From assembly GCA_963847705.1 (NCBI GenBank), contig CAWKBC010000041.1, forward strand, positions 16,418-80,417: a DNA stretch of 64,000 nt, in the 5' to 3' direction. Shown piece by piece: positions 1 through 64,000 of this stretch. Numbering within the stretch: position 1 is the first letter of the stretch; the number at the start of each line of letters is the position of its first letter. The notes under the pieces were generated by a model. It was not told the origin of the DNA and did not search any database. It saw nothing but the letters and a program-made list of their open reading frames with translations. Origin of the DNA: an uncultured Pseudomonadota bacterium. GTDB lineage: Bacteria > Myxococcota_A > Polyangia > Fen-1088. The position numbers and the translations under genes were made by a program.

Positions 1-1455
1 CGCCCCGCTCGCGGTCAACACACCCGTCGGGGCCTGTCCCGCGAACGCGTAGATTGCGCTCGCGCCGGGCGCCGACGTGACCAGCGAGGCCCCGGCCGGG
101 CTGGGGAAGAACTGGCCGATGCCGATGGTCGTCAGGCCCAAGAACCCGCCCGCGACCGTCCCGTCGACTTCGATGGTCCCGGCGCCGGGGATCGTCCCTG
201 ACGCAAACGCGCTGCTGCCCTTCACGATGAGGAGACTCCCGGCGTTCGTCTTGGCCAGGGCGAAGCCAATCGCCAGATCGTCGGACCCGCTTCCGTCGAA
301 GTTCCCGAGCCGCGCCATTCCCGCCGGCTGGATCGACCCCACTCCGCCGGCAAACGTCCCGTCGGCGGTCAGAATGTAGTTCGCCTGCGTGTCTGTCAGC
401 GTCGCGGGCCAGCTGTTCGTCGTTCCCCAGGAGGAGGGCGGGTTCTTGCGGCTGAAGATGTAGATCTTCCCGCCGCCGCCGTCGTTCGGCGACGCGATCG
501 CGATATCGGCAAGCCCGTCTCCATCCAGGTCACCCGCGTTGACGACGGCCTGGCCAAAGTCAGCGACCGTCCCCGTGATCGTGATCGAAGGTGTCGAGGC
601 ATATCCAGCCGCGGTGCCGAAGTAGATGTAGGCATGATTGCCGCCGTCAGCGCCGACAATCAGATCGGAGAACCCGTCCGCCGTGAAGCTCAGGCTTCCC
701 GCCGTTCCGAAGTCCCCGGAGCCGTCGAGATCCTGCCCGATTCCGTCGGTGCCGGTTCCAGAGAGCGTGGTCGTCAAGAACTGCGCCTCGACGGCGACGG
801 CGGTGGCCATGATGGTCCCACGCGTCCCGGAGCCGTCCTTGCCCACGATGGCAAAGTAGTAGCCCTGCTCGATGTTGAGGTTCTTGACGACCATTCCATC
901 GAGCTTGCCAGGCGCCGCGGGCACGCCCGTGTATGCGACCGTCAAGGTCACGGTGGTGTCGTCGAAATTGGCGGTCGTGATGGGAACCTTGGCCACCCGA
1001 ATGTCGTAGCCGGCGACCGTCCCGCCCGTGCCGGTCGCCGGTGCGGGCCAGGTGAGGCTGAAGGAGGTTTGACGCCGATCCAGAACGACGGCGGTCAGTT
1101 CGAGAGGAACCGCCGCGTCGGTGCCGCCGTCGGTTTCGGATTTCCCAGCGCCGCCGCCCTGACCGCCGGTTCCACTGCCCGCGCTCCCCGCAGGACCACC
1201 GGAGGCGCCGCCCGCGCTGCCCGCAAGACCACCGGCGCCGCCGCCCGCGCTGCCCGCAAGACCGCCGGCGCCGCCGCCCGCGTTGCCCGCAAGACCGCCG
1301 GCGCCGCTGCCCGCGCTGCCCGCATGACCGCCGGAGCCCGTGCCTGCGCTTCCTGCATGACCGCCGGAGCCCCCGTTACCAGACCCACCGCCGCATCCGC
1401 CAACGACGAGAATCCCTACCAGCGAGAGAAATCGAAACTGCGACGACCTTCCCAT
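1..1455 (-). CDS. Lipoprotein with Gly-rich linker, FN3-like domain and FG-GAP repeats; short paralog of 1519-5694; runs off the left edge
   Basis: Not in the ORF track (no stop in window). Manual translation from ATG at 1455: MGRSSQFRFLSLVGILVVGG-C-GGGSGNGG, then RRQTSFSLTWPAP...YYFA and NAGDLDGDGLADIAIASPND; open to base 1. Confidence 0.9.
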   Translation of the reverse strand, partial: MGRSSQFRFLSLVGILVVGGCGGGSGNGGSGGHAGSAGTGSGGHAGSAGSGAGGLAGNAGGGAGGLAGSAGGGAGGLAGSAGGASGGPAGSAGSGTGGQGGGAGKSETDGGTDAAVPLELTAVVLDRRQTSFSLTWPAPATGTGGTVAGYDIRVAKVPITTANFDDTTVTLTVAYTGVPAAPGKLDGMVVKNLNIEQGYYFAIVGKDGSGTRGTIMATAVAVEAQFLTTTLSGTGTDGIGQDLDGSGDFGTAGSLSFTADGFSDLIVGADGGNHAYIYFGTAAGYASTPSITITGTVADFGQAVVNAGDLDGDGLADIAIASPNDGGGGKIYIFSRKNPPSSWGTTNSWPATLTDTQANYILTADGTFAGGVGSIQPAGMARLGNFDGSGSDDLAIGFALAKTNAGSLLIVKGSSAFASGTIPGAGTIEVDGTVAGGFLGLTTIGIGQFFPSPAGASLVTSAPGASAIYAFAGQAPTGVLTASGA

Positions 1456-1518
1456 GAGCGCACCCCCCTTGGCCGACGGTTGTTCGTTGCACCTTCGACA
1501 AGTCGTCGTTTATCACCT

Positions 1519-4500
1519 TTAGTAAAAGACGACCACCCTTCCGACCTGGCCAGGTGCGAACTCGCCCACCGCGAAGTCGGGTTGTCCGTCGCCGTTCGAG
1601 TCAGAAATCAGCCCCGCTCCACCGTAGCCGCGCCAATCGGACGGGATCTGCCCCGTGACCTTGATTACGGTCGGCACCAGGCCCAGCTGCAGTTGCGCGC
1701 CCGAGACATCGACGTTCCCCGAGAGTGAGGGCATCGCCGCGCCGTTCACGATGTAGACCGGAGCTCCAGTCTCGGACTGACCACCGACGACGAGATCGGG
1801 TGCCGCGTCGCCGCCAACGAGCGACAACGTCTGGGAGGTCCCTTTGACGCCGCTCCCCAGGTTCACGACTCCGAAGGAGTTTCCAGCCTGCGCATCGCTC
1901 AACCGGAAGGAGGCGGCGGGAGCGCCGCCGGCCACGCCCAGCAGAGGTCCAGTCGCGGCGGTCCCGAAATGGACGTCGACGTAGGCAGGCGCCGCGTACG
2001 GTGCCCCGATCGTCACCGCGCCAACAGAGCCGCCGACCGACCCCAGGTAACCCAGGTCGAACCCGTAGAAGTCCGCGGCCGGCGCAACCACCGAGTCGTT
2101 GGCCCCCGCGGCGGTCAGGACACCGGATGGCGACTGCCCCGCGAATGCATAGATCGCGCTCGCACCAGCGGCCGCCGTCACGAGTCCCGGTCCATTTGGT
2201 GACGGGAAGAACTGCCCGATTCCCACGGTGGCGAGACCGAAGAACCCGCCCGCGGCCGTCCCGTCGATCTCTATCGTTCCCGCTCCCGGGATCGTCTGCG
2301 AAGCGAAGCTCGAGCCCCCCTTCACGACGAGCAGGCTCCCCTTCAATCCGTTGTCGAGAGCGAACCCGATCGCCAGATCGTCCGAGCCCGTCCCGTCGAA
2401 GTTGCCGAGCCGCGCCATCCCCGCTGCCTGAATCGAGCTGATGCCCCCGGCGAAGGTCGGATCAGCCGTCAATACGTAGTTCGCCTGGGTGTCCGACAAC
2501 GTTGCTGGCCAGCTGTTGGTCGTCCCCCAAGAGGCGGGCGGATTCTTGCGGCTGAAGATGTAGATCTTTCCGCCGCCGCCGTCGTTGGGCGAGGCGATCG
2601 CGATGTCCGCCAGACCATCACCGTCGAGATCTCCGGCATTCACGACCGCCTGCCCGAAGTCCGCCACCGATCCGGTGATCGTAATCGAGGGCGTCGCCGA
2701 GTAGCCGGCCGCGGTCCCGAAGTAGACGTAGACGTGAGTTCCATTGTCGGCACCGACGATGAGGTCGGAGAATCCGTCAGCCGCAAAGCCCAGACCGTTC
2801 GCGGTTCCGAAATCACCGGAGCCGTCCAGGTCCTGCCCCACCCCGTCCGTCCCGACGCCGGTCAGGACCGTGGTCAGGAAGTGCGCAGTCGTCGCGGAGG
2901 CCGTCGTCACCATCGCGCTGGTGGTCCCCGCGACATTGCTCGCCTCGACCGCGAAGTAGTACCCGTTCTCGATGTAGAGGCTGCTGACGTTGATGCCATC
3001 GAGCTGGCCCACGTTCGCCGGCGTTCCACTGTAGGGAACCGCGACCGTAACGGTGCTGTCATTGAAGTTGCTGGCGGTGATCGGCACCTTCGCATACCGG
3101 ACCTGGTAGCCGGCGACGTTCCCGCCATTGCCATCGCTGGGCGCCGTCCAGGTCAGCTGCATCGTGGTCTGCCGCCGCAGGTTTGGTGGGATTGATACAT
3201 TCAATCCCGCCGGCGCGTTCGGTGTCGCGGTATCCACCGTCACCGTCACGGTCCCACTCCCCACGCCCGCGCCCGGCACGTTGTCCGTCGTGGCGAGGAT
3301 CGTCTGGGTCCCCTCGGGGATGGTGACGCTGTTGAGCTGCGCGTGGCCGGTCGCGTCCGTCAGGGCGCTGCCGAACGTCGTGGCGCCGTCACTGAAGGTG
3401 ATCTGGCTGCCGTTCACCGGCGCGCCGCTGGCCGTCACGGTGACCGCCAGGCTCCCTTGCCAACCGGGCGTGCTCGGGTCGGTGTCGGCGATGCAGCCGG
3501 GGGTGGTCGAACCGTTCGGGCACAGCAACGCGCCCGCGGTCGGCGTCGTGAACGTCACCACCGGGGCGGTCCCGACGGTCACGGTGCAGGTGGCCAGCAC
3601 GGTCGCGTTGCCGGCCGGATCGCTTTCGGTCGCGACCAGCGCGTTCTGGCCCTCGGCGAAGGCGACGCTGCCGAAGGTGGCGACACCGCCGACGTAGGCC
3701 GGCGTGTCGTAGGTGGTGGTGACACCGTTGTTGGTCACGTCGGCGACGACCAGCTTGTCGTCGGCGGTGTAGGCGACGTCCTCGGTGACGGTGGTCGCCG
3801 ACTGCGTGAAGCTGCCGCACAGGCCCGCGGGCGAAACCAACGCCAGGCTCGGCACCACCGTGTCGACCCAGACGTCGTCGGGCTGGCTGGTGCCGGTGTC
3901 GGCGCTGTTGGTGGCCGAGGTGATGGAGACCTGCAACTCCGTCGCGGTGGCCAGCGTGCCGTCGGCGTTCTCATTGCTCTCGGGCAGCGTCACGCCCACG
4001 AAGTGGGCCACGAAGCCGGACCCGTTCGGGCAGTTGTCGCCGGCGGCGGCGGCGGTGGTGAGGATCGCGCTCCCCAGCTGGACCAGGCTGCTGTCGCCCT
4101 TGTGGCCGACGAACAGCGTGGCCGTCCCGGCGGTGTCGGTGCAGGCGACGACGTCGGCCTGAGCGCCCGGCGTGCTGGCGTCCTCGTCGAGGACTCCGGC
4201 GGGGGCGTTGGCCGCCAAGATGTGCTTGGTGGGATCGGTGAACGTGGGCGCGTCGGACGCGGGCCTGACAATCTGAACCCCCGGCAACGACGAGGCGCAG
4301 GTGACGCCCGTGATCGTCTGGGTCGTCGGGTTGCCAGCGGCGTCGTTCAGCGTGAAGGTCAGGCTGAACGGTGCGGCGCCCGGGCAGGCCAGGCTGACGC
4401 AGGTCGAGGTGTTGACGGCAGAGACCGCGACGCAGGAGGGTGTGGCCGACGAGCCGAGGGTGACGCAGAGGTTGTTCCGGCCGCTGCCGAGCGAGCCCGC

Positions 4501-5694
4501 CAGGCTGGCGGCGTCGCTCGAGCTCGTCTGGGCGCAGGCGTTGACCGTTCCGCCGACGACGAACTGGCCCGCGGTGGGGCTGTTCACGGCCAGGGCGGGC
4601 GGAGTGGTGTCGACGGTGAAGCTGCTCTTCGTCGAGGTTCCGGTGATCCCCTCTTTGTTGAGGCAAGTCGCGATCACTTCGTACGTGCCGTCGGGAACCA
4701 GGGTCAGCCCGAAGCTGGCGCTGCCGCCCGAGACGATGGCGCTGGGCGTGCCGTCGACGGGCGTGCCCGGCGCGGCGGCGTTGTCGACCGCCAGCGTGAC
4801 GGTCTGGCCGTCCTCGGCGCTGGTGCTGACCACGAAGGTCGCCTGGTAAGGCGAGCTGCTGGAGCTCGAACGATCGCCCTGCGGCGTGGGGACGCCGTTC
4901 AGATCCGGGTGCGTCGCGCTGATCACCGGCGCGCTGATCGTGCAGGTGGGCGGGCTGTCCGGGCAGCTCACCGTCACGTTTTCCGTGACACTGCAGGCCG
5001 CCGTGCTCGGGTACTGGATCGACAGCTGCTGAGCCGTGCTGCTGGTCGCGAGCTGAACCGCGAAGGACGCCGTGCCGCCGCTGACCTTGACGGTCTTGAG
5101 CAGCGAGGTGCCGTCATAAAGGGTCACGTCGGTCCCGTCCGGCGCGCCGGAGGTGATGGTGACCGTGTATTGGAATCCGTCGGCGCAGGTCTGGTCGCTG
5201 TCGTCGGCGACGGTCAGGAGCGCACCTGATGTCGGCGCCGTGAACGCGGTCGTGTAGCAGGCCGTCGCGCCGCCGGTGCCACCACCCGCGCCACCGGTGC
5301 CGCCACCTACGCCGCCCGTGGCGCCGCCCACCCCACCCGTTCCAACGAGGCCCCCCGTTCCGCCGCCCTTGCCGCCGACGCCGCCGGTGCCGCCACCGAC
5401 GCCGCCCGTCGCGCCGCCCACCCCGCCCTTGCCGCCGGCGCCGCCGCCGACGCCGCCCGTGGCGCCGCCGACACCGCCCGCGCCGCCGTCCGTTGGGCTG
5501 CCCGCAACGCCGCCGCTTCCACCGTCGATGGTGCCGCCTGCTCCGCTCCCTCCCCCGCTCCCGCCGACTCCGATGGAGCCACCGGTTCCCGTCTGCGCGG
5601 GGGCGTTGTCACCACACCCGACGGTGAGCCCGACAACGGCGAGCAACGGAAGCGAAAACGAGAACGAAGCTAAACGAGCGCGGATGTACCCCAT
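1519..5694 (-). CDS. Large surface lipoprotein: Gly-rich linker, Ig-like domains, FN3-like domain, C-terminal FG-GAP (integrin-alpha-like) repeats
   Basis: 1391 aa; lipobox LTVG-C; repeated VDTTPP / D-x-AGN Ig-like motifs; DLDGDGLAD, NFDGTGSDD and DSNGDGQPD Ca-binding FG-GAP loops. Confidence 0.9.
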   Translation of the reverse strand: MGYIRARLASFSFSLPLLAVVGLTVGCGDNAPAQTGTGGSIGVGGSGGGSGAGGTIDGGSGGVAGSPTDGGAGGVGGATGGVGGGAGGKGGVGGATGGVGGGTGGVGGKGGGTGGLVGTGGVGGATGGVGGGTGGAGGGTGGATACYTTAFTAPTSGALLTVADDSDQTCADGFQYTVTITSGAPDGTDVTLYDGTSLLKTVKVSGGTASFAVQLATSSTAQQLSIQYPSTAACSVTENVTVSCPDSPPTCTISAPVISATHPDLNGVPTPQGDRSSSSSSPYQATFVVSTSAEDGQTVTLAVDNAAAPGTPVDGTPSAIVSGGSASFGLTLVPDGTYEVIATCLNKEGITGTSTKSSFTVDTTPPALAVNSPTAGQFVVGGTVNACAQTSSSDAASLAGSLGSGRNNLCVTLGSSATPSCVAVSAVNTSTCVSLACPGAAPFSLTFTLNDAAGNPTTQTITGVTCASSLPGVQIVRPASDAPTFTDPTKHILAANAPAGVLDEDASTPGAQADVVACTDTAGTATLFVGHKGDSSLVQLGSAILTTAAAAGDNCPNGSGFVAHFVGVTLPESNENADGTLATATELQVSITSATNSADTGTSQPDDVWVDTVVPSLALVSPAGLCGSFTQSATTVTEDVAYTADDKLVVADVTNNGVTTTYDTPAYVGGVATFGSVAFAEGQNALVATESDPAGNATVLATCTVTVGTAPVVTFTTPTAGALLCPNGSTTPGCIADTDPSTPGWQGSLAVTVTASGAPVNGSQITFSDGATTFGSALTDATGHAQLNSVTIPEGTQTILATTDNVPGAGVGSGTVTVTVDTATPNAPAGLNVSIPPNLRRQTTMQLTWTAPSDGNGGNVAGYQVRYAKVPITASNFNDSTVTVAVPYSGTPANVGQLDGINVSSLYIENGYYFAVEASNVAGTTSAMVTTASATTAHFLTTVLTGVGTDGVGQDLDGSGDFGTANGLGFAADGFSDLIVGADNGTHVYVYFGTAAGYSATPSITITGSVADFGQAVVNAGDLDGDGLADIAIASPNDGGGGKIYIFSRKNPPASWGTTNSWPATLSDTQANYVLTADPTFAGGISSIQAAGMARLGNFDGTGSDDLAIGFALDNGLKGSLLVVKGGSSFASQTIPGAGTIEIDGTAAGGFFGLATVGIGQFFPSPNGPGLVTAAAGASAIYAFAGQSPSGVLTAAGANDSVVAPAADFYGFDLGYLGSVGGSVGAVTIGAPYAAPAYVDVHFGTAATGPLLGVAGGAPAASFRLSDAQAGNSFGVVNLGSGVKGTSQTLSLVGGDAAPDLVVGGQSETGAPVYIVNGAAMPSLSGNVDVSGAQLQLGLVPTVIKVTGQIPSDWRGYGGAGLISDSNGDGQPDFAVGEFAPGQVGRVVVFY

Positions 5695-5795
5695 GAACTC
5701 TCCGAATCGGCGTTTTTGCGCGTGAAGTAAAGAAATTGGCCGGCCGATTCTATGTGTTTTTGAAAGGCACGCCAGCCGGTAAGTGGCGGTTGGGG

Positions 5796-5804
5796 TGATA
5801 TAAT
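5796..5804 (+). promoter_or_regulatory. Extended -10 sigma70-type promoter of the moxR operon
   Basis: Perfect TGnTATAAT (TGATATAAT) 12 nt upstream of ATG 5817 in an AT-rich intergenic gap. Confidence 0.6.
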
Positions 5805-5816
5805 TAGCGGCCTGCC

Positions 5817-6812
5817 ATGACCACCACAGCTCTGCCTCGGCTCGACGGGAACCTGGGCGGGTCGCGGGCGCCGGCAGAGCTGTTGTCGGCGCTAGAGGCG
5901 AACATCGCCCGGGTGCTGCGCGGCAAGCCCGGCGTGATCCGTCACGCGGTGATCGCGCTCTGCGCGCGGGGCCATCTGCTGATCGAGGACGTGCCCGGCG
6001 TGGGGAAGACCACCTTGGCCCGCGCGCTGGCCCGCTCGATCGGCGGGACGTTCCACCGGATCCAGTTCACCAGCGACCTCCTGCCGTCCGATGTGCTGGG
6101 CGTTTCGGTCCTCGATCCCAAGACCAGCGAGTTCGAGTTCAAGCCGGGGCCGGTGTTCGCGAACCTCGTCCTGGCCGACGAGATCAACCGAACGCCGCCG
6201 CGCACGCAGAGCGCGCTCCTCGAGGCGATGAACGATGGACAGGTGTCGGTCGACGGGCGCTCGTTCCCGCTGGAGGCGCCGTTCCTGGTGATGGCGACGC
6301 AGAACTCCGAGGAGCACTACGGGACCTACCCGCTCCCCGAGTCGCAGATGGATCGCTTCCTCTTGCGGCTGCGGATCGACTACCCCGCGCCCGAGGACGA
6401 GCGGCGCATCCTGCTCGAATCGCCGGGGCGACCCGACGAGGATCTGGCCCGGCTCCAGGCCGTCTTGAGCGTGGCCGAGGTTCGGCGGCTGCAGGATGCC
6501 GCCGAGCGGGTGCACTTCTCGCCCGAGCTCGCCGACTATGTCGTCGCGGTGGCGCGGGAGACGCGGCGCTCGCCGCACCTCACGGTCGGTGTCTCGCCGC
6601 GCGGCGCGCTGGCCTGGCGGAACGCCGCGCGGGCTGCAGCGCTGGCCGAGGGGCGCGACTACGTCCTCCCCGACGATCTGAAGTCGCTGGCGGCGCCGGT
6701 GCTGGCGCACCGGGTGATCCCGGCGTCACCCGTCGAGGCGGTGGCGCGGTCGCGGCAGGACGTCGAGCGGGTGCTCGCCGAAATCCTCGATCGCCTCCCG
6801 GCCCCGGGGTAG
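5817..6812 (+). CDS. moxR: MoxR family AAA+ ATPase
   Basis: [13 protein letters not shown] Walker [33 protein letters not shown]. Confidence 0.95.
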
Positions 6813-6818
6813 CCCCAC

Positions 6819-7871
6819 ATGAGAATGATGCGCCGCCGATTCCCTCCCACCCGCGAGGGGTGGTGGTTCCTGCTGGCGACGCTGTTCGTCGGCGCGGTGG
6901 CGATCGACGCGGGGATCAACCTCTTCTTTCTGACCTTCGGGATGATGGCCTGCCTCCTGGCGGCGAACTGGCTGATGTCGACGCTGGGGCTCGGCGGGCT
7001 GCGCGTGCGCCGGATCCTGCCGCCGGTGATTCACGCCGGCACGCCCTACCTCATGGGAATCGCGCTCGAGAACCGGAAGCGCCGGTTGCCGTCGTTCTCG
7101 ATCGAGGTCGAGGATCTCGTCGAGGGACGCCCGATCGACAAGCGCTGCTACTTCTTGAAGCTCCCGGCCGGGCGCTCGCAAGAGACGTCTTACCGGCACA
7201 CGATCAGCCGCCGCGGGCGCCACAAGCTGTCGGGATTCCGGCTGGCCACCAAGTTCCCGTTCGGGCTCATGGCCCGCGCGCGCGAGGTGAAGGACGCGGC
7301 GGAGATGGTGGTCTACCCGGCGCTGGCCGTGCTGCCGCCGGCCCTCCTGCGAGGGCTGCCGTCGCCGCCGGCGCCCGCGCGCCAGCAGGGGCCGAGCCGG
7401 CACGGCGAGCTGGCGGGGCTGCGCGCGTTTCGCCCAGGTGACGATCCGCGCGGCATCCACTGGCGGACCAGCGCGCGGCGCGGAATGTTGTTGGTGCGCG
7501 AGCACGAGGACGACGAGGGGCAGGAGGCGACGATCGTCTTCGACAACGACGCGCGGTCGGGGGCCGAGGCCTTCGAGCTGGCGGTCTCGCGCACGGCGGC
7601 GCTGTGCGTGGAGCTGGCGCGGCGCGGGCTGGCGGTGGGGCTCGTCACCCGCGGGTGCGAGGTCCCCCCCTCCGCCGGTCCGGGACATCTGGCGCACCTC
7701 CTGCGGCTGCTCGCCTTCATCGCGCCCGAGGCGCGCCCGCTGCCTCGCCTGCGCCGCCGCGCGGTCGCCCGCGTCTCGCCCGAGGGGGAGCTTCACCTGG
7801 GCCACCTCGATCGCGCGGCATCGGGAGGAGACGGAGACGCGCCCGCGGTCCCGGTTCTCACCACCGCATGA
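6819..7871 (+). CDS. DUF58 domain-containing protein
   Basis: Two N-terminal TM segments; LRAFRPGDDPRGIHWRTSAR motif; follows moxR. Confidence 0.9.
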   Translation: MRMMRRRFPPTREGWWFLLATLFVGAVAIDAGINLFFLTFGMMACLLAANWLMSTLGLGGLRVRRILPPVIHAGTPYLMGIALENRKRRLPSFSIEVEDLVEGRPIDKRCYFLKLPAGRSQETSYRHTISRRGRHKLSGFRLATKFPFGLMARAREVKDAAEMVVYPALAVLPPALLRGLPSPPAPARQQGPSRHGELAGLRAFRPGDDPRGIHWRTSARRGMLLVREHEDDEGQEATIVFDNDARSGAEAFELAVSRTAALCVELARRGLAVGLVTRGCEVPPSAGPGHLAHLLRLLAFIAPEARPLPRLRRRAVARVSPEGELHLGHLDRAASGGDGDAPAVPVLTTA

Positions 7872-10105
7872 GGTTCCAGGCCGCCCACAAGCTGGTGACC
7901 TACCTGCTGGTGCTGTCGGCGCTGGCGGCGCTCGGGACCACGCGCGTGCTCGGCCCGGGGAGCGCGATCGCCTTCCTGATCGTCTGCGCCTGTTCGTTCG
8001 GCGTCGACGCCGGCTCACCTCGACTGACCGCCGCGCTCGATCGCGCGGCCGGCGGGGTGCGCGCGGCGACCGGCCTCCTCCTGGTGGGAATCGTCTGGCG
8101 GATCTGGCGGCGCATGCCCGACGCGGATCTGGCCCCGGCGTTCGATCTGGTGCTGGTGCTGCTCGGCTACAAGCTGCTCTACCGCCGCAACCACCGCGAC
8201 TACGTCCACATCTACGCGCTGTCGTTCATCCTGGTGCTGGTCGCCTCGACGATCACGGCGACGTTCCTCTTCGTGGCGGCGTTCGCCGTCTACGTCGTGC
8301 TGGCGACCTGGGCCCTCATCCTGTTCCACCTGCGCCGCGAGATGGAGGAGAACTACCTGGTCCGGCACTCGGCGCAGGCCCCCAGCCAGAAGGTCGGCAT
8401 CGGGCGGATTCTCGGGTCGCGCCGGGTGGTCGGGCGGGCGTTTTTCGCCGCCACCTTCGTGGTCGCGGCGGCGGTGTTCGTCGGCGCGCTCGGCGTGTTC
8501 GCCTTCGTCCCTCGCCTCGGCGCCGGGTTCGTGCTGGGGGCGCGCCCGCAGCCGAACCTCATCGGGCTCTCCGACGAGGTGGTGCTCGGGCGCTACGGAA
8601 CGGCGTCGGGGGCGCGCCACGCGGTGGTGCTGCGGGCGACACTCCCCCGCCTGCGGGCGCTCGGCAGCGAGGCGGTCCGGCGGGAGGCCGCCGAACGGCT
8701 CTACTTCCGCGGCGCGGTCTACGACACGTACGAGCGCGGGCGCTGGCTCCGCAGCCGGCGCCCCGAGCTGCGCACCGTGATCGACGAGGCCGGTGGCCGC
8801 GCCTTCATTCACGAGCTCGGCGAGCCATCCTCCGCCGCGACGACCGACACGCTGGCCGGCGCGGAGCGACAGGAGATCGAGGCGGTCGGCATTCCGGCGG
8901 CGGTCCTGTTCGCCGTCGATCGCCCGGTGGCCTTCGAGCTGCCGTCGACGCGGCTGGGGGCCGGCGGCGTCGTCGGCGTGGTGCCGCGCTGGTCGGGCGA
9001 GGCGGCGCTGCGGGTCGGCGGCGACGCCCAAAACGGCCTGGGCGATGGATTCGTCACGCTGGCCCACGCGCACTACGTCGCCTACTCGCGCCCGCGCGCG
9101 CTGGCCGCGCCGGCCCTGGACACGCGCGCCCAGCTGGACACCCTCGCGCTGCCCGAAGGGCTTCCCGAGCTGAAGGAGCTGGGGGCGCGGCTGGGCGGCC
9201 GCGGCGTCAGCGAAAAAAGCGACAGCGAAAAGATCGGGGCGGTGGTCGCCTGGCTCCGGTCCGGACACGCCTACACCACGCGGCCGCCGGAGCGTCCGGC
9301 CGGGGTCGATCCGGTCGACGACTTCCTGTTCCGCCAAACAGCTGGCCATTGCGAATTCTTCGCCTCGGCGGCGGTGCTGCTCCTGCGCGCCGCCGGCGTC
9401 CCGGCGCGCTACGTGACCGGGTTCCGCGGCGGTGAGTGGAACCCGATCGGCGGCTACGTCGCGGTGCGGGGCGAGCGCGCACACGCCTGGGCCGAGGCGT
9501 TCGTCGCCGGGGCCGGCTGGACGCGCGTCGACGCCACGCCGCCCGCCGATGCGCTGGCGCCGGCCGGCCGGCTGGACGAGACCAGCGACGCGCTGGACTT
9601 CTTCTGGAGCCGTTGGGTCGTCGGCTACGACCTCGGCCGCCAGCGCGATCTCGCCCATCAGGCCTGGCACGGCCTGGGGCACTTCGGCCCCGGCGCGCCG
9701 CTCGGTCAGATTCTGATCGCCCTCGTCATCGGTGCGGCGCTCACCGCCCTGGGGGTCGCCGTCCGCCGCAGGCGACGCCGGCACGCGCGCGGGCTCCCTC
9801 TCAGCGCGGCGGCCGGTGGAGCGCGCGCCCGAGCGCCCCGCGCGGAGGGGGCCGTCGATCGGCTCTACCGCCGCACGCTGGGGCGGCTGTCCCGCCTCGG
9901 GTGGCCGCGACGCCCCAACGAGACGCCGCACGAATACGCGGCGCGCCTCCGGACCACCGGCCCGTTCGCGGGAGACGACGCCTTCGACGGCCTCACCGCC
10001 CGCTACGCCGCCGCCCGCTTCGGCGGCCGGCAGCCGGCGGATGAGGCGGTGGCGGCGCTCGGACGGACGATCGGGGATCTTCTCTCCGGATCGCAGCAAA
10101 ACTAA
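7868..10105 (+). CDS. TgpA-like membrane transglutaminase-domain protein (DUF3488 + TGc + DUF4129)
   Basis: Start refined to ATG 7868 (ATGA overlap with DUF58 stop); multi-TM N-terminus; catalytic GHCEFFA, AHAWAE, VDATP; C-terminal ETPHEY...Y.AARFG. Confidence 0.92.
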   Translation: MRFQAAHKLVTYLLVLSALAALGTTRVLGPGSAIAFLIVCACSFGVDAGSPRLTAALDRAAGGVRAATGLLLVGIVWRIWRRMPDADLAPAFDLVLVLLGYKLLYRRNHRDYVHIYALSFILVLVASTITATFLFVAAFAVYVVLATWALILFHLRREMEENYLVRHSAQAPSQKVGIGRILGSRRVVGRAFFAATFVVAAAVFVGALGVFAFVPRLGAGFVLGARPQPNLIGLSDEVVLGRYGTASGARHAVVLRATLPRLRALGSEAVRREAAERLYFRGAVYDTYERGRWLRSRRPELRTVIDEAGGRAFIHELGEPSSAATTDTLAGAERQEIEAVGIPAAVLFAVDRPVAFELPSTRLGAGGVVGVVPRWSGEAALRVGGDAQNGLGDGFVTLAHAHYVAYSRPRALAAPALDTRAQLDTLALPEGLPELKELGARLGGRGVSEKSDSEKIGAVVAWLRSGHAYTTRPPERPAGVDPVDDFLFRQTAGHCEFFASAAVLLLRAAGVPARYVTGFRGGEWNPIGGYVAVRGERAHAWAEAFVAGAGWTRVDATPPADALAPAGRLDETSDALDFFWSRWVVGYDLGRQRDLAHQAWHGLGHFGPGAPLGQILIALVIGAALTALGVAVRRRRRRHARGLPLSAAAGGARARAPRAEGAVDRLYRRTLGRLSRLGWPRRPNETPHEYAARLRTTGPFAGDDAFDGLTARYAAARFGGRQPADEAVAALGRTIGDLLSGSQQN

Positions 10106-10197
10106 CGGTCCCCCTGACAAAATGGCAGAGTCCCTGGCAAGCCCCCGCCAGACCGGCACCAATGCCCACCCCAGCCCACCTATCCTGCGACCTTCGC

Positions 10198-10214
10198 AGG
10201 GCATCTTCCTTGCA
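10198..10214 (+). promoter_or_regulatory. Candidate sigma54 (-24/-12) promoter
   Basis: GG-CATCTTCCTT-GC with exact GG-N10-GC spacing, about 33 nt upstream of ATG 10247. Confidence 0.4.
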
Positions 10215-10246
10215 CTGCGCCTGCTGGGCCGGGAAAGGGAACTGCC

Positions 10247-11512
10247 ATGTCTAACCGCACGTCGCTTAAGTCACTCGTCATTGCCGCCTCCATCGCCGGC
10301 CTGATCGTGATCGCCACCGCAGGGCGCGCGGAGGCGCAGATCAGCGGCACGGGCGGCACGCTGGGCGTCACCGGGACGGGCGGCACCACCGGCAGCACGG
10401 CGTTCGCGGCCGGCGACTTCTTCACCACGATTCAGCAGCAGACCAACCCTCCAGCCAACCTGACCACGTTCGAGCTCTCCCGCTTCTTCAACCAGGCAGC
10501 CTGCGACTGCTCGACCCCGGTCAACATCTTCATCGCGCTGCTCGCCAGCGGCATCGCCAAACGGACCACCGCCGGCATCACCTCCGGGCAGCTCTACATC
10601 GTGCTCGGGAACGGCTGCACCTCGTTCGATGCCGGCTCGATAACGGTCGGTGGTTGTCTCACGATCGCCAGCGAGCCGGTGCTCACGTTCCTGAACCAGG
10701 CCTCCTACACAATCCCCACGGACGCACGCACGCTCAGCACCTACTTCAACGCGACCGGCGTACCCGTCGACGGCGGCTTCACGACGACCGGCAACACCAT
10801 GACCGGCACGGCGACTGCCTGCACCTCCCCCCTCGGCCAGGCGTTCACGACGACGGTCAACTTCAACTTTGACTTCGGCGACGGCCAGATCGACCTGAGC
10901 GTCCCGATGACGTTGCAAATCGATCTCTCCCCACCCCCGGCGCCTGCCGGCGTCAAGGTCCAAGGGGGAGACGAGGCGCTGGTGCTCAACTGGCAGTCGG
11001 TCGATCAAGCCATCACCACCGATCTGCTCGGCTATCAGATCCTCTGCAGCCGTGCGGACAAGTATCAGGTGTTCAACGAGGTTGGGAACGACGCCGGGGG
11101 GACCAGCTCTGGTCCCTTCGGGGCGGCCTTCCAGACCTGCCCCGCCACGCAGACCGGGATGGGCGTCGAGGGCCTCGATCCAACCTTCGTCTGCTCGGGT
11201 CTGCTCTCGGCGCAGGCGACATCGGATCGGGTGGAGATCCTGCAGAACGGCATCACGTACGCGGTTGCGGTGGTCGCCATCGACAACAGCGGCAATCCCA
11301 GCCCTCCGCTGGTCAACTACGGAACACCGATCAAGACGCTGAGCTTCTACGACGTCTACCGTGATCAGACGCCCCAAGGGCAGGCCGCCGGGGGCTTCTG
11401 CGCCGTCTCGACCGCGGGGCCGCGAGCAAAGACCACGGCCGCCGGACTGGCGCTGGTCGCCGTGGTCGCGGTCGGCTCGGTCGTGGCCCGCCGGCGAAGG
11501 AGACGTCCGTGA
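10247..11512 (+). CDS. Secreted Cys-containing FN3-like protein with MYXO-CTERM-type tail (MXAN_2561-like)
   Basis: Signal peptide; GGDEAL.L.W ... YAVAVVAIDNSGN FN3-like segment; C-terminal GGFC + TM helix + RRRRRP. Confidence 0.75.
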   Translation: MSNRTSLKSLVIAASIAGLIVIATAGRAEAQISGTGGTLGVTGTGGTTGSTAFAAGDFFTTIQQQTNPPANLTTFELSRFFNQAACDCSTPVNIFIALLASGIAKRTTAGITSGQLYIVLGNGCTSFDAGSITVGGCLTIASEPVLTFLNQASYTIPTDARTLSTYFNATGVPVDGGFTTTGNTMTGTATACTSPLGQAFTTTVNFNFDFGDGQIDLSVPMTLQIDLSPPPAPAGVKVQGGDEALVLNWQSVDQAITTDLLGYQILCSRADKYQVFNEVGNDAGGTSSGPFGAAFQTCPATQTGMGVEGLDPTFVCSGLLSAQATSDRVEILQNGITYAVAVVAIDNSGNPSPPLVNYGTPIKTLSFYDVYRDQTPQGQAAGGFCAVSTAGPRAKTTAAGLALVAVVAVGSVVARRRRRRP

Positions 11513-12294
11513 GACGATATTTCGCCCACGGCGCGTTGGCCACGGCCACCGGGTTGACCTTGCTGGTGGCGGCGTCGGGCGCATCGCGCGCGCAGGACTT
11601 CGCTCAGGAGGCGGCCCAGGTCGAGGGAGACACCTACAACCGCTACAAGTCGCCGCAGCGGTTCGCCTTCGAGCTGACGTTCGGTCCGTACATCCCCGAC
11701 ATCGACAGCGAGTTCAACGGCGCGCGGACGCCCTACAAGGACTACTTCGGCTCCGGCGCGAACCTGCTGACGCGGGTCGAGTTCGATTACCAGTTTTGGC
11801 ACCGCTACGGCTCGCTCGCGGCGGGCCTCGGCGTCGGCTACTTCTCGGTCACCGGCACGGCGCCGGTGGCCAACGGAACCGGCCTGCCGAGCGGCGATCA
11901 GTCCCAGCTGAAGATCATTCCCATCAGTCTCTCGGCGGTCTACCGATTCGACTACCTTCTGCAGGAGCGCGGCTTCCCGCTGGTTCCCTTCGGCAAGCTC
12001 GGGCTCGACTGGGCCTACTGGCAGAACACCGACGGCAACGGCAACATCGCCGACGCCGACAGCAGCGGACGCGGGCGCGGCGGGACGCTGGGGTGGCACG
12101 TCGCCGGTGGCATCGCGCTGGTGCTCGACTTCCTCGATCCGGACGCCTCGCACGACTTCGATCAGGACCTCGGCGTGAACCACACCGCGCTCACGTTCGA
12201 GTTCTTTCACGCGGACATCTCCGGCCTCGGCGAAGCCGATCGGCTCCACGTCGGCGACACCAACTGGACGCTCGGGCTGCTGCTCGAGTTTTGA
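11509..12294 (+). CDS. Outer membrane beta-barrel protein (MXAN_2562-like)
   Basis: Signal peptide; SPQRFAFELTFGPY; alternating beta-strands; terminal LGLLLEF beta-signal; GTGA overlap with upstream gene. Confidence 0.78.
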   Translation: MRRYFAHGALATATGLTLLVAASGASRAQDFAQEAAQVEGDTYNRYKSPQRFAFELTFGPYIPDIDSEFNGARTPYKDYFGSGANLLTRVEFDYQFWHRYGSLAAGLGVGYFSVTGTAPVANGTGLPSGDQSQLKIIPISLSAVYRFDYLLQERGFPLVPFGKLGLDWAYWQNTDGNGNIADADSSGRGRGGTLGWHVAGGIALVLDFLDPDASHDFDQDLGVNHTALTFEFFHADISGLGEADRLHVGDTNWTLGLLLEF

Positions 12295-12324
12295 GCCAGG
12301 GGTCGCAAGGTCGGCAGGGTCGGA

Positions 12325-13064
12325 TTGGCTAAGCGCTTCCGCGTCGTCGTCGAGTACGACGGCACCGACTTTTCCGGCTGGCAGCGCCAGGTCGAGGAAC
12401 GGACGGTCCAGGGGACCCTGGAGGACGCCCTCAAGGCGATGACCGGCGAGAGCGTGTTCGTGCGCGGCGCCGGCCGCACCGACGCCGGCGTCCACGCCGA
12501 CGGCCAGGTGGCGACCTTCGACATCGGGGTCGACATCCCTCCCCACGGTCTTTTGCGCGGGCTCAATTCGGTGCTCCCGCCCGACGTGGCGCTGGTCGAC
12601 GTCGCGGAGGCGGCCCTCCGACTTCGACGCCCGCTTCTCGGCGCGCGGCAAGGTCTACCGCTACACCGTCTGGAGCCACTTCGTCCGCTCGCCGCTGCGG
12701 CGCGCGCCGCGCCTGGCACGTGCGCGAGCCGCTGGACGTCGAGGCGATTCGCACCGCAGCCGCCGCGCTGGTCGGCGACCACGACTTCCGCGCCTTCCGC
12801 GCCTCCGACTGCGACCGCCGCACCACCCGCCGCGTCGTGCGCGCCATCGACGTCGATCGCCAGGGCGCGGTCCTCACCCTCGACGTCGAGGCGACGGCCT
12901 TCCTCAAGAACATGGTCCGCATCCTGGTCGGGACCTTGATCGATATCGGCCGCGGCCGCGTCCCCCCCGACGCCGTCGCCCGCATGCTGGCGACCGGCGA
13001 CCGCACCATCGGCGGCATGACCGCCCCCCCGCAGGGCTTGACGTTACTGCGCGTGATTTACTGA
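12325..13064 (+). CDS. truA: tRNA pseudouridine(38-40) synthase TruA, frameshifted (two shifts near 12616 and 12700)
   Basis: EYDGTDFSGWQ and AGRTDAGVHA in the first frame; DFDARFSARGKVYRY in a middle frame; HDFRAF, FLKNMVRILVG and TAPPQGL in the last frame. Confidence 0.9.
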
Positions 13065-13789
13065 GCCCGCGGCCTGCTCGGCGCGGCTGGTTCCCCCAGC
13101 ATCTGGGCGATGCGGGCGTGGACCAGCTTGAGCATGCGATCGCGGTCGGCGGGACCGAGCCCGGCGGTCGAGATCGGCTCGCCGATCGTCAATCGGACCT
13201 GACCGGCCCGGATCATCGGGGAACCAGGCGGCATCAGCGCGCCGCTCCCCTGGATCGCCATCGGGACGATGGCAGCGCCCGAATCGATCGCCAGGTGGAA
13301 GCCCCCCTTCTTGAACGACCCCAGCCGCCCGTCACGGGTGCGCGTCCCTTCCGGGAAGATCACCACCGACTGCCCGGCTTTGATCCGCCGCGCCGCCTCG
13401 TCGATGCTCCGCCGCGCCGCCACCGCGTTCTGGCGGTCGATGAAGATGAAGCGGCCGGCGCCCATGGCCCAGCCGAACAGCGGGATGAACGAGAGCTGCT
13501 TCTTGGCGATGAACCGGAACGACAGCGGCACACCGATGAAGACCGCCCAGATGTCGATCATCGAGGCGTGGTTGGCCATGAAGACGTAAGGGCGCTTGGG
13601 GTCGAGCTTTTCGGCCAGCGCGACCTTCAGCTTCACCCCCGGCACGCCGAGGACGATGCGCGACCAGACGCGGGCGATGGCCATCACCGCCTCGCCGGTC
13701 CGGTCGAAAAGCGGGGTCAACACCGCGATCACCGACCCGAGCAGGGTGGCGACCACGAACGAGACGAGGGAGAGCGCCGCGCGGATCAT
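13058..13789 (-). CDS. plsC: 1-acyl-sn-glycerol-3-phosphate acyltransferase
   Basis: NHASMID (HxxxxD), FIDR, FPEGTRT. Confidence 0.93.
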   Translation of the reverse strand: MIRAALSLVSFVVATLLGSVIAVLTPLFDRTGEAVMAIARVWSRIVLGVPGVKLKVALAEKLDPKRPYVFMANHASMIDIWAVFIGVPLSFRFIAKKQLSFIPLFGWAMGAGRFIFIDRQNAVAARRSIDEAARRIKAGQSVVIFPEGTRTRDGRLGSFKKGGFHLAIDSGAAIVPMAIQGSGALMPPGSPMIRAGQVRLTIGEPISTAGLGPADRDRMLKLVHARIAQMLGEPAAPSRPRAQ

Positions 13790-13879
13790 GAACGGACGAG
13801 GAGGGTCATCGGGAGGGTCCTGTGAAGGTCAGGGGGAACTCCATGGAGAACCCCCAGGCGTGCTATCTTTTCATCCACC

Positions 13880-14743
13880 GTGGACTTCCGGAAGACCTAC
13901 TACATTCTTCCGAACCTGTTCACACTCTCGAGCGTCTTCTGCGGGTTCATCTCCATCTCGCTGTCGGCCTCCTCGGGAACGACCGGGAGTGATCTCTACC
14001 AGGCCGCGCTGGCCATCTGCTTCGGCTTCTTTTTCGACACGGCTGACGGCCGTGTGGCCCGGCTGACCAAGACCCAGACCGACCTCGGCCGCGACCTCGA
14101 TTCGCTGGCCGACGCCATCACCTTCGGCGTGGCGCCCGCCATGATGGTCTACAAATTCGGCCTGACCAGCTTCGGACGGCTGGGGATCTTCTTCGCCGGG
14201 CTGTTCGTCTGCGCCGGGGTGATGCGGCTGGCGCGCTTCAACGTGCTGTCGCGGCGCGAGGCGGCGGCCGGGATCCACGCCCCTGGAAAATACACCCTCG
14301 GTCTGACCATCCCCGCCGCGGCCAGTGTGCTCGTGTTGATGGTGGTGGTGGCGCACAACGTCCACCCCTACCGCATCGCCAGCGACGGCGTGGTGGCGGG
14401 GGTCGTGCTCGTGCTGTCGTACCTGATGGTCTCGCGGGTGAAGTTCAGGTCATTCAAGGATCTGCGGCTGACCAGACGGACCGTCCAGCTGGCGGTCCTC
14501 ATCGGCGGCTGCTGGGTCCTGGTCGCGATGAACGGGGTCGACAAGGCGCTCATCTTCCTCGTCCTGATCATGGCCTACATCATGCTGGGTCTGGCCGAGA
14601 CGCTGCTGCTCATGCGGCGCTCCTTCATCCAGCAGCGCCGCGAGAAGGCCGCGGCCGCGGACGCAGCGGCAGCGGCCGATGACGACACGCCCGGCGACGA
14701 AGAGGTCCTGCGCGAGCTCGGCGCCTTCGACGAAACTACTTAG
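13880..14743 (+). CDS. pssA: CDP-diacylglycerol--serine O-phosphatidyltransferase
   Basis: LPNLFT, DTADGRVAR...G.DLDSLAD.ITFGVAP, RLARFN. Confidence 0.92.
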   Translation: MDFRKTYYILPNLFTLSSVFCGFISISLSASSGTTGSDLYQAALAICFGFFFDTADGRVARLTKTQTDLGRDLDSLADAITFGVAPAMMVYKFGLTSFGRLGIFFAGLFVCAGVMRLARFNVLSRREAAAGIHAPGKYTLGLTIPAAASVLVLMVVVAHNVHPYRIASDGVVAGVVLVLSYLMVSRVKFRSFKDLRLTRRTVQLAVLIGGCWVLVAMNGVDKALIFLVLIMAYIMLGLAETLLLMRRSFIQQRREKAAAADAAAAADDDTPGDEEVLRELGAFDETT

Positions 14744-15164
14744 AAGATTTGAGCTTCGGCTTGCCCTTGGCCGCTGCGGCGGATGAGCCGCCGTCGTCGA
14801 GCTCGACGAACGCGCCCCACGCCGCGCCGATGAGCGGTCCCATCAGGACCGGAAGCTCGACCAGCGGGCGGTCGGGGACACCCAGCTTGGCGGCGAAGGC
14901 GACGTGCGCGCCGCCGAAGAGCTTGCCGGCGCCCCAGTAGAGGGCGCCGCCGACGACGGCGCCGAAGATCCCCTTGAGCGCGGTGGTCCAGACGGTGTCC
15001 TGGCGCCAGGGGGGCCGGCCGCACAGGATGCCGGCCAGCCCACCGACGACGGCATAGGTGACGGTCGCCAGGAACCCGCCGCCGATCCCGAGCTTGAAAG
15101 CGCCTGCGCCAATCAGCGCACCGACGACGCCGCCCTTGAGAAGGCCGAGAAGAACGCGCCCCAT
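14736..15164 (-). CDS. Hypothetical Gly-rich multi-pass membrane protein
   Basis: Start refined to MGRVLLGLLKG; about four hydrophobic helices; basic C-terminal tail. Confidence 0.75.
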   Translation of the reverse strand: MGRVLLGLLKGGVVGALIGAGAFKLGIGGGFLATVTYAVVGGLAGILCGRPPWRQDTVWTTALKGIFGAVVGGALYWGAGKLFGGAHVAFAAKLGVPDRPLVELPVLMGPLIGAAWGAFVELDDGGSSAAAAKGKPKLKSSK

Positions 15165-15228
15165 GCGGCAACTATAGCAGGCGAAAACCGCGCCGAGCCC
15201 CGTCCGCGACGTTAAGCTTAAGTCATCG

Positions 15229-16814
15229 TTGCGCTTGCCAAGGCTTACCGATCGGACCAGTGGCGTGCTCCTGCACCCGACCAGCCTTCCCGGCGGGGAT
15301 CTGGGCGCGACGGCGCGCGAGCTGGTCGATTTCCTGGCTGCAGCCGGACAGAGCTGGTGGCAGATGCTGCCGGTCGGACCGACCGGGTACGGCAATTCGC
15401 CCTACAGCGCCCAGTCGGCGTTCGCGGGCAATCCGGCGCTGGTCGATGCAGAGCGTCTGCTCGAGGACGGCCTCCTGGCCGCCGGCGACCGGCGCCGCAC
15501 CCACGAAGAGCAGTTGAGCCGGGCCTTCCTGGCCTTTTCCGAGGGTGGTGGGGTGAATCACCCCGATTTTCGCCGTTTCACCGGGCAGGCGGAGGGATGG
15601 CTGGACGATTTTGCCGTCTATCGCGCGCTCAAGGGCGTCCAGGGCGAGGTTCAGTGGACACGCTGGCCCTCGCCCCTGCGTGAGCGCGACCCAGAGGCGC
15701 TGGCGCACTTCTGCCGCGGCCACCAGAGAGAGCTCGATTTCACCCGGTTCGTGCAGTGGCGCTTCTTTGGCGACTGGCAGGTCCTGCGCGATTACGCCCA
15801 CGTGCGCGGGCTCGGCCTCATCGGCGACCTGCCGATCTTCCTGGCGCACGACAGCGCGGACGTCTGGTTGAACCGCCACCAGTTCTATCTCGACGGGGCC
15901 GGGGAGCCGACGCTGGTGGCCGGCGTGCCGCCCGACTACTTCAGCGCCACCGGCCAGCGCTGGGGGAACCCGCTCTACCGCTGGGCGGAGATGCGCGCCA
16001 CCGGGTTCGCCTGGTGGATCGCCCGCTTCCGCGCGACGCTGGCGCTGTTCGACGCCGTCCGCCTCGATCACTTCATCGGCTACACCCGCTACTGGGCGAT
16101 TCCGGCGCGCGAGCCGACGGCGGTGAAGGGCCGCTGGCGGCCCGGGCCGGGGGCGCGGTTCTTTCGGGCGGTCGCCGCGGCGCTGGGCGAGCTGCCGCTC
16201 ATCGCCGAGGATCTCGGGGCGGTCACGCCGGCGGTCGAATCGTTGCGCGCGCGGTTCGGGTTCCCGGGGATCAAGCTCCTGCAGTTCGCCTTCGGGACCG
16301 ATCCGCAGGCGCCCAGCTTCCTGCCCCACAACTACCCGCGCGCGGCGGTCGCCTACACCGGCACGCACGACAACGACACCACCGTCGGATGGTTCCAGGC
16401 GCTCGGCAGCGGCAGGCACGCCCCCGGACAGTCGCCGCCCGAGCGGCAGGCGGTGCTCCGCTACCTGGGCGCGCCCGACGGTGACGGCGCAGGTGAGGCC
16501 GGAGAGAAGATCCATTGGCGCATGATTCGGGCCATCATGGGATCGGTGGCCGACATGGCGATTGTTCCAGTGCAGGACCTGCTCGGGCTCGGATCGGAGG
16601 CGCGCATGAATCACCCCGGCACCGCCACCGGCAACTGGTCATTCCGCCTCGAGCCCGGCGCGTTGACGCCCGCCATCGCCGACCGGCTGCGCGACCTCAC
16701 CGAGACCTACGGACGTGCGAGGCAGGATGCGAGCGCAGGCGAGCTCACTTCGCCGGACCGAGCGGGGGAGCGGGGGGACCAAGGGCGCGCAGCGCCCGAC
16801 GCCCCCCGGACTCA

Positions 16815-16818
<4 letters not shown>
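15229..16818 (+). CDS. malQ: 4-alpha-glucanotransferase (GH77)
   Basis: [52 protein letters not shown]. Confidence 0.96.
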
Positions 16819-20128
<3,310 letters not shown>

Positions 20129-20256
20129 CTAGACTAGAGGCGCCTCAGGAGTTTCCGAAGGCGACCTGGATGCCGGAGGGCGCGACGCGCCCGGGTCCAA
20201 GCACCGGGAGGCTCGGCTTTGCCGAGCCGGCATCGACGGCCCGCGGGGGAGCTCGT

Positions 20257-20366
20257 GAGGGGGGACACCCCCTCACGGCGCCGAAGGCGCGCGGAGGGGG
20301 GACACCCCCTCACGGCGCCGAAGGCGCGCGGAGGGGGGACACCCCCTCACGGCGCCGAAGGCGCGC
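20257..20366. repeat. Three tandem copies of a 37-bp palindromic unit GAGGGGGGACACCCCCTCACGGCGCCGAAGGCGCGCG
   Basis: Copies start at 20257, 20294 and 20331; each has two hairpins; no unique spacers; lies between convergent genes. Confidence 0.9.
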
Positions 20367-21842
20367 TTAAAACCCGTAGGCGATGCCGACGTTGATGTCG
20401 AGGTTGAAGGTGAAGTCCCAGAAGCCGAGCGCCGCGTTCGCCTGACCGACCAGCGAAAGGTTGTCGGTGAGATCGTAGAAGACGCCGCCGCCCGGACCGA
20501 CCAGGATGGGCCCCCCCTGGATGGTGTCGACGCAGGACTGGTTCATCATCGGCCCGCAGCCGGTGGGGGCGCGGGAGGGGTGCAGCGTCACCACGTGTCG
20601 GATGTAGCCGCCGCCGCCCATCAGCGAAAAGAATGGGTGAAAGCTCCCCTCGTCGCCCCCCAGCTTCCAGGTCGCCTTGGCAAACGCCGCGAAGGCGTAG
20701 TGCGCCGTCCTGTAGTCCACCCCGTTGAAGTACGGATCGACGGTGCCGGTGATGATCTGGTAGCGCAGCTGGAGTGACAGCATCAGCGACGAGGTCAGCC
20801 AGTAGCCGACCTCGGGCGCGATCTGCAGCAGCGACGCGGGGGCGACGCCCGGCGGCGAGATGCTCACGTCGTGGTTGGTGTCGCCCGCCCCGGTGGCCCA
20901 TCCGAACCCGCTCCCCAACATGAAGGCCACGAAGTACTTGTGGTCAGGCTCGTCGTCCTCTTCCTCTTCGCCTTCCCCTTCGGGCTTGTGCACGGCGGCC
21001 TTGGCCCCGCCGAGGTTGATGACCAGCGGGCTGTCGACCGTCCCCTTGGTCGCCACCGCGTTGCCGTCCGCGTCATCGGCCTCTACGTAGTAGGCCACCG
21101 TTGCGCCCAGCGTGGCCGTGGTGGGGATCTCGGCGCCATAACGCCCCTCGGCAACCGCTTTCATCTCGCGCCCCAGGAACTCGGTGGCGCCCTCCGGGCG
21201 GTAGGCGAGGACCATCTTGTCGAACTTCAGGTCGGCCTGGACGGCGACGGTGACCGAGATGGCGCTCCCCTTCTTTCCGTCGGTGATCGGCTGGTGGACG
21301 ATCCCGGACGGCTCTTCGCTTTGCTCGGGAGGCGGGGTGGCGGCCGGCGGCGCCGCTGGCTCGGGCGCCGCCTCCGGGGGCTCGGGGCTCGCGGGCGGCG
21401 GCGCGCTGGGGGACGCCGGGGGGGCGGCGGTCGCGCCGCTCTTGGCCTCGTTGAAGGCGTCGGTCAGCTCAGGCGTGACCAGCGCCTTCGTGAGGTTGAT
21501 CGTCGCCTGGATCTCCAGCGCCTTTCTGAACTGTTTGATGCCGAGATCGCGCTGCTTGAACCCGGTGATGATCACGATCCCCATGTGGATGTGGGTGCGC
21601 GCCGTGATGGGGTGCTGCTGGAGCCCCGTCGAGTCCGCCAGGTCGAGCGCCTGCTTGAGGATCTTGCGGGCATCGTCGAACTTCTGAGCCTGCAGCGCCG
21701 CCACGGCGTCCTTGTTCATCTGGGTGATCTTCGCGATCGTCTCGTCCTGCGACTCGGCGCGGGCCAGTGACGACAGCGACAGAACGACGAGCAGCGCGCA
21801 GAGCCCGCGCAACAGTGAAGACGCGGGCGGCCACGTGGTCAT
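20367..21842 (-). CDS. Exported protein: TPR-like helical N-terminus, Pro-rich linker, Ig-like domain, C-terminal beta-barrel-like region
   Basis: Start refined to MTTWPP (signal peptide ending ARA-E); amphipathic strands; terminal VGIAYGF. Confidence 0.75.
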   Translation of the reverse strand: MTTWPPASSLLRGLCALLVVLSLSSLARAESQDETIAKITQMNKDAVAALQAQKFDDARKILKQALDLADSTGLQQHPITARTHIHMGIVIITGFKQRDLGIKQFRKALEIQATINLTKALVTPELTDAFNEAKSGATAAPPASPSAPPPASPEPPEAAPEPAAPPAATPPPEQSEEPSGIVHQPITDGKKGSAISVTVAVQADLKFDKMVLAYRPEGATEFLGREMKAVAEGRYGAEIPTTATLGATVAYYVEADDADGNAVATKGTVDSPLVINLGGAKAAVHKPEGEGEEEEDDEPDHKYFVAFMLGSGFGWATGAGDTNHDVSISPPGVAPASLLQIAPEVGYWLTSSLMLSLQLRYQIITGTVDPYFNGVDYRTAHYAFAAFAKATWKLGGDEGSFHPFFSLMGGGGYIRHVVTLHPSRAPTGCGPMMNQSCVDTIQGGPILVGPGGGVFYDLTDNLSLVGQANAALGFWDFTFNLDINVGIAYGF

Positions 21843-22138
21843 GCGGTGCTTGCCTCTGGGGGAAAAAGGAAGGCTCAAGCTGAGCTCCCTTTGTAACACG
21901 AAATTCCACAATCCTTCTAGCGCTTGACCGGTCGGAAACCGGGTCCGCGCCGGCCGGAGGCGGCACCGGCCGGTCGGCCTAACCTCCGGCCAAGGCTCAG
22001 GGAAATACCGCAACGAGGGGTCGCGGCATGGGGGGGACCTCCTATTTATCCCCCCAACCTCTTGCGCCCATCCGGGGGGTGCTTAATTGCCATATTTGCT
22101 GCCCGAATGCTGTTTCCTGGAAACCGGAGGTGACCACC

Positions 22139-22378
22139 ATGCTGCTCGATCCCAATGACCTGCTCACGCCGAGCGACGCAGCCCGCGTCCTCGGCCTTTC
22201 TGCGGACTCCGTCCGCGTTCTGTCCGACAACGGCCGGCTGCCGGGGATGAGGACCGTCGGAGGACGGCGCCTCTTCCGACGCGCCGACGTTGACCGGCTG
22301 GCCATAGAGCGTGCGGGCCATGTGGCGCACGCGCTCAGCGCGCGGCAGCAGCCCATGGCGCCCCGCGCGGAGGAATGA
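22139..22378 (+). CDS. Small MerR/excisionase-like (BldC-like) helix-turn-helix protein
   Basis: LLTPSDAARVLGLS...V...GRL...RT.GG.R.F.R.DV; GGAGG RBS upstream. Confidence 0.85.
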   Translation: MLLDPNDLLTPSDAARVLGLSADSVRVLSDNGRLPGMRTVGGRRLFRRADVDRLAIERAGHVAHALSARQQPMAPRAEE

Positions 22379-23646
22379 CCAACCAGCTGGAGGGTCGGTC
22401 GATGCGACCGAGCCGCGACCGCGACCGCCGTTTGCTCGATACCATGCCCCAGTGCATCTGGGCGGCGGACGCGGAGGGGCGGGTCAACTACTGGAACCGC
22501 GCCGGGCTGGAGTATTGCGGCCTGGACGCGGCCAGTCTGACCGACAGCTCGTTCTGGGAGATGCTCCACGTGGACGATCGCGACGAGGCGCGCGTCCACT
22601 GGGAGCGTGGCCTGCGGGGCGAGCCGCCTTTCCAACGCCAGGTGAGGCTGAGACGCGCCAGCGATGGCCTCTTTCGCTGGCATCTGGTCCGCGCCGTCGC
22701 CGAGCGCGACGAGGCGGGCACGGTGGTGGGCTGGATCGCCACCGCCACCGACATCGACGACCAAAAGAAGGCCGAGGACCTCCTGCGGGAGGCGGTGATC
22801 CTGCGCGACGACTTCCTGTCGGTCGCCTCGCACGAGCTGCGCACGCCGCTGACCGCGCTCAAGCTGGAGGTTTCGAACCTGCTTCGATTGGCGCGCCTCG
22901 ACGCCGGGTCGGAGCGGGCGCGCCTGATTGCCAAGGTCGAGAAGATCGACGCGCAGACGGCGCGCCTGCGTGGCCTCATCGACGACCTGCTCGACGTCTC
23001 CAGTCTGGCGGCCGGACAGCTCGAGCTGCAGCTCGGTCAGGTCGATCTGGCCGAGGTCGCAGGCGAGGTCGGCGCGCGGTTCATCGACGAAGCGGCGCGT
23101 CTCGGCAGCCGGCTGACCATCGACGCCCGGGACCAGGCGATCGGATGTTGGGATCGCGAGCGGCTCGAGCAGATCGTGTCGAACCTGATCTCGAACGCGG
23201 TCAAGTACGGGGACGGCAAGCCGATCGATGTCGCCGTCCGGGCGGAGGGGAGGCAGGCGCGGCTGATCGTCCGCGATCAGGGGCTCGGCATCGCCCCCCG
23301 CGATCAGGAGCGGATCTTCGGCCGATTCGAGCGCGCGTCCAACAGCGTGAACTTCGGGGGGATTGGCCTGGGGTTGTGGATCGTCAAGCAGATCGTCAAC
23401 GTGTTCGGCGGCGCCGTCGGCGTGGAGAGCAGCCCCGGGGCCGGCTCGATCTTCACCGTCGAGCTCCCCTATGCCGCCCTCGCTCAACGAATCGCGTGGA
23501 GGGCCAAGCCCCAGGAGCCAGCCATCACCGCCAAGGCGGCGGCTCCCAGCAGCAGCTGCACGGTCGTGCGCGGCGCCCGGATGTTGCCGAGCGCCGCGAC
23601 CGAGCCGATGGCCGCGCCCAGCCCCAGCCCGAAGAGATGGGCGTAG
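22375..23646 (+). CDS. PAS-domain sensor histidine kinase
   Basis: PAS/PAC; SHELRTPL H-box; NLISNAVKY, DQGLGI, GIGLGL. The 3' tail overlaps the convergent rhomboid gene. Confidence 0.92.
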   Translation: MTNQLEGRSMRPSRDRDRRLLDTMPQCIWAADAEGRVNYWNRAGLEYCGLDAASLTDSSFWEMLHVDDRDEARVHWERGLRGEPPFQRQVRLRRASDGLFRWHLVRAVAERDEAGTVVGWIATATDIDDQKKAEDLLREAVILRDDFLSVASHELRTPLTALKLEVSNLLRLARLDAGSERARLIAKVEKIDAQTARLRGLIDDLLDVSSLAAGQLELQLGQVDLAEVAGEVGARFIDEAARLGSRLTIDARDQAIGCWDRERLEQIVSNLISNAVKYGDGKPIDVAVRAEGRQARLIVRDQGLGIAPRDQERIFGRFERASNSVNFGGIGLGLWIVKQIVNVFGGAVGVESSPGAGSIFTVELPYAALAQRIAWRAKPQEPAITAKAAAPSSSCTVVRGARMLPSAATEPMAAPSPSPKRWA

Positions 23647-24369
23647 GTGTCGGCGCCCGGGCCGACGCCCAGCATGGCGTAGAGCCCCAGGCCCGCGCCG
23701 AGGGGCACCCAGGCGTACTTCCGCCGCGCCCCGCCGCGCAGCCGCCGGACCACCTGCAGCCCCGCGCAGAGGCCCAGCGCCGCGAAGGTCGCCGTGGAGG
23801 CCCCGACCGAGACGAACGCGGTCTGGTGCACCGCCGCGGTGAGGAGGTTCGCCGTCCCGGCAACGGTGAGAATCACCAGCGCCCCCAGGCCACCGCCCAG
23901 CCAGCGTCCAACCGCCGCCACGAAGATCAGCGCGGCGACGACGTTCCCCGCCAGGTGGAGCAGATCGGCGTGCAGCGTGAGCGCGGTCAGCGCCCGCCAC
24001 CACTGGCCGGAGGCGATCCGCTCGGCGGAGGCGGCCCCCGCCTGGAACCAGCGCGAGCCAGCCCCCGGCTCTGCCCAGGGCCCCGCGACCCAGAACATCG
24101 CGCAGAGCCCGAGCGCGGAGAGAATCCCCAGCGCGCTCGGCCCGGTGTCGGGCGCCGGGGGATTCCGGCTTGACCGGACCTTCGGCGTCGAACCCGCCGA
24201 GGGCCGTCTCGGCGGCGAGCGCGTCGGCGGGGTCGACCGCCAGCACGAACCGCCCCTCGCGCTCGTCGAGCTGGTAGGCGATCCCGGCGGCCGCCAGCAC
24301 CAGCGCCCAGTCACCCGCCTGGGTCGGGTTGGCGGTCGCCCGCACCAGGGCTTCGGGAGCGTCACTCAT
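23484..24369 (-). CDS. Rhomboid family intramembrane serine protease, frameshifted near 24160-24180
   Basis: N-terminal soluble domain MSDAPEALVR... in one frame; WWR.LTALTLHAD..HL.GN, GAST and AHLFG in another. Confidence 0.85.
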
Positions 24370-24374
24370 CGTCC

Positions 24375-24433
24375 CGAGCCTGCCGAGCCTGCCGAGCACG
24401 CCGAGCACGCCGAGCCCGCCGAGCCTGAGCCTG
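24375..24433. repeat. 9-bp tandem microsatellite (CGAGCMYGC), about 6 copies
   Basis: cgagcctgc cgagcctgc cgagcacgc cgagcacgc cgagcccgc cgagcctga. Confidence 0.75.
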
Positions 24434-24509
24434 TACGCCGTCTTGACGGTCGAACCACCGGTGATAGCTTGATCGATCTTCGTCGCGGGTGCGACGCCGA
24501 GGTGCTCCG

Positions 24510-25202
24510 ATGATCGGGAACGTCGATCATTTCGTCGGCCAGCAGATTCTGCTCTGGCAGGAAGAGCGGAAGATCGCGGAACGCAAGGGGATCCAGGGCA
24601 AGACCGTCCAGCAGCCGATGATCTGCCTGTCGCGGGAGTATGGCGCGCGCGGGGCCGAGATCGGGCGGCTGGTGGCGGAGGAGCTGGGGTTCCGGTTCTA
24701 CGCCCAGGAGCTGATCCACGACGTGGCCCAGGAGGCCCAGGTGCGGGACCAGCTGATCGAGTCGCTCGACGAGCGGGTGCAGGACAGCATCTCGACCTGG
24801 GTGTCGGGCCTCATCAAGCGCGGGGTCTTCGCCCCCAGCGACTATCTGCGAAACCTCTCCAGGGTGGTGCTGACGCTGGGCCGCCACGGCAAGGGGGTGA
24901 TCGTCGGGCGGGGCGCGCACTTCCTGCTCGACCCGCAAGCCACGCTGCGCGTGCGGGTCATCGCGCCGCTGCCGACCCGGGTGGCACGCATCGCCGCGCG
25001 CGACGGGGTCGGCGCGGACGAGGCGCACGCCAAGATCCTGCGCATCGACGGCGAGCGGATCGCTTTCAACAAGCAGCACTACGGCGCCGACATCGCAGAC
25101 CCGTCCCACTACGACCTGGTCGTCAACGCCGGGACACTGGGGATCGAAGGGGCCGCCGATCTCACCGTTCGGGCCTTCCGCACCAGGTTCAGTCAAGGCT
25201 AG
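24510..25202 (+). CDS. Cytidylate kinase-like family protein
   Basis: ICLSREYGARG, VIVGRGA, YDLVVN. Confidence 0.88.
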   Translation: MIGNVDHFVGQQILLWQEERKIAERKGIQGKTVQQPMICLSREYGARGAEIGRLVAEELGFRFYAQELIHDVAQEAQVRDQLIESLDERVQDSISTWVSGLIKRGVFAPSDYLRNLSRVVLTLGRHGKGVIVGRGAHFLLDPQATLRVRVIAPLPTRVARIAARDGVGADEAHAKILRIDGERIAFNKQHYGADIADPSHYDLVVNAGTLGIEGAADLTVRAFRTRFSQG

Positions 25203-25211
25203 AACCGTCTC

Positions 25212-26609
25212 ATCACGACGGCAGCAACCTCCTCACTGACGCTGACCTTCCGGGGCGGCACCATCGAGCTCGGCGGGCTTTCGCAGGGCTCGCCAGCGCC
25301 GCCCGGGTGCCTGTGGGATCCCCGCACGGCCTGCTTTCGTGCGCCGGCCGCCGGCTACGCGGCGCTGCGGCGGGCGCTGGCGCGTGATGGCCATGCGGTC
25401 GAGGATCGCGCGCGCGGCTACAGCGAGCTTCCCGCCGGCGCGCTCGTCAGACGAGCGTCGCGGCCCTATCAAGACGAGGCGCTGGCCGCCTGGCGCGCCG
25501 CCAGGGGGCGCGGCGTGGTGGTGCTGCCGACCGGCGCGGGAAAGACGCACGTCGCCTGCCTGGCGATCGACGACCGCCGCCGGAGCACGCTGGTGCTGGC
25601 CCCGACGCTGGATCTGGTGCGGCAGTGGTACGACGTCCTGCGGGCGACGTTCGGCGTTCCGGTCGGCGTGATCGGCGGCGGCGACTACAGCGTCGAGGCG
25701 CTGACCGTGTCGACCTACGACTCGGCGCACCTTCACATGGAGCACCTGGGAAACAAGTTCGGTCTCCTGGTGTTCGACGAGTGCCATCATCTGCCAGGGC
25801 CAGCCTACGCGCTGGCGGCGCGCGCGGCGGTGGCGCCGTTCCGGCTGGGGTTGACGGCGACGCCCGAGCGCGCCGACGGCCGCCACGCCGATTTCGACGA
25901 GCTGTGCGGCCCCATCGTCTACCGCAAGGACATCGTCGATCTCTCGGGCGGCTACCTGGCGCCGTACGAGACGGTGCGGCTCACGGTCGAATTGGGACCG
26001 GACGACCGCCGCGCCCACGACGAGGCCCGCGCGGTCTACCGCGACTTCATCGCCCGGAACGGCATCCGCATGTCGAGCCCGTCGGGGTGGTCGGACTTCA
26101 TCATCCGATCGTCGCGCTCTGAGGACGGCCGCCGCGCGATGGCCGCGTACCGCAAGCAGCGCGAGATCGCCTTCGCCGCGCCGGCCAAGCTCGACTACGT
26201 GGGCCTCTTGCTCGAGCGTCATCGCGAGGACAGGGTCCTGCTCTTCACCCAGGACAACGCCACCGCCTATGCGCTGTCGCGCCGGTTCCTGATCCCGATC
26301 ATCACCCACGAGACGCGCGTGCGCGAGCGGAGCGAGATCCTGGCCGGGCTGGCCCGGGGGGCGCGAAATGGCGATGGCTACGGCGCTCTCGTCACCTCCA
26401 AGGTGCTCAACGAGGGGGTCGACATCCCGACCGCCAACGTGGCGGTCGTGGTGTCGGGGAGCGCCTCGGTCCGCGAGCACGTGCAGCGTCTCGGGCGCAT
26501 CCTGCGCGCACAGGCCGGCAAGCACGCTCTGCTCTACGAGCTGGTCACCGCCAACACGGCCGAAACCTTCACCAGCGCCCGGCGGCGCGATCACAGTGCT
26601 TACCGCTGA
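25212..26609 (+). CDS. XPB/Rad25-like DEAH superfamily 2 helicase (start uncertain; open frame extends about 100 codons upstream of the first GTG)
   Basis: RPYQ Q-motif, LPTGAGKT, DECHH, GLTATPER, LNEGVD, QRLGRILR; same frame is open from 25203. Confidence 0.9.
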   Translation: MTTAATSSLTLTFRGGTIELGGLSQGSPAPPGCLWDPRTACFRAPAAGYAALRRALARDGHAVEDRARGYSELPAGALVRRASRPYQDEALAAWRAARGRGVVVLPTGAGKTHVACLAIDDRRRSTLVLAPTLDLVRQWYDVLRATFGVPVGVIGGGDYSVEALTVSTYDSAHLHMEHLGNKFGLLVFDECHHLPGPAYALAARAAVAPFRLGLTATPERADGRHADFDELCGPIVYRKDIVDLSGGYLAPYETVRLTVELGPDDRRAHDEARAVYRDFIARNGIRMSSPSGWSDFIIRSSRSEDGRRAMAAYRKQREIAFAAPAKLDYVGLLLERHREDRVLLFTQDNATAYALSRRFLIPIITHETRVRERSEILAGLARGARNGDGYGALVTSKVLNEGVDIPTANVAVVVSGSASVREHVQRLGRILRAQAGKHALLYELVTANTAETFTSARRRDHSAYR

Positions 26610-27921
26610 CCTGGTGAGCGCGCGCCGCCGCGGCGACGAGCTGCGCCTGGCGCCGACCGACGATGCCCGGCGGGAGCGGATCGCCACGCTGGCGGCGGCG
26701 CTGACCGCGCGGGCGCGCCAGGAGGTCGGCAACCTGCGCGACGACGTCGAGGAGGCGCTGCGCCAGACCGCCACGGCGCTGGAAGACGGCGGCGATCGCC
26801 GGTTGGGCGCGGCGGTTGGCAAGCTGGTGCGCGACGGGCTCCGCTTCGAGGAGACCTCCGGCCAGACCGCGACCGAGCTGCGGCGTGAGCTGTTCACGCA
26901 GGCGGCGGCTGCGCGCCGAGGCGCCGGCCCGGCCCCCTTCGATCGCGCGGCGTTCCTGGAGAGCTTCGCGCGCGCACGAGGGACGACCGCGCGGGCGCTG
27001 GAGGCGGCGCTCTACGCCGATCGCCCTGGCGCCCAGCGCCTCCTGGCGGTCGAGGTGCCGGCGCCCGCGCTGGTGGCGGCCGGGTTCGGGATCTCCGAGG
27101 CGCAAGCCGTCCTGCTGAGGGCAACCAAGATCGTCGCCGAGATCGAGGCCGGCGACGCCGCGCTCTACCGCCGCCTCTTCCGCACGCTGAAGTTCCTGCG
27201 CCTCCTGCCGGTCATCACCCGTCTCGATCAAGCGCGGGACCCCTGGGAGGGTTCCCGCTCCCCCCCGCGACAGACTTCGCCCGGCAAAGCCGGACTCCGT
27301 CCACGCCAACAACGTGGCGGCTACCGGGTCGAGATGGACGGCCCGCTCAGCCTGTTTCAAGGCGGCGGTCGCTACGGGCTCTCGCTGGCGCTGGCCCTGC
27401 CGGCGATCGCCGCCTGCGATCGCTGGAGGCTGGACGCCGACGTTCGCTGGGGCGCGGAGCGCCGCCCGCTGCGCTTTCGACTGGCGGGCGAGGAGCCCAG
27501 CGTCGCGCTCGCGACGGCGGGCGACCCGGCGCGGGGCGACGCGCTTCCCGATGAGCTCGCGGCCTTCATCACCGCCTTCGCGCGCGTGACGACCGACTGG
27601 AAGATCGATCGCGCGCCCGCCATCCTCGATCTCCCGGGGGCGGGGCTCTGCGTCCCCGATCTCTGCTTCGTGCGAACCGCCGACGGCGCGCGCGTTCACT
27701 TCGAGCTGCTCGGCTTCTGGAGCCGCGAGGCGGTGTTCCGGCGGATCGACCTGGTGCGGGCCGGCCTGCCGCAGAGGATCCTCTTCGCCGCCAGCAAGAG
27801 CCTGCGCGTCGGCGAGGCGCTCCTCGACGACGCGCAGACCGCGGCGCTCTACGTTTTCTCCCGGGTGCTCAACGTCCGCACCATCCTCGATCACCTGCAG
27901 CGGATTGCGCCGGCACTTTAG
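26596..27921 (+). CDS. DUF790 family protein (Bax1-like nuclease partner of XPB)
   Basis: GTG start VLTADLV overlaps the helicase stop; ALYAD, AQAVLLRA, DGPLSLF...RYG, and PDL.F...ELLGFW nuclease-like motif. Confidence 0.88.
   Translation: MLTADLVSARRRGDELRLAPTDDARRERIATLAAALTARARQEVGNLRDDVEEALRQTATALEDGGDRRLGAAVGKLVRDGLRFEETSGQTATELRRELFTQAAAARRGAGPAPFDRAAFLESFARARGTTARALEAALYADRPGAQRLLAVEVPAPALVAAGFGISEAQAVLLRATKIVAEIEAGDAALYRRLFRTLKFLRLLPVITRLDQARDPWEGSRSPPRQTSPGKAGLRPRQQRGGYRVEMDGPLSLFQGGGRYGLSLALALPAIAACDRWRLDADVRWGAERRPLRFRLAGEEPSVALATAGDPARGDALPDELAAFITAFARVTTDWKIDRAPAILDLPGAGLCVPDLCFVRTADGARVHFELLGFWSREAVFRRIDLVRAGLPQRILFAASKSLRVGEALLDDAQTAALYVFSRVLNVRTILDHLQRIAPAL
27236..27306 (+). 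repeat. Two-hairpin palindromic element, in frame inside the DUF790 gene
   Basis: GGGACCCCT-GGG-AGGGTTCCC, CCCCCCGCG, CCGGC-AAA-GCCGG, CTCCGTCCACGC; closely matches 50890-50963. Confidence 0.8.
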
Positions 27922-27938
27922 ACGAGCCCAGAGCGGGC

Positions 27939-29852
27939 TCACTCGCCGTCGAAGTCGCCGGTGGTTCCGGTTCCATCGGCAGCGTTGTCGACCATGCCGG
28001 GCGGAACGGGGTAGTCACCCGAGCTCGGGCCGCCCGTCCCCAGGACTCCCGGCGGGATGCCGTGATAGACGACATCGCCGCCGTTGCCGTTGTGCACCCC
28101 ACCCCGGGCCACCAGCAGCCCGTCGTTCTTCATCCAGTTGCAGGTGTTGCCATGTTCGCCATCGCAGTTGAGGAAGATGGCGATCTCTTCCTGGTCGGCA
28201 GGGAAGTCGGCCACGCCGTCCGTTCCGTTGTTGCGGCCGCTGCCCCCGGTCGACCCGCTGCCGCCCGAGGCGTCGAGGAGACCGGAGGGCGTCACGTCCA
28301 GGTTGCCTTTGCAGACCTGGACCCCGTTGTGGTTGTTGTCGGAGAAGAAGTAGATCATCCCGCCGCCGCCGCCGATGCCACCGGGATCGGGCGCGCTGCC
28401 GCCCCGCACGCTGATGTTCCCGGCGATGGTCTCGTCACCGTCCTTGGTCCAGAACCAGACGTGGCCGCCGCCGCCGGCGGTGCCGCTGCCCCCTGAGTTG
28501 CCTCCCTCGACGGTGATCTTCGCCGATTGATCGATGGCGACGGCGCCGTCGGTCGGCGTCAGCTCCATGTCGATGCGCCCGCCGTCGGCGCCGTTGCCGC
28601 TGCCGCCCACCATGATCGAACCGCCGCTGGCGTCGATCTCCCCGCTGATGTGCACACCGCCGCTGCCGGGATCCTTGCGGGCCCCACCGTTGAGGAGGCC
28701 ACCCGCGCCGGGCGCGGTCACCGAGTTGCCGCCCCGCAGGTCCAGCTCCAGCGGGCCTGCGACGTTGACGTTCCCGGTGTCGGGCTCAGGCGTGATGGTG
28801 CCGCCAGTGCCCGCCGCGGCGCCGCCGGCGCCCCCGCTGACGACCACCGGCACGAAGATGGTGATCGCCGTGGGCGGCGTGGTTTCGCCGATGTGAACCG
28901 CGCCGGCGGCGCCACCGGCGATCGTCCCACCGGAGGCCGCGGTGCTGGCCACCCCCCCGCGCCCGTCGACGGTGCCGCCCACCGCCACCGAGCCGGTCGC
29001 GTCGATGGTCAGCGCCGCCGCCGCACCCCCTTGCGCGCCACTGCCGCCGCTGCCGCTGGCGGCGCCGCCCCGAATGAGGATCGTCCCCGCCAGGACGACG
29101 TCGCCGCTCGACTGCACGGTGAGCGCGCCGGCCGCGCCGCCGCTCTGGGTCCCGTCGCCGCCGGCGCTCGTCAGCTTGCCGGTGACGATCACCTGTTTGG
29201 CCGCCAGTCGAAGCGCGCCGCCCGCCTCCCCCGATCCGGAGGCGCCGCTCGTGTCGACGGCGCCGCTGACGTAGATGGTCCCGCCCACCTCGAGGTCGAG
29301 CCCCTGGCGCCCGGCGCCGAGATCGCCGGCCTGCAGCGTGGCCGCCACGTAGAGATCGCCGCTGACCGAGATCTTGCGGGTGGCGTCGCTCCCGCTCGTG
29401 GTCACGTCCGCGCTGACCACCGCGTCGCCGGTGATCGAGACGTCCGCGCCCAGCGCCGATGCGGCGATGGGCGTGGCTCCCGCTGGTGCGGCGGGGATTG
29501 TCGTCGGGGCGGGCGCCTGGGTCGGATCGAACGAGGTGTCCCCCTGCGAGACCAGGTGCACGACGCCCCCGTTTTGCCCCTGACCGCTGGCCGAAAGCGC
29601 CGTGCCCCCCTGGACGCTCACCTGGGCGGTCAGCGCCGTCCAGGGAGAGCTCGCGACGCCACCGTCGTCGGCTCCCCCGGGCGACGAACCGATCCCTCCC
29701 GTCGGTCCCGAGCTGCCTCCGCTTCCGCCGACCGTCGCCTTGCCGCTGCCGCCGCAGGCGGCAGCACCGACGAGCAACAGCGTCAGCGCCGCGCGCTGCC
29801 CGCGTCCCCCTCCGTCACCACCCCGTCCCCCTCGTCTCTCGCTCATCCCCAT
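27939..29852 (-). CDS. Gly/Ser-rich repeat lipoprotein
   Basis: Lipobox AAA-C; many GG-x-GG-x-G...GG-x-(I/V/L)-x-(I/L) repeats. Confidence 0.8.
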   Translation of the reverse strand: MGMSERRGGRGGDGGGRGQRAALTLLLVGAAACGGSGKATVGGSGGSSGPTGGIGSSPGGADDGGVASSPWTALTAQVSVQGGTALSASGQGQNGGVVHLVSQGDTSFDPTQAPAPTTIPAAPAGATPIAASALGADVSITGDAVVSADVTTSGSDATRKISVSGDLYVAATLQAGDLGAGRQGLDLEVGGTIYVSGAVDTSGASGSGEAGGALRLAAKQVIVTGKLTSAGGDGTQSGGAAGALTVQSSGDVVLAGTILIRGGAASGSGGSGAQGGAAAALTIDATGSVAVGGTVDGRGGVASTAASGGTIAGGAAGAVHIGETTPPTAITIFVPVVVSGGAGGAAAGTGGTITPEPDTGNVNVAGPLELDLRGGNSVTAPGAGGLLNGGARKDPGSGGVHISGEIDASGGSIMVGGSGNGADGGRIDMELTPTDGAVAIDQSAKITVEGGNSGGSGTAGGGGHVWFWTKDGDETIAGNISVRGGSAPDPGGIGGGGGMIYFFSDNNHNGVQVCKGNLDVTPSGLLDASGGSGSTGGSGRNNGTDGVADFPADQEEIAIFLNCDGEHGNTCNWMKNDGLLVARGGVHNGNGGDVVYHGIPPGVLGTGGPSSGDYPVPPGMVDNAADGTGTTGDFDGE

Positions 29853-29873
29853 GGCTCCGCCCTTCGTCGTTTC

Positions 29874-31307
29874 CTATTGGCCGCCGCCGTCGGTGCCCCC
29901 GCACCCTTCGTCGACCTGGCCGTTGCAGTTGTCGTCGATCCCGTTGCCACAAATCTCCGCCGCGCCCGGGTGCACGGCCGCGTTGGTGTCGTCGCACTCG
30001 TCGCACCATCGGTAGCCGTCGCCGTCGGCGTCGGTCGCCGCGGCGGGCACCCCGCGCTCGCAGTCGACGAACGTCTGGAGATAGCTGGCGCGCTGGGCGA
30101 CGACGGCACGCGCGGTCGCGGTCGCCTGCTGGACCTGCGCGGCGGTGGCCCAGGCGTGGGGATCGCTGCCGGCCGCATCGGCGATCTGCTGCGACCAGCT
30201 GTCGATCCACCCTTGAATCTGACCGACGTCCCACCTGGCCAGCAGACCGGCGATCGCCTCGGCGTACTTGGCGCGCCACCCGGCGTCGCCGAGGACGATC
30301 ATCCACTTGTCGCCCGGCAGCGGTGCCGGCTTCGCCCGCGCGTACCAAAAATAGACCGGATGGTCGGTCGCCCCCACCAGATCGAAGTCGGACAACCAGT
30401 CGAAGGTCGAGTCGGTGTCGTCGGGGAGAAAGACGTAGCCGGCCGACCCCTGATCGTAGAGGTAGAAGTTGTGCGAGCCGCCGTAGTAACCGTCGGCGTC
30501 GTTGAGCAGCGCCTCGGCCGCCCAGGAGGTCAGCGAGCCTTGAATGTCGACGATGGCAGCGAGCGAGCCCAGGTCCTCGGCCGCCAGGAAGGTGGTGAGC
30601 CGTCCGTAGTTGGGGCTCATCTCGTTGGTCTCTGCCTGCGTCGCCCCCTTCCAGAGATCGCCCGCGGCATTCGAGGGGAAGAACTGCTTCACCACCGCGT
30701 CTCCCACCCCCTGTTCGACCGAGTAGAGGCCGTAGTACGCCCCGTTGATCTCCAGCCGCCCGTTGACCGAGCAGGGGGCCAGGACGCCGACCTGGCGCAA
30801 CCAGTGTTGAGAGAGGCGATCGTGCAGGAACGTCCAGTCGGAGCGCGGCATGTCGAACACCAGCTTCGTCACGCCGTGGAACTTGCCGCTCGGGTTGGTC
30901 TGATCGAACGAGACGTCGAACTGCATCTTGGCGCGAGGGCCGTCGAGCGTGACGGTCTGGTACCAGGACGAGGCGCCGTGCAGCTTGACGGCGGCGTCGC
31001 TCACCGTCTCGTTGCCGAGGTGAAAGACGATCGGATGGTAGACGGTGAAGTCGGCGCCGCTCTCGAGCGCCGCAAGATTGTTGAATTCGGCCTCCATGGC
31101 CGTCCAGTCCGCGTCGCTGATGTCGAAGGAGTAGGTCGCCAGCGTCCCTTCATCGAACAGATCGGCACAGGCCGACGGCGCCGCCCCGTCGGGCTGATCC
31201 TTGGCGACGGCGCCGGTCGTCGAATGCGAGCTGCCGCAATCGACGAGCGCGATCAATGAGACCGTCGCCACCCCTGCGAAAAACCCGTATGCGCCGCGCA
31301 TCGTCAT
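29874..31307 (-). CDS. CotH kinase family lipoprotein with C-terminal Cys-rich putative metal-binding motif
   Basis: VKLHGASSW, INGAYYGLY..E, DADGY...HNFYLY...LPDDTD; tail DADGDGY..CDECDD...HPGAAEICGNGIDDNCNG.VDE; start refined to MTMRGA. Confidence 0.87.
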   Translation of the reverse strand: MTMRGAYGFFAGVATVSLIALVDCGSSHSTTGAVAKDQPDGAAPSACADLFDEGTLATYSFDISDADWTAMEAEFNNLAALESGADFTVYHPIVFHLGNETVSDAAVKLHGASSWYQTVTLDGPRAKMQFDVSFDQTNPSGKFHGVTKLVFDMPRSDWTFLHDRLSQHWLRQVGVLAPCSVNGRLEINGAYYGLYSVEQGVGDAVVKQFFPSNAAGDLWKGATQAETNEMSPNYGRLTTFLAAEDLGSLAAIVDIQGSLTSWAAEALLNDADGYYGGSHNFYLYDQGSAGYVFLPDDTDSTFDWLSDFDLVGATDHPVYFWYARAKPAPLPGDKWMIVLGDAGWRAKYAEAIAGLLARWDVGQIQGWIDSWSQQIADAAGSDPHAWATAAQVQQATATARAVVAQRASYLQTFVDCERGVPAAATDADGDGYRWCDECDDTNAAVHPGAAEICGNGIDDNCNGQVDEGCGGTDGGGQ

Positions 31308-31516
31308 CTCCAGTCCGGCCCGATGTTGAGCAAGCGCGGTGCCCGGACCTGCCTCCGAAAATCGGCGCCCAATCGCCGGCAATTCGACAGAACGGGAACC
31401 ATGATGTCGCCCCGCGGTAACGAGCAACGACAGCGAACAACGATGAACGCCGACGGCCGGAGCGCCTTGGCGGCGCCCTTCTCGATGGCCGGCGAGTTGC
31501 TTGTGTGTTGAGGACG

Positions 31517-33322
31517 ATGGACTTCGGCGGGCGGTGGCAAATGGGCGTGAGGCTGGACACGGGGAACGACGGGAGGTGCGCCAGGAGACGGGTTGTCTCA
31601 GGAGCACTGGGCGGCCTGCTGGCCGCCGCCGTCTGGACGTTGGGCTGCGGCGGCGGATCGAGTGGCAGCGGCGCGCACGCGGAGGGGGGATCGCACATCA
31701 ATCAAACCGGCGCGGCCGGTCTCTCCATCAACGAGATCATGTCGCTCAACGTGCTGACCACGAAGGATGAGAACGGCGTGGCGTCGCCCTGGATCGAGAT
31801 CCACAACCCGACCGGGCAGGACGTCGATCTGACCGGCTACGCGCTGACCGACGACTTCAATACACCCCAAAAGGCGATCCTCCCGGCGGGCCTGGTCGTC
31901 AAGGCGAACGGGAATCTCCTGCTGTGGGCCGATCAAAATCCGTCAGCGGGCCCGGCGCACGTCAACCTGTTCCTTCCGGCCGCCGGCGGTTCGATCGGGC
32001 TGGCGGGCCCGGACGGCTCGTTCATCGACCGGCTGACCTTCGGTGCCCAGGACGTCGATCTCTCCGCGGCGCGCGAGCCCGACGGCTCGACCAACTGGGT
32101 CACGGAATGGAACGCCTCGCCGGGCGCGGCCAACCCGATGGGGATGGGAATGGGGCAACCACTTACCCAGGCTGCCAGCGATCCGCCCGAGATGATCCCC
32201 CCCGCCGGCGACCTGAGCGACCAGGTCCTCGGCTACGACCTGCAACCGCAGTTCGACCTGCAGATCTCCGACGACGGCATCACCTCGCTGCGCGCGGCAC
32301 CGACCACCTGGGTCCAGGCGACGCTGACCTTCCAGGGGCGCGCCTACGGTCCGATCGGCGTGAACCTCAAGGGGACCTCGTCCTTCCAGCCGATCGACCA
32401 GAAGCCGGCGTTCCGGGTGGACATCAACCACTTCGTCAAAGGAGCGCGGCTGTTCGGGCTCAAGGAGATCCTGCTCAACAACATGGTGCAGGACCCCTCG
32501 ATGATTCACGAGCGGCTGGCCTACTGGATCGGTCGCCAGATCGGCTCTGTCCCGACCCCCCGTTCGAACCACGCCTGGGTGACGATGAACGGCACGGCGC
32601 TGGGCCTCTACGCCACCGTCGAGGAGGCCAAGGACACGATGATGGCCTACTCGTTCGCCGACGCGAGCGGCGGCGTCTTCACCATCAACTACGCCGATTT
32701 CTCCACCAAGTATCTTCCCAACTTCCAGTACCAGGACGGCAATGACGACACCACCCTCATCACCGACACCATGAGCGCGTTGACCCAGCAGCCCGCCAGC
32801 GCCGCCACCGCGGCCGCCGGCCAGTCCGTCAACATGCACGAGTTCGCGCGCTACTGGGCGCTGATGGTGCTGACGGGCCACTGGGGCGGCTGGCCCTACG
32901 CGCCCGACCCCGAGCCGGTCGGCGCGAACGCGCGCATCTACGCCGACCCGACCAGCAAGCAGCTCTACTTCATCCCTCAGGGGATCAACGACGCCTTCGG
33001 AACCGGAGACTTCGACTTCATCGCCACGCTGAAGTCGAAGCTGGCCAAGGACTGCGCCCGCACGCCGTCGTGCTTCCAGGACTTCAGCGGCCAGCTGATG
33101 GAGATCTTGGGGAAGGCCCAGCAGCTCAACTGGACCGCCGAAGCGGCGCGGGTGTCGGCGCAGATCGCCTCCTACGTCTCGATGGACACCAAGAAGCCGA
33201 ACAGCGACGCCGACGTGGCGATGTACCAGCAGCAGGTCGCCAACTTCATGAACGATCGCAGCGCCTCCATCACCAAGTACCTCGTCGCGCCGGCGAGCAC
33301 CGCGACCGCCAGCACGCCCTGA
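31517..33322 (+). CDS. Lamin-tail-domain + CotH family lipoprotein (start uncertain)
   Basis: TLG-C lipobox; INEIM...WIEIHN...DLTGY.LTD (LTD); LKGTSSF, KPAF, LNNMVQDPS.IHERLAY, NG..LGLY..VE. Confidence 0.88.
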   Translation: MDFGGRWQMGVRLDTGNDGRCARRRVVSGALGGLLAAAVWTLGCGGGSSGSGAHAEGGSHINQTGAAGLSINEIMSLNVLTTKDENGVASPWIEIHNPTGQDVDLTGYALTDDFNTPQKAILPAGLVVKANGNLLLWADQNPSAGPAHVNLFLPAAGGSIGLAGPDGSFIDRLTFGAQDVDLSAAREPDGSTNWVTEWNASPGAANPMGMGMGQPLTQAASDPPEMIPPAGDLSDQVLGYDLQPQFDLQISDDGITSLRAAPTTWVQATLTFQGRAYGPIGVNLKGTSSFQPIDQKPAFRVDINHFVKGARLFGLKEILLNNMVQDPSMIHERLAYWIGRQIGSVPTPRSNHAWVTMNGTALGLYATVEEAKDTMMAYSFADASGGVFTINYADFSTKYLPNFQYQDGNDDTTLITDTMSALTQQPASAATAAAGQSVNMHEFARYWALMVLTGHWGGWPYAPDPEPVGANARIYADPTSKQLYFIPQGINDAFGTGDFDFIATLKSKLAKDCARTPSCFQDFSGQLMEILGKAQQLNWTAEAARVSAQIASYVSMDTKKPNSDADVAMYQQQVANFMNDRSASITKYLVAPASTATASTP

Positions 33323-33356
33323 GGCCCCTCGACGCGCCCGCGAGGCTTCGGCGGAT

Positions 33357-34910
33357 CTAGAGCGCGTGCCCGTGAGGCAAACCGGTGCGGTACTTGCCGT
33401 CGCCGTCCACGTCGAGGAACACCGGGTTGGTCAGGGCGAAGGGATAGGCGGTGAAGGTCTTGCCGTCGCCGACCACGGGTGACATCGACCGATCGCCGTC
33501 GACGCGCACGACGACGTAGCCGTCGCGCGGCGTGGTGAGATCGAAGGTCTCTTTCAACCGGACGGCGTCGGTCCCCGGCGGGACGGTCCAACGCTTGGCC
33601 TCTTCGCCGTTCAGGTAGAGCGTCACGCGGCTGACCGAAACCCAGGGCGCCGCCTGCACCGTCACCTCGGCGTGCGCCTTCCCGCCGCGCGCCGGGACGA
33701 GATCGCCGATGGTCCCCCCGTTGACCAGTAGCGAGACGAACGGGCCGGTGGTGAAGAAGACGTGGTGGCCCTTGATCGCAGTGGCGATCTCCTTCGGGTC
33801 GATGCGCTCGGGTTTGTCCTCCCGAACCTTGACGTAGTTGCGCGGGTAGCCGCCGATGTTGAACGTCAGGTGGTGGGTGTCGGAGTTGCCAGTCGCCGTC
33901 ACCAGGTGGTCGTGGTTGAGCAACGAGAACCAGTCGTCGACGACGCGATCGACGCTGCGCCGGACCGGATCCTGATAGCCGTTCATCACCTCCAGCGCAT
34001 CGAAGTCCCAGGAGAAGCCGGCACGCCCCGCCCGATCGCTGCGCGCGTCGAACTGTCCGAGATCGAAGTAGCCGATCTCGTTGTCGATGCGCGGGTGATG
34101 CACGTTGATGACCGCGCCGGGGGCGTCGCGCCGCACGTCCTTGAAGAAATCGTCGGGCTTGCGGCCGTGGACCAGAATGGCCCCCTCGCCCGCGCGCTCG
34201 ATGTCGCGCGGCAGGGGGAAGGCGCCGAAGTGTCCCCAGCCGTTGGTCGTCAGCTCGTCGCCGACGGCGCTGGTGATGTAGCGGCCGGCGTCCAGCTCCT
34301 TGATGTACGGCTCGTAGTCGGAGATGACGTTGTGGTCGGTGGCGACGATCATCTGCACGTCGTCGGCGACGAACTCGAAGATCCGGTCGTACATCGGGAC
34401 GCGCGAGTCGGACGAGCGCGCCGCGTGCACGTGAAAGTCGGCCGACAGCCACCCGGGCGTCTCCACGACGTGGGCCAGGCTGGCCGTGATGGTTGCGCCG
34501 CGGGCGGTCAGCTTCAGCTTCCTGGTCGTGGAGATCTCCCACTCGGGCCCGCGGCTCACGGTCACGTCGTAGGTCCCGAGCGGCAGGCGCGTCACGCCGA
34601 CGCCGGTCAGCGACATCACCCGGTTGAAGGCGGCGATGGCGCCGTCCCCTTCCTGCCGGGCGATGTCGACGCGCGTGAACTCCGGATCGTGCGTCCCGTC
34701 GACGCCGACGAAGGTCAGCTTGCAGGGGATCGGCTTGCCGGTCTTGGTGTCGCGCACGTCGTAGCCGACGCCGCCTTCAGCCGGCAGCTTCGGCGGCGCG
34801 AGCGCAGGCGCGCCCGCAGTCGCGGCGACGACGGCCGAGATTCCCAGCGCGTACGAGATCCCGACGGCCAGGACCCGCGCCCACGATCGCCTTCCCTGTG
34901 CGCGCCCCAT
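33357..34910 (-). CDS. Secreted PHP-domain metallohydrolase (CehA/McbA-like)
   Basis: ADFHVHA..SSD, ATDHN, GHF, NVHHPR, EVMNG, GNSDTH, TNPVF. Confidence 0.88.
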   Translation of the reverse strand: MGRAQGRRSWARVLAVGISYALGISAVVAATAGAPALAPPKLPAEGGVGYDVRDTKTGKPIPCKLTFVGVDGTHDPEFTRVDIARQEGDGAIAAFNRVMSLTGVGVTRLPLGTYDVTVSRGPEWEISTTRKLKLTARGATITASLAHVVETPGWLSADFHVHAARSSDSRVPMYDRIFEFVADDVQMIVATDHNVISDYEPYIKELDAGRYITSAVGDELTTNGWGHFGAFPLPRDIERAGEGAILVHGRKPDDFFKDVRRDAPGAVINVHHPRIDNEIGYFDLGQFDARSDRAGRAGFSWDFDALEVMNGYQDPVRRSVDRVVDDWFSLLNHDHLVTATGNSDTHHLTFNIGGYPRNYVKVREDKPERIDPKEIATAIKGHHVFFTTGPFVSLLVNGGTIGDLVPARGGKAHAEVTVQAAPWVSVSRVTLYLNGEEAKRWTVPPGTDAVRLKETFDLTTPRDGYVVVRVDGDRSMSPVVGDGKTFTAYPFALTNPVFLDVDGDGKYRTGLPHGHAL

Positions 34911-34923
34911 CGCGCCGACGATA

Positions 34924-36615
34924 CTACGACGACTTGGACGGGTCGGGCGCCGAGGTATCTGGCGGCGCCGCTTCGGGCGCCGGGTTGGCGGGAGGCGCCG
35001 CCGCCTTCACGGGTGCCGGAGCACCGCAATCGGGATCGACCGCGCTGGTGTCGGCGATTGGCCAGCCCTTGGAATCGCGATTGGGCGCACCCCCGCGCGG
35101 ACCACCTGGCCCACCCTGGTTGTTGCCACGCGCGAAACCGGGACCACGGCCACCACCGCCGCCGCCGGGACCACGGCCACCGCCGCCACCGGGACCACGG
35201 CCACCGCCACCGCCGCCCGGACCGCGACCACCGCCCGGACCACGGCCGCCGCCGGGGCCGCCGCCAAAGCCGCCCGGACCGCGGGGAGCACCGCCGCCGG
35301 GACCGCCGCCAGGAGCAGAGCCGAAGCCGCCCGGACCGCCGCCGCCAGGGCCGCCGCCGAAGCCGCCCGGCCCGCGGGGACCGCCGCCGCCAGGGCCGCC
35401 GCCGAAGCCACCGGGCCCGCGGGGACCGCCGCCGCCAGGGCCGCCGCCGAAGCCACCGGGGCCGCGGGGACCGCCGCCGCCGGGACCGCCACCCGGGCCG
35501 CCGCCGAAGCCACCGGGCCCGCGCGGGCCGCGTCCGCCGCCGGGACCGCCCCCACCGCCCGGTCCACCGCCGAAGCCGCCGGGACCACGCGGACCACGTC
35601 CGCCGGGCGGGGGACCGCCGGCGGTTCGCCGGTGATCGCGGCGACCATCGCCAGGACCACCGCCGGGCGCCCGGGTCACCATCCAGCCAGGACCCGCCAC
35701 CGGGCTTCCGCCCGGGACGCCCTGATCACAATCGCGATCGCGGCCGGAGCCGAACTCGAAGCGACCCGGCTTGTTGCCGCCGGGGCCGTGGGCGCCACCG
35801 ATTCCACCCGAGCCGCCGCCCGGCTTCCCGCCGCCGCCACCACCGCCACCGCCGCAATCGTGCCGTCCGGAGCCGCCGCGCCCACGATCGTTGCGCCGGG
35901 GCTCGCCGCGCGGCATGAGGTCGACCAGGTAGTAGAAGTCGCCCTGCTTCTTCGCGCCGGGAGGCGGATCTTCGCCGCTCATCACGCGGATCAGCCGGAC
36001 GTTGTCGGCACGGTCGCGGATCACCTCGAGCGCCTCCATCAGACGCGCCAGGCGATCCTCTTTGATCCCGAGCTTCTCCTCGATCTCGGCGGCCGCGAGC
36101 GCAGCGCCAGGATCCGGGGCAGGCTCCGCGGGCGCACCCGCCTCGGCGTCCGCCGATTGCGCGGTCGCCTCGCCGCCGTTCGCATCGCCTGCGGGCGCTT
36201 CGCCTTCGGGCGCCGCCGGCGTCTCCTCCGCGGATGCGCTCGCCTCGACGGGCGCCGCCTCCGCGGACGCACTCGCCTCGACAGGCGCCGCCTCGGCCGG
36301 AGCGCTCCCCTCGACAGGCGCCGCCTCGGCCGGAGCGCTCCCCTCGGCGGGCTCGGCTTCGCTTCCAGCTTCGACGCCCTCTGACGTCAGTGCAGCATCC
36401 TCGGCTTCGGCCGTCGCCGCGATCGCCGCTTCGAATCCCGGCTCCGCGCCGGCCGCCTCCGCGACGGGCGTGGCTTCGATCGCTGCCTCGATCTCCGCCC
36501 CCTCGGACGCGACGGGTTCAGCCGCCGGCTTCGGCGGCGGCGCCGGTCGGTGCGTACGCCGCACCTGCGCTGCTTCGCGAAGCAAGATCCCGGAGAATTC
36601 AGTGACGGTTTTCAT
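34924..36615 (-). CDS. Hypothetical low-complexity protein: acidic Ala/Glu/Pro repeats, small folded core, Gly/Pro/Arg repeat tail
   Basis: 563 aa with GC3-biased codons; MKTVTEF start; AEAAPVE repeats; seven GPGGFG units. Confidence 0.75.
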   Translation of the reverse strand: MKTVTEFSGILLREAAQVRRTHRPAPPPKPAAEPVASEGAEIEAAIEATPVAEAAGAEPGFEAAIAATAEAEDAALTSEGVEAGSEAEPAEGSAPAEAAPVEGSAPAEAAPVEASASAEAAPVEASASAEETPAAPEGEAPAGDANGGEATAQSADAEAGAPAEPAPDPGAALAAAEIEEKLGIKEDRLARLMEALEVIRDRADNVRLIRVMSGEDPPPGAKKQGDFYYLVDLMPRGEPRRNDRGRGGSGRHDCGGGGGGGGGKPGGGSGGIGGAHGPGGNKPGRFEFGSGRDRDCDQGVPGGSPVAGPGWMVTRAPGGGPGDGRRDHRRTAGGPPPGGRGPRGPGGFGGGPGGGGGPGGGRGPRGPGGFGGGPGGGPGGGGPRGPGGFGGGPGGGGPRGPGGFGGGPGGGGPRGPGGFGGGPGGGGPGGFGSAPGGGPGGGAPRGPGGFGGGPGGGRGPGGGRGPGGGGGGRGPGGGGGRGPGGGGGGRGPGFARGNNQGGPGGPRGGAPNRDSKGWPIADTSAVDPDCGAPAPVKAAAPPANPAPEAAPPDTSAPDPSKSS

Positions 36616-36666
36616 CGTTTCTTCGTTCGTCGCGCGGCGCCGCCCTGGGCAGCGTCGGACGGTCCT

Positions 36667-36975
36667 TTACTTCTTGGTCTGGGCCGCTTCGAGCTTTTTG
36701 TACTCTTCAGTGGCGTTCTGGGTCAGAGCGTAATTGTCGAGGTCCTTGTGGCAACCGTCGCAGGTGAACTTCTGTCCGTTCGCCTTGGCCATCTTCACCA
36801 TCTCCTTCATCACCTTCTTGGCCTCCGCCCGCCCACCCTTGGCGCAAGCCTTCCCCGTCTCGGTGTCGGGCTTGGTGGCGATGGTGCACTTGCCGTCGTC
36901 AGCCCGGACGGCGCCCGCGGCGACGGCGGCGAACAGGAAGGCAGCGACGGAGAGCTTGGCGATGGAACGGGTCAT
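36667..36975 (-). CDS. Small secreted monoheme c-type cytochrome
   Basis: Signal peptide (VRA-D); CDGCH heme motif; extra Cys pair; Met-rich helix; AGGAG RBS. Confidence 0.8.
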   Translation of the reverse strand: MTRSIAKLSVAAFLFAAVAAGAVRADDGKCTIATKPDTETGKACAKGGRAEAKKVMKEMVKMAKANGQKFTCDGCHKDLDNYALTQNATEEYKKLEAAQTKK

Positions 36976-37179
36976 GAAATCTCCTCGGTCTGCAGGGCGA
37001 AGGGACCTACGGGCGACGGCGCAGAGCTTATAGCGCGCCCTCGACCGCGGGGACAACACCCCTTTGCATACTAGGAGTTGCTGCCCCTACATCGTGGAGC
37101 AAACACCCACCACCGAGCCGCAAATCACCGTCGCTGCGGTCTTTTCGCAATGGGCCAAACAGGTCTATAGTTGTCGCCC

Positions 37180-38784
37180 ATGGCACAGATTTTCCGGAGG
37201 GATTCCCGCGTCGTCCTCGCATTGATGGTCGGCGCTTTCTTGTCGTTTGCCGCGTCGCGCGCAGTGGCCCAGGACAACCAGGATACGGTCGAAGGGGTCA
37301 GGGTCCAGCTCGGGATCACCGGCGGCTACCACTGGTTCGCCAAAGATCTCGAGCTCGGCACGCCCGACGATTCCGCCTCTTCGAGCCCGAAGAGTGCTCC
37401 CGCCTTCGGCATCCGCGCCGGCCTCATGCTGAACCCGATGTTCGTCATCGAAGGCGAGGCGCTGCTGATACCGACGTCCGACAATCATGCGGGCCAAAGC
37501 GTGCTCATCAGCGCGGAGCGCATCCACCTCCGCTTCAACATCGCGCCCGGCGCCATCGCGCACGGGGTGGTGACGCCGTTCATCCTGGCAGGCGTCGGGG
37601 CTTCGACCGTTCTCTCCAGCAATCCGCCGGGGGACAACCAGCTTTACATTCACAAGGGCGATACCGACGCGAACTTCTACGCCGGCGCCGGCGTCATGTT
37701 CGCGCTCAACAGGTTGCTTCACCTCCGCATCGACGGCCGCGTGCTCGCCGCCCCCAACACCACCAAGGACGGCTTCTCGCCCGACTACGAGCTCACGGCC
37801 GGGTTCGGCGTCACGCTCGGCGGCCACGCCCCGCCCCCGCCGCCCGCGCCCGTGGCGCTGGTCAAGGACACCGACGGCGACGGCATCCCCGACACCGAGG
37901 ACAACTGCCCCAACGAGGCCGGCCCCCGCGAGAACAAGGGCTGCCCCGACAAGGACACCGACGGCGACGGCATCGTCGACCGCAAGGACAAGTGCCCCGA
38001 CAAGGCCGGTCCGCCCGAGCGCGACGGCTGCCCCGAGGAGGACAAGGACAAGGACGGCATCGTCGACTCGAAGGACAAGTGCCCCGACGATCCCGAGGAC
38101 AAGGACGGCTTCGAGGACGCCGACGGCTGCCCGGATCCGGACAACGACAAGGACGGCATCCTCGACAAGGACGACAAGTGCCCGAACGAGCCGGAGACCA
38201 AGAACGGCTATCAGGACGAGGACGGCTGCCCCGATGAGGTGCCGGCGCAGGTCAAGCAGTTCAGCGGCGTGGTCAAGGGGATCAACTTCCGGCGCAACTC
38301 GGCCGACATCAAGGCGACGTCCTTCCCGCTGCTCAAGCAAGCGGTCATCGTCTTCAAGCAGTACCCGGCGTTGCGGGTGGAGATCTCGGGCCACACCTCG
38401 AACGAGGGGAAGCGCGAGTTCAACATGAAGCTCTCGCGCAAGCGCGCCGAGGCGGTGAAGGACTACCTGGTCTCCGCCGGCATCGACGAGAATCGGATCG
38501 GCACCGTCGGTTACGGGCCGGACAAGCCGATCGCCGACAACGACACCAAGGAAGGGACCGAGAAGAACCGGCGCATCGAGTTCCGGCTGCTCTCGACCAA
38601 GGAAGCGGTCAAGACCCAGCCCGAGCCCGAGGACATCAACCCCTCGCCCGATCGCAAGCACGCCAAGGGTGCCAAAGCGAAGCCGGCCAAGGGCGACAAG
38701 CCCGCCGACGCCGCGGCGAAGAAGCCCAAGGCCCCCAAGAAGAAGAAGGCCTCCGCTCCCGACGACGAGCCGATGCCCAGGTAA
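37180..38784 (+). CDS. OmpA family protein: beta-barrel + thrombospondin type-3 repeats + OmpA peptidoglycan-binding domain
   Basis: D.DGDGI.D..D.CP repeats; GHTS...N.KLS.KRAEAV..YL; NRRIEF. Confidence 0.93.
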   Translation: MAQIFRRDSRVVLALMVGAFLSFAASRAVAQDNQDTVEGVRVQLGITGGYHWFAKDLELGTPDDSASSSPKSAPAFGIRAGLMLNPMFVIEGEALLIPTSDNHAGQSVLISAERIHLRFNIAPGAIAHGVVTPFILAGVGASTVLSSNPPGDNQLYIHKGDTDANFYAGAGVMFALNRLLHLRIDGRVLAAPNTTKDGFSPDYELTAGFGVTLGGHAPPPPPAPVALVKDTDGDGIPDTEDNCPNEAGPRENKGCPDKDTDGDGIVDRKDKCPDKAGPPERDGCPEEDKDKDGIVDSKDKCPDDPEDKDGFEDADGCPDPDNDKDGILDKDDKCPNEPETKNGYQDEDGCPDEVPAQVKQFSGVVKGINFRRNSADIKATSFPLLKQAVIVFKQYPALRVEISGHTSNEGKREFNMKLSRKRAEAVKDYLVSAGIDENRIGTVGYGPDKPIADNDTKEGTEKNRRIEFRLLSTKEAVKTQPEPEDINPSPDRKHAKGAKAKPAKGDKPADAAAKKPKAPKKKKASAPDDEPMPR

Positions 38785-38796
38785 CGCCGGAGGTCG

Positions 38797-39993
38797 TCAG
38801 GTCGAGATCGGAATATCGGTCTCGACCGGCTGCCCGTAGTCGACCCCGGGGACCTCGAACCCGAACAGCTTGCGAAAGTCGGTCCGGAACCCGGCGTAGT
38901 CGGAGAGCGCCGAAAGGTTCTCGGTCGTCACCTGGTCCCAGAGCGCGGTCACCTGCGCCTGGATCTCGGGCGCGAGCTCGAGGTCGTCGAGGCGAATCCG
39001 CCCTTCGCCGTCGGTGCGGGGCTGCTGTCCTGGTCCCAGGTGATCCCGGAAGAGGCGCGAGATCTGCTGGTCGGTCCCCTCGTGCGTCCCCGCCGCCTTC
39101 ATCACCTTGTAAAGCAGGCTGATGTAGAGCGGGACGACCGGGATCGCCGACGAGGCCTGGGTGACCAGCGCCTTGTTGACGCTCACGTAGGCCGCGCCGC
39201 CCAGGCGGGCGGCCAGCAGCGCCGACAGCTCCGCGGTGGTCCTCTCCAAATCTTCCTTGGCCCGCCCGATCGTCCCCGAACGGTAGATGGGGAAGGTCAG
39301 CGCCGGGCCGATGTAGCTGTAGGCGACGGCCCGGCAGCCTGGCGCCAGCAGATCGGCGTCCGCCAGCGCGCGCACCCAGGCGGCGAAGTCTTCGCCCCCC
39401 ATCACCTTGCGGGTCGCCTCCACCTCGGCGTCGGAGGCGGGCGCGATCTCGACCTCCACCACCTGCTCGTTGCCGAGGTTGATGCTCTTGCTGCGGAACG
39501 ACTCGCCGAGCGGCTTCAGGACGGAGCTGTAGCTGACGCCGTCGGCCGGATCGACCCGCTTCGGCGCCGCCAGGCTGTAGACGACCAGGTCGAGCTTGCG
39601 CCCGGCCCGTTCGAGACCGGCGATCGTCTGGTCCTTGATCTCACGGCTGAAGGCATCGCCGTTGACGATCGCGATCTCGCGGCCGGCGGCTCCCGCGCGG
39701 CGCTGGGCCGCCGCCAGGTTGTACCAGCCGGCCGACGCCGTCTTCTCGCCTTGAGGCGGCCGCTCCAGACAGACCGCCGTCCCCTGCGCGCCATACCCGA
39801 AGACCGCGCTCAGCAGGCTGGAGAGGCCGTAGCCGGTGCTGCCGCCGATCACCAGCGCGGCGCCGAGCCCGGTGCCGGGTGCCCCCTGCCGGGCAACCGC
39901 GATCTCGGCGTCGACGTTGGCGGCACAACCGGCCGGGTGGGCGTTGAGGCAGATGAACCCGCGTATACGGGCGGCGATGACCTGGCTGGACAT
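38797..39993 (-). CDS. fabV: Enoyl-ACP reductase FabV / trans-2-enoyl-CoA reductase
   Basis: RGFIC.NAHP.GC, GGSTGYGL, NGDAFS, YSLAAP, VMGGED, YSYIG, IY..GTIG.AK. Confidence 0.95.
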   Translation of the reverse strand: MSSQVIAARIRGFICLNAHPAGCAANVDAEIAVARQGAPGTGLGAALVIGGSTGYGLSSLLSAVFGYGAQGTAVCLERPPQGEKTASAGWYNLAAAQRRAGAAGREIAIVNGDAFSREIKDQTIAGLERAGRKLDLVVYSLAAPKRVDPADGVSYSSVLKPLGESFRSKSINLGNEQVVEVEIAPASDAEVEATRKVMGGEDFAAWVRALADADLLAPGCRAVAYSYIGPALTFPIYRSGTIGRAKEDLERTTAELSALLAARLGGAAYVSVNKALVTQASSAIPVVPLYISLLYKVMKAAGTHEGTDQQISRLFRDHLGPGQQPRTDGEGRIRLDDLELAPEIQAQVTALWDQVTTENLSALSDYAGFRTDFRKLFGFEVPGVDYGQPVETDIPIST

Positions 39994-40061
39994 CGGGCCT
40001 TCCTGCCAGCGCCGCGCCGGAAGGTCAAGCGCGACGGTCGAGGTTTGCGCCCAGCCGATCC

Positions 40062-40529
40062 GTGAATAACTTCGCGATCGTGGACCTGAAAGCGCTCAAA
40101 CGGATCTTGGTCCCGACCGACTTCTCCGATCCTTCGGAGGAGGCGCTGAAGACCGCGATCGCCTTCGGGCAGACGTTCGGCGCCACGCTGGATCTGGTGC
40201 ACGTCGCGGTGGAGGTCGCCTACCCTCTGCCGCCGCCGATCGACCTGGCTTCGCTGCCGATCGACATCGGTCCGGCGCTCGAGCGCGCGGCCGAGGGGCT
40301 CGCCGCCGAGGAGGCGCGGGTGCGCGAAGCAGGCGTCGCCTGCGAGAGCGCGACGCTGGTCGGGCGCGCCGATCTGGAGCTCGTGGAGCGCGCGCGCGCG
40401 ACGACCGCCGATCTGATCATCATGGGGACTCACGGCCGCAGCGGCCTGGCCCACATCATCCTGGGCAGCAACACCGCGCGTGTCGTCCAGCACGCCCCCT
40501 GTCCCATCCTCATCGTCCCCAAGCGCTAG
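40062..40529 (+). CDS. Universal stress protein
   Basis: ILVPTDFS, DLIIMGTHGRSG...LGS, APCPILIV. Confidence 0.93.
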   Translation: MNNFAIVDLKALKRILVPTDFSDPSEEALKTAIAFGQTFGATLDLVHVAVEVAYPLPPPIDLASLPIDIGPALERAAEGLAAEEARVREAGVACESATLVGRADLELVERARATTADLIIMGTHGRSGLAHIILGSNTARVVQHAPCPILIVPKR

Positions 40530-40930
40530 GCGAGCAGCGACCTCGTCCCGGTGGCGACCCGCCGGCAGGCCAGCGCGCAGTCGATGGTCCAGAGCAGCTC
40601 GTCCAGATTGATCGGTTTCAAGAGGCAAGCGACCGCGCCGTAGGCCTCCGAGTCGGTGCAAAGGTCGAAGGTCTCGTTTCCGGTGGTGAGCACCACCGGC
40701 ACGTCGCTCTCGCGCCGGATCCGCTGCGCCAGATCGACGCCGTGCATGCCCGGCATGCGCAGGTCGGTCAATACCAGGTCCGGGAGCGCGCGCGGCAGCT
40801 TGGCCATCGCCTCGAAGCCGTCTGCCGCCACCTCGACCAGGTAGCCCGCCTCAGCCAACACCTGACCGATGAGCTCGCGTGCGTCTCGATCGTCGTCGAC
40901 GATCAAGATTGTATCCCGCCGCTGGCCCAC
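40526..40930 (-). CDS. Single-domain response regulator (start uncertain; ORF open to 41014)
   Basis: ILIVDDD, TDLRMPGM.G, LLKP. Confidence 0.88.
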   Translation of the reverse strand: MGQRRDTILIVDDDRDARELIGQVLAEAGYLVEVAADGFEAMAKLPRALPDLVLTDLRMPGMHGVDLAQRIRRESDVPVVLTTGNETFDLCTDSEAYGAVACLLKPINLDELLWTIDCALACRRVATGTRSLLA

Positions 40931-41153
40931 CTCCCCGCTTCCCACATCGATATTCGTCACGATGGTGAATTGAGCAAGAATGGAACCACCCTCGACGACT
41001 CTGTCCGTGATCACGCCGCGCCGCTACAAGGTCCCTGATCCGGTTACATCCGCGTAACTCTGCTCTGGGTCGGGTTACTTGTGTACGATTGAGCCTTCCC
41101 CATCCCGCCCAGGCCTTGCAAGGCCTGCCTGAGCCATCTCCCACCCGCACCTC

Positions 41154-42311
41154 ATGCCTCCTGCCCCTCTGATAGACGTCCGCAACCTCTCGAAGAGCTA
41201 CCGCGTCCACAAGCGCCCCCCTGGCCTGGGCGCCGCGCTGCGATCGGTGCTCAGCAGGAAGTACGAGCTGGTGAGGGCCGTCGAAGAGCTGTCATTCCAG
41301 ATCGGCGAGGGGGAGCGGGTCGGTTTTCTCGGTCCGAACGGCGCCGGGAAGACGACCACGCTCAAGGTTCTGGCGGGCCTGCTGCACCCGACGTCCGGCG
41401 CCGTCCGGGTGGGGTCGTACATCCCCCAGGATCGCGACCCGCGCTTCCTGCAGCTCATCACGCTGGTGATGGGGCAGAAGCAGCAGCTCCTCTGGGATCT
41501 GCCGCCGGCGGAGACCTACGCGATGAACCGCGCGATCTACGACATCCCCCGCGCCCAGGCCGAAGAGACGGTGCGCGCGCTGGTCGAGCTCCTGGAGATC
41601 GGCGACCTCGTCAACAAGCCGACCCGCCAGCTGTCGCTCGGCGAACGGATGAAGTGCGAGCTGGTGGCGGCGCTGCTCCACCGGCCGCGCGTCCTCTTCC
41701 TCGACGAGCCGACCATCGGGCTCGACGTCTCGATGCAGGCCAAGATGCGCGACTTCATCCGCGACTACAACGAGCGCTTCGGCGCGGCGGTGCTGCTCAC
41801 CAGCCACTACATGGACGACGTGGTGGCGCTCTGCCCGCGCGTGGTGGTCATCGACCACGGCCGGCTCATCTACGACGGCGACCTGCAGGAGCTGGCGCGG
41901 CGGGTGCGGCCCGACAAGCGTCTCACGGTGCGCCTCTCGCGCGCGGTCGAGCGCGCCGACCTGGAGAGGCTGGGGACCGTGGTCTCGGCGGACGCGGCGC
42001 ACGCCGTGCTGTCGGTCCCTCCGGCGCGGTTGCAGGCAGTGGTGCGCGACGCTCTGGCCGCGCTGCCGATCGTCGACCTGACCATCGAGGAGGCGCCGCT
42101 CGAGGAGGTGATGCGCGAGCTGTTCGGCGCCCGGGCCAAAGAGGCTCACGCCAGGGAGGCGCAGGCCAAGGAGACACAGGCCAAGGAGGCCCAGGCCAAG
42201 GACGCCCAGGCCAAGGACGCCCAGCCCAAGACGACGCAGGACACAGAGACGCAGGAAAAGGCGACCCAGGCCGCCACGGGGGCGCGCGACGAGACGCGCG
42301 CCCACGAATGA
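41154..42311 (+). CDS. ABC transporter ATP-binding protein
   Basis: GPNGAGKTT, LSLGERMK, FLDEPTIGLD, TSHYM. Confidence 0.95.
   Translation: MPPAPLIDVRNLSKSYRVHKRPPGLGAALRSVLSRKYELVRAVEELSFQIGEGERVGFLGPNGAGKTTTLKVLAGLLHPTSGAVRVGSYIPQDRDPRFLQLITLVMGQKQQLLWDLPPAETYAMNRAIYDIPRAQAEETVRALVELLEIGDLVNKPTRQLSLGERMKCELVAALLHRPRVLFLDEPTIGLDVSMQAKMRDFIRDYNERFGAAVLLTSHYMDDVVALCPRVVVIDHGRLIYDGDLQELARRVRPDKRLTVRLSRAVERADLERLGTVVSADAAHAVLSVPPARLQAVVRDALAALPIVDLTIEEAPLEEVMRELFGARAKEAHAREAQAKETQAKEAQAKDAQAKDAQPKTTQDTETQEKATQAATGARDETRAHE
42141..42275 (+). repeat. 15-bp coding tandem repeat (E/D-A-Q-A-K), about 9 degenerate copies
   Basis: gaggcgcaggccaag gagacacaggccaag gaggcccaggccaag gacgcccaggccaag and further degenerate copies. 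Confidence 0.8.
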
Positions 42312-43156
42312 CCAGCGCAGCGCCTCCGGTCCCGGCGCGCCCCGGGCTCGGCAGCGAGATGGGGCGTGCGGCCAAGGCGTTTCCCACCCTCCTGCGCATC
42401 GGCGTCTCCGAGGTGGTCGCCTACCGCGCCGAGTTCGTGGTCTGGATCCTCACCACCAACATGCCGCTCGTCATGCTGGCCATCTGGCACGCGGTGGCGG
42501 CGGACGGCCCGGTGGGCCGCTTCGATCAGCGCGCCTTCACCGCCTACTACCTGGGCGTGCTGGCGGTGCGCCTCCTGACCAGCAACTGGGCGGTCTGGCA
42601 GCTGTCGATGGAGATCCGCGACGGGACGCTGTCGGCCAAGCTGCTGCGACCGATCCACCCGATCCTGGCGCTGGCGGCCGAGCACCTCTCCGCGGTGCCG
42701 ATGCGCGCGGCGGTCATCTCGCCGGTGGTCGCCATCATGCTCTACAGCGGCTGGGATCGCCTGCTGCGCCACGACCCGGTGTTGCTGGTGATCCTCCTGG
42801 CCTCGCTGGTGGGCGCCTGGCTGCTGATCTTCTTCTCGATGGTGCTGATGGGCTCGCTGGCCTTCTTCGCCGAGAGCGCACTCGGGATCTTCGAGCTCTG
42901 GTTGGGCGTTCACGCCATCTTCTCGGGCTATCTGGTCCCGCTGGAGGCGCTGCCCCACTGGGTGCGCGGCGCCGCCAACGTGCTGCCGTTTCGGTTCATG
43001 CTGGGGTTTCCGGTGGAGACCCTGGTCGGGCTTCTGGGACGGCACGACGCCCTGATGGCCCTGGGCGCCCAGTGGGGTTATGTGGCGCTCTTCGGCCTGG
43101 CGGCGCTCTGGGTCTGGCGGGTCGGCCTGAAGACCTTCTCGGCTTACGGTGGATGA
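42308..43156 (+). CDS. ABC-2 family (DUF990-type) permease
   Basis: ATGA overlap; YRAE, EIRDGTLS..LLRP, SGYLVPL, LPF; six TM segments. Confidence 0.9.
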   Translation: MTSAAPPVPARPGLGSEMGRAAKAFPTLLRIGVSEVVAYRAEFVVWILTTNMPLVMLAIWHAVAADGPVGRFDQRAFTAYYLGVLAVRLLTSNWAVWQLSMEIRDGTLSAKLLRPIHPILALAAEHLSAVPMRAAVISPVVAIMLYSGWDRLLRHDPVLLVILLASLVGAWLLIFFSMVLMGSLAFFAESALGIFELWLGVHAIFSGYLVPLEALPHWVRGAANVLPFRFMLGFPVETLVGLLGRHDALMALGAQWGYVALFGLAALWVWRVGLKTFSAYGG

Positions 43157-43994
43157 CGTGCCCACCGTCGCCGCCCTCCCCCGTCCGTACGGCCCGGTCG
43201 CGCTGCTGCGCCGTTACGCCGGGCTGTTTCGCGTGCAGCTGGCGATCTCCGCGCTCACCGCGATGCAATACCGCACCGACTTCCTGGTGCGCGGCCTCAT
43301 CGCGATCCTCTGGATGGCGGTGACCCTGGCGCCGCTCCTGGTCGTCTTCGGCGTGCGCAAGACCGTCGCCGGCTGGTCGTTCCCCGAATCGCTGGTGGTG
43401 GTCGGCTGGTTCACGCTGCTGCACGCGGTGCTGGAAGGGGCCGTCAGCCCCAGCCTCACGGCCGTGGTCGAGCACGTCCGCCACGGCACGCTCGACTTCG
43501 TCCTGCTCAAGCCGGCCGATGCGCAGTTCCTGGTCTCGACCGCCAAGATCGAACCGTGGCACGTGGTCGACGTGTTCGGCGCGGTGGTCATCTTCTGCTA
43601 CGCCTTCAGCAAGCTCGGCCGCTGGCCACGCACGCTGGAGGTGGGCGCCGGGCTCGCCTTCCTGGCGCTGGCGGTGGTCATCCTCTATTCCTTCTGGATC
43701 CTGGTGGTGAGCGCGTCGTTCTGGGTGGTGAAGGTCGACAACCTCTCCTACCTGTTCGGATCGCTGTTCGACGCCGCCCGCTGGCCCATCACCGTCTTCC
43801 GGGGCGCCCTGCGGATCGTCTTCACCTTCGTCTTCCCGATCGCGCTTCTGACCACCTACCCGGCGATGGCGCTCCTGGGCGAGCTCGACGGCAAGACGGG
43901 TCTGGCGGCCCTGGCGGGCGGCCTCGCCTTCGCGGCCATCGCGCGCCGCGTGTGGCGCCGCGCGCTCGCCATGTACACCTCGGCCAGCTCCTGA
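43149..43994 (+). CDS. ABC-2 family (DUF990-type) permease
   Basis: QYRTDF, GTLDFVLLKP, RWPITVF, terminal YTSASS. Confidence 0.92.
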   Translation: MDDVPTVAALPRPYGPVALLRRYAGLFRVQLAISALTAMQYRTDFLVRGLIAILWMAVTLAPLLVVFGVRKTVAGWSFPESLVVVGWFTLLHAVLEGAVSPSLTAVVEHVRHGTLDFVLLKPADAQFLVSTAKIEPWHVVDVFGAVVIFCYAFSKLGRWPRTLEVGAGLAFLALAVVILYSFWILVVSASFWVVKVDNLSYLFGSLFDAARWPITVFRGALRIVFTFVFPIALLTTYPAMALLGELDGKTGLAALAGGLAFAAIARRVWRRALAMYTSASS

Positions 43995-43999
43995 TCGCC

Positions 44000-44091
44000 T
44001 GGACGGAGCCGAGCTTTGCCCGGCGCGGGTCCGCCCGCGGGGGGCAGCGTGAGTCCTTCGTGGGGGGTGGGGGGACCCTCTCAGGGTCCCA
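44000..44091 (-). repeat. Intergenic copy of the two-hairpin palindromic element
   Basis: Plus strand TGGACGGAG...GCTTTGC...CGCGGGGGG...GGGACCCT-CTC-AGGGTCCC is the reverse complement of the 27236 and 50890 copies. Confidence 0.75.
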
Positions 44092-44094
44092 CGT

Positions 44095-44514
44095 TCAAAC
44101 TGGCACTTTGACGGGGAGGTGGGCGCGGCGCTCGAGGCTGTAGGCCCAGGGGCGCGGGGCGACGGCGAACATCAGCGACGACCCCAGGAGCGCCACGTTC
44201 TTGCCGAAGTTGACCAGGTCCATCTGGCGCATCGCCGGGTCCCGGTCGGCCCAGAAGGCGTGCATGACGACCGTGACCGGCACGAAGAACAGGACCAGCG
44301 CCGCGATCCCGATGTCGGGGTAGATGCCGAGGATCAGCGTCACGCCCGCGACGCCGAGGAGGAGCCCGGCGACCGCCACGGCCACCCCGGGGAGGGGAAC
44401 GCCCATCGACCCGGCGGAGCGGGCCAGCGAATCGAAGTCGCTGAAGTGGTGGAAGGCGCTCAACAGATAAAACCCGCCCGCCAACAGCCGCCCCGCCAAG
44501 AAGAGTTCTTCCAT
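44095..44514 (-). CDS. DoxX family membrane protein
   Basis: GRLL.GGF, HAFW, NFGKN.ALLG; start refined to MEELF. Confidence 0.9.
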   Translation of the reverse strand: MEELFLAGRLLAGGFYLLSAFHHFSDFDSLARSAGSMGVPLPGVAVAVAGLLLGVAGVTLILGIYPDIGIAALVLFFVPVTVVMHAFWADRDPAMRQMDLVNFGKNVALLGSSLMFAVAPRPWAYSLERRAHLPVKVPV

Positions 44515-44600
44515 GCTCCCGTCCCCTTCTCCACGAAACGTAACCGCGCTCTCGACGGCAACAAGCCACTTCGTTAACGTGGGTGCCGATAACGGCCCCC

Positions 44601-46547
44601 ATGGAGATCGAGAGCGAAGCTGGTCCGTCCGAGGCGACAACCGTCCGCGAAATCGACGCCGCGGCACGCGCGCTGGCGGAGCGGTGGCGCGCCGGCGACC
44701 AGGACGATCTCGCGTTGCGGGCGGCCTGTGGCGGCGCGCTGAGCGATCTGCGCGGCGCGTACCGGCGGCGTCCCGAGGCGTTCAGCCCGGCCACGGTCAG
44801 CCTGCTGAAGGAGGTCGGCCGCGCCTTGTCGGCCCCGCAAGCGAGCCCGAGAGAGCCAGGTAAAGGACCCTGGAAGGGTCTTTTAGATCCCCCGCGGGCG
44901 AGCGTCGCCGGGCAGAGCCCGTCGACGCTCACGCGACTCCCCAGAAGGGTCCCCGCACCGGCATCCGGACCCCCGCCCCTGGAGGTCCTGCGCGACGTCT
45001 TCGGCTACCGATCCTTCCGGGCCGGTCAGCTGGAGATCATCGAGACGCTGCTCGCTGGACGGGACTGCGTGGGGGTGATGCCGACCGGCGCGGGGAAGTC
45101 GCTCACCTACCAGATCCCGGCGCGGGTCCTGGGCGGGATCACGCTGGTGGTCTCGCCCCTCATCGCGCTCATGAAGGACCAGGTCGATGCGATGACGGAG
45201 GTCGGGTTGCGCGCGACCTACCTCTCGGCGTCACTGCCACCCGAGGAGCGCCAGCGGCGGGTCCGGGCGCTCTCCGCGGGAGAGTACGAGCTCTGTTACG
45301 CGGCCCCCGAGGGAATTGAAGCCTCCGTGGGGCGCGTCCTCGGAGGCCTCGACCTCCGTCTCATCGCCGTCGACGAGGCGCATTGCATCAGCCAGTGGGG
45401 GCATGACTTCCGGCCGGCTTACCGGAACCTCACCGGCCTCAAGCGCAAGTTCGGCGGCGTGCCGATGCTGGCGCTGACCGCCACCGCCACCCCCGCCGTC
45501 ACCGCCGACATCATCGGGCAGCTGGCGATGATCGATCCGGCCTGCTTCCGCGGGCGCTTCTTCCGCCCGAACCTGCACATCTCGATGTACCGGAAGGGCG
45601 AGCACGACGGGACTGCCAGCGCCGGGACGAAGGGTGTCCGCTCGGCCATCACCAACCTGATTCACGCCCGGCGGGGGCAGAGCGGGATCGTCTACGCGCT
45701 CTCCCGCAAGGCCTGTGAGTCGCTGGCCGAGCACCTGCGCGACAGCGGCATCGCGGCGGCGGCCTACCACGCCGGGCTGGACCCGTCCGAGCGCACCCGG
45801 GTCCAGGATGCCTTCTCGCGCGACGAGGTCGACGTGGTGGTGGCGACGGTGGCGTTCGGGATGGGGATCGACAAATCGAACGTCCGCTACGTGATCCACC
45901 GGGACATGCCGCGCTCGATGGAGGCCTACTATCAGGAGATCGGCCGCGCCGGCCGCGACGGGATGCCGAGCGACTGCATCCTGTTTTATTCCTGGGCCGA
46001 CGTGATGGCCTTCGATCGCTTCGGTGAGCGACCCGGCGACGACGTGGATCCGGCCGCCCTCGCCCGCCAGCGCGATCAGATCCGCGAGATGTTCGCCTTC
46101 GCCTCGGCGCGCGACTGCCGCCACCGGCTGGTGGTCCGCCACCTCGGGGAGCAGATGGAGCGCTGTGGCGAGTCGTGCGACAGCTGCGCCGGCCTCGATC
46201 CGCTGGCGGCCGCGCGGACCGCCCGGCGGACGCCCCGGCGTCCGGTGGCGAGCCCCACCGACCGGCCGGCGCGCGCGCCCGAGGAGCTGACGGTGGAGAC
46301 CGCCGAGCTCTTCGATCGGCTCAAGACCCTGCGGCGATCTCTGGCGGTCGCACGCAGCGTTCCGGCCTACGTCGTCTTCAGCGACGCGACGCTGATGCGG
46401 ATCGCCGAGGAACGGCCGAGCTCGCCTGACGCGCTGCTCGGGATCTCCGGCATCGGACCGAAGAAGCTCGAGCTGTACGGCGACGCCTTGCTAGAGCTGG
46501 TGGGCCAAGGCCCCACTTCACCGAGCGCCGGCGATGGCCAGGTTTGA
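44601..46547 (+). CDS. recQ: RecQ family ATP-dependent DNA helicase with HRDC domain
   Basis: FGY.SFR.GQ, MPTGAGKS, DEAHCISQWGHDFRP, QEIGRAGRDG, Zn-site Cys residues, VPAYVVFSDATL. Confidence 0.94.
   Translation: MEIESEAGPSEATTVREIDAAARALAERWRAGDQDDLALRAACGGALSDLRGAYRRRPEAFSPATVSLLKEVGRALSAPQASPREPGKGPWKGLLDPPRASVAGQSPSTLTRLPRRVPAPASGPPPLEVLRDVFGYRSFRAGQLEIIETLLAGRDCVGVMPTGAGKSLTYQIPARVLGGITLVVSPLIALMKDQVDAMTEVGLRATYLSASLPPEERQRRVRALSAGEYELCYAAPEGIEASVGRVLGGLDLRLIAVDEAHCISQWGHDFRPAYRNLTGLKRKFGGVPMLALTATATPAVTADIIGQLAMIDPACFRGRFFRPNLHISMYRKGEHDGTASAGTKGVRSAITNLIHARRGQSGIVYALSRKACESLAEHLRDSGIAAAAYHAGLDPSERTRVQDAFSRDEVDVVVATVAFGMGIDKSNVRYVIHRDMPRSMEAYYQEIGRAGRDGMPSDCILFYSWADVMAFDRFGERPGDDVDPAALARQRDQIREMFAFASARDCRHRLVVRHLGEQMERCGESCDSCAGLDPLAAARTARRTPRRPVASPTDRPARAPEELTVETAELFDRLKTLRRSLAVARSVPAYVVFSDATLMRIAEERPSSPDALLGISGIGPKKLELYGDALLELVGQGPTSPSAGDGQV
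44861..44933 (+). repeat. Two-hairpin palindromic element, in frame in the recQ N-terminal linker
   Basis: TAAAGGACCCT-GGA-AGGGTCTTTTA, CCCCCGCG, GAGCGTCGCCGGGC-AGA-GCCCGTCGACGCTC. Confidence 0.65.
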
Positions 46548-46609
46548 TCCGGGTCGGGATGAGAGCCGAGGTGGGGGCCGGGAGGCGGGCGGGAGGCGGG
46601 GAAGACGCG

Positions 46610-47062
46610 ATGGGAGTGGAAGCAAGCATTCGGACGCTGATCGCGTTCCTGCACGACGAGCTGGCGACGGTGGCCAGCTACCGGCGCGCGCTGCCGGGGT
46701 TTGCGGAGGCGCCCGATGGTGAGGAGCTGCGCGCCTGCCTCGCCTCGCACGAGCGGCGGATCGCCACCCTGGAACAGCGAATTCGTTTTCTGGGCGGCGA
46801 TCCGAACGAGCGAGAAAAGGAACAAGACGGCGAACGAAACGACGCCGCCCCGCTGACGGCCCCCGCGCCTGGCCCGGGCGACGCGGCGGACGCTGCGATC
46901 ACGGCGCTGGAGGCGAGCGAGGATCGCGGTCTCAAGCACTACCTCGACGACGTTTGCAAGCTGGATCGGGACACGCGCAGCTTGGTGGCGCGCGAGATCC
47001 TCCCCGAGCAGGTGCGCACCTACGACTCGCTGACCGACCTGAAGCTGACCAGACGTTTGTAA
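46610..47062 (+). CDS. Ferritin-like (DUF2383-type) protein
   Basis: DEL..V.SY..AL, SHERR...L...I..LGG.P, LEASED.GL..Y. Confidence 0.8.
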   Translation: MGVEASIRTLIAFLHDELATVASYRRALPGFAEAPDGEELRACLASHERRIATLEQRIRFLGGDPNEREKEQDGERNDAAPLTAPAPGPGDAADAAITALEASEDRGLKHYLDDVCKLDRDTRSLVAREILPEQVRTYDSLTDLKLTRRL

Positions 47063-47182
47063 TCGGGACCCTAAAAGGGTCCCGCGATGTGACGCCGGCG
47101 GGGGCGATCCGCGCCGGAGGCAATCGACGGCTGCCGTTGCTTCGCTCACGCTCGGAGCTCCGCGGTCGGGGTATGCTGCGGC

Positions 47183-48688
47183 ATGCTCGCCCGGGCCGGC
47201 GCCCGCCTCGTCGCCGTTGCGATCTCGTTGGCAGGCGCGCGAGCGGCGGTCGCTGCGCCGGCCAGCGCCGTCGGCACGGGGGCGAGCGATCCCGGCGATC
47301 TCGCCGGGGCCGCCGGCCCGTCCGCGGCCGACGCCGTGGCGTTCACCGATCCGCGCTTCGGCCCCCGCTATGTGATCGAGACGGTGCGGATCACCGGCAA
47401 CCGCAAGACGGCGACCTCACTCATCGTCGGGGAGCTGGCGGTGCTGGGCCTGGGACCCGGCGTCTCCCTCGATGCCTCCGATTCCAGGGTCGAGGCGGCG
47501 CGCTACCGACTGCTCTCGCTCGGCTACTTTCTCGACGTGCACCTCTCGGTGGCGCGCGGCTCGAAGCGCGGGTCGGTGGTGCTGATCGTCGATGTCGAGG
47601 AACGCGGCACGCTGGTCATCAACGAGCTCTTCCCGGCCACCAGTGAAGCCACCCTGTTCTGGGGCGGCGCCGACGCCTCGGAGATGAACTTCCTCGGGCG
47701 CGGGATCAACCTGGGGGCCGGGTTCGTCGTCTCGACCAAGCCAATCGTTCCCGAGGCGCACGCCGGTCTGGGGTTGCGGCTGCACATCGGCGTTCCGCCG
47801 CTCGGCAGCCCCGACGGCGTCGGCCTGTCGGTGACCGGTCTTTACAATGACGGCAGCGAGTTTTACCGGACGTCGGGGCCGGACAGCGACGCCGATCCGG
47901 GTCGCTTCATCGCCACGCGGGTCCGTCGGGTCGGGGGCGTGCTGACCGCCGGCAAGATGTTCCCCCACAACCTGCACGTCACGGCGGCCTTCCGAATGGA
48001 GCAGCTCTCCGCCACGCTGCCGCCCACCGCGCTGCAGTCGCGGACGCTCCCCGATGGCAGCCAGGTCCCCATCGATTTCATGGTGCAGGACGGGCAGAGC
48101 CGGGTCGGCACCCTCGCCGCCAGCCTCGATTACGACACCCGCTCGGACCCCGTGCTGCCACGCTCCGGAATGCGGCTGGCGCTCTCCGGTGAGGTGGGGA
48201 CGGCGCTGCTCGGCTCGAGCTACAGCTACGTCAAGACGGTCTTCAACGGGTCGGTCTACCTGAAGATGCCGCACGGGCACGCGCTCGGCTTTCACCTGTT
48301 CGCTGGCTCGATCGAAGGCAATGCCCCCTACTTCGACCGGTTCTTCATCGGCGATCTCGACCTCTTGCTGCCCCGACGCGCGCTGGGGATCAACTTCTCC
48401 ACCCAGCCCGCCTCCAGCTTTCTGGGGACGTCGATCGCCGCCCAACGCTACGACAACTACGCGGGCCGGTTCCTGGTCGAATACGCGGTCCCGGTCTGGC
48501 GCCACCACGGCTGGGTCTACGGCGGTGACGCCTTCGTGGCGTTCGGCCTGCTGGGGATGGCCAGCGACGAGGACATGCTCTCCTCGCCGCCGCTGGCTCT
48601 GACGGGCGATCTCGGGCTTCGCCTCGACACCTACGTCGGCGTCTTCACCGTCTCGATCGCCAACGTGCTCAGCCGCAGCTCCTTTTGA
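47183..48688 (+). CDS. Omp85 (BamA/TamA-like) outer membrane protein with one POTRA domain
   Basis: I.GN.KT, LGYF.DV, V.VEER, E.NFLGRG, YDTR.DP..P.SG; terminal Phe. Confidence 0.88.
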   Translation: MLARAGARLVAVAISLAGARAAVAAPASAVGTGASDPGDLAGAAGPSAADAVAFTDPRFGPRYVIETVRITGNRKTATSLIVGELAVLGLGPGVSLDASDSRVEAARYRLLSLGYFLDVHLSVARGSKRGSVVLIVDVEERGTLVINELFPATSEATLFWGGADASEMNFLGRGINLGAGFVVSTKPIVPEAHAGLGLRLHIGVPPLGSPDGVGLSVTGLYNDGSEFYRTSGPDSDADPGRFIATRVRRVGGVLTAGKMFPHNLHVTAAFRMEQLSATLPPTALQSRTLPDGSQVPIDFMVQDGQSRVGTLAASLDYDTRSDPVLPRSGMRLALSGEVGTALLGSSYSYVKTVFNGSVYLKMPHGHALGFHLFAGSIEGNAPYFDRFFIGDLDLLLPRRALGINFSTQPASSFLGTSIAAQRYDNYAGRFLVEYAVPVWRHHGWVYGGDAFVAFGLLGMASDEDMLSSPPLALTGDLGLRLDTYVGVFTVSIANVLSRSSF

Positions 48689-49410
48689 TGTGGTGCCGCC
48701 GGATCGCCGCCGCCGTGGTCCTCGCCAGCGCGCTGGCGGCCGGCCCGGCCTCCGCCTGGGCCGCCGATCCCGCCCCTCTCCGGGTGGTCGGCTTCGCCAC
48801 CAAGAACGGTCGCCTCACCGTGTCGGTCGGGCTGCAGGATCTGTTCGGCGAGGCCGAGCGAGAGCGCTTGAAGTCGGGGTTCGCCACCCGCGTCCTGGTC
48901 CGCGCCGCGCTCGAGGAGGCCGCCACCGGCGAGCCCGTCGCCGTCGCCGTGCAGCGGGCCGAGATCGTGTACGACATCTGGGATGAGAAGTTCGGCGTGC
49001 GCACCTCCGACGGTCTGGGCGTCGAGCGGCGCGCCGTCTCCCCCACGGCCGACGAGGCGATCTGGCGCGCCGCCGTCCTGTTCGAGGTCCCGATGGTCGA
49101 CATGGCCCGTCTGCGCCCCGGCGCCGAGTACGTGCTGGCCGTGCGCGGCGATCTCAACCCGATCTCCGAGGACCTGCTGATCGAGGTGCGCCGCTGGCTG
49201 GTTCAGCCGGCGCGCGGGCAGCGCCGCCTCGGGGCCGGTGACAGCTTCTTCGGTTCGTTCGTCAGCATCTTCGTCAACCCGCGCATCGAAGACAGCGAGC
49301 GCCAGGTTCGTTTCGTCTCGCAGCCGTTCGTGCTGGGCGCCGCGGCACCATCGCCCTCGCCATCGCCCTCATCGCCGCAGCCGAGGCCGCAACCAGGGAG
49401 GTTACGCTGA
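48688..49410 (+). CDS. DUF4390-like exported protein
   Basis: Signal peptide; L.SG; YDIWDE.F; lies between Omp85 and an NtrY-like kinase. Confidence 0.75.
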   Translation: MWCRRIAAAVVLASALAAGPASAWAADPAPLRVVGFATKNGRLTVSVGLQDLFGEAERERLKSGFATRVLVRAALEEAATGEPVAVAVQRAEIVYDIWDEKFGVRTSDGLGVERRAVSPTADEAIWRAAVLFEVPMVDMARLRPGAEYVLAVRGDLNPISEDLLIEVRRWLVQPARGQRRLGAGDSFFGSFVSIFVNPRIEDSERQVRFVSQPFVLGAAAPSPSPSPSSPQPRPQPGRLR

Positions 49411-50945
49411 TGAAGCTGTTGCGTCTGCCCGGGCGCTTCGAATGGAAGATCCTGCTCGCCCTCTTCACCGTCGCCTCGCTGCCGCTGGGCGCGACGGCCT
49501 ACCTCATGTCGGTGACGATCGGCCGCGTCGAGGCGATCACCGACCAACACCAGGAGGCGGTCCGCCAGTCGCTGGGGGGCGCGGTCGAAGTCTACAAGGC
49601 CTACTTCGAGAAGATGAAGGACAGCTTCCACGCGCGGGCGGCGGAGATCGCCGCCGGCCCGGTCGACCATGCGGCCGATCTGGCCGACGTGTCCGATCTC
49701 CTGCACGCCCGGATTCTCTCGGGCGCGCGCGTCGTCGACGAGTGGTCGGCGCCGCCCGCGGTGATCGCCGACGCGCGCGAGGCGCCGCCCAACCTGGTCG
49801 CGCTGCCCGTGACCGGCGGCGAGCCGCGCGGCGAGCCACGCATCTTGGAGCTGACCTTCGGGATCCCGCGCGAGATCTACGCCAACTTCCTGGCGCTGCG
49901 GGCGGCGATGGAGGAGGAGCACGAGCTCGATCGCCTGCTGCCGGTGGTGTTGCCGCGCATCTTCCACGGCCTGGGCGTGGCGCTGGTGGTGGTGCTCTTG
50001 ATCGCGGCGGCGCTGGGCCTCTTCATTGCACGGCGCGCCACCGGCCGGGTCGCCGCGCTCAGTGACGCCGCCCGCCGCGTCGGCGAGGGGGATCTCACCG
50101 TGCGGGTGGCGCCGCGCGGCTCCGACGAGCTCGACGATCTCGGGCGCGCCTTCGATCGCATGGTCGCCGAGCTGTCGGAGGCGCGGTCGCGCCTCGGCTA
50201 CATGCAGAAGCTGGCCGCCTGGCAGGAGGTGGCCCGGCGGCTGGCCCACGAGATCAAGAACCCGCTGACGCCGATCCAGCTGGCCGTGCAGGAGCTGGCC
50301 TCGAAGTACCGCGGCGGCGATCCCGGGTACGAGAAGCTGCTCGGCACCGCGCAGGAGATCCTCACCGAGGAGGTGGGCGCCATCCGCCGTCTGGTCGACG
50401 ATTTTTCGGCGTTCGCCAAGCTCCCCAAGGTCGAGCCGGCCCCGGTCGACCTCGGCCAGGTGGTCGACGACTTCTCCCGCGCGCACCCCGAGTGGCAGAA
50501 GGCGTTGCAGGTCGAGCGGCGCGGCCCGGTCGGTGCGCTCTGCGACCGGATGTTGATCCGACGCGTGCTGGCCAACCTGGTGGAGAACGCCGTCCAGGCC
50601 GCCGAGGCGGTCGGGCGCGAGCCGGCGGTGAGGATCGCTCTTGCAGAAGGGGACAGCGCGGCCTCGCTCTTCGTGGACCTCTTCGTGGACGACAACGGCC
50701 CCGGCGTGGCGGGCGACGCGCGCGAGCGGATCTTCGACCCCTACATGACCACCAAGGAGCACGGCACCGGGCTGGGGCTGGCCATCGTCCGCAAGATCAT
50801 GCTCGACCACGGCGGCGACGTGCGGGTCGCGGAGACGCCGTCTCCGCTGGGCGGCGCGCGCTTCGTCGTCACCCTCCCCGTCGTTCATTCCAGGGGACCT
50901 TCAGAGGTTCCCCTGGCCCCCCCGCGACGGACTTCGGTCGGCTGA
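49410..50945 (+). CDS. HAMP-domain NtrY-like sensor histidine kinase
   Basis: Two TM segments, HAMP, AWQEVARRLAHEIKNPLTPIQL, DNGPG, GTGLGL. Confidence 0.94.
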   Translation: MKLLRLPGRFEWKILLALFTVASLPLGATAYLMSVTIGRVEAITDQHQEAVRQSLGGAVEVYKAYFEKMKDSFHARAAEIAAGPVDHAADLADVSDLLHARILSGARVVDEWSAPPAVIADAREAPPNLVALPVTGGEPRGEPRILELTFGIPREIYANFLALRAAMEEEHELDRLLPVVLPRIFHGLGVALVVVLLIAAALGLFIARRATGRVAALSDAARRVGEGDLTVRVAPRGSDELDDLGRAFDRMVAELSEARSRLGYMQKLAAWQEVARRLAHEIKNPLTPIQLAVQELASKYRGGDPGYEKLLGTAQEILTEEVGAIRRLVDDFSAFAKLPKVEPAPVDLGQVVDDFSRAHPEWQKALQVERRGPVGALCDRMLIRRVLANLVENAVQAAEAVGREPAVRIALAEGDSAASLFVDLFVDDNGPGVAGDARERIFDPYMTTKEHGTGLGLAIVRKIMLDHGGDVRVAETPSPLGGARFVVTLPVVHSRGPSEVPLAPPRRTSVG

Positions 50946-50963
50946 GCCGAGCTCCGTCCACGC
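50890..50963 (+). repeat. Two-hairpin palindromic element forming the overlapping 3' ends of two convergent genes
   Basis: CCAGGGGACCT-TCAG-AGGTTCCCCTGG, CCCCCCGCGACGGACTTCG, TCGGC-TGA-GCCGA, CTCCGTCCACGC. Confidence 0.8.
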
Positions 50964-51452
50964 GCCACGCGACGGGATCTCCACCGTCTGCCCCGCCACG
51001 CGCAAGGCCGGGCGTCCGCCGGGCAGCTCCATGAAGAGCTCGCCGAGCGCCGCGATGGTCGACGTCGCGAGCCGTGCTTCCAGCCGGCCGCCGCGGACCC
51101 AGGCCCGCAGGATACCCGCGCCGTCCACGGTGAGCGTCCTGGGATCGAGCGCCTCTTCCGCACCGTCGGAGAGCGCCAGCCAGATCGTCCCCGCGGGACC
51201 GATCCGCGCCGCATGCGCGACCAGCGGCGTGTCGTCGACGTCGAGGTAGGCGAAGCGTCGCTCGTCGAGCCGCAGCACGTAGCGGTCATCAGGGGGCGGC
51301 AGCCGATCGAGCCAGCGAAACAGCGCCTGCCGGAGCCCCGCGTGGGTGACCTCCGCCCCTTCGTGAATGAACCGCCCCTCGCGATCGACGCGGATACCGG
51401 ACTGCCGCAGCCGCTCGATGAAGGCGGCGTGCTCGGCCGACTCGGTCACCAC
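50901..51452 (-). CDS. DUF1285-like protein
   Basis: IRVDREGRF.HEG, V.DTP; typical spacing. Confidence 0.72.
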   Translation of the reverse strand: MVTESAEHAAFIERLRQSGIRVDREGRFIHEGAEVTHAGLRQALFRWLDRLPPPDDRYVLRLDERRFAYLDVDDTPLVAHAARIGPAGTIWLALSDGAEEALDPRTLTVDGAGILRAWVRGGRLEARLATSTIAALGELFMELPGGRPALRVAGQTVEIPSRGAWTELGSADRSPSRGGQGNL

Positions 51453-51471
51453 GCCCCCACGCGGGGTTGAC

Positions 51472-51681
51472 CTAGGGAGCGCGGACGGCGCCCAGGCGTT
51501 GCAGCTCGTCCTTCGTGCGCAGCTTTTCTTTCTTCAACCGGCTGCGCTCGACCTGTTCGTCCGGCGTGAGCGACAGGTGCCGCTCCAGCTGTGCGAGCCT
51601 TCGCTCCAGCTCGCCGTGACGTTCCTTCAACCTCACCATCTGCACCGCCGCCGACCCCGTGTCCACGCGGATCTTCTCCAT
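51472..51681 (-). CDS. DUF465/YdcH family small coiled-coil protein
   Basis: L.ERH.EL...L...LKKEKL..KDEL; GGAGG RBS. Confidence 0.85.
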   Translation of the reverse strand: MEKIRVDTGSAAVQMVRLKERHGELERRLAQLERHLSLTPDEQVERSRLKKEKLRTKDELQRLGAVRAP

Positions 51682-51754
51682 GCGTCGAACCTCCGTCGTC
51701 CTCGATGATAGCGCTCCGGATGGCGGCGGATCAATCTCGGGAAAACACTTAAAC

Positions 51755-52330
51755 TCAGCCGCGGCGTGCCTCGAAGGCGGTGATGGCTGCCTCGTGCGAA
51801 AGCAAGAACTCCAGCTCATCCACGCCGTTCAGCAGGCAATAGCGGGCGAAAGGGTCGATGGGGAATGACGCACGAGATCCGTCGGGCAGCGTCAAGGTCC
51901 GGTCCTCGACCGAGATCGTCAGGCTGGCGCCCGGTGCCGCCAGAAGCTTGGCGTGGGCCCCCTTGTCGACGACGATCGGCACCAGGCCGTTCTTCAAGGA
52001 ATTGTTTCGAAAGATGTCGGCAATCGACGTACTGACCACCGCGCGAAACCCGTAGTCGACCAGCGCCCAGGGGGCGTGCTCGCGCGACGAGCCACAACCG
52101 AAGTTGTCGCCCGCCACCAGGATCGCCGCGCCGGCCGACTCCGGGCGGTTGAGCACGAAGTCGCCCTTGGGCTTCCCCTCGGCGTCGAACCGCCAGTCGG
52201 CGAACAGCTTGGACCCCAGGCCCGCCTTGCTGGTCGCCTTGAGGAAGCGCGCCGGGATGATCTGATCGGTGTCGACGTTCTCCACCGGGAGAACCACGGT
52301 CCGCGACGTAAATGTCTTGAGAGGTTCCAC
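51755..52330 (-). CDS. leuD: 3-isopropylmalate dehydratase small subunit
   Basis: [28 protein letters not shown]. Confidence 0.96.
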
Positions 52331-52442
52331 TTCAAATCCTTTCTGCGATAGCCAGGTGAGCGCAGCGCGGCTTCGCCACGCGGAGCGAAGGGGGCAAATG
52401 TGGATTGGAGGTGCCGCGAGCCACAGCGAGCCGGCCCCCCAC

Positions 52443-53840
52443 CTAAATCAATTCCCGGGCGTCGGTGACGCGGCCGGTGACGGCGGCGGCAGCGGCGGTG
52501 AGGGGGCTGGCCAGGAAGGTGCGACCGCCTGCCCCCTGGCGCCCTTCGAAGTTGCGGTTGCTGGTGCTGACCGCGTACTGGCCCGGCTTGAGCTGATCGC
52601 CGTTCATGGCGATGCACATCGAGCAGCCGGCCTCGCGCCACTCGGCGCCGGCGTCGAGAAACACGCGATCGAGCCCCTCCGCCTCGGCCGCCTTCTTGAT
52701 GGCCTGCGAGCCCGGCACCACCAGCGTGCGCACGCCCGGGGCCACCTTGCGGCCCTTGAAGATGGTCGCCGCCGCGCGCAGGTCCGACAGCCGCGAGTTG
52801 GTGCAGCTGCCGATGAACACCACGTCGACCTTGTGCCCGAGCAGCTGCTTGTCGTCGGTGAGCCCCATGTAGGCGAGCGCCTTGGTGTCGCTGGCGCCCA
52901 ACGAGGCCGGGATATCACCGCCGATCGGGATCCCCATGCCGGGGTTCGTCCCGTAGGTGATCATCGGCTCCAGCTTGGCGGCGTCGAACTTCTCTTCGCG
53001 GTCGTAGCTGGCGCCCGGGTCCGACGGCAACTGCCGCCAGGCCGCCACGGCCTTGTCCCAGGCCGCGCCCTTGGGGGCGCGCGGGCGGTCCTTCAGGTAG
53101 GCGAAGGTCGTCTCGTCGGGCGCGATCATCCCGGCGCGGGCGCCGGCCTCGATCGACATGTTGCAGACGGTCATCCGCTCCTCCATCGAGAGGGCGCGGA
53201 TCGCCGAGCCGCGGTACTCGATGACGTGTCCGGTCCCGCCGCCGATGCCCAGCCGCGCGATCACCGCCAGCACCAGGTCCTTGGCGGTCACGCCCGGGCG
53301 CAGGGTTCCCTCGATGGTCACCGCCAGCGTCCTGGGCGGCTGCTGCAGGAGACTCTGGGTGGCGAGGACGTGCGACACCTCGCTGGTCCCGATCCCGAAC
53401 GCCAGCGCGCCGAACGCGCCGTGCGTGCTGGTGTGGCTGTCGCCGCAGACGATCACCTCGCCCGGCTGGGTGACCCCCAGCTCGGGGCCGATGACGTGCA
53501 CGATCCCCTGCCCGTCGCTGCCGAGCGCGTGCAGCTCGATCCCGAAGTCGGCGCAGTTCTTCTCCAGCGCCGCGATCTGCATGGCCGCCGCGTTGTCGAG
53601 GATGGGGATCTTTCCATCGCGGCCGCGCGGCGTGGTCGGCGTCGAGTGATCCATGGTGGCGACCGTCTGCGAAGGCCGCCGCACCTTGAGGCCGCGTTCG
53701 CGCAGCCAGGTGAAGGCCTGCGGCGAGGTCACTTCGTGGACCAGGTGCAGGTCGACGTAGAGAATGGCCGGCGTGTCGGCGTCGGCGGGGCGCACCAGGT
53801 GCGCCTCCCAGATCTTCTCGAACATCGTGCGGGGATTCAT
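52443..53840 (-). CDS. leuC: 3-isopropylmalate dehydratase large subunit
   Basis: [43 protein letters not shown]. Confidence 0.97.
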
Positions 53841-53897
53841 GCCCCCACCTTGGCCCCGGAAGCCCCGTTCCGTCCAGTGACAACGGCCGGCCCGATC

Positions 53898-53914
53898 GTT
53901 AAGTTATACTTAAC
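53898..53914. promoter_or_regulatory. Palindromic T-N11-A LysR-type operator between leuC and lysR
   Basis: GTTAAGT-TAT-ACTTAAC perfect inverted repeat. Confidence 0.7.
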
Positions 53915-53932
53915 CGTCGAGACGCCTCAGCG

Positions 53933-54838
53933 ATGGACCCCTCCCTCATCCCCGCCTTTCACGACGCCCTGGTGGTTGCCCAGACGGGGTCCGTCGGGGA
54001 GGCCGCGCGCCGCCTGCACAAAACCGCCTCGGCCGTGTCGCAGCAGATCCGCCGGATCGAGGCCCGGTTCGGGGTCGCTCTGTTCGAGAAGGTCGGGCGC
54101 GGGATCCGGCCGAGCGCGGCGGGCGAGGCGCTCCTGGGGAGCCTGACGCGCCTCTTCGACGAGGCGGCCTCGCTGGAGGCGCAGCTCGGCGAGCTGACCG
54201 CCGCGCGGGTCACCACCTTGCGGATCGCCGCCAGCGACTACCTGGGCGAGGCGATCTTGCTGCCGGTCCTGCGGCGTCTGTTCGACGAGGCGGCGCCGTT
54301 GCGCTTCGAGATCACCACCACCAATTCGATCGAGGCGGGGCGGCTGGCGGCGGCCGGGCAGGTCGACGTCGCCGTCGTCAGCGCCGATCGCGCGCTGACG
54401 GCCGACGAGACGCAGCTCTGCACCCAGCGGTTCTTCTGGGTGGCGCCGCCGCCGAGCTCGAAGCGCGCCGCCGCCGAGCCGCTGCGAAGCCGCCTCTCCC
54501 GCGCGCCGCTGCTGCGGCTGCGCGCCGGAAGCCAGGGGCGGCGCGTGCTCGACGAGTGCCTGGGACGCCTCCGGCTGCGGCCGCTGTCGACGATCGATCT
54601 CCCCAGCGTGTCGCTGCTGCTCTCCTACGTGCGACAGGGGCTGGGGATGGGCCTGGTCCCCGGGCTGGCGCTCCGACCCGACGATCGGCGGCACCTGGCG
54701 GTCGAGCCGGCCGACGTCCCGCCCATCGACGTCCGCCTGGCCTGCCGCCCGACCCTCAAACGCACCAAACCGGTGGGCCGCTTTCTCGACGGCCTCGTGG
54801 ACGAGACCCGGCGGGCGGCCGCCCAGAGCGGCGCCTGA
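53933..54838 (+). CDS. LysR family transcriptional regulator
   Basis: GSV.EAA..LH.T.SAVSQQI..IE...G..LF; about 300 aa; divergent from leuCD. Confidence 0.93.
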   Translation: MDPSLIPAFHDALVVAQTGSVGEAARRLHKTASAVSQQIRRIEARFGVALFEKVGRGIRPSAAGEALLGSLTRLFDEAASLEAQLGELTAARVTTLRIAASDYLGEAILLPVLRRLFDEAAPLRFEITTTNSIEAGRLAAAGQVDVAVVSADRALTADETQLCTQRFFWVAPPPSSKRAAAEPLRSRLSRAPLLRLRAGSQGRRVLDECLGRLRLRPLSTIDLPSVSLLLSYVRQGLGMGLVPGLALRPDDRRHLAVEPADVPPIDVRLACRPTLKRTKPVGRFLDGLVDETRRAAAQSGA

Positions 54839-55115
54839 TCCTCTGTTCGAAAATCGGATAGGGCCGTTCGAATCGCGGTGACAGACGGCAGCCTTCCGAT
54901 CGTCGCCGACCTGTGACGACCGCTGAGGCGCCACGCAGGTAATGCAAAGGGCGCTGCGTGCGCCGGCGACGGTCGCCGACCCGCGCGACAGCTCAACCAG
55001 GGAGCGAGTCATGAGCGCCGAGCGCCTCTACATCCTCTACACCAACGGCGGCCTGGCCGCCGTCCGGGCCGAGCTCCGCCAAGCCGCGCGCCCGGGGATC
55101 GTCTAAAGCATCGCG

Positions 55116-55181
55116 TCGAGCGCAGCGCGGCTTCGCCGCGCGGAGCTCATCGCGGGGGGCGCGGGACCCCTGGGGGTCCCG
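55116..55181 (-). repeat. Intergenic copy of the two-hairpin palindromic element
   Basis: Minus strand GGGACCCC-CA-GGGGTCCC, CCCCCCGCG, GCGCGGC-GAA-GCCGCGC; 28 of 29 nt identical to 52358-52386. Confidence 0.72.
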
Positions 55182-55183
55182 AA

Positions 55184-56914
55184 CTACTTCGACCCGCTCG
55201 CTTCGACGGCGACGTCGGGCGAGCGGCCAGCCGCGGCGTCGAGGGTCGCCCTCACCTCGCGCAGGAGGGTGGCGGCGTCGAACGGCTTGGGGAGGACCCT
55301 GATTCCAAGCTCGGCCAGGAAGGAGACCGGCAGGGCGGCGCCGCTGAAGCCACTGATGAAGAGGAACTGGGCCTCCGGCCGCGCGGCGCGAATGCGCTCA
55401 CAGGCTTCACGTCCGCTCATCACCGGCATGATGGCGTCGAGGACGTGAAGGTCGAAGTTCTCCCGGGCGGCGGCGGCGACGGCGGCCGCCCCGTTGGCGA
55501 CGGCGACCACGCTGTAGCCGGCGCGCGACAGCACGCGCGCGACGATGTCCAGCAGGTAGGGCTGATCGTCGGCGAAGAGGATCCGCTCGGTTCCGCCCGG
55601 CGCCGAGCTCTCGTCGGGAGGTGCGGCCTGAGGAGCGAGCTCCTCCACGACCGGCAGGTAGATCTCGAAGGTGGTGCCCGCGCCGACCTCCGAGGCGCAG
55701 TGGATGAATCCGCCGTGCTGCTGCACGACGCCCCAGCTGACGGCGAGGCCGAGCCCGGTCCCTTCGCCCTGGGGTTTGGTGGTGAAGAACGGTTCGAACG
55801 CGCGTTCGACCACCTCGGGCGACATCCCACAGCCATTGTCGGAGACGGTCAGCCGGACGTAGCTGCTGCGGTTGTCCGAGGAATGCCCGCGCAGATCCCC
55901 CTCGTCGATGGTCACGGCCTGCGTCGCCAGGACCAGGTGACCGTCGGCCGACATCGCGTCGCGCGCGTTCAGGGCCATGTTGACCAACACCTGCTCCAGT
56001 TGATGGGGATCGAGCCGCAGCGGCGGCAACCCCTCCGCGCCGGTGAAGGTGATCCGGACGTCCGGCGGGAGGACCTGCTGGAGCAGCGGCAGGCAGGCGG
56101 TGACGATTTCGTTGACCTCCGCGATCACCAGGTTGGGCGGGTGGTCGCGACCCAGCATCAACAACTTTCCGGTCAGCGCGCTGGCGCTTCGCTCGGCCTC
56201 CGCGATGACCTCCAGGTCTTTTCGCTGCGTCTCGCTGAGGGGCTCGCTGGCGATGAAGCCAGCGCTGTTGCGGATGACGGTCAGCAGGTTGCGGAAGTCG
56301 TGGGCCACCCCACCTGCCAGGAGCCCCAGGCTCTCGAGCCGCTGGCGTTGCGCGCGCTCGGCCTGCTGCCGCGACTTGGCCTCGTCGCGCGCGCGAAGCA
56401 CGAACCGCGCGATCGCCACCGACGCCAGGTTGCCGAGGTGCAGCAGGTAAGCGGTGGCGCCCTCGTCGACGGGGACAGCCCCCTCGTCGCCGAAGGTGCC
56501 ACCCCCGAGGATCCCCAGCGTGCGGTCCACGATGCCGATGGGCACATTGAGGACCGTGCGGTTGTCGAGTCGACGCGCCACCTCCGGGACCTCCGCCGCG
56601 TCGCGTGCGTCGCGGATGACGATTGGCCCTTCGTCGCGGCGCAGGGCCGTGAAGAGCCAGTCTCCGGCCGTAGGGGCCACCGGCAGCTCCTCGCGGATGG
56701 CGGCGGCCTTGGGTCCGGCCACCGCGACCAGCAGCGCCTCCTCATCCTCTTCGCGCTCGATGACATAGAGCCAGGCGTTGGTCAGGCCGAAGCGCGCCGC
56801 GAGCTCGCGGCGCACGAGCTCGATCAACGCGTCGTAGTCGTCGATACGGCACAGCTCGCGCGCGAACCTCGTCAGCGAGCAGTCGATGGAAGTGGGCGCG
56901 ATTGGCTCGGCCAC
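55184..56914 (-). CDS. Hybrid sensor histidine kinase (GAF-HisKA-HATPase-receiver)
   Basis: GGVAHDF.NLL, NARDAM, FEPFFTTK, GTGLGL; C-terminal FADD...D..MP..SG...KPF. Confidence 0.93.
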   Translation of the reverse strand: MAEPIAPTSIDCSLTRFARELCRIDDYDALIELVRRELAARFGLTNAWLYVIEREEDEEALLVAVAGPKAAAIREELPVAPTAGDWLFTALRRDEGPIVIRDARDAAEVPEVARRLDNRTVLNVPIGIVDRTLGILGGGTFGDEGAVPVDEGATAYLLHLGNLASVAIARFVLRARDEAKSRQQAERAQRQRLESLGLLAGGVAHDFRNLLTVIRNSAGFIASEPLSETQRKDLEVIAEAERSASALTGKLLMLGRDHPPNLVIAEVNEIVTACLPLLQQVLPPDVRITFTGAEGLPPLRLDPHQLEQVLVNMALNARDAMSADGHLVLATQAVTIDEGDLRGHSSDNRSSYVRLTVSDNGCGMSPEVVERAFEPFFTTKPQGEGTGLGLAVSWGVVQQHGGFIHCASEVGAGTTFEIYLPVVEELAPQAAPPDESSAPGGTERILFADDQPYLLDIVARVLSRAGYSVVAVANGAAAVAAAARENFDLHVLDAIMPVMSGREACERIRAARPEAQFLFISGFSGAALPVSFLAELGIRVLPKPFDAATLLREVRATLDAAAGRSPDVAVEASGSK

Positions 56915-56942
56915 GGGCGCATGATACGTGAGACCGGCTCTC

Positions 56943-57680
56943 CTACGCCTGCTTCTTTACGGTAATGTCGGGCGGCCGGCCGTAGAAGGGAACGGCAGCG
57001 GCCAGATCTGAAGCTTCGCCCCGCGCGCGCTGCAGGAGCGCCAGACGCCCCACGGAGACGGCGGTGGGGCCGGGGACTTCGACGATCTCGGCGGTGGGGA
57101 GCGCGGCCCGGTGGCGCGCCGCACCGTTGCCGGCAACCAGGGGCCTGTCGAGCGCCGATGCCCAGGACGTGAACGCCGCGGGCGTCAGGCGGGCACAGGG
57201 CACCACCTCGCGGACCAGTCGCTCCGGATCGAGGACATAGGCGGCGACGTAGAGCTCCCCTTTCCCGGCGTCGAGACAGGGGATCGCGGTCATCGGCGAC
57301 GGGGGCGCGTCGTTTCGCGGCATTCCGAGAATATCGAGCGCGAGCGCCTCCAGTGACGAGACGACGTGGAGCGGGACGCCGGTTGGCATCGCCAGACCCT
57401 TGGCCACCGACAGGCCGACCCGGAGCCCCGTGAAGCTGCCTGGACCGCCGCCGCAAGCGATCCCCGCCAGCGCCGCCGGCGCCACACCGACCGCACGCAG
57501 CGCCTCCGCGCAGAGCGGGAGCAGGTGGCCGGCGTGGCGTTCGGCCGTCACCTCGGCGGCGAATCGGATCGGTTCGGCAGACCGCGGGTCGCCGTCGAGG
57601 ATCGCCACGCGCGCCGTCGGCGTCGAGGTGTCCAGGCAGAGAAAAAGCAGGCTGGTCGGGTGGCTTGTCGTCTGGCTCAT
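56943..57680 (-). CDS. tsaB: tRNA threonylcarbamoyladenosine biosynthesis protein TsaB
   Basis: LDTST, GPGSFTGLRVG, SSLEAL, DA.KGE.Y, P.Y. Confidence 0.94.
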   Translation of the reverse strand: MSQTTSHPTSLLFLCLDTSTPTARVAILDGDPRSAEPIRFAAEVTAERHAGHLLPLCAEALRAVGVAPAALAGIACGGGPGSFTGLRVGLSVAKGLAMPTGVPLHVVSSLEALALDILGMPRNDAPPSPMTAIPCLDAGKGELYVAAYVLDPERLVREVVPCARLTPAAFTSWASALDRPLVAGNGAARHRAALPTAEIVEVPGPTAVSVGRLALLQRARGEASDLAAAVPFYGRPPDITVKKQA

Positions 57681-57682
57681 CT

Positions 57683-57733
57683 GGTTTTGCCTGTCGCTTT
57701 GGCTCGTCGGTTTTGCCTGTCGCTTGGCTCGTC
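57683..57733. repeat. Tandem duplication of a 25-26 bp unit between rseP and tsaB
   Basis: GGTTTTGCCTGTCGCTT(T)GGCTCGTC twice. Confidence 0.8.
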
Positions 57734-57737
57734 GCTG

Positions 57738-59395
57738 CTACCTGGGAAGCAGGTACCGGACGACGTCGTTGCGCATGGCGAACAGCATCAGCGTCACCAC
57801 CACCACCAGGCCGACATAGGTGGCGATCTCGCGCGCCCGGGGCGAGGGCGGCTGTCGCTTGAACAGCTCCAGCGTGAAGAAGACCAGCAGACCCCCGTCG
57901 AGGATGGGGACCGGCAGGAAGTTCAAGAGGCCCAGGTTGATGCTGATGAGCGCCATCAGCCAGAGGTACTGATCGAATCCTTGCTCGGCGGCTACGCCCG
58001 CCGCGTAGCCGATCATGATCGGCCCGCCCAGCGTGGTCAGCGGGACATGCCCGCGGACGATCTCCGCGAACCCGTAGGTCATGGCCACGATGATCTGGCC
58101 GGTCCGCTCGAAGGCGTGGCTCGCGGCGTAGCCGAAGCGGTTGGTGATGGGGATGGGGGGGTCGGTCTTCCAGGCCAGCCGATTGAGCGCGCCGAAGATC
58201 AGGTGCTGCTCGTCCTGGCGGTAGACGTCGAGCTCGGAGCGGACCTCCTGGCGGAAGGTCGCCTCATGCTTCTCGCCGCCGGGCGAGACCCATCCGATGC
58301 GAAAGACGCGCTCGGGATGAGCGGCCAGCCGCTCGCGCAACACGTCCCAGTGGGGGAGCGGCGCACCGTCGAGCGATTCGATCTCGTCGCCGCGACGCAA
58401 CCCGATCTGGTCGGCGGGACTGCCCGGCTCGACGGAGAAGACGAAGAGCTCGGCCGAGAGGATGCCGGTCTCGTAGTGGCGACGGCCGGCGGCGTCGAAG
58501 ACGGCGGTGGGGATGACGATCGCCGACCCTGGCTCCTGGATCTCCACGTGCGCGAACGGCACCGCGGAGTAGCCGCCGCGCAGATAGTTGATCCGCAGCG
58601 GCGACGCGCCGGCGTGGTCGATGGCGTTGGCGAATTCGGTCCAGGTGCCGACCTGAACACCTCCCACGGCGGTGATGAAGTCGAACGTCTTCAACCCCGC
58701 CTGCGCCGCCGGCGATGCAGGATCGAGGACGCCGATCTCCGGCAGGTGGAAGCGGGGGGAGACCCCGATCCATCCGACGTGCTCGCGCGCGCGCATCGGG
58801 CCGAGCCGCTCGAGATCGATCGGCGTCACGTCGCGCTCCTCGGCGTCGGGCCCGCGGCGAATGGCAAACCGCAGGGTCTTGCCGGCCGAGCTCGAGATGA
58901 CCCGCTCCAGCTCTTCCCAGTAGCGGACTCTGCGACCGTCGACGGTCTCCACGCGGTCGCCCGGCAACAGGCCGGCGGTGGCCGCCGGCAGGTCGGGCAG
59001 GACCGTTCCGATCGTGGGCGGCAGCAACGTCCGCTGGCCCGCGTAGTGAACGAAGTAGATGAGGAGCGGCAGCAACATGTTGAAGAGCGGCCCGGCGACC
59101 ACCACGGTGTAGCGCTGCCAGAGCGGCTTGGCGGCCAGCGCGCGGGGCCTGTCAATCGGTGGGATCGGCTCGCCCGGATCCTCGCCCAGCAGGCGGACGT
59201 AGCCCCCGAGCGGCACCAGCGACAGCCGGTACTCGGTCTCGCGGTGCGTGAAGCCGAACAACTTCGGGCCGAACCCCAGCGAGAAGCGCAGCACCTTGAC
59301 GTCGAAGAGGCGCGCGAAGATGAAGTGCCCCAGCTCGTGCACCAGGATCAGCACGCCGAGGAGCACCAGGACCGCGACGGCCCAGACCAGCAGGC

Positions 59396-59399
<4 letters not shown>
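57738..59399 (-). CDS. rseP: RIP metalloprotease RseP with multiple PDZ domains
   Basis: [32 protein letters not shown]. Confidence 0.95.
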
Positions 59400-61144
<1,745 letters not shown>

Positions 61145-61174
61145 GGGGCGGAGGTTAGCACGCCGCTCCCGGCC

Positions 61175-61260
61175 ACGATTTCCAACATCTTCACCGGCTT
61201 CGAGATCTGGCGCGGCGGCGTCAACCTCGAGAGCACGTCCTTCGCGCCCTGGTGAACTGA
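61175..61260 (+). pseudogene. Possible 3' remnant of a GH12-like glycoside hydrolase gene
   Basis: Translates to [23 protein letters not shown], then (1-nt shift) ALVN-stop; GFEIW.GG resembles the GH12 C-terminal catalytic strand; no upstream part. Confidence 0.4.
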
Positions 61261-61289
61261 CGACGGTCGGTTTATGACGAGCGCCAGCA

Positions 61290-61703
61290 TCAATCCGCGC
61301 CGGGCTGCAGCACCTTCAGGTCTTTGAAGTACGGGCGGAAGAAACCTCGGTCGCGGGTGAGAAGAGCATCCGCCTCGATTTGGGCATGAGCTCCGATCAG
61401 GAAGTCTGCAACGACGCGAGACCTCGCTCGCCGATGGTTGGCGTGATGCCGGCGCCACAAGGAGCCGGCCAACCGGGCCGCCTCGCGCGAGAGTGGTGAG
61501 AACGACAGGCCGAGGTCCCGCACGGCGTCTTCAAATTCCTGCTCACTTTCGAAGTGAGCCCTCACCTCGGCCCAGACGACGTCGCACGCCACCAACGCGC
61601 CGCCGTCAAAGGCGGCACGAAGTGCTTCGCGTGAAGCGGGCCCGAACACGGCGTCGGCCCCCAGCACGTCGAGAAGGACCGACGAGTCGACCGCGGTTTT
61701 CAA
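61290..61703 (-). CDS. vapC: PIN-domain (VapC-like) toxin
   Basis: [34 protein letters not shown]. Confidence 0.88.
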
Positions 61704-61937
61704 GAATCGCCGCGGTCGGGGGCCCCGCATGTCGTCAATGAGCCGATCGACCGGACGGGCGAGCTTCAACCGCCCGTACAGACGGTCGACTGGATGTGCA
61801 CCGTGCGTCGCCTTGTAGAGCACTGCCTCGCCGTCCCGCAGCTCGAACCGCACAGCCGTTCCAGGCAGGAGCCCGAGCTTCTCCCGTATCTCGATAGGCA
61901 CCGTGATCTGGCCTTTGGACGAGATGCTGCTCTTCAT
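61704..61937 (-). CDS. AbrB/MazE/SpoVT family antitoxin, in frame with the PIN gene with no stop between them
   Basis: MKSSISSKGQITVP..IR.KLGL.PG..V.F. Confidence 0.85.
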
Positions 61938-61938
61938 A

Positions 61939-61961
61939 AGTAAAGAATATGATTCTTTACT
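61939..61961. promoter_or_regulatory. Toxin-antitoxin operator palindrome abutting the antitoxin start codon
   Basis: AGTAAAGAAT-ATG-ATTCTTTACT, perfect 10-bp arms, 1 nt from ATG 61937. Confidence 0.78.
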
Positions 61962-62172
61962 CACAAATCAAGCACCCGCTCCGACTTCGCGGGTCGTCCG
62001 CTCCGAATCGCCGCCGGGAGCCTTTCTGGTGATTCGCTACGAGCTCAATCCTCAGCCCGAGCCCGAGGACGATCCGACCGTGCCCAAGGTGGGCGGAGAC
62101 ACCCAATACGGGATCGGCGCGGGCCGCCCGTGAGCGAACCGCACCTCCACCACGGACGAAAATCGAGTTGCG

Positions 62173-62655
62173 CTAGGAGCCGAAGACGCGCTTTTTGAGG
62201 TCGCCGGTGACGTCGAGCTGCATCAGCTCGTGGAAGCCGCCCACCGGCGTTCCGGCGACGACCACGATGGGGAACTCCTCGCTCTTGGCGGCGGTGATGA
62301 CCCAGGAGCGCTCGGCCTCGTCGTTGGTGACGTCGAGGATACGGAACTTGATCTCACGCGCGTTGAGCAGCTCCTCGACCTTGATCCTCGTTCGTTGGTC
62401 CTTGCCGTCGAAGTAGACGATCACCGGCGCCTGCTCGCGAACGACCGGCGTGACGATGACCGGCCCCGCGCCGGCCGCCGAAGCATCGCCGACGGCGTCC
62501 GGTCGGATCGGCTTGCCGAGCAGATCGTTGACCGTGCTCACCACGTCGCGCAACCGCCGCACCAGCGGGCCGTCGGCCTCTCGGGCCTCCAGCTGCTGGT
62601 GCGCCAGCGAGCGCAGCTTGCCTGTCAATCCGCTCAGCATCTCGCCGTTCAGCAT
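62173..62655 (-). CDS. Glutaredoxin-like fold protein lacking CxxC
   Basis: V.VY...V.ELL....I.F...DV, FP.V.V.G.PVGGF.EL..L...G.L. Confidence 0.78.
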   Translation of the reverse strand: MLNGEMLSGLTGKLRSLAHQQLEAREADGPLVRRLRDVVSTVNDLLGKPIRPDAVGDASAAGAGPVIVTPVVREQAPVIVYFDGKDQRTRIKVEELLNAREIKFRILDVTNDEAERSWVITAAKSEEFPIVVVAGTPVGGFHELMQLDVTGDLKKRVFGS

Positions 62656-62669
62656 CTCGACTGCGGCGC

Positions 62670-64000
62670 CTAGTTCGCGCTCGCCGCGGCGCGGACGTCG
62701 CTCGAGGCGACGGTCGCGTTGGCGCCGGCCGTGTCGATCTTCGATCCGCGCTGCAGGAGCCGCTTGGTGAAGTCGATGACCTTGGCGGTGCGAGTCTTCT
62801 TCACGTCGTCGACCACGTGCTGCACCAGGTTGGCCGCCGTGCTGGCGACCGAGCCGTGGCGCGGGTAGAAGAGCGACGAGCCGCGCCAGTTCTTGTTCTG
62901 CAGGTAGGCGCGCAGCTCGGCGACGGTCAGGCCGTTCTTCTCCAGCTCGGCCTGGTACTCGGCCCGGGCGGCCAGACGCGCCTTGAACAACATCATCTGC
63001 ACGCGCGAGTAGACGTTCACGGCGCCGTCGCCGTTGGTCTCGATCGGGCAGAAGATCCCCTGCGGGTACTTCTCGGTGATCATCGATTGAACGCCGTCCG
63101 AGACGCCCGCCGACGGCATGCAGCCAAACGGCTTCACCGAGAGGGTCATGGTCGCCTTGGCCTTGGCGATGTTGAGGATCAGCTTGCCGACCTCCATGTG
63201 CCCTTCACCACCGCGCAGGTGGTTGTTGTAGTAGGGCGCCGCCGCCTCGGCGACGGTGTCCATGTCCGACAGGTGCACGCCGTGCAGGCCCATCAGGTGG
63301 CCGATGCCGTAGAACGTCCCCTTGATGGCGTGCTTGGCCAGCCAGAGCATCAGCAGCTTCTTGCGGACGTTGACGCCGGCCAGACCCTTGCGCGACTTGT
63401 CCTCGCCGCGCAGGACCATCCGCTGCTGCGTGTCCCAGGTCTGCTCCCAGATCATGAAGAGGATCCAGGCCGTGACCGGCTGGATGTCGCACTCGGCGCC
63501 CTCTTGCTCCAGGAACTTCTGCAGACCGTAGTTGCCGTCGCCCTCGGTGGTCATCGCCCAGAACTCGCCGATGATCGAGACCTTCGGTTTGACGATGGTG
63601 CGATCGACCTTCACGTTCATGAGGTTGCGGCGCGTCTGGATCATCGCCCACAGCAGCGACTTTTCCTTGGGGTTGGCGAAGGCGTCGTGGATCAGCTGCT
63701 TCGAAGCCTCGACCGCCTCGTTGGTCGATCCCGGCACCACCTCGTAGGGGCGGATGCGGTAGCCGACCATGTTCAGCACGTCGCCGATCAAGATCGCCTT
63801 CAGCAGCGAGGTGAAGAACTGGGGGTTCATCTTCAGGCCCTGCTCGTCGCCGGTGGCCTGCTTGAGGCCGCCCTGCTGCTGGAACAGGAGGACACGGAAG
63901 CCCTCGAAGCCCGAGTCGCGGAGCGCCTTGCGGTACTCGGTGACGTAGGTGCCGAAGCGGCAGGGGCCGCAGGCGCCGGCCGTCACGAAGACGTAGTTCT
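62670..64000 (-). CDS. 2-hydroxyacyl-CoA dehydratase / activator-related protein; 5' end outside the window
   Basis: GACGPCRFG.Y, IRPYE, IGEFW, GGEG, PFGCMP, IET.GD. Confidence 0.8.
   Translation of the reverse strand, partial: NYVFVTAGACGPCRFGTYVTEYRKALRDSGFEGFRVLLFQQQGGLKQATGDEQGLKMNPQFFTSLLKAILIGDVLNMVGYRIRPYEVVPGSTNEAVEASKQLIHDAFANPKEKSLLWAMIQTRRNLMNVKVDRTIVKPKVSIIGEFWAMTTEGDGNYGLQKFLEQEGAECDIQPVTAWILFMIWEQTWDTQQRMVLRGEDKSRKGLAGVNVRKKLLMLWLAKHAIKGTFYGIGHLMGLHGVHLSDMDTVAEAAAPYYNNHLRGGEGHMEVGKLILNIAKAKATMTLSVKPFGCMPSAGVSDGVQSMITEKYPQGIFCPIETNGDGAVNVYSRVQMMLFKARLAARAEYQAELEKNGLTVAELRAYLQNKNWRGSSLFYPRHGSVASTAANLVQHVVDDVKKTRTAKVIDFTKRLLQRGSKIDTAGANATVASSDVRAAASAN

What the first reader, a model, noticed from the sequence alone, without database searches (positions are those of the whole stretch)
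20207..55181. Dispersed ~70-bp two-hairpin palindromic element family that also sits in frame inside proteins
Seen: six near-complete copies share the layout GGGACC-loop-GGTCCC-type hairpin, then CCCCCGCG, then a stem closed by GC-NNA-GC, often followed by CTCCGTCCA. They are at 20207-20276 (-), 27236-27306 (+), 44000-44091 (-), 44861-44933 (+), 50890-50963 (+) and 55116-55181 (-). Partial copies lie at 47064-47084 and 52358-52386. Stem sequences differ between copies while pairing is kept. Three copies are translated, all in the same orientation and frame: DPWEGSRSPPRQTSPG (DUF790), GPWKGLLDPPRASVAG (RecQ) and GPSEVPLAPPRRTSVG (kinase). Known: REP elements are mobilised by RAYT HUH nucleases, Rickettsia RPEs insert in frame into genes, and GC-GAA-GC is an exceptionally stable DNA mini-hairpin. 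Inference: an undescribed REP/RPE-like non-autonomous element that adds peptide segments to proteins. No candidate mobiliser gene is in the window.
Basis: partly seen in the sequence, partly recalled or inferred. Interest (0 to 1): 0.8.

Follow-up and report, generated by a model that had tools for sequence, protein, structure and literature searches.

The report
Triplex-hairpin mobile repeat in myxobacteria
An uncultured group of myxobacteria carries about 200 copies per genome of a ~77-base two-hairpin DNA repeat that differs in presence between close relatives, sits mostly just after stop codons and sometimes in frame inside housekeeping proteins, is predicted from its co-varying bases to fold a short triple helix, and is likely copied by an enzyme that we could not identify.

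Summary
The repeat is real: 216 copies in this genome (controls 2, E≥0.35), present in 24/24 genus relatives, absent from 120 other phylum genomes searched. Both hairpins covary. Orthologous sites are often empty, including DUF790, RecQ, the kinase, RecR and RsmI. A relative carries an opposite-orientation copy in the same BirA loop. Corrections: the 20207 and 52358 'copies' belong to sister families, and in-frame copies use all frames genome-wide, not one. New: the C-tract is a mirror image of hairpin 1's 3' arm, covaries with it (206/219) and changes length with it. This predicts a 3–4-triad intrastrand triplex, BoxC/PIT-like but shorter and of opposite class. The ~12 bases 5' of hairpin 1 are target DNA shifted toward A/T (102 vs 36 changes). 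No REP tag, no inverted dimers, no flanked RAYT; DUF559 genes are flanked by a different repeat; the mobiliser is unidentified. Earlier scan notes describe triplex-type in-frame repeats in other phyla; this family was not among them. Verdict: new variant of a known kind.

The parts
27233..27309 (+). Family A copy, in frame in a variable loop of the DUF790 gene (26614-27921)
   Evidence: CM 70.4 bits. Of 23 ortholog loci, 20 lack it, 1 has a partial remnant (G001) and 2 carry their own copy (G041; G004 in another frame)
44860..44937 (+). Family A copy (A/T-arm subfamily), in frame in the variable N-terminal linker of RecQ (44601-46547)
   Evidence: CM 61.7 bits. No profile hit at this linker in 23 ortholog loci from 22 genomes, one of which does not reach it. 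G017 has a separate in-frame copy near residue 340
50890..50966 (+). Family A copy that supplies the stop codon and new C-terminus of the histidine kinase (49410-50945) and, likely, of the convergent ORF 50901-51452(-)
   Evidence: CM 72.6 bits; empty in 7 of 7 relatives aligned; both reading frames
55110..55184 (-). Family A copy, 2 nt after the TAG stop of the hybrid kinase gene 55184-56914(-)
   Evidence: CM 72.9 bits; fold z -4.3; distance to stop
43993..44092 (-). Family A copy with an extra ~25-nt internal segment, 4 nt after the TGA stop of the DoxX gene
   Evidence: CM in two pieces. Site empty in G001, G017, G021 and G002, decayed remnant in G003
47061..47095 (+). Truncated family A copy (hairpin 1 and decayed tail) directly after a TAA stop
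   Evidence: CM 28.7 bits; no family A copy at this site in 6 relatives
20207..20367 (-). Sister family C: three tandem 37-bp hairpin units, a C-tract and a GC-AAA-GC hairpin; not family A
   Evidence: (D20); two more loci on contig C27. Relatives G014, G017 and G021 carry family A copies at this same site
52358..52430 (-).
   Evidence: Present in G003 and G020, absent in G001, G021, G017, G014 and G002

Best explanation
This is a ~77-nt non-coding repeat with about 200 copies per genome whose presence differs between close relatives; it is likely a non-autonomous mobile element, predicted to be recognised as folded single-stranded DNA (hairpin 1 with a short mirror-tract triplex, plus a GC-NRA-GC hairpin) and likely inserted by a nicking enzyme acting in trans that is not a classical REP-flanked RAYT. 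Shown: copy number, covariation, presence/absence between relatives, repeated insertion into the same protein loops, inserts of 75-81 nt, head-to-tail arrays, A/T-shifted 5' flank. Inferred: (1) insertion adds the element plus a few duplicated target bases; (2) arrays arise by slippage or unequal exchange between those short repeats; (3) copies survive just after stop codons or in frame in tolerant loops because other insertions are purged, helped by a preference for A/T-rich TA- or ATC-containing targets, so the peptides are a by-product; (4) the G-rich strand folds a 3-4-triad purine-motif (class I) triplex; (5) the enzyme is a small nuclease of the kind that flanks BoxC-type repeats in this genus, but not those DUF559 genes themselves. 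Step 5 is the weakest.
For: Mobility: of 46 G001/G021 loci, 23 are empty in G000, 13 filled and 10 not alignable. Clean coding insertions: RecR 81 nt (5/5 empty), RsmI 81 nt (5/5 empty), prolyl oligopeptidase 75-78 nt (4/5 empty), BirA (3/4 empty, G003 holds a copy in the opposite orientation). Structure: 94.7% of cells paired vs 84.6% shuffled, 191 vs 72 double changes, 0/500 shuffles. Triplex: pairs 26/36 and 12/36 rank 4th and 8th of all column pairs. Positions 26 and 36 agree in 206/219 copies vs a stratified-permutation mean of 181, max 196 of 5000. Arm and tract change length together (spacer 12 or 14 nt in 223 of 238 copies, 13 nt in 13). When position 9 is A the mirror position changes (A-T-A in 15 copies) while the alternative-duplex partner stays C (19 copies). 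The A/T-arm subfamily keeps the mirror. Sister family D has 8 mirror triads with T/A exchange, which the purine motif allows (triad rules in PMC4666352). Position: 52 of 62 sense copies near a stop begin -2..+8 nt from it; stops are TAG/TAA in 40/52 vs 41% genome-wide. In 91 copies not next to a stop, YTA occurs in 25 (background 6%) and NATC in 34 (12%). Short direct repeats: shared flank words of >=6 nt in 10/102 singles vs 2.2 expected; 17 of 27 filled/empty pairs show extra bases, mode 12 nt beyond the 69-nt core. All 35 arrays are head-to-tail. Precedent: DUF559 genes of this genus are flanked on both sides by BoxC-type repeats in 7 of 14 loci printed.
Against: No mobiliser was found: no recurrent nuclease among 424 ORFs next to copies in 313 loci; no nuclease or transposase family among 147 of 246 short adjacent ORFs scanned. 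DUF559 is not detected in G000 and only 1 of 22 DUF559 loci has a copy nearby. Target duplication is not uniform: 10 of 27 pairs show missing bases, range -30 to +27. Some 'empty' sites hold remnants, so part of the polymorphism is loss. Three to four triads is below the 6-15 used in PMC4666352 and may not be stable alone. The 12/26/36 covariation alone also fits an alternative duplex, and G-C-T (12) outnumbers A-T-C (1). Copies from relatives were gathered with a pattern that fixes hairpin 1. G000 is 85% complete.
Confidence: 0.5

Rival explanations
1. The element is moved by the multi-copy HUH/Y1 transposase (TnpA-Y1) family of this genus, REP/IS605-style: excision and insertion of a single-stranded circle at a GATC-like motif, with arrays formed by re-insertion behind the element's own GATC end.
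For: G000 has three such genes that PF01797 missed; 15/24 genus genomes have them, up to 43 copies. The element ends in GATC in 43/102 singles, and RsmI, oligopeptidase and DUF790 targets contain (C)GATC. A decayed copy lies just upstream of the C2 TnpA gene (by eye). GNA-type loops suit ssDNA recognition (established knowledge).
Against: These TnpA genes have their own inverted ends. Only 1 partial hit in 30 TnpA loci (100,381 bases) and one hairpin-1-only site plus one weak hit in 30 PF01797 loci. 9/24 genus genomes with the repeat show no such gene, while 5 class relatives without the repeat pattern have it. No replication-strand bias (44 vs 36, p=0.43). IS200/IS605-type insertion makes no target duplication (recalled).
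Confidence: 0.25
2. No dedicated enzyme: the structure stalls replication, and template switching or gene conversion between copies spreads, perfects and deletes them.
For: The outer base pairs of hairpin 1 vary with the flank yet stay complementary. Flanks are unstable, as reported for E. coli triplex motifs, where no mobility genes were found nearby (PMC4666352, Discussion). No mobiliser was found.
Against: Full-length 75-81-nt inserts appear de novo in coding DNA with little homology to the element; five or more unrelated repeat families coexist with distinct ends.
Confidence: 0.15
3. It is a host-maintained RNA element (terminator or 3' stabiliser) whose pairing is conserved for RNA function.
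For: Strong stem covariation; position just after stop codons.
Against: Between co-directional genes it lies sense 40 vs antisense 32, and 16 loci are divergent; no U-tract in the consensus; rapid gain and loss; in-frame copies on both strands; no Rfam match.
Confidence: 0.1

Closest known systems
Intrastrand-triplex repeats: E. coli BoxC / PIT / TM_ECO (Holder et al. 2015, PMC4666352; passages and Discussion part 1 read)
   Same: G/C-rich hairpin plus mirror third segment, dispersed between genes, unstable flanks, no mobility gene beside it
   Different: Only 3-4 predicted triads (paper: 6-15); class I rather than class II order; fused to a second GC-NRA-GC hairpin with an internal loop; ~200 copies; in frame in genes. 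A true BoxC-type repeat exists separately in this genus around DUF559 genes
Rickettsia palindromic elements (RPE; as summarised in PMC10969869, passages read; the original PMC186582 was not held)
   Same: Palindromic repeat inserted in frame into unrelated housekeeping genes
   Different: About half the length; no single conserved peptide (all frames, both strands); mostly intergenic; no CGTC tag
Multicopy sequences of Geobacter bemidjiensis / G. metallireducens (PMC2996986, PMC2700814; passages read; 12 of 15 G. bemidjiensis supplements searched)
   Same: [quoted passage not shown]
   Different: No matching consensus in the files searched (files 13-15 unseen); those papers give no triplex or mechanism in the passages read
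REP / BIME / REPIN with TnpA_REP (RAYT) (PMC3733652, PMC8266576, bioRxiv 10.1101/279083; passages read)
   Same: High-copy hairpin repeats near gene ends, bulged stems, clusters, occasional in-frame copies
   Different: No GTAG/CGTC foot, no inverted doublets, no REPtron; twice the length; short direct repeats in some flanks

Membership tests
REP/REPIN-RAYT | GTAG or CGTC tetranucleotide at the hairpin foot | tested here: not met
   Consensus and flank composition
REP/REPIN-RAYT | Inverted doublets (BIME/REPIN) | tested here: not met
   35 of 35 arrays are head-to-tail
REP/REPIN-RAYT | TnpA_REP gene flanked by the repeat | tested here: not met
   1 partial hit in 30 TnpA-Y1 loci; no full copy in 30 PF01797 loci; genomes are incomplete
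REP/REPIN-RAYT | Cleavage of the single-stranded repeat by a Y1 HUH enzyme | not testable with these tools
   Needs an in vitro assay
BoxC/PIT intrastrand-triplex repeats | Hairpin plus mirror-image third segment obeying triad rules | tested here: met
BoxC/PIT intrastrand-triplex repeats | Stem of at least 6 triads | tested here: not met
   3-4 triads in family A; sister family D has 8
BoxC/PIT intrastrand-triplex repeats | Class II segment order on the G-rich strand | tested here: not met
   The third segment is 5' on the G-rich strand, class I by the definitions in PMC4666352
BoxC/PIT intrastrand-triplex repeats | Triplex formation in vitro | not testable with these tools
   Needs CD, NMR or DMS
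RPE-type coding palindromes | In-frame insertion in conserved genes with empty orthologs | tested here: met
RPE-type coding palindromes | One conserved peptide (one frame) | tested here: not met
   4/4/4 same-strand frames plus 5 opposite-strand internal copies
MITE | Terminal inverted repeats | tested here: not met
   The two ends belong to separate hairpins and do not pair with each other
MITE | Fixed-length target-site duplication | tested here: inconclusive
   Excess of short direct repeats but a wide spread of overlaps

The most novel reading that the evidence does not exclude
A superfamily of composite triplex-plus-hairpin elements in Polyangia, moved by an undescribed enzyme that reads a DNA triple-helix motif, and leaving a ~12-base zone of C-to-T/G-to-A hypermutation in the host DNA at its 5' foot. 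Each insertion would then both add a 25-27-residue loop or new C-terminus and rewrite neighbouring codons. The three-way covariation would be comparative evidence that intrastrand DNA base triples are under selection in bacteria.
Probability: 0.25. Interest if true: 0.8.

Novelty: new variant of a known kind. Interest (0 to 1): 0.55.

Why it matters
How BoxC/PIT-type triplex repeats and RPE-type coding palindromes spread, and whether their triplex matters in vivo, is unresolved (PMC4666352 found no in vivo triplex and no mobility gene). This family has hundreds of divergent copies in each of 25 genomes with clean filled/empty pairs. It gives covariation evidence for base triples, defined insertion junctions, and repeated independent hits in the same protein loops. 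The A/T-shifted flank is a testable footprint of the mechanism. Limits: in-frame palindromes are long known, the hosts are uncultured, and the enzyme is unknown.

Tried and rejected
Rfam: no match in the window. Viral contigs: 0 pattern matches. PF01797 in G000: none; a profile from relatives then found three TnpA-Y1 genes, rejected as cognate because they have their own ends and are not flanked. The apparent IS200 TnpA hit on C30 matched the non-transposase tail of the query. DUF559 (lead from earlier notes): flanked by a different repeat. GIY-YIG: three genes in G000, one merely holds an internal copy. Genes flanked on both sides are housekeeping. Replication-strand bias (lead from earlier notes): not seen, 44 vs 36 with 61 ambiguous. 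A single reading frame: rejected. HIP1/SDR-type targeting was considered; the search returned no paper with 'small dispersed repeats', so it rests on recall and was dropped. Searches had faulty anchoring and were replaced; the output was partly cut and three sites were redone. Literature searches that found no description of this family: (listings only). No structure prediction was run, so 'surface loop' is inferred from indel-rich ortholog alignments and from the split match to solved RecR and BirA.
Full report
Observation. The eight stretches are in the window as described. A profile iterated from six of them finds 216 copies in the 6.1-Mb, 85%-complete genome at E<=0.01 (199 at 1e-5), against 2 hits each (best E 0.35) in reversed and codon-shuffled controls. 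They form 158 loci: 123 single copies and 35 arrays of 2-4, all head-to-tail, with periods mostly 78-83 nt. A covariance model from 71 copies scores four window copies at 62-73 bits, the 44000 copy in two pieces, and 47061 at 28.7. The 20207 and 52358 stretches score only 14-18 bits and belong to sister families. Rfam has no match.

Distribution. A strict pattern matches 24 of 24 genus relatives (6-188 matches each) and 1 of 16 other class genomes, with 0 for the reversed control. The model finds nothing in 120 other phylum genomes (strict filters), and the pattern finds nothing in viral contigs.

Anatomy. Hairpin 1 (GGRACCCT arm, 3-nt loop) is followed by a 3-nt loop and a CCYCCC tract. Then comes hairpin 2, with an internal loop and a GC-NRA-GC cap, and often GATC. 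On 71 copies from many genomes, 94.7% of cells pair (shuffles 84.6%) and 191 cells show double changes (shuffles 72; 0/500 reach it), mostly in hairpin 2, which the collecting pattern did not constrain. Relatedness inflates such counts.

Predicted triplex. In 167 distinct G000 copies, unpaired position 36 covaries with both partners of pair 12-26 (ranks 4 and 8 of all column pairs). Positions 26 and 36 agree in 206 of 219 copies. After stratifying by the loops that lie between the tested positions, permutations give a mean of 181 and a maximum of 196 in 5000, and both states occur in 18 of 99 strata. The 3' arm and the tract are mirror images around a 3-nt loop and change length together: the spacer is 12 or 14 nt in 223 of 238 copies and 13 nt in only 13. 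An alternative duplex would also explain position 36. But when position 9 is A, the mirror position changes (15 copies) while the alternative partner stays C (19 copies), and the A/T-arm subfamily, which includes the RecQ copy, keeps the mirror. On the G-rich strand this gives G·GC, A·AT and T·AT triads, class I in the scheme of PMC4666352 (passages). Sister family D has eight such triads with a T/A exchange. The triplex is inferred and short (3-4 triads), below that paper's 6-15.

Mobility. Of 46 distinct loci from the two closest genomes, 23 are empty in G000, 13 are filled and 10 could not be aligned. Some empties keep remnants or hold a sister family. In the window, the kinase site is empty in 7 of 7 relatives. 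The DUF790 loop is empty in 20 of 23 orthologs, partial in one and filled in two, one of them in another frame. The RecQ linker copy is absent from all ortholog loci that reach it, while G017 has its own in-frame copy elsewhere in RecQ. Elsewhere, RecR and RsmI carry exact 81-nt inserts (5 of 5 relatives empty). The prolyl oligopeptidase insert is shared with G001 only. BirA carries an opposite-orientation copy in G003, which shows independent insertion into the same loop. The inserts split the matches to solved RecR and BirA.

Coding copies. By my own codon-model gene calls (approximate), 33 gene overlaps of at least 25 nt exist among 216 copies, 17 of them internal. The internal ones are split 4/4/4 over the same-strand frames, plus 5 on the opposite strand. 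The shared frame of the three window copies is therefore not a family property. Most frames of the element are open (102-141 of 151 full copies), so in-frame survival needs only a length divisible by three and a tolerant site. The same all-frame behaviour was noted for a Geobacter family (PMC2996986, passage).

Target and junctions. Of 62 sense copies within 40 nt of a stop, 52 start -2 to +8 nt from it, and 40 of those stops are TAG or TAA against 41% genome-wide. The 91 first copies not next to a stop also have A/T-rich 5' flanks (YTA 25/91 vs 6%; NATC 34/91 vs 12%). Between co-directional genes the orientation is 40 sense to 32 antisense, and there is no replication-strand bias. Flanks share words of 6 nt or more in 10 of 102 singles against 2.2 expected. 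In 17 of 27 filled/empty pairs there are extra bases, mode 12 beyond the 69-nt core, i.e. about 5 beyond the element's own foot and tail; 10 pairs instead lack bases. A short duplication is likely but not fixed.

A/T-shifted flank. In 33 filled/empty pairs the last 14 nt before hairpin 1 still align to the empty site (identity 0.77, 0.52, 0.44 approaching the foot). Changes favour A/T in the filled allele 102 to 36, against 21 to 32 further upstream. In 28 pairs at gene ends (not all independent), synonymous changes in the last three codons go to A/T 20 to 7 in 84 codons, against 34 to 38 in 483 control codons. Either the element raises local C-to-T/G-to-A mutation, or it selects A/T-rich alleles as targets; these data do not separate the two.

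Mobiliser. PF01797 finds nothing in G000. A profile from relatives finds three near-identical TnpA-Y1 genes with their own inverted ends. This family is in 15 of 24 genus genomes and 6 of 16 others; its 30 fetched loci hold one partial hit, although a decayed copy is visible by eye beside the C2 gene. DUF559 is in 15 of 26 genus genomes but not G000. It is flanked on both sides by a separate BoxC-type repeat in 7 of 14 loci printed, with a family A copy near 1 of 22 loci. Among 424 ORFs beside copies in 313 loci no nuclease recurs, and Pfam names none in 147 of 246 short ones. The enzyme is unidentified.

Comparison and verdict. It works like RPE and the Geobacter intragenic repeats in entering genes in frame, and like BoxC/PIT in its mirror third segment, but it fails defining tests of REP, MITE, RPE and BoxC proper. 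Eight literature searches (listings only) found no description of it; subscription papers and three Geobacter supplements were not seen. A sequence look-up of earlier scan notes found nothing. A word look-up found eight triplex-type in-frame repeats in other lineages, read after my triplex analysis; they are unchecked leads, two of which I tested (DUF559, strand bias) and did not find for this family. Verdict: a real, active, undescribed family; new variant of a known kind; interest 0.55.

Noticed in passing
G000 genome-wide; e.g. C27:664980-665693, C47 next to 44521: Family E: about 57 intergenic copies of another ~77-nt multi-hairpin repeat, often with TAG/CTAG at its ends; it occupies a site that holds family A in G001.
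   Followed up: no
G000 C3:4660, C8:46163, C14:131731, C17:77516, C32:445566 and 537930, C33:726, C34:238224: Family D (~15 copies, ~110 nt): hairpin plus 8-triad mirror tract, then a GC-NRA-GC hairpin, right after the stops of rpoA, rpoD, glnA and lon; best candidate for a stable class I triplex.
   Followed up: partly
L256-L258 (G000 C2:31455-32150, C47:43826-44521, C29:169511-170206): Multi-copy TnpA-Y1 (HUH) element with its own inverted ends, missed by PF01797; up to 43 copies in G020 and 20 in G017, so it behaves like an IS rather than a single-copy RAYT.
   Followed up: partly
L406-L414, L421: DUF559 genes of this genus are flanked by inverted BoxC-type (class II) triplex repeats; isolated copies of that repeat occur in G000 (C21:336014, C30 near 407300), where no DUF559 was detected.
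   Followed up: partly
G000 C21:2389-3223, C14:55213-55651, C7:77853-78244, C8:36727-36969, C27:441060-441710: About 21 intergenic regions with a longer (~170 nt) palindromic family that has a conserved central core.
   Followed up: no
window 50901-51452 (-): Convergent ORF without a Pfam hit whose last ~20 residues come from the same element copy that ends the kinase.
   Followed up: partly
window 44034-44060; also G000 C47:46437, C48:1801, L315: A recurrent extra internal segment in hairpin 2 defines a longer subfamily.
   Followed up: no
L245 (G000 C36:3100-5500): About 1.8 kb between two copies holds apparently frameshifted genes (response-regulator-like), with no gene called; possibly assembly error.
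   Followed up: no
G000 C34:25037-32034, C1:177147-178077: Seven intergenic regions share a structured motif that resembles a cyclic-di-GMP riboswitch (resemblance recalled, not tested).
   Followed up: no
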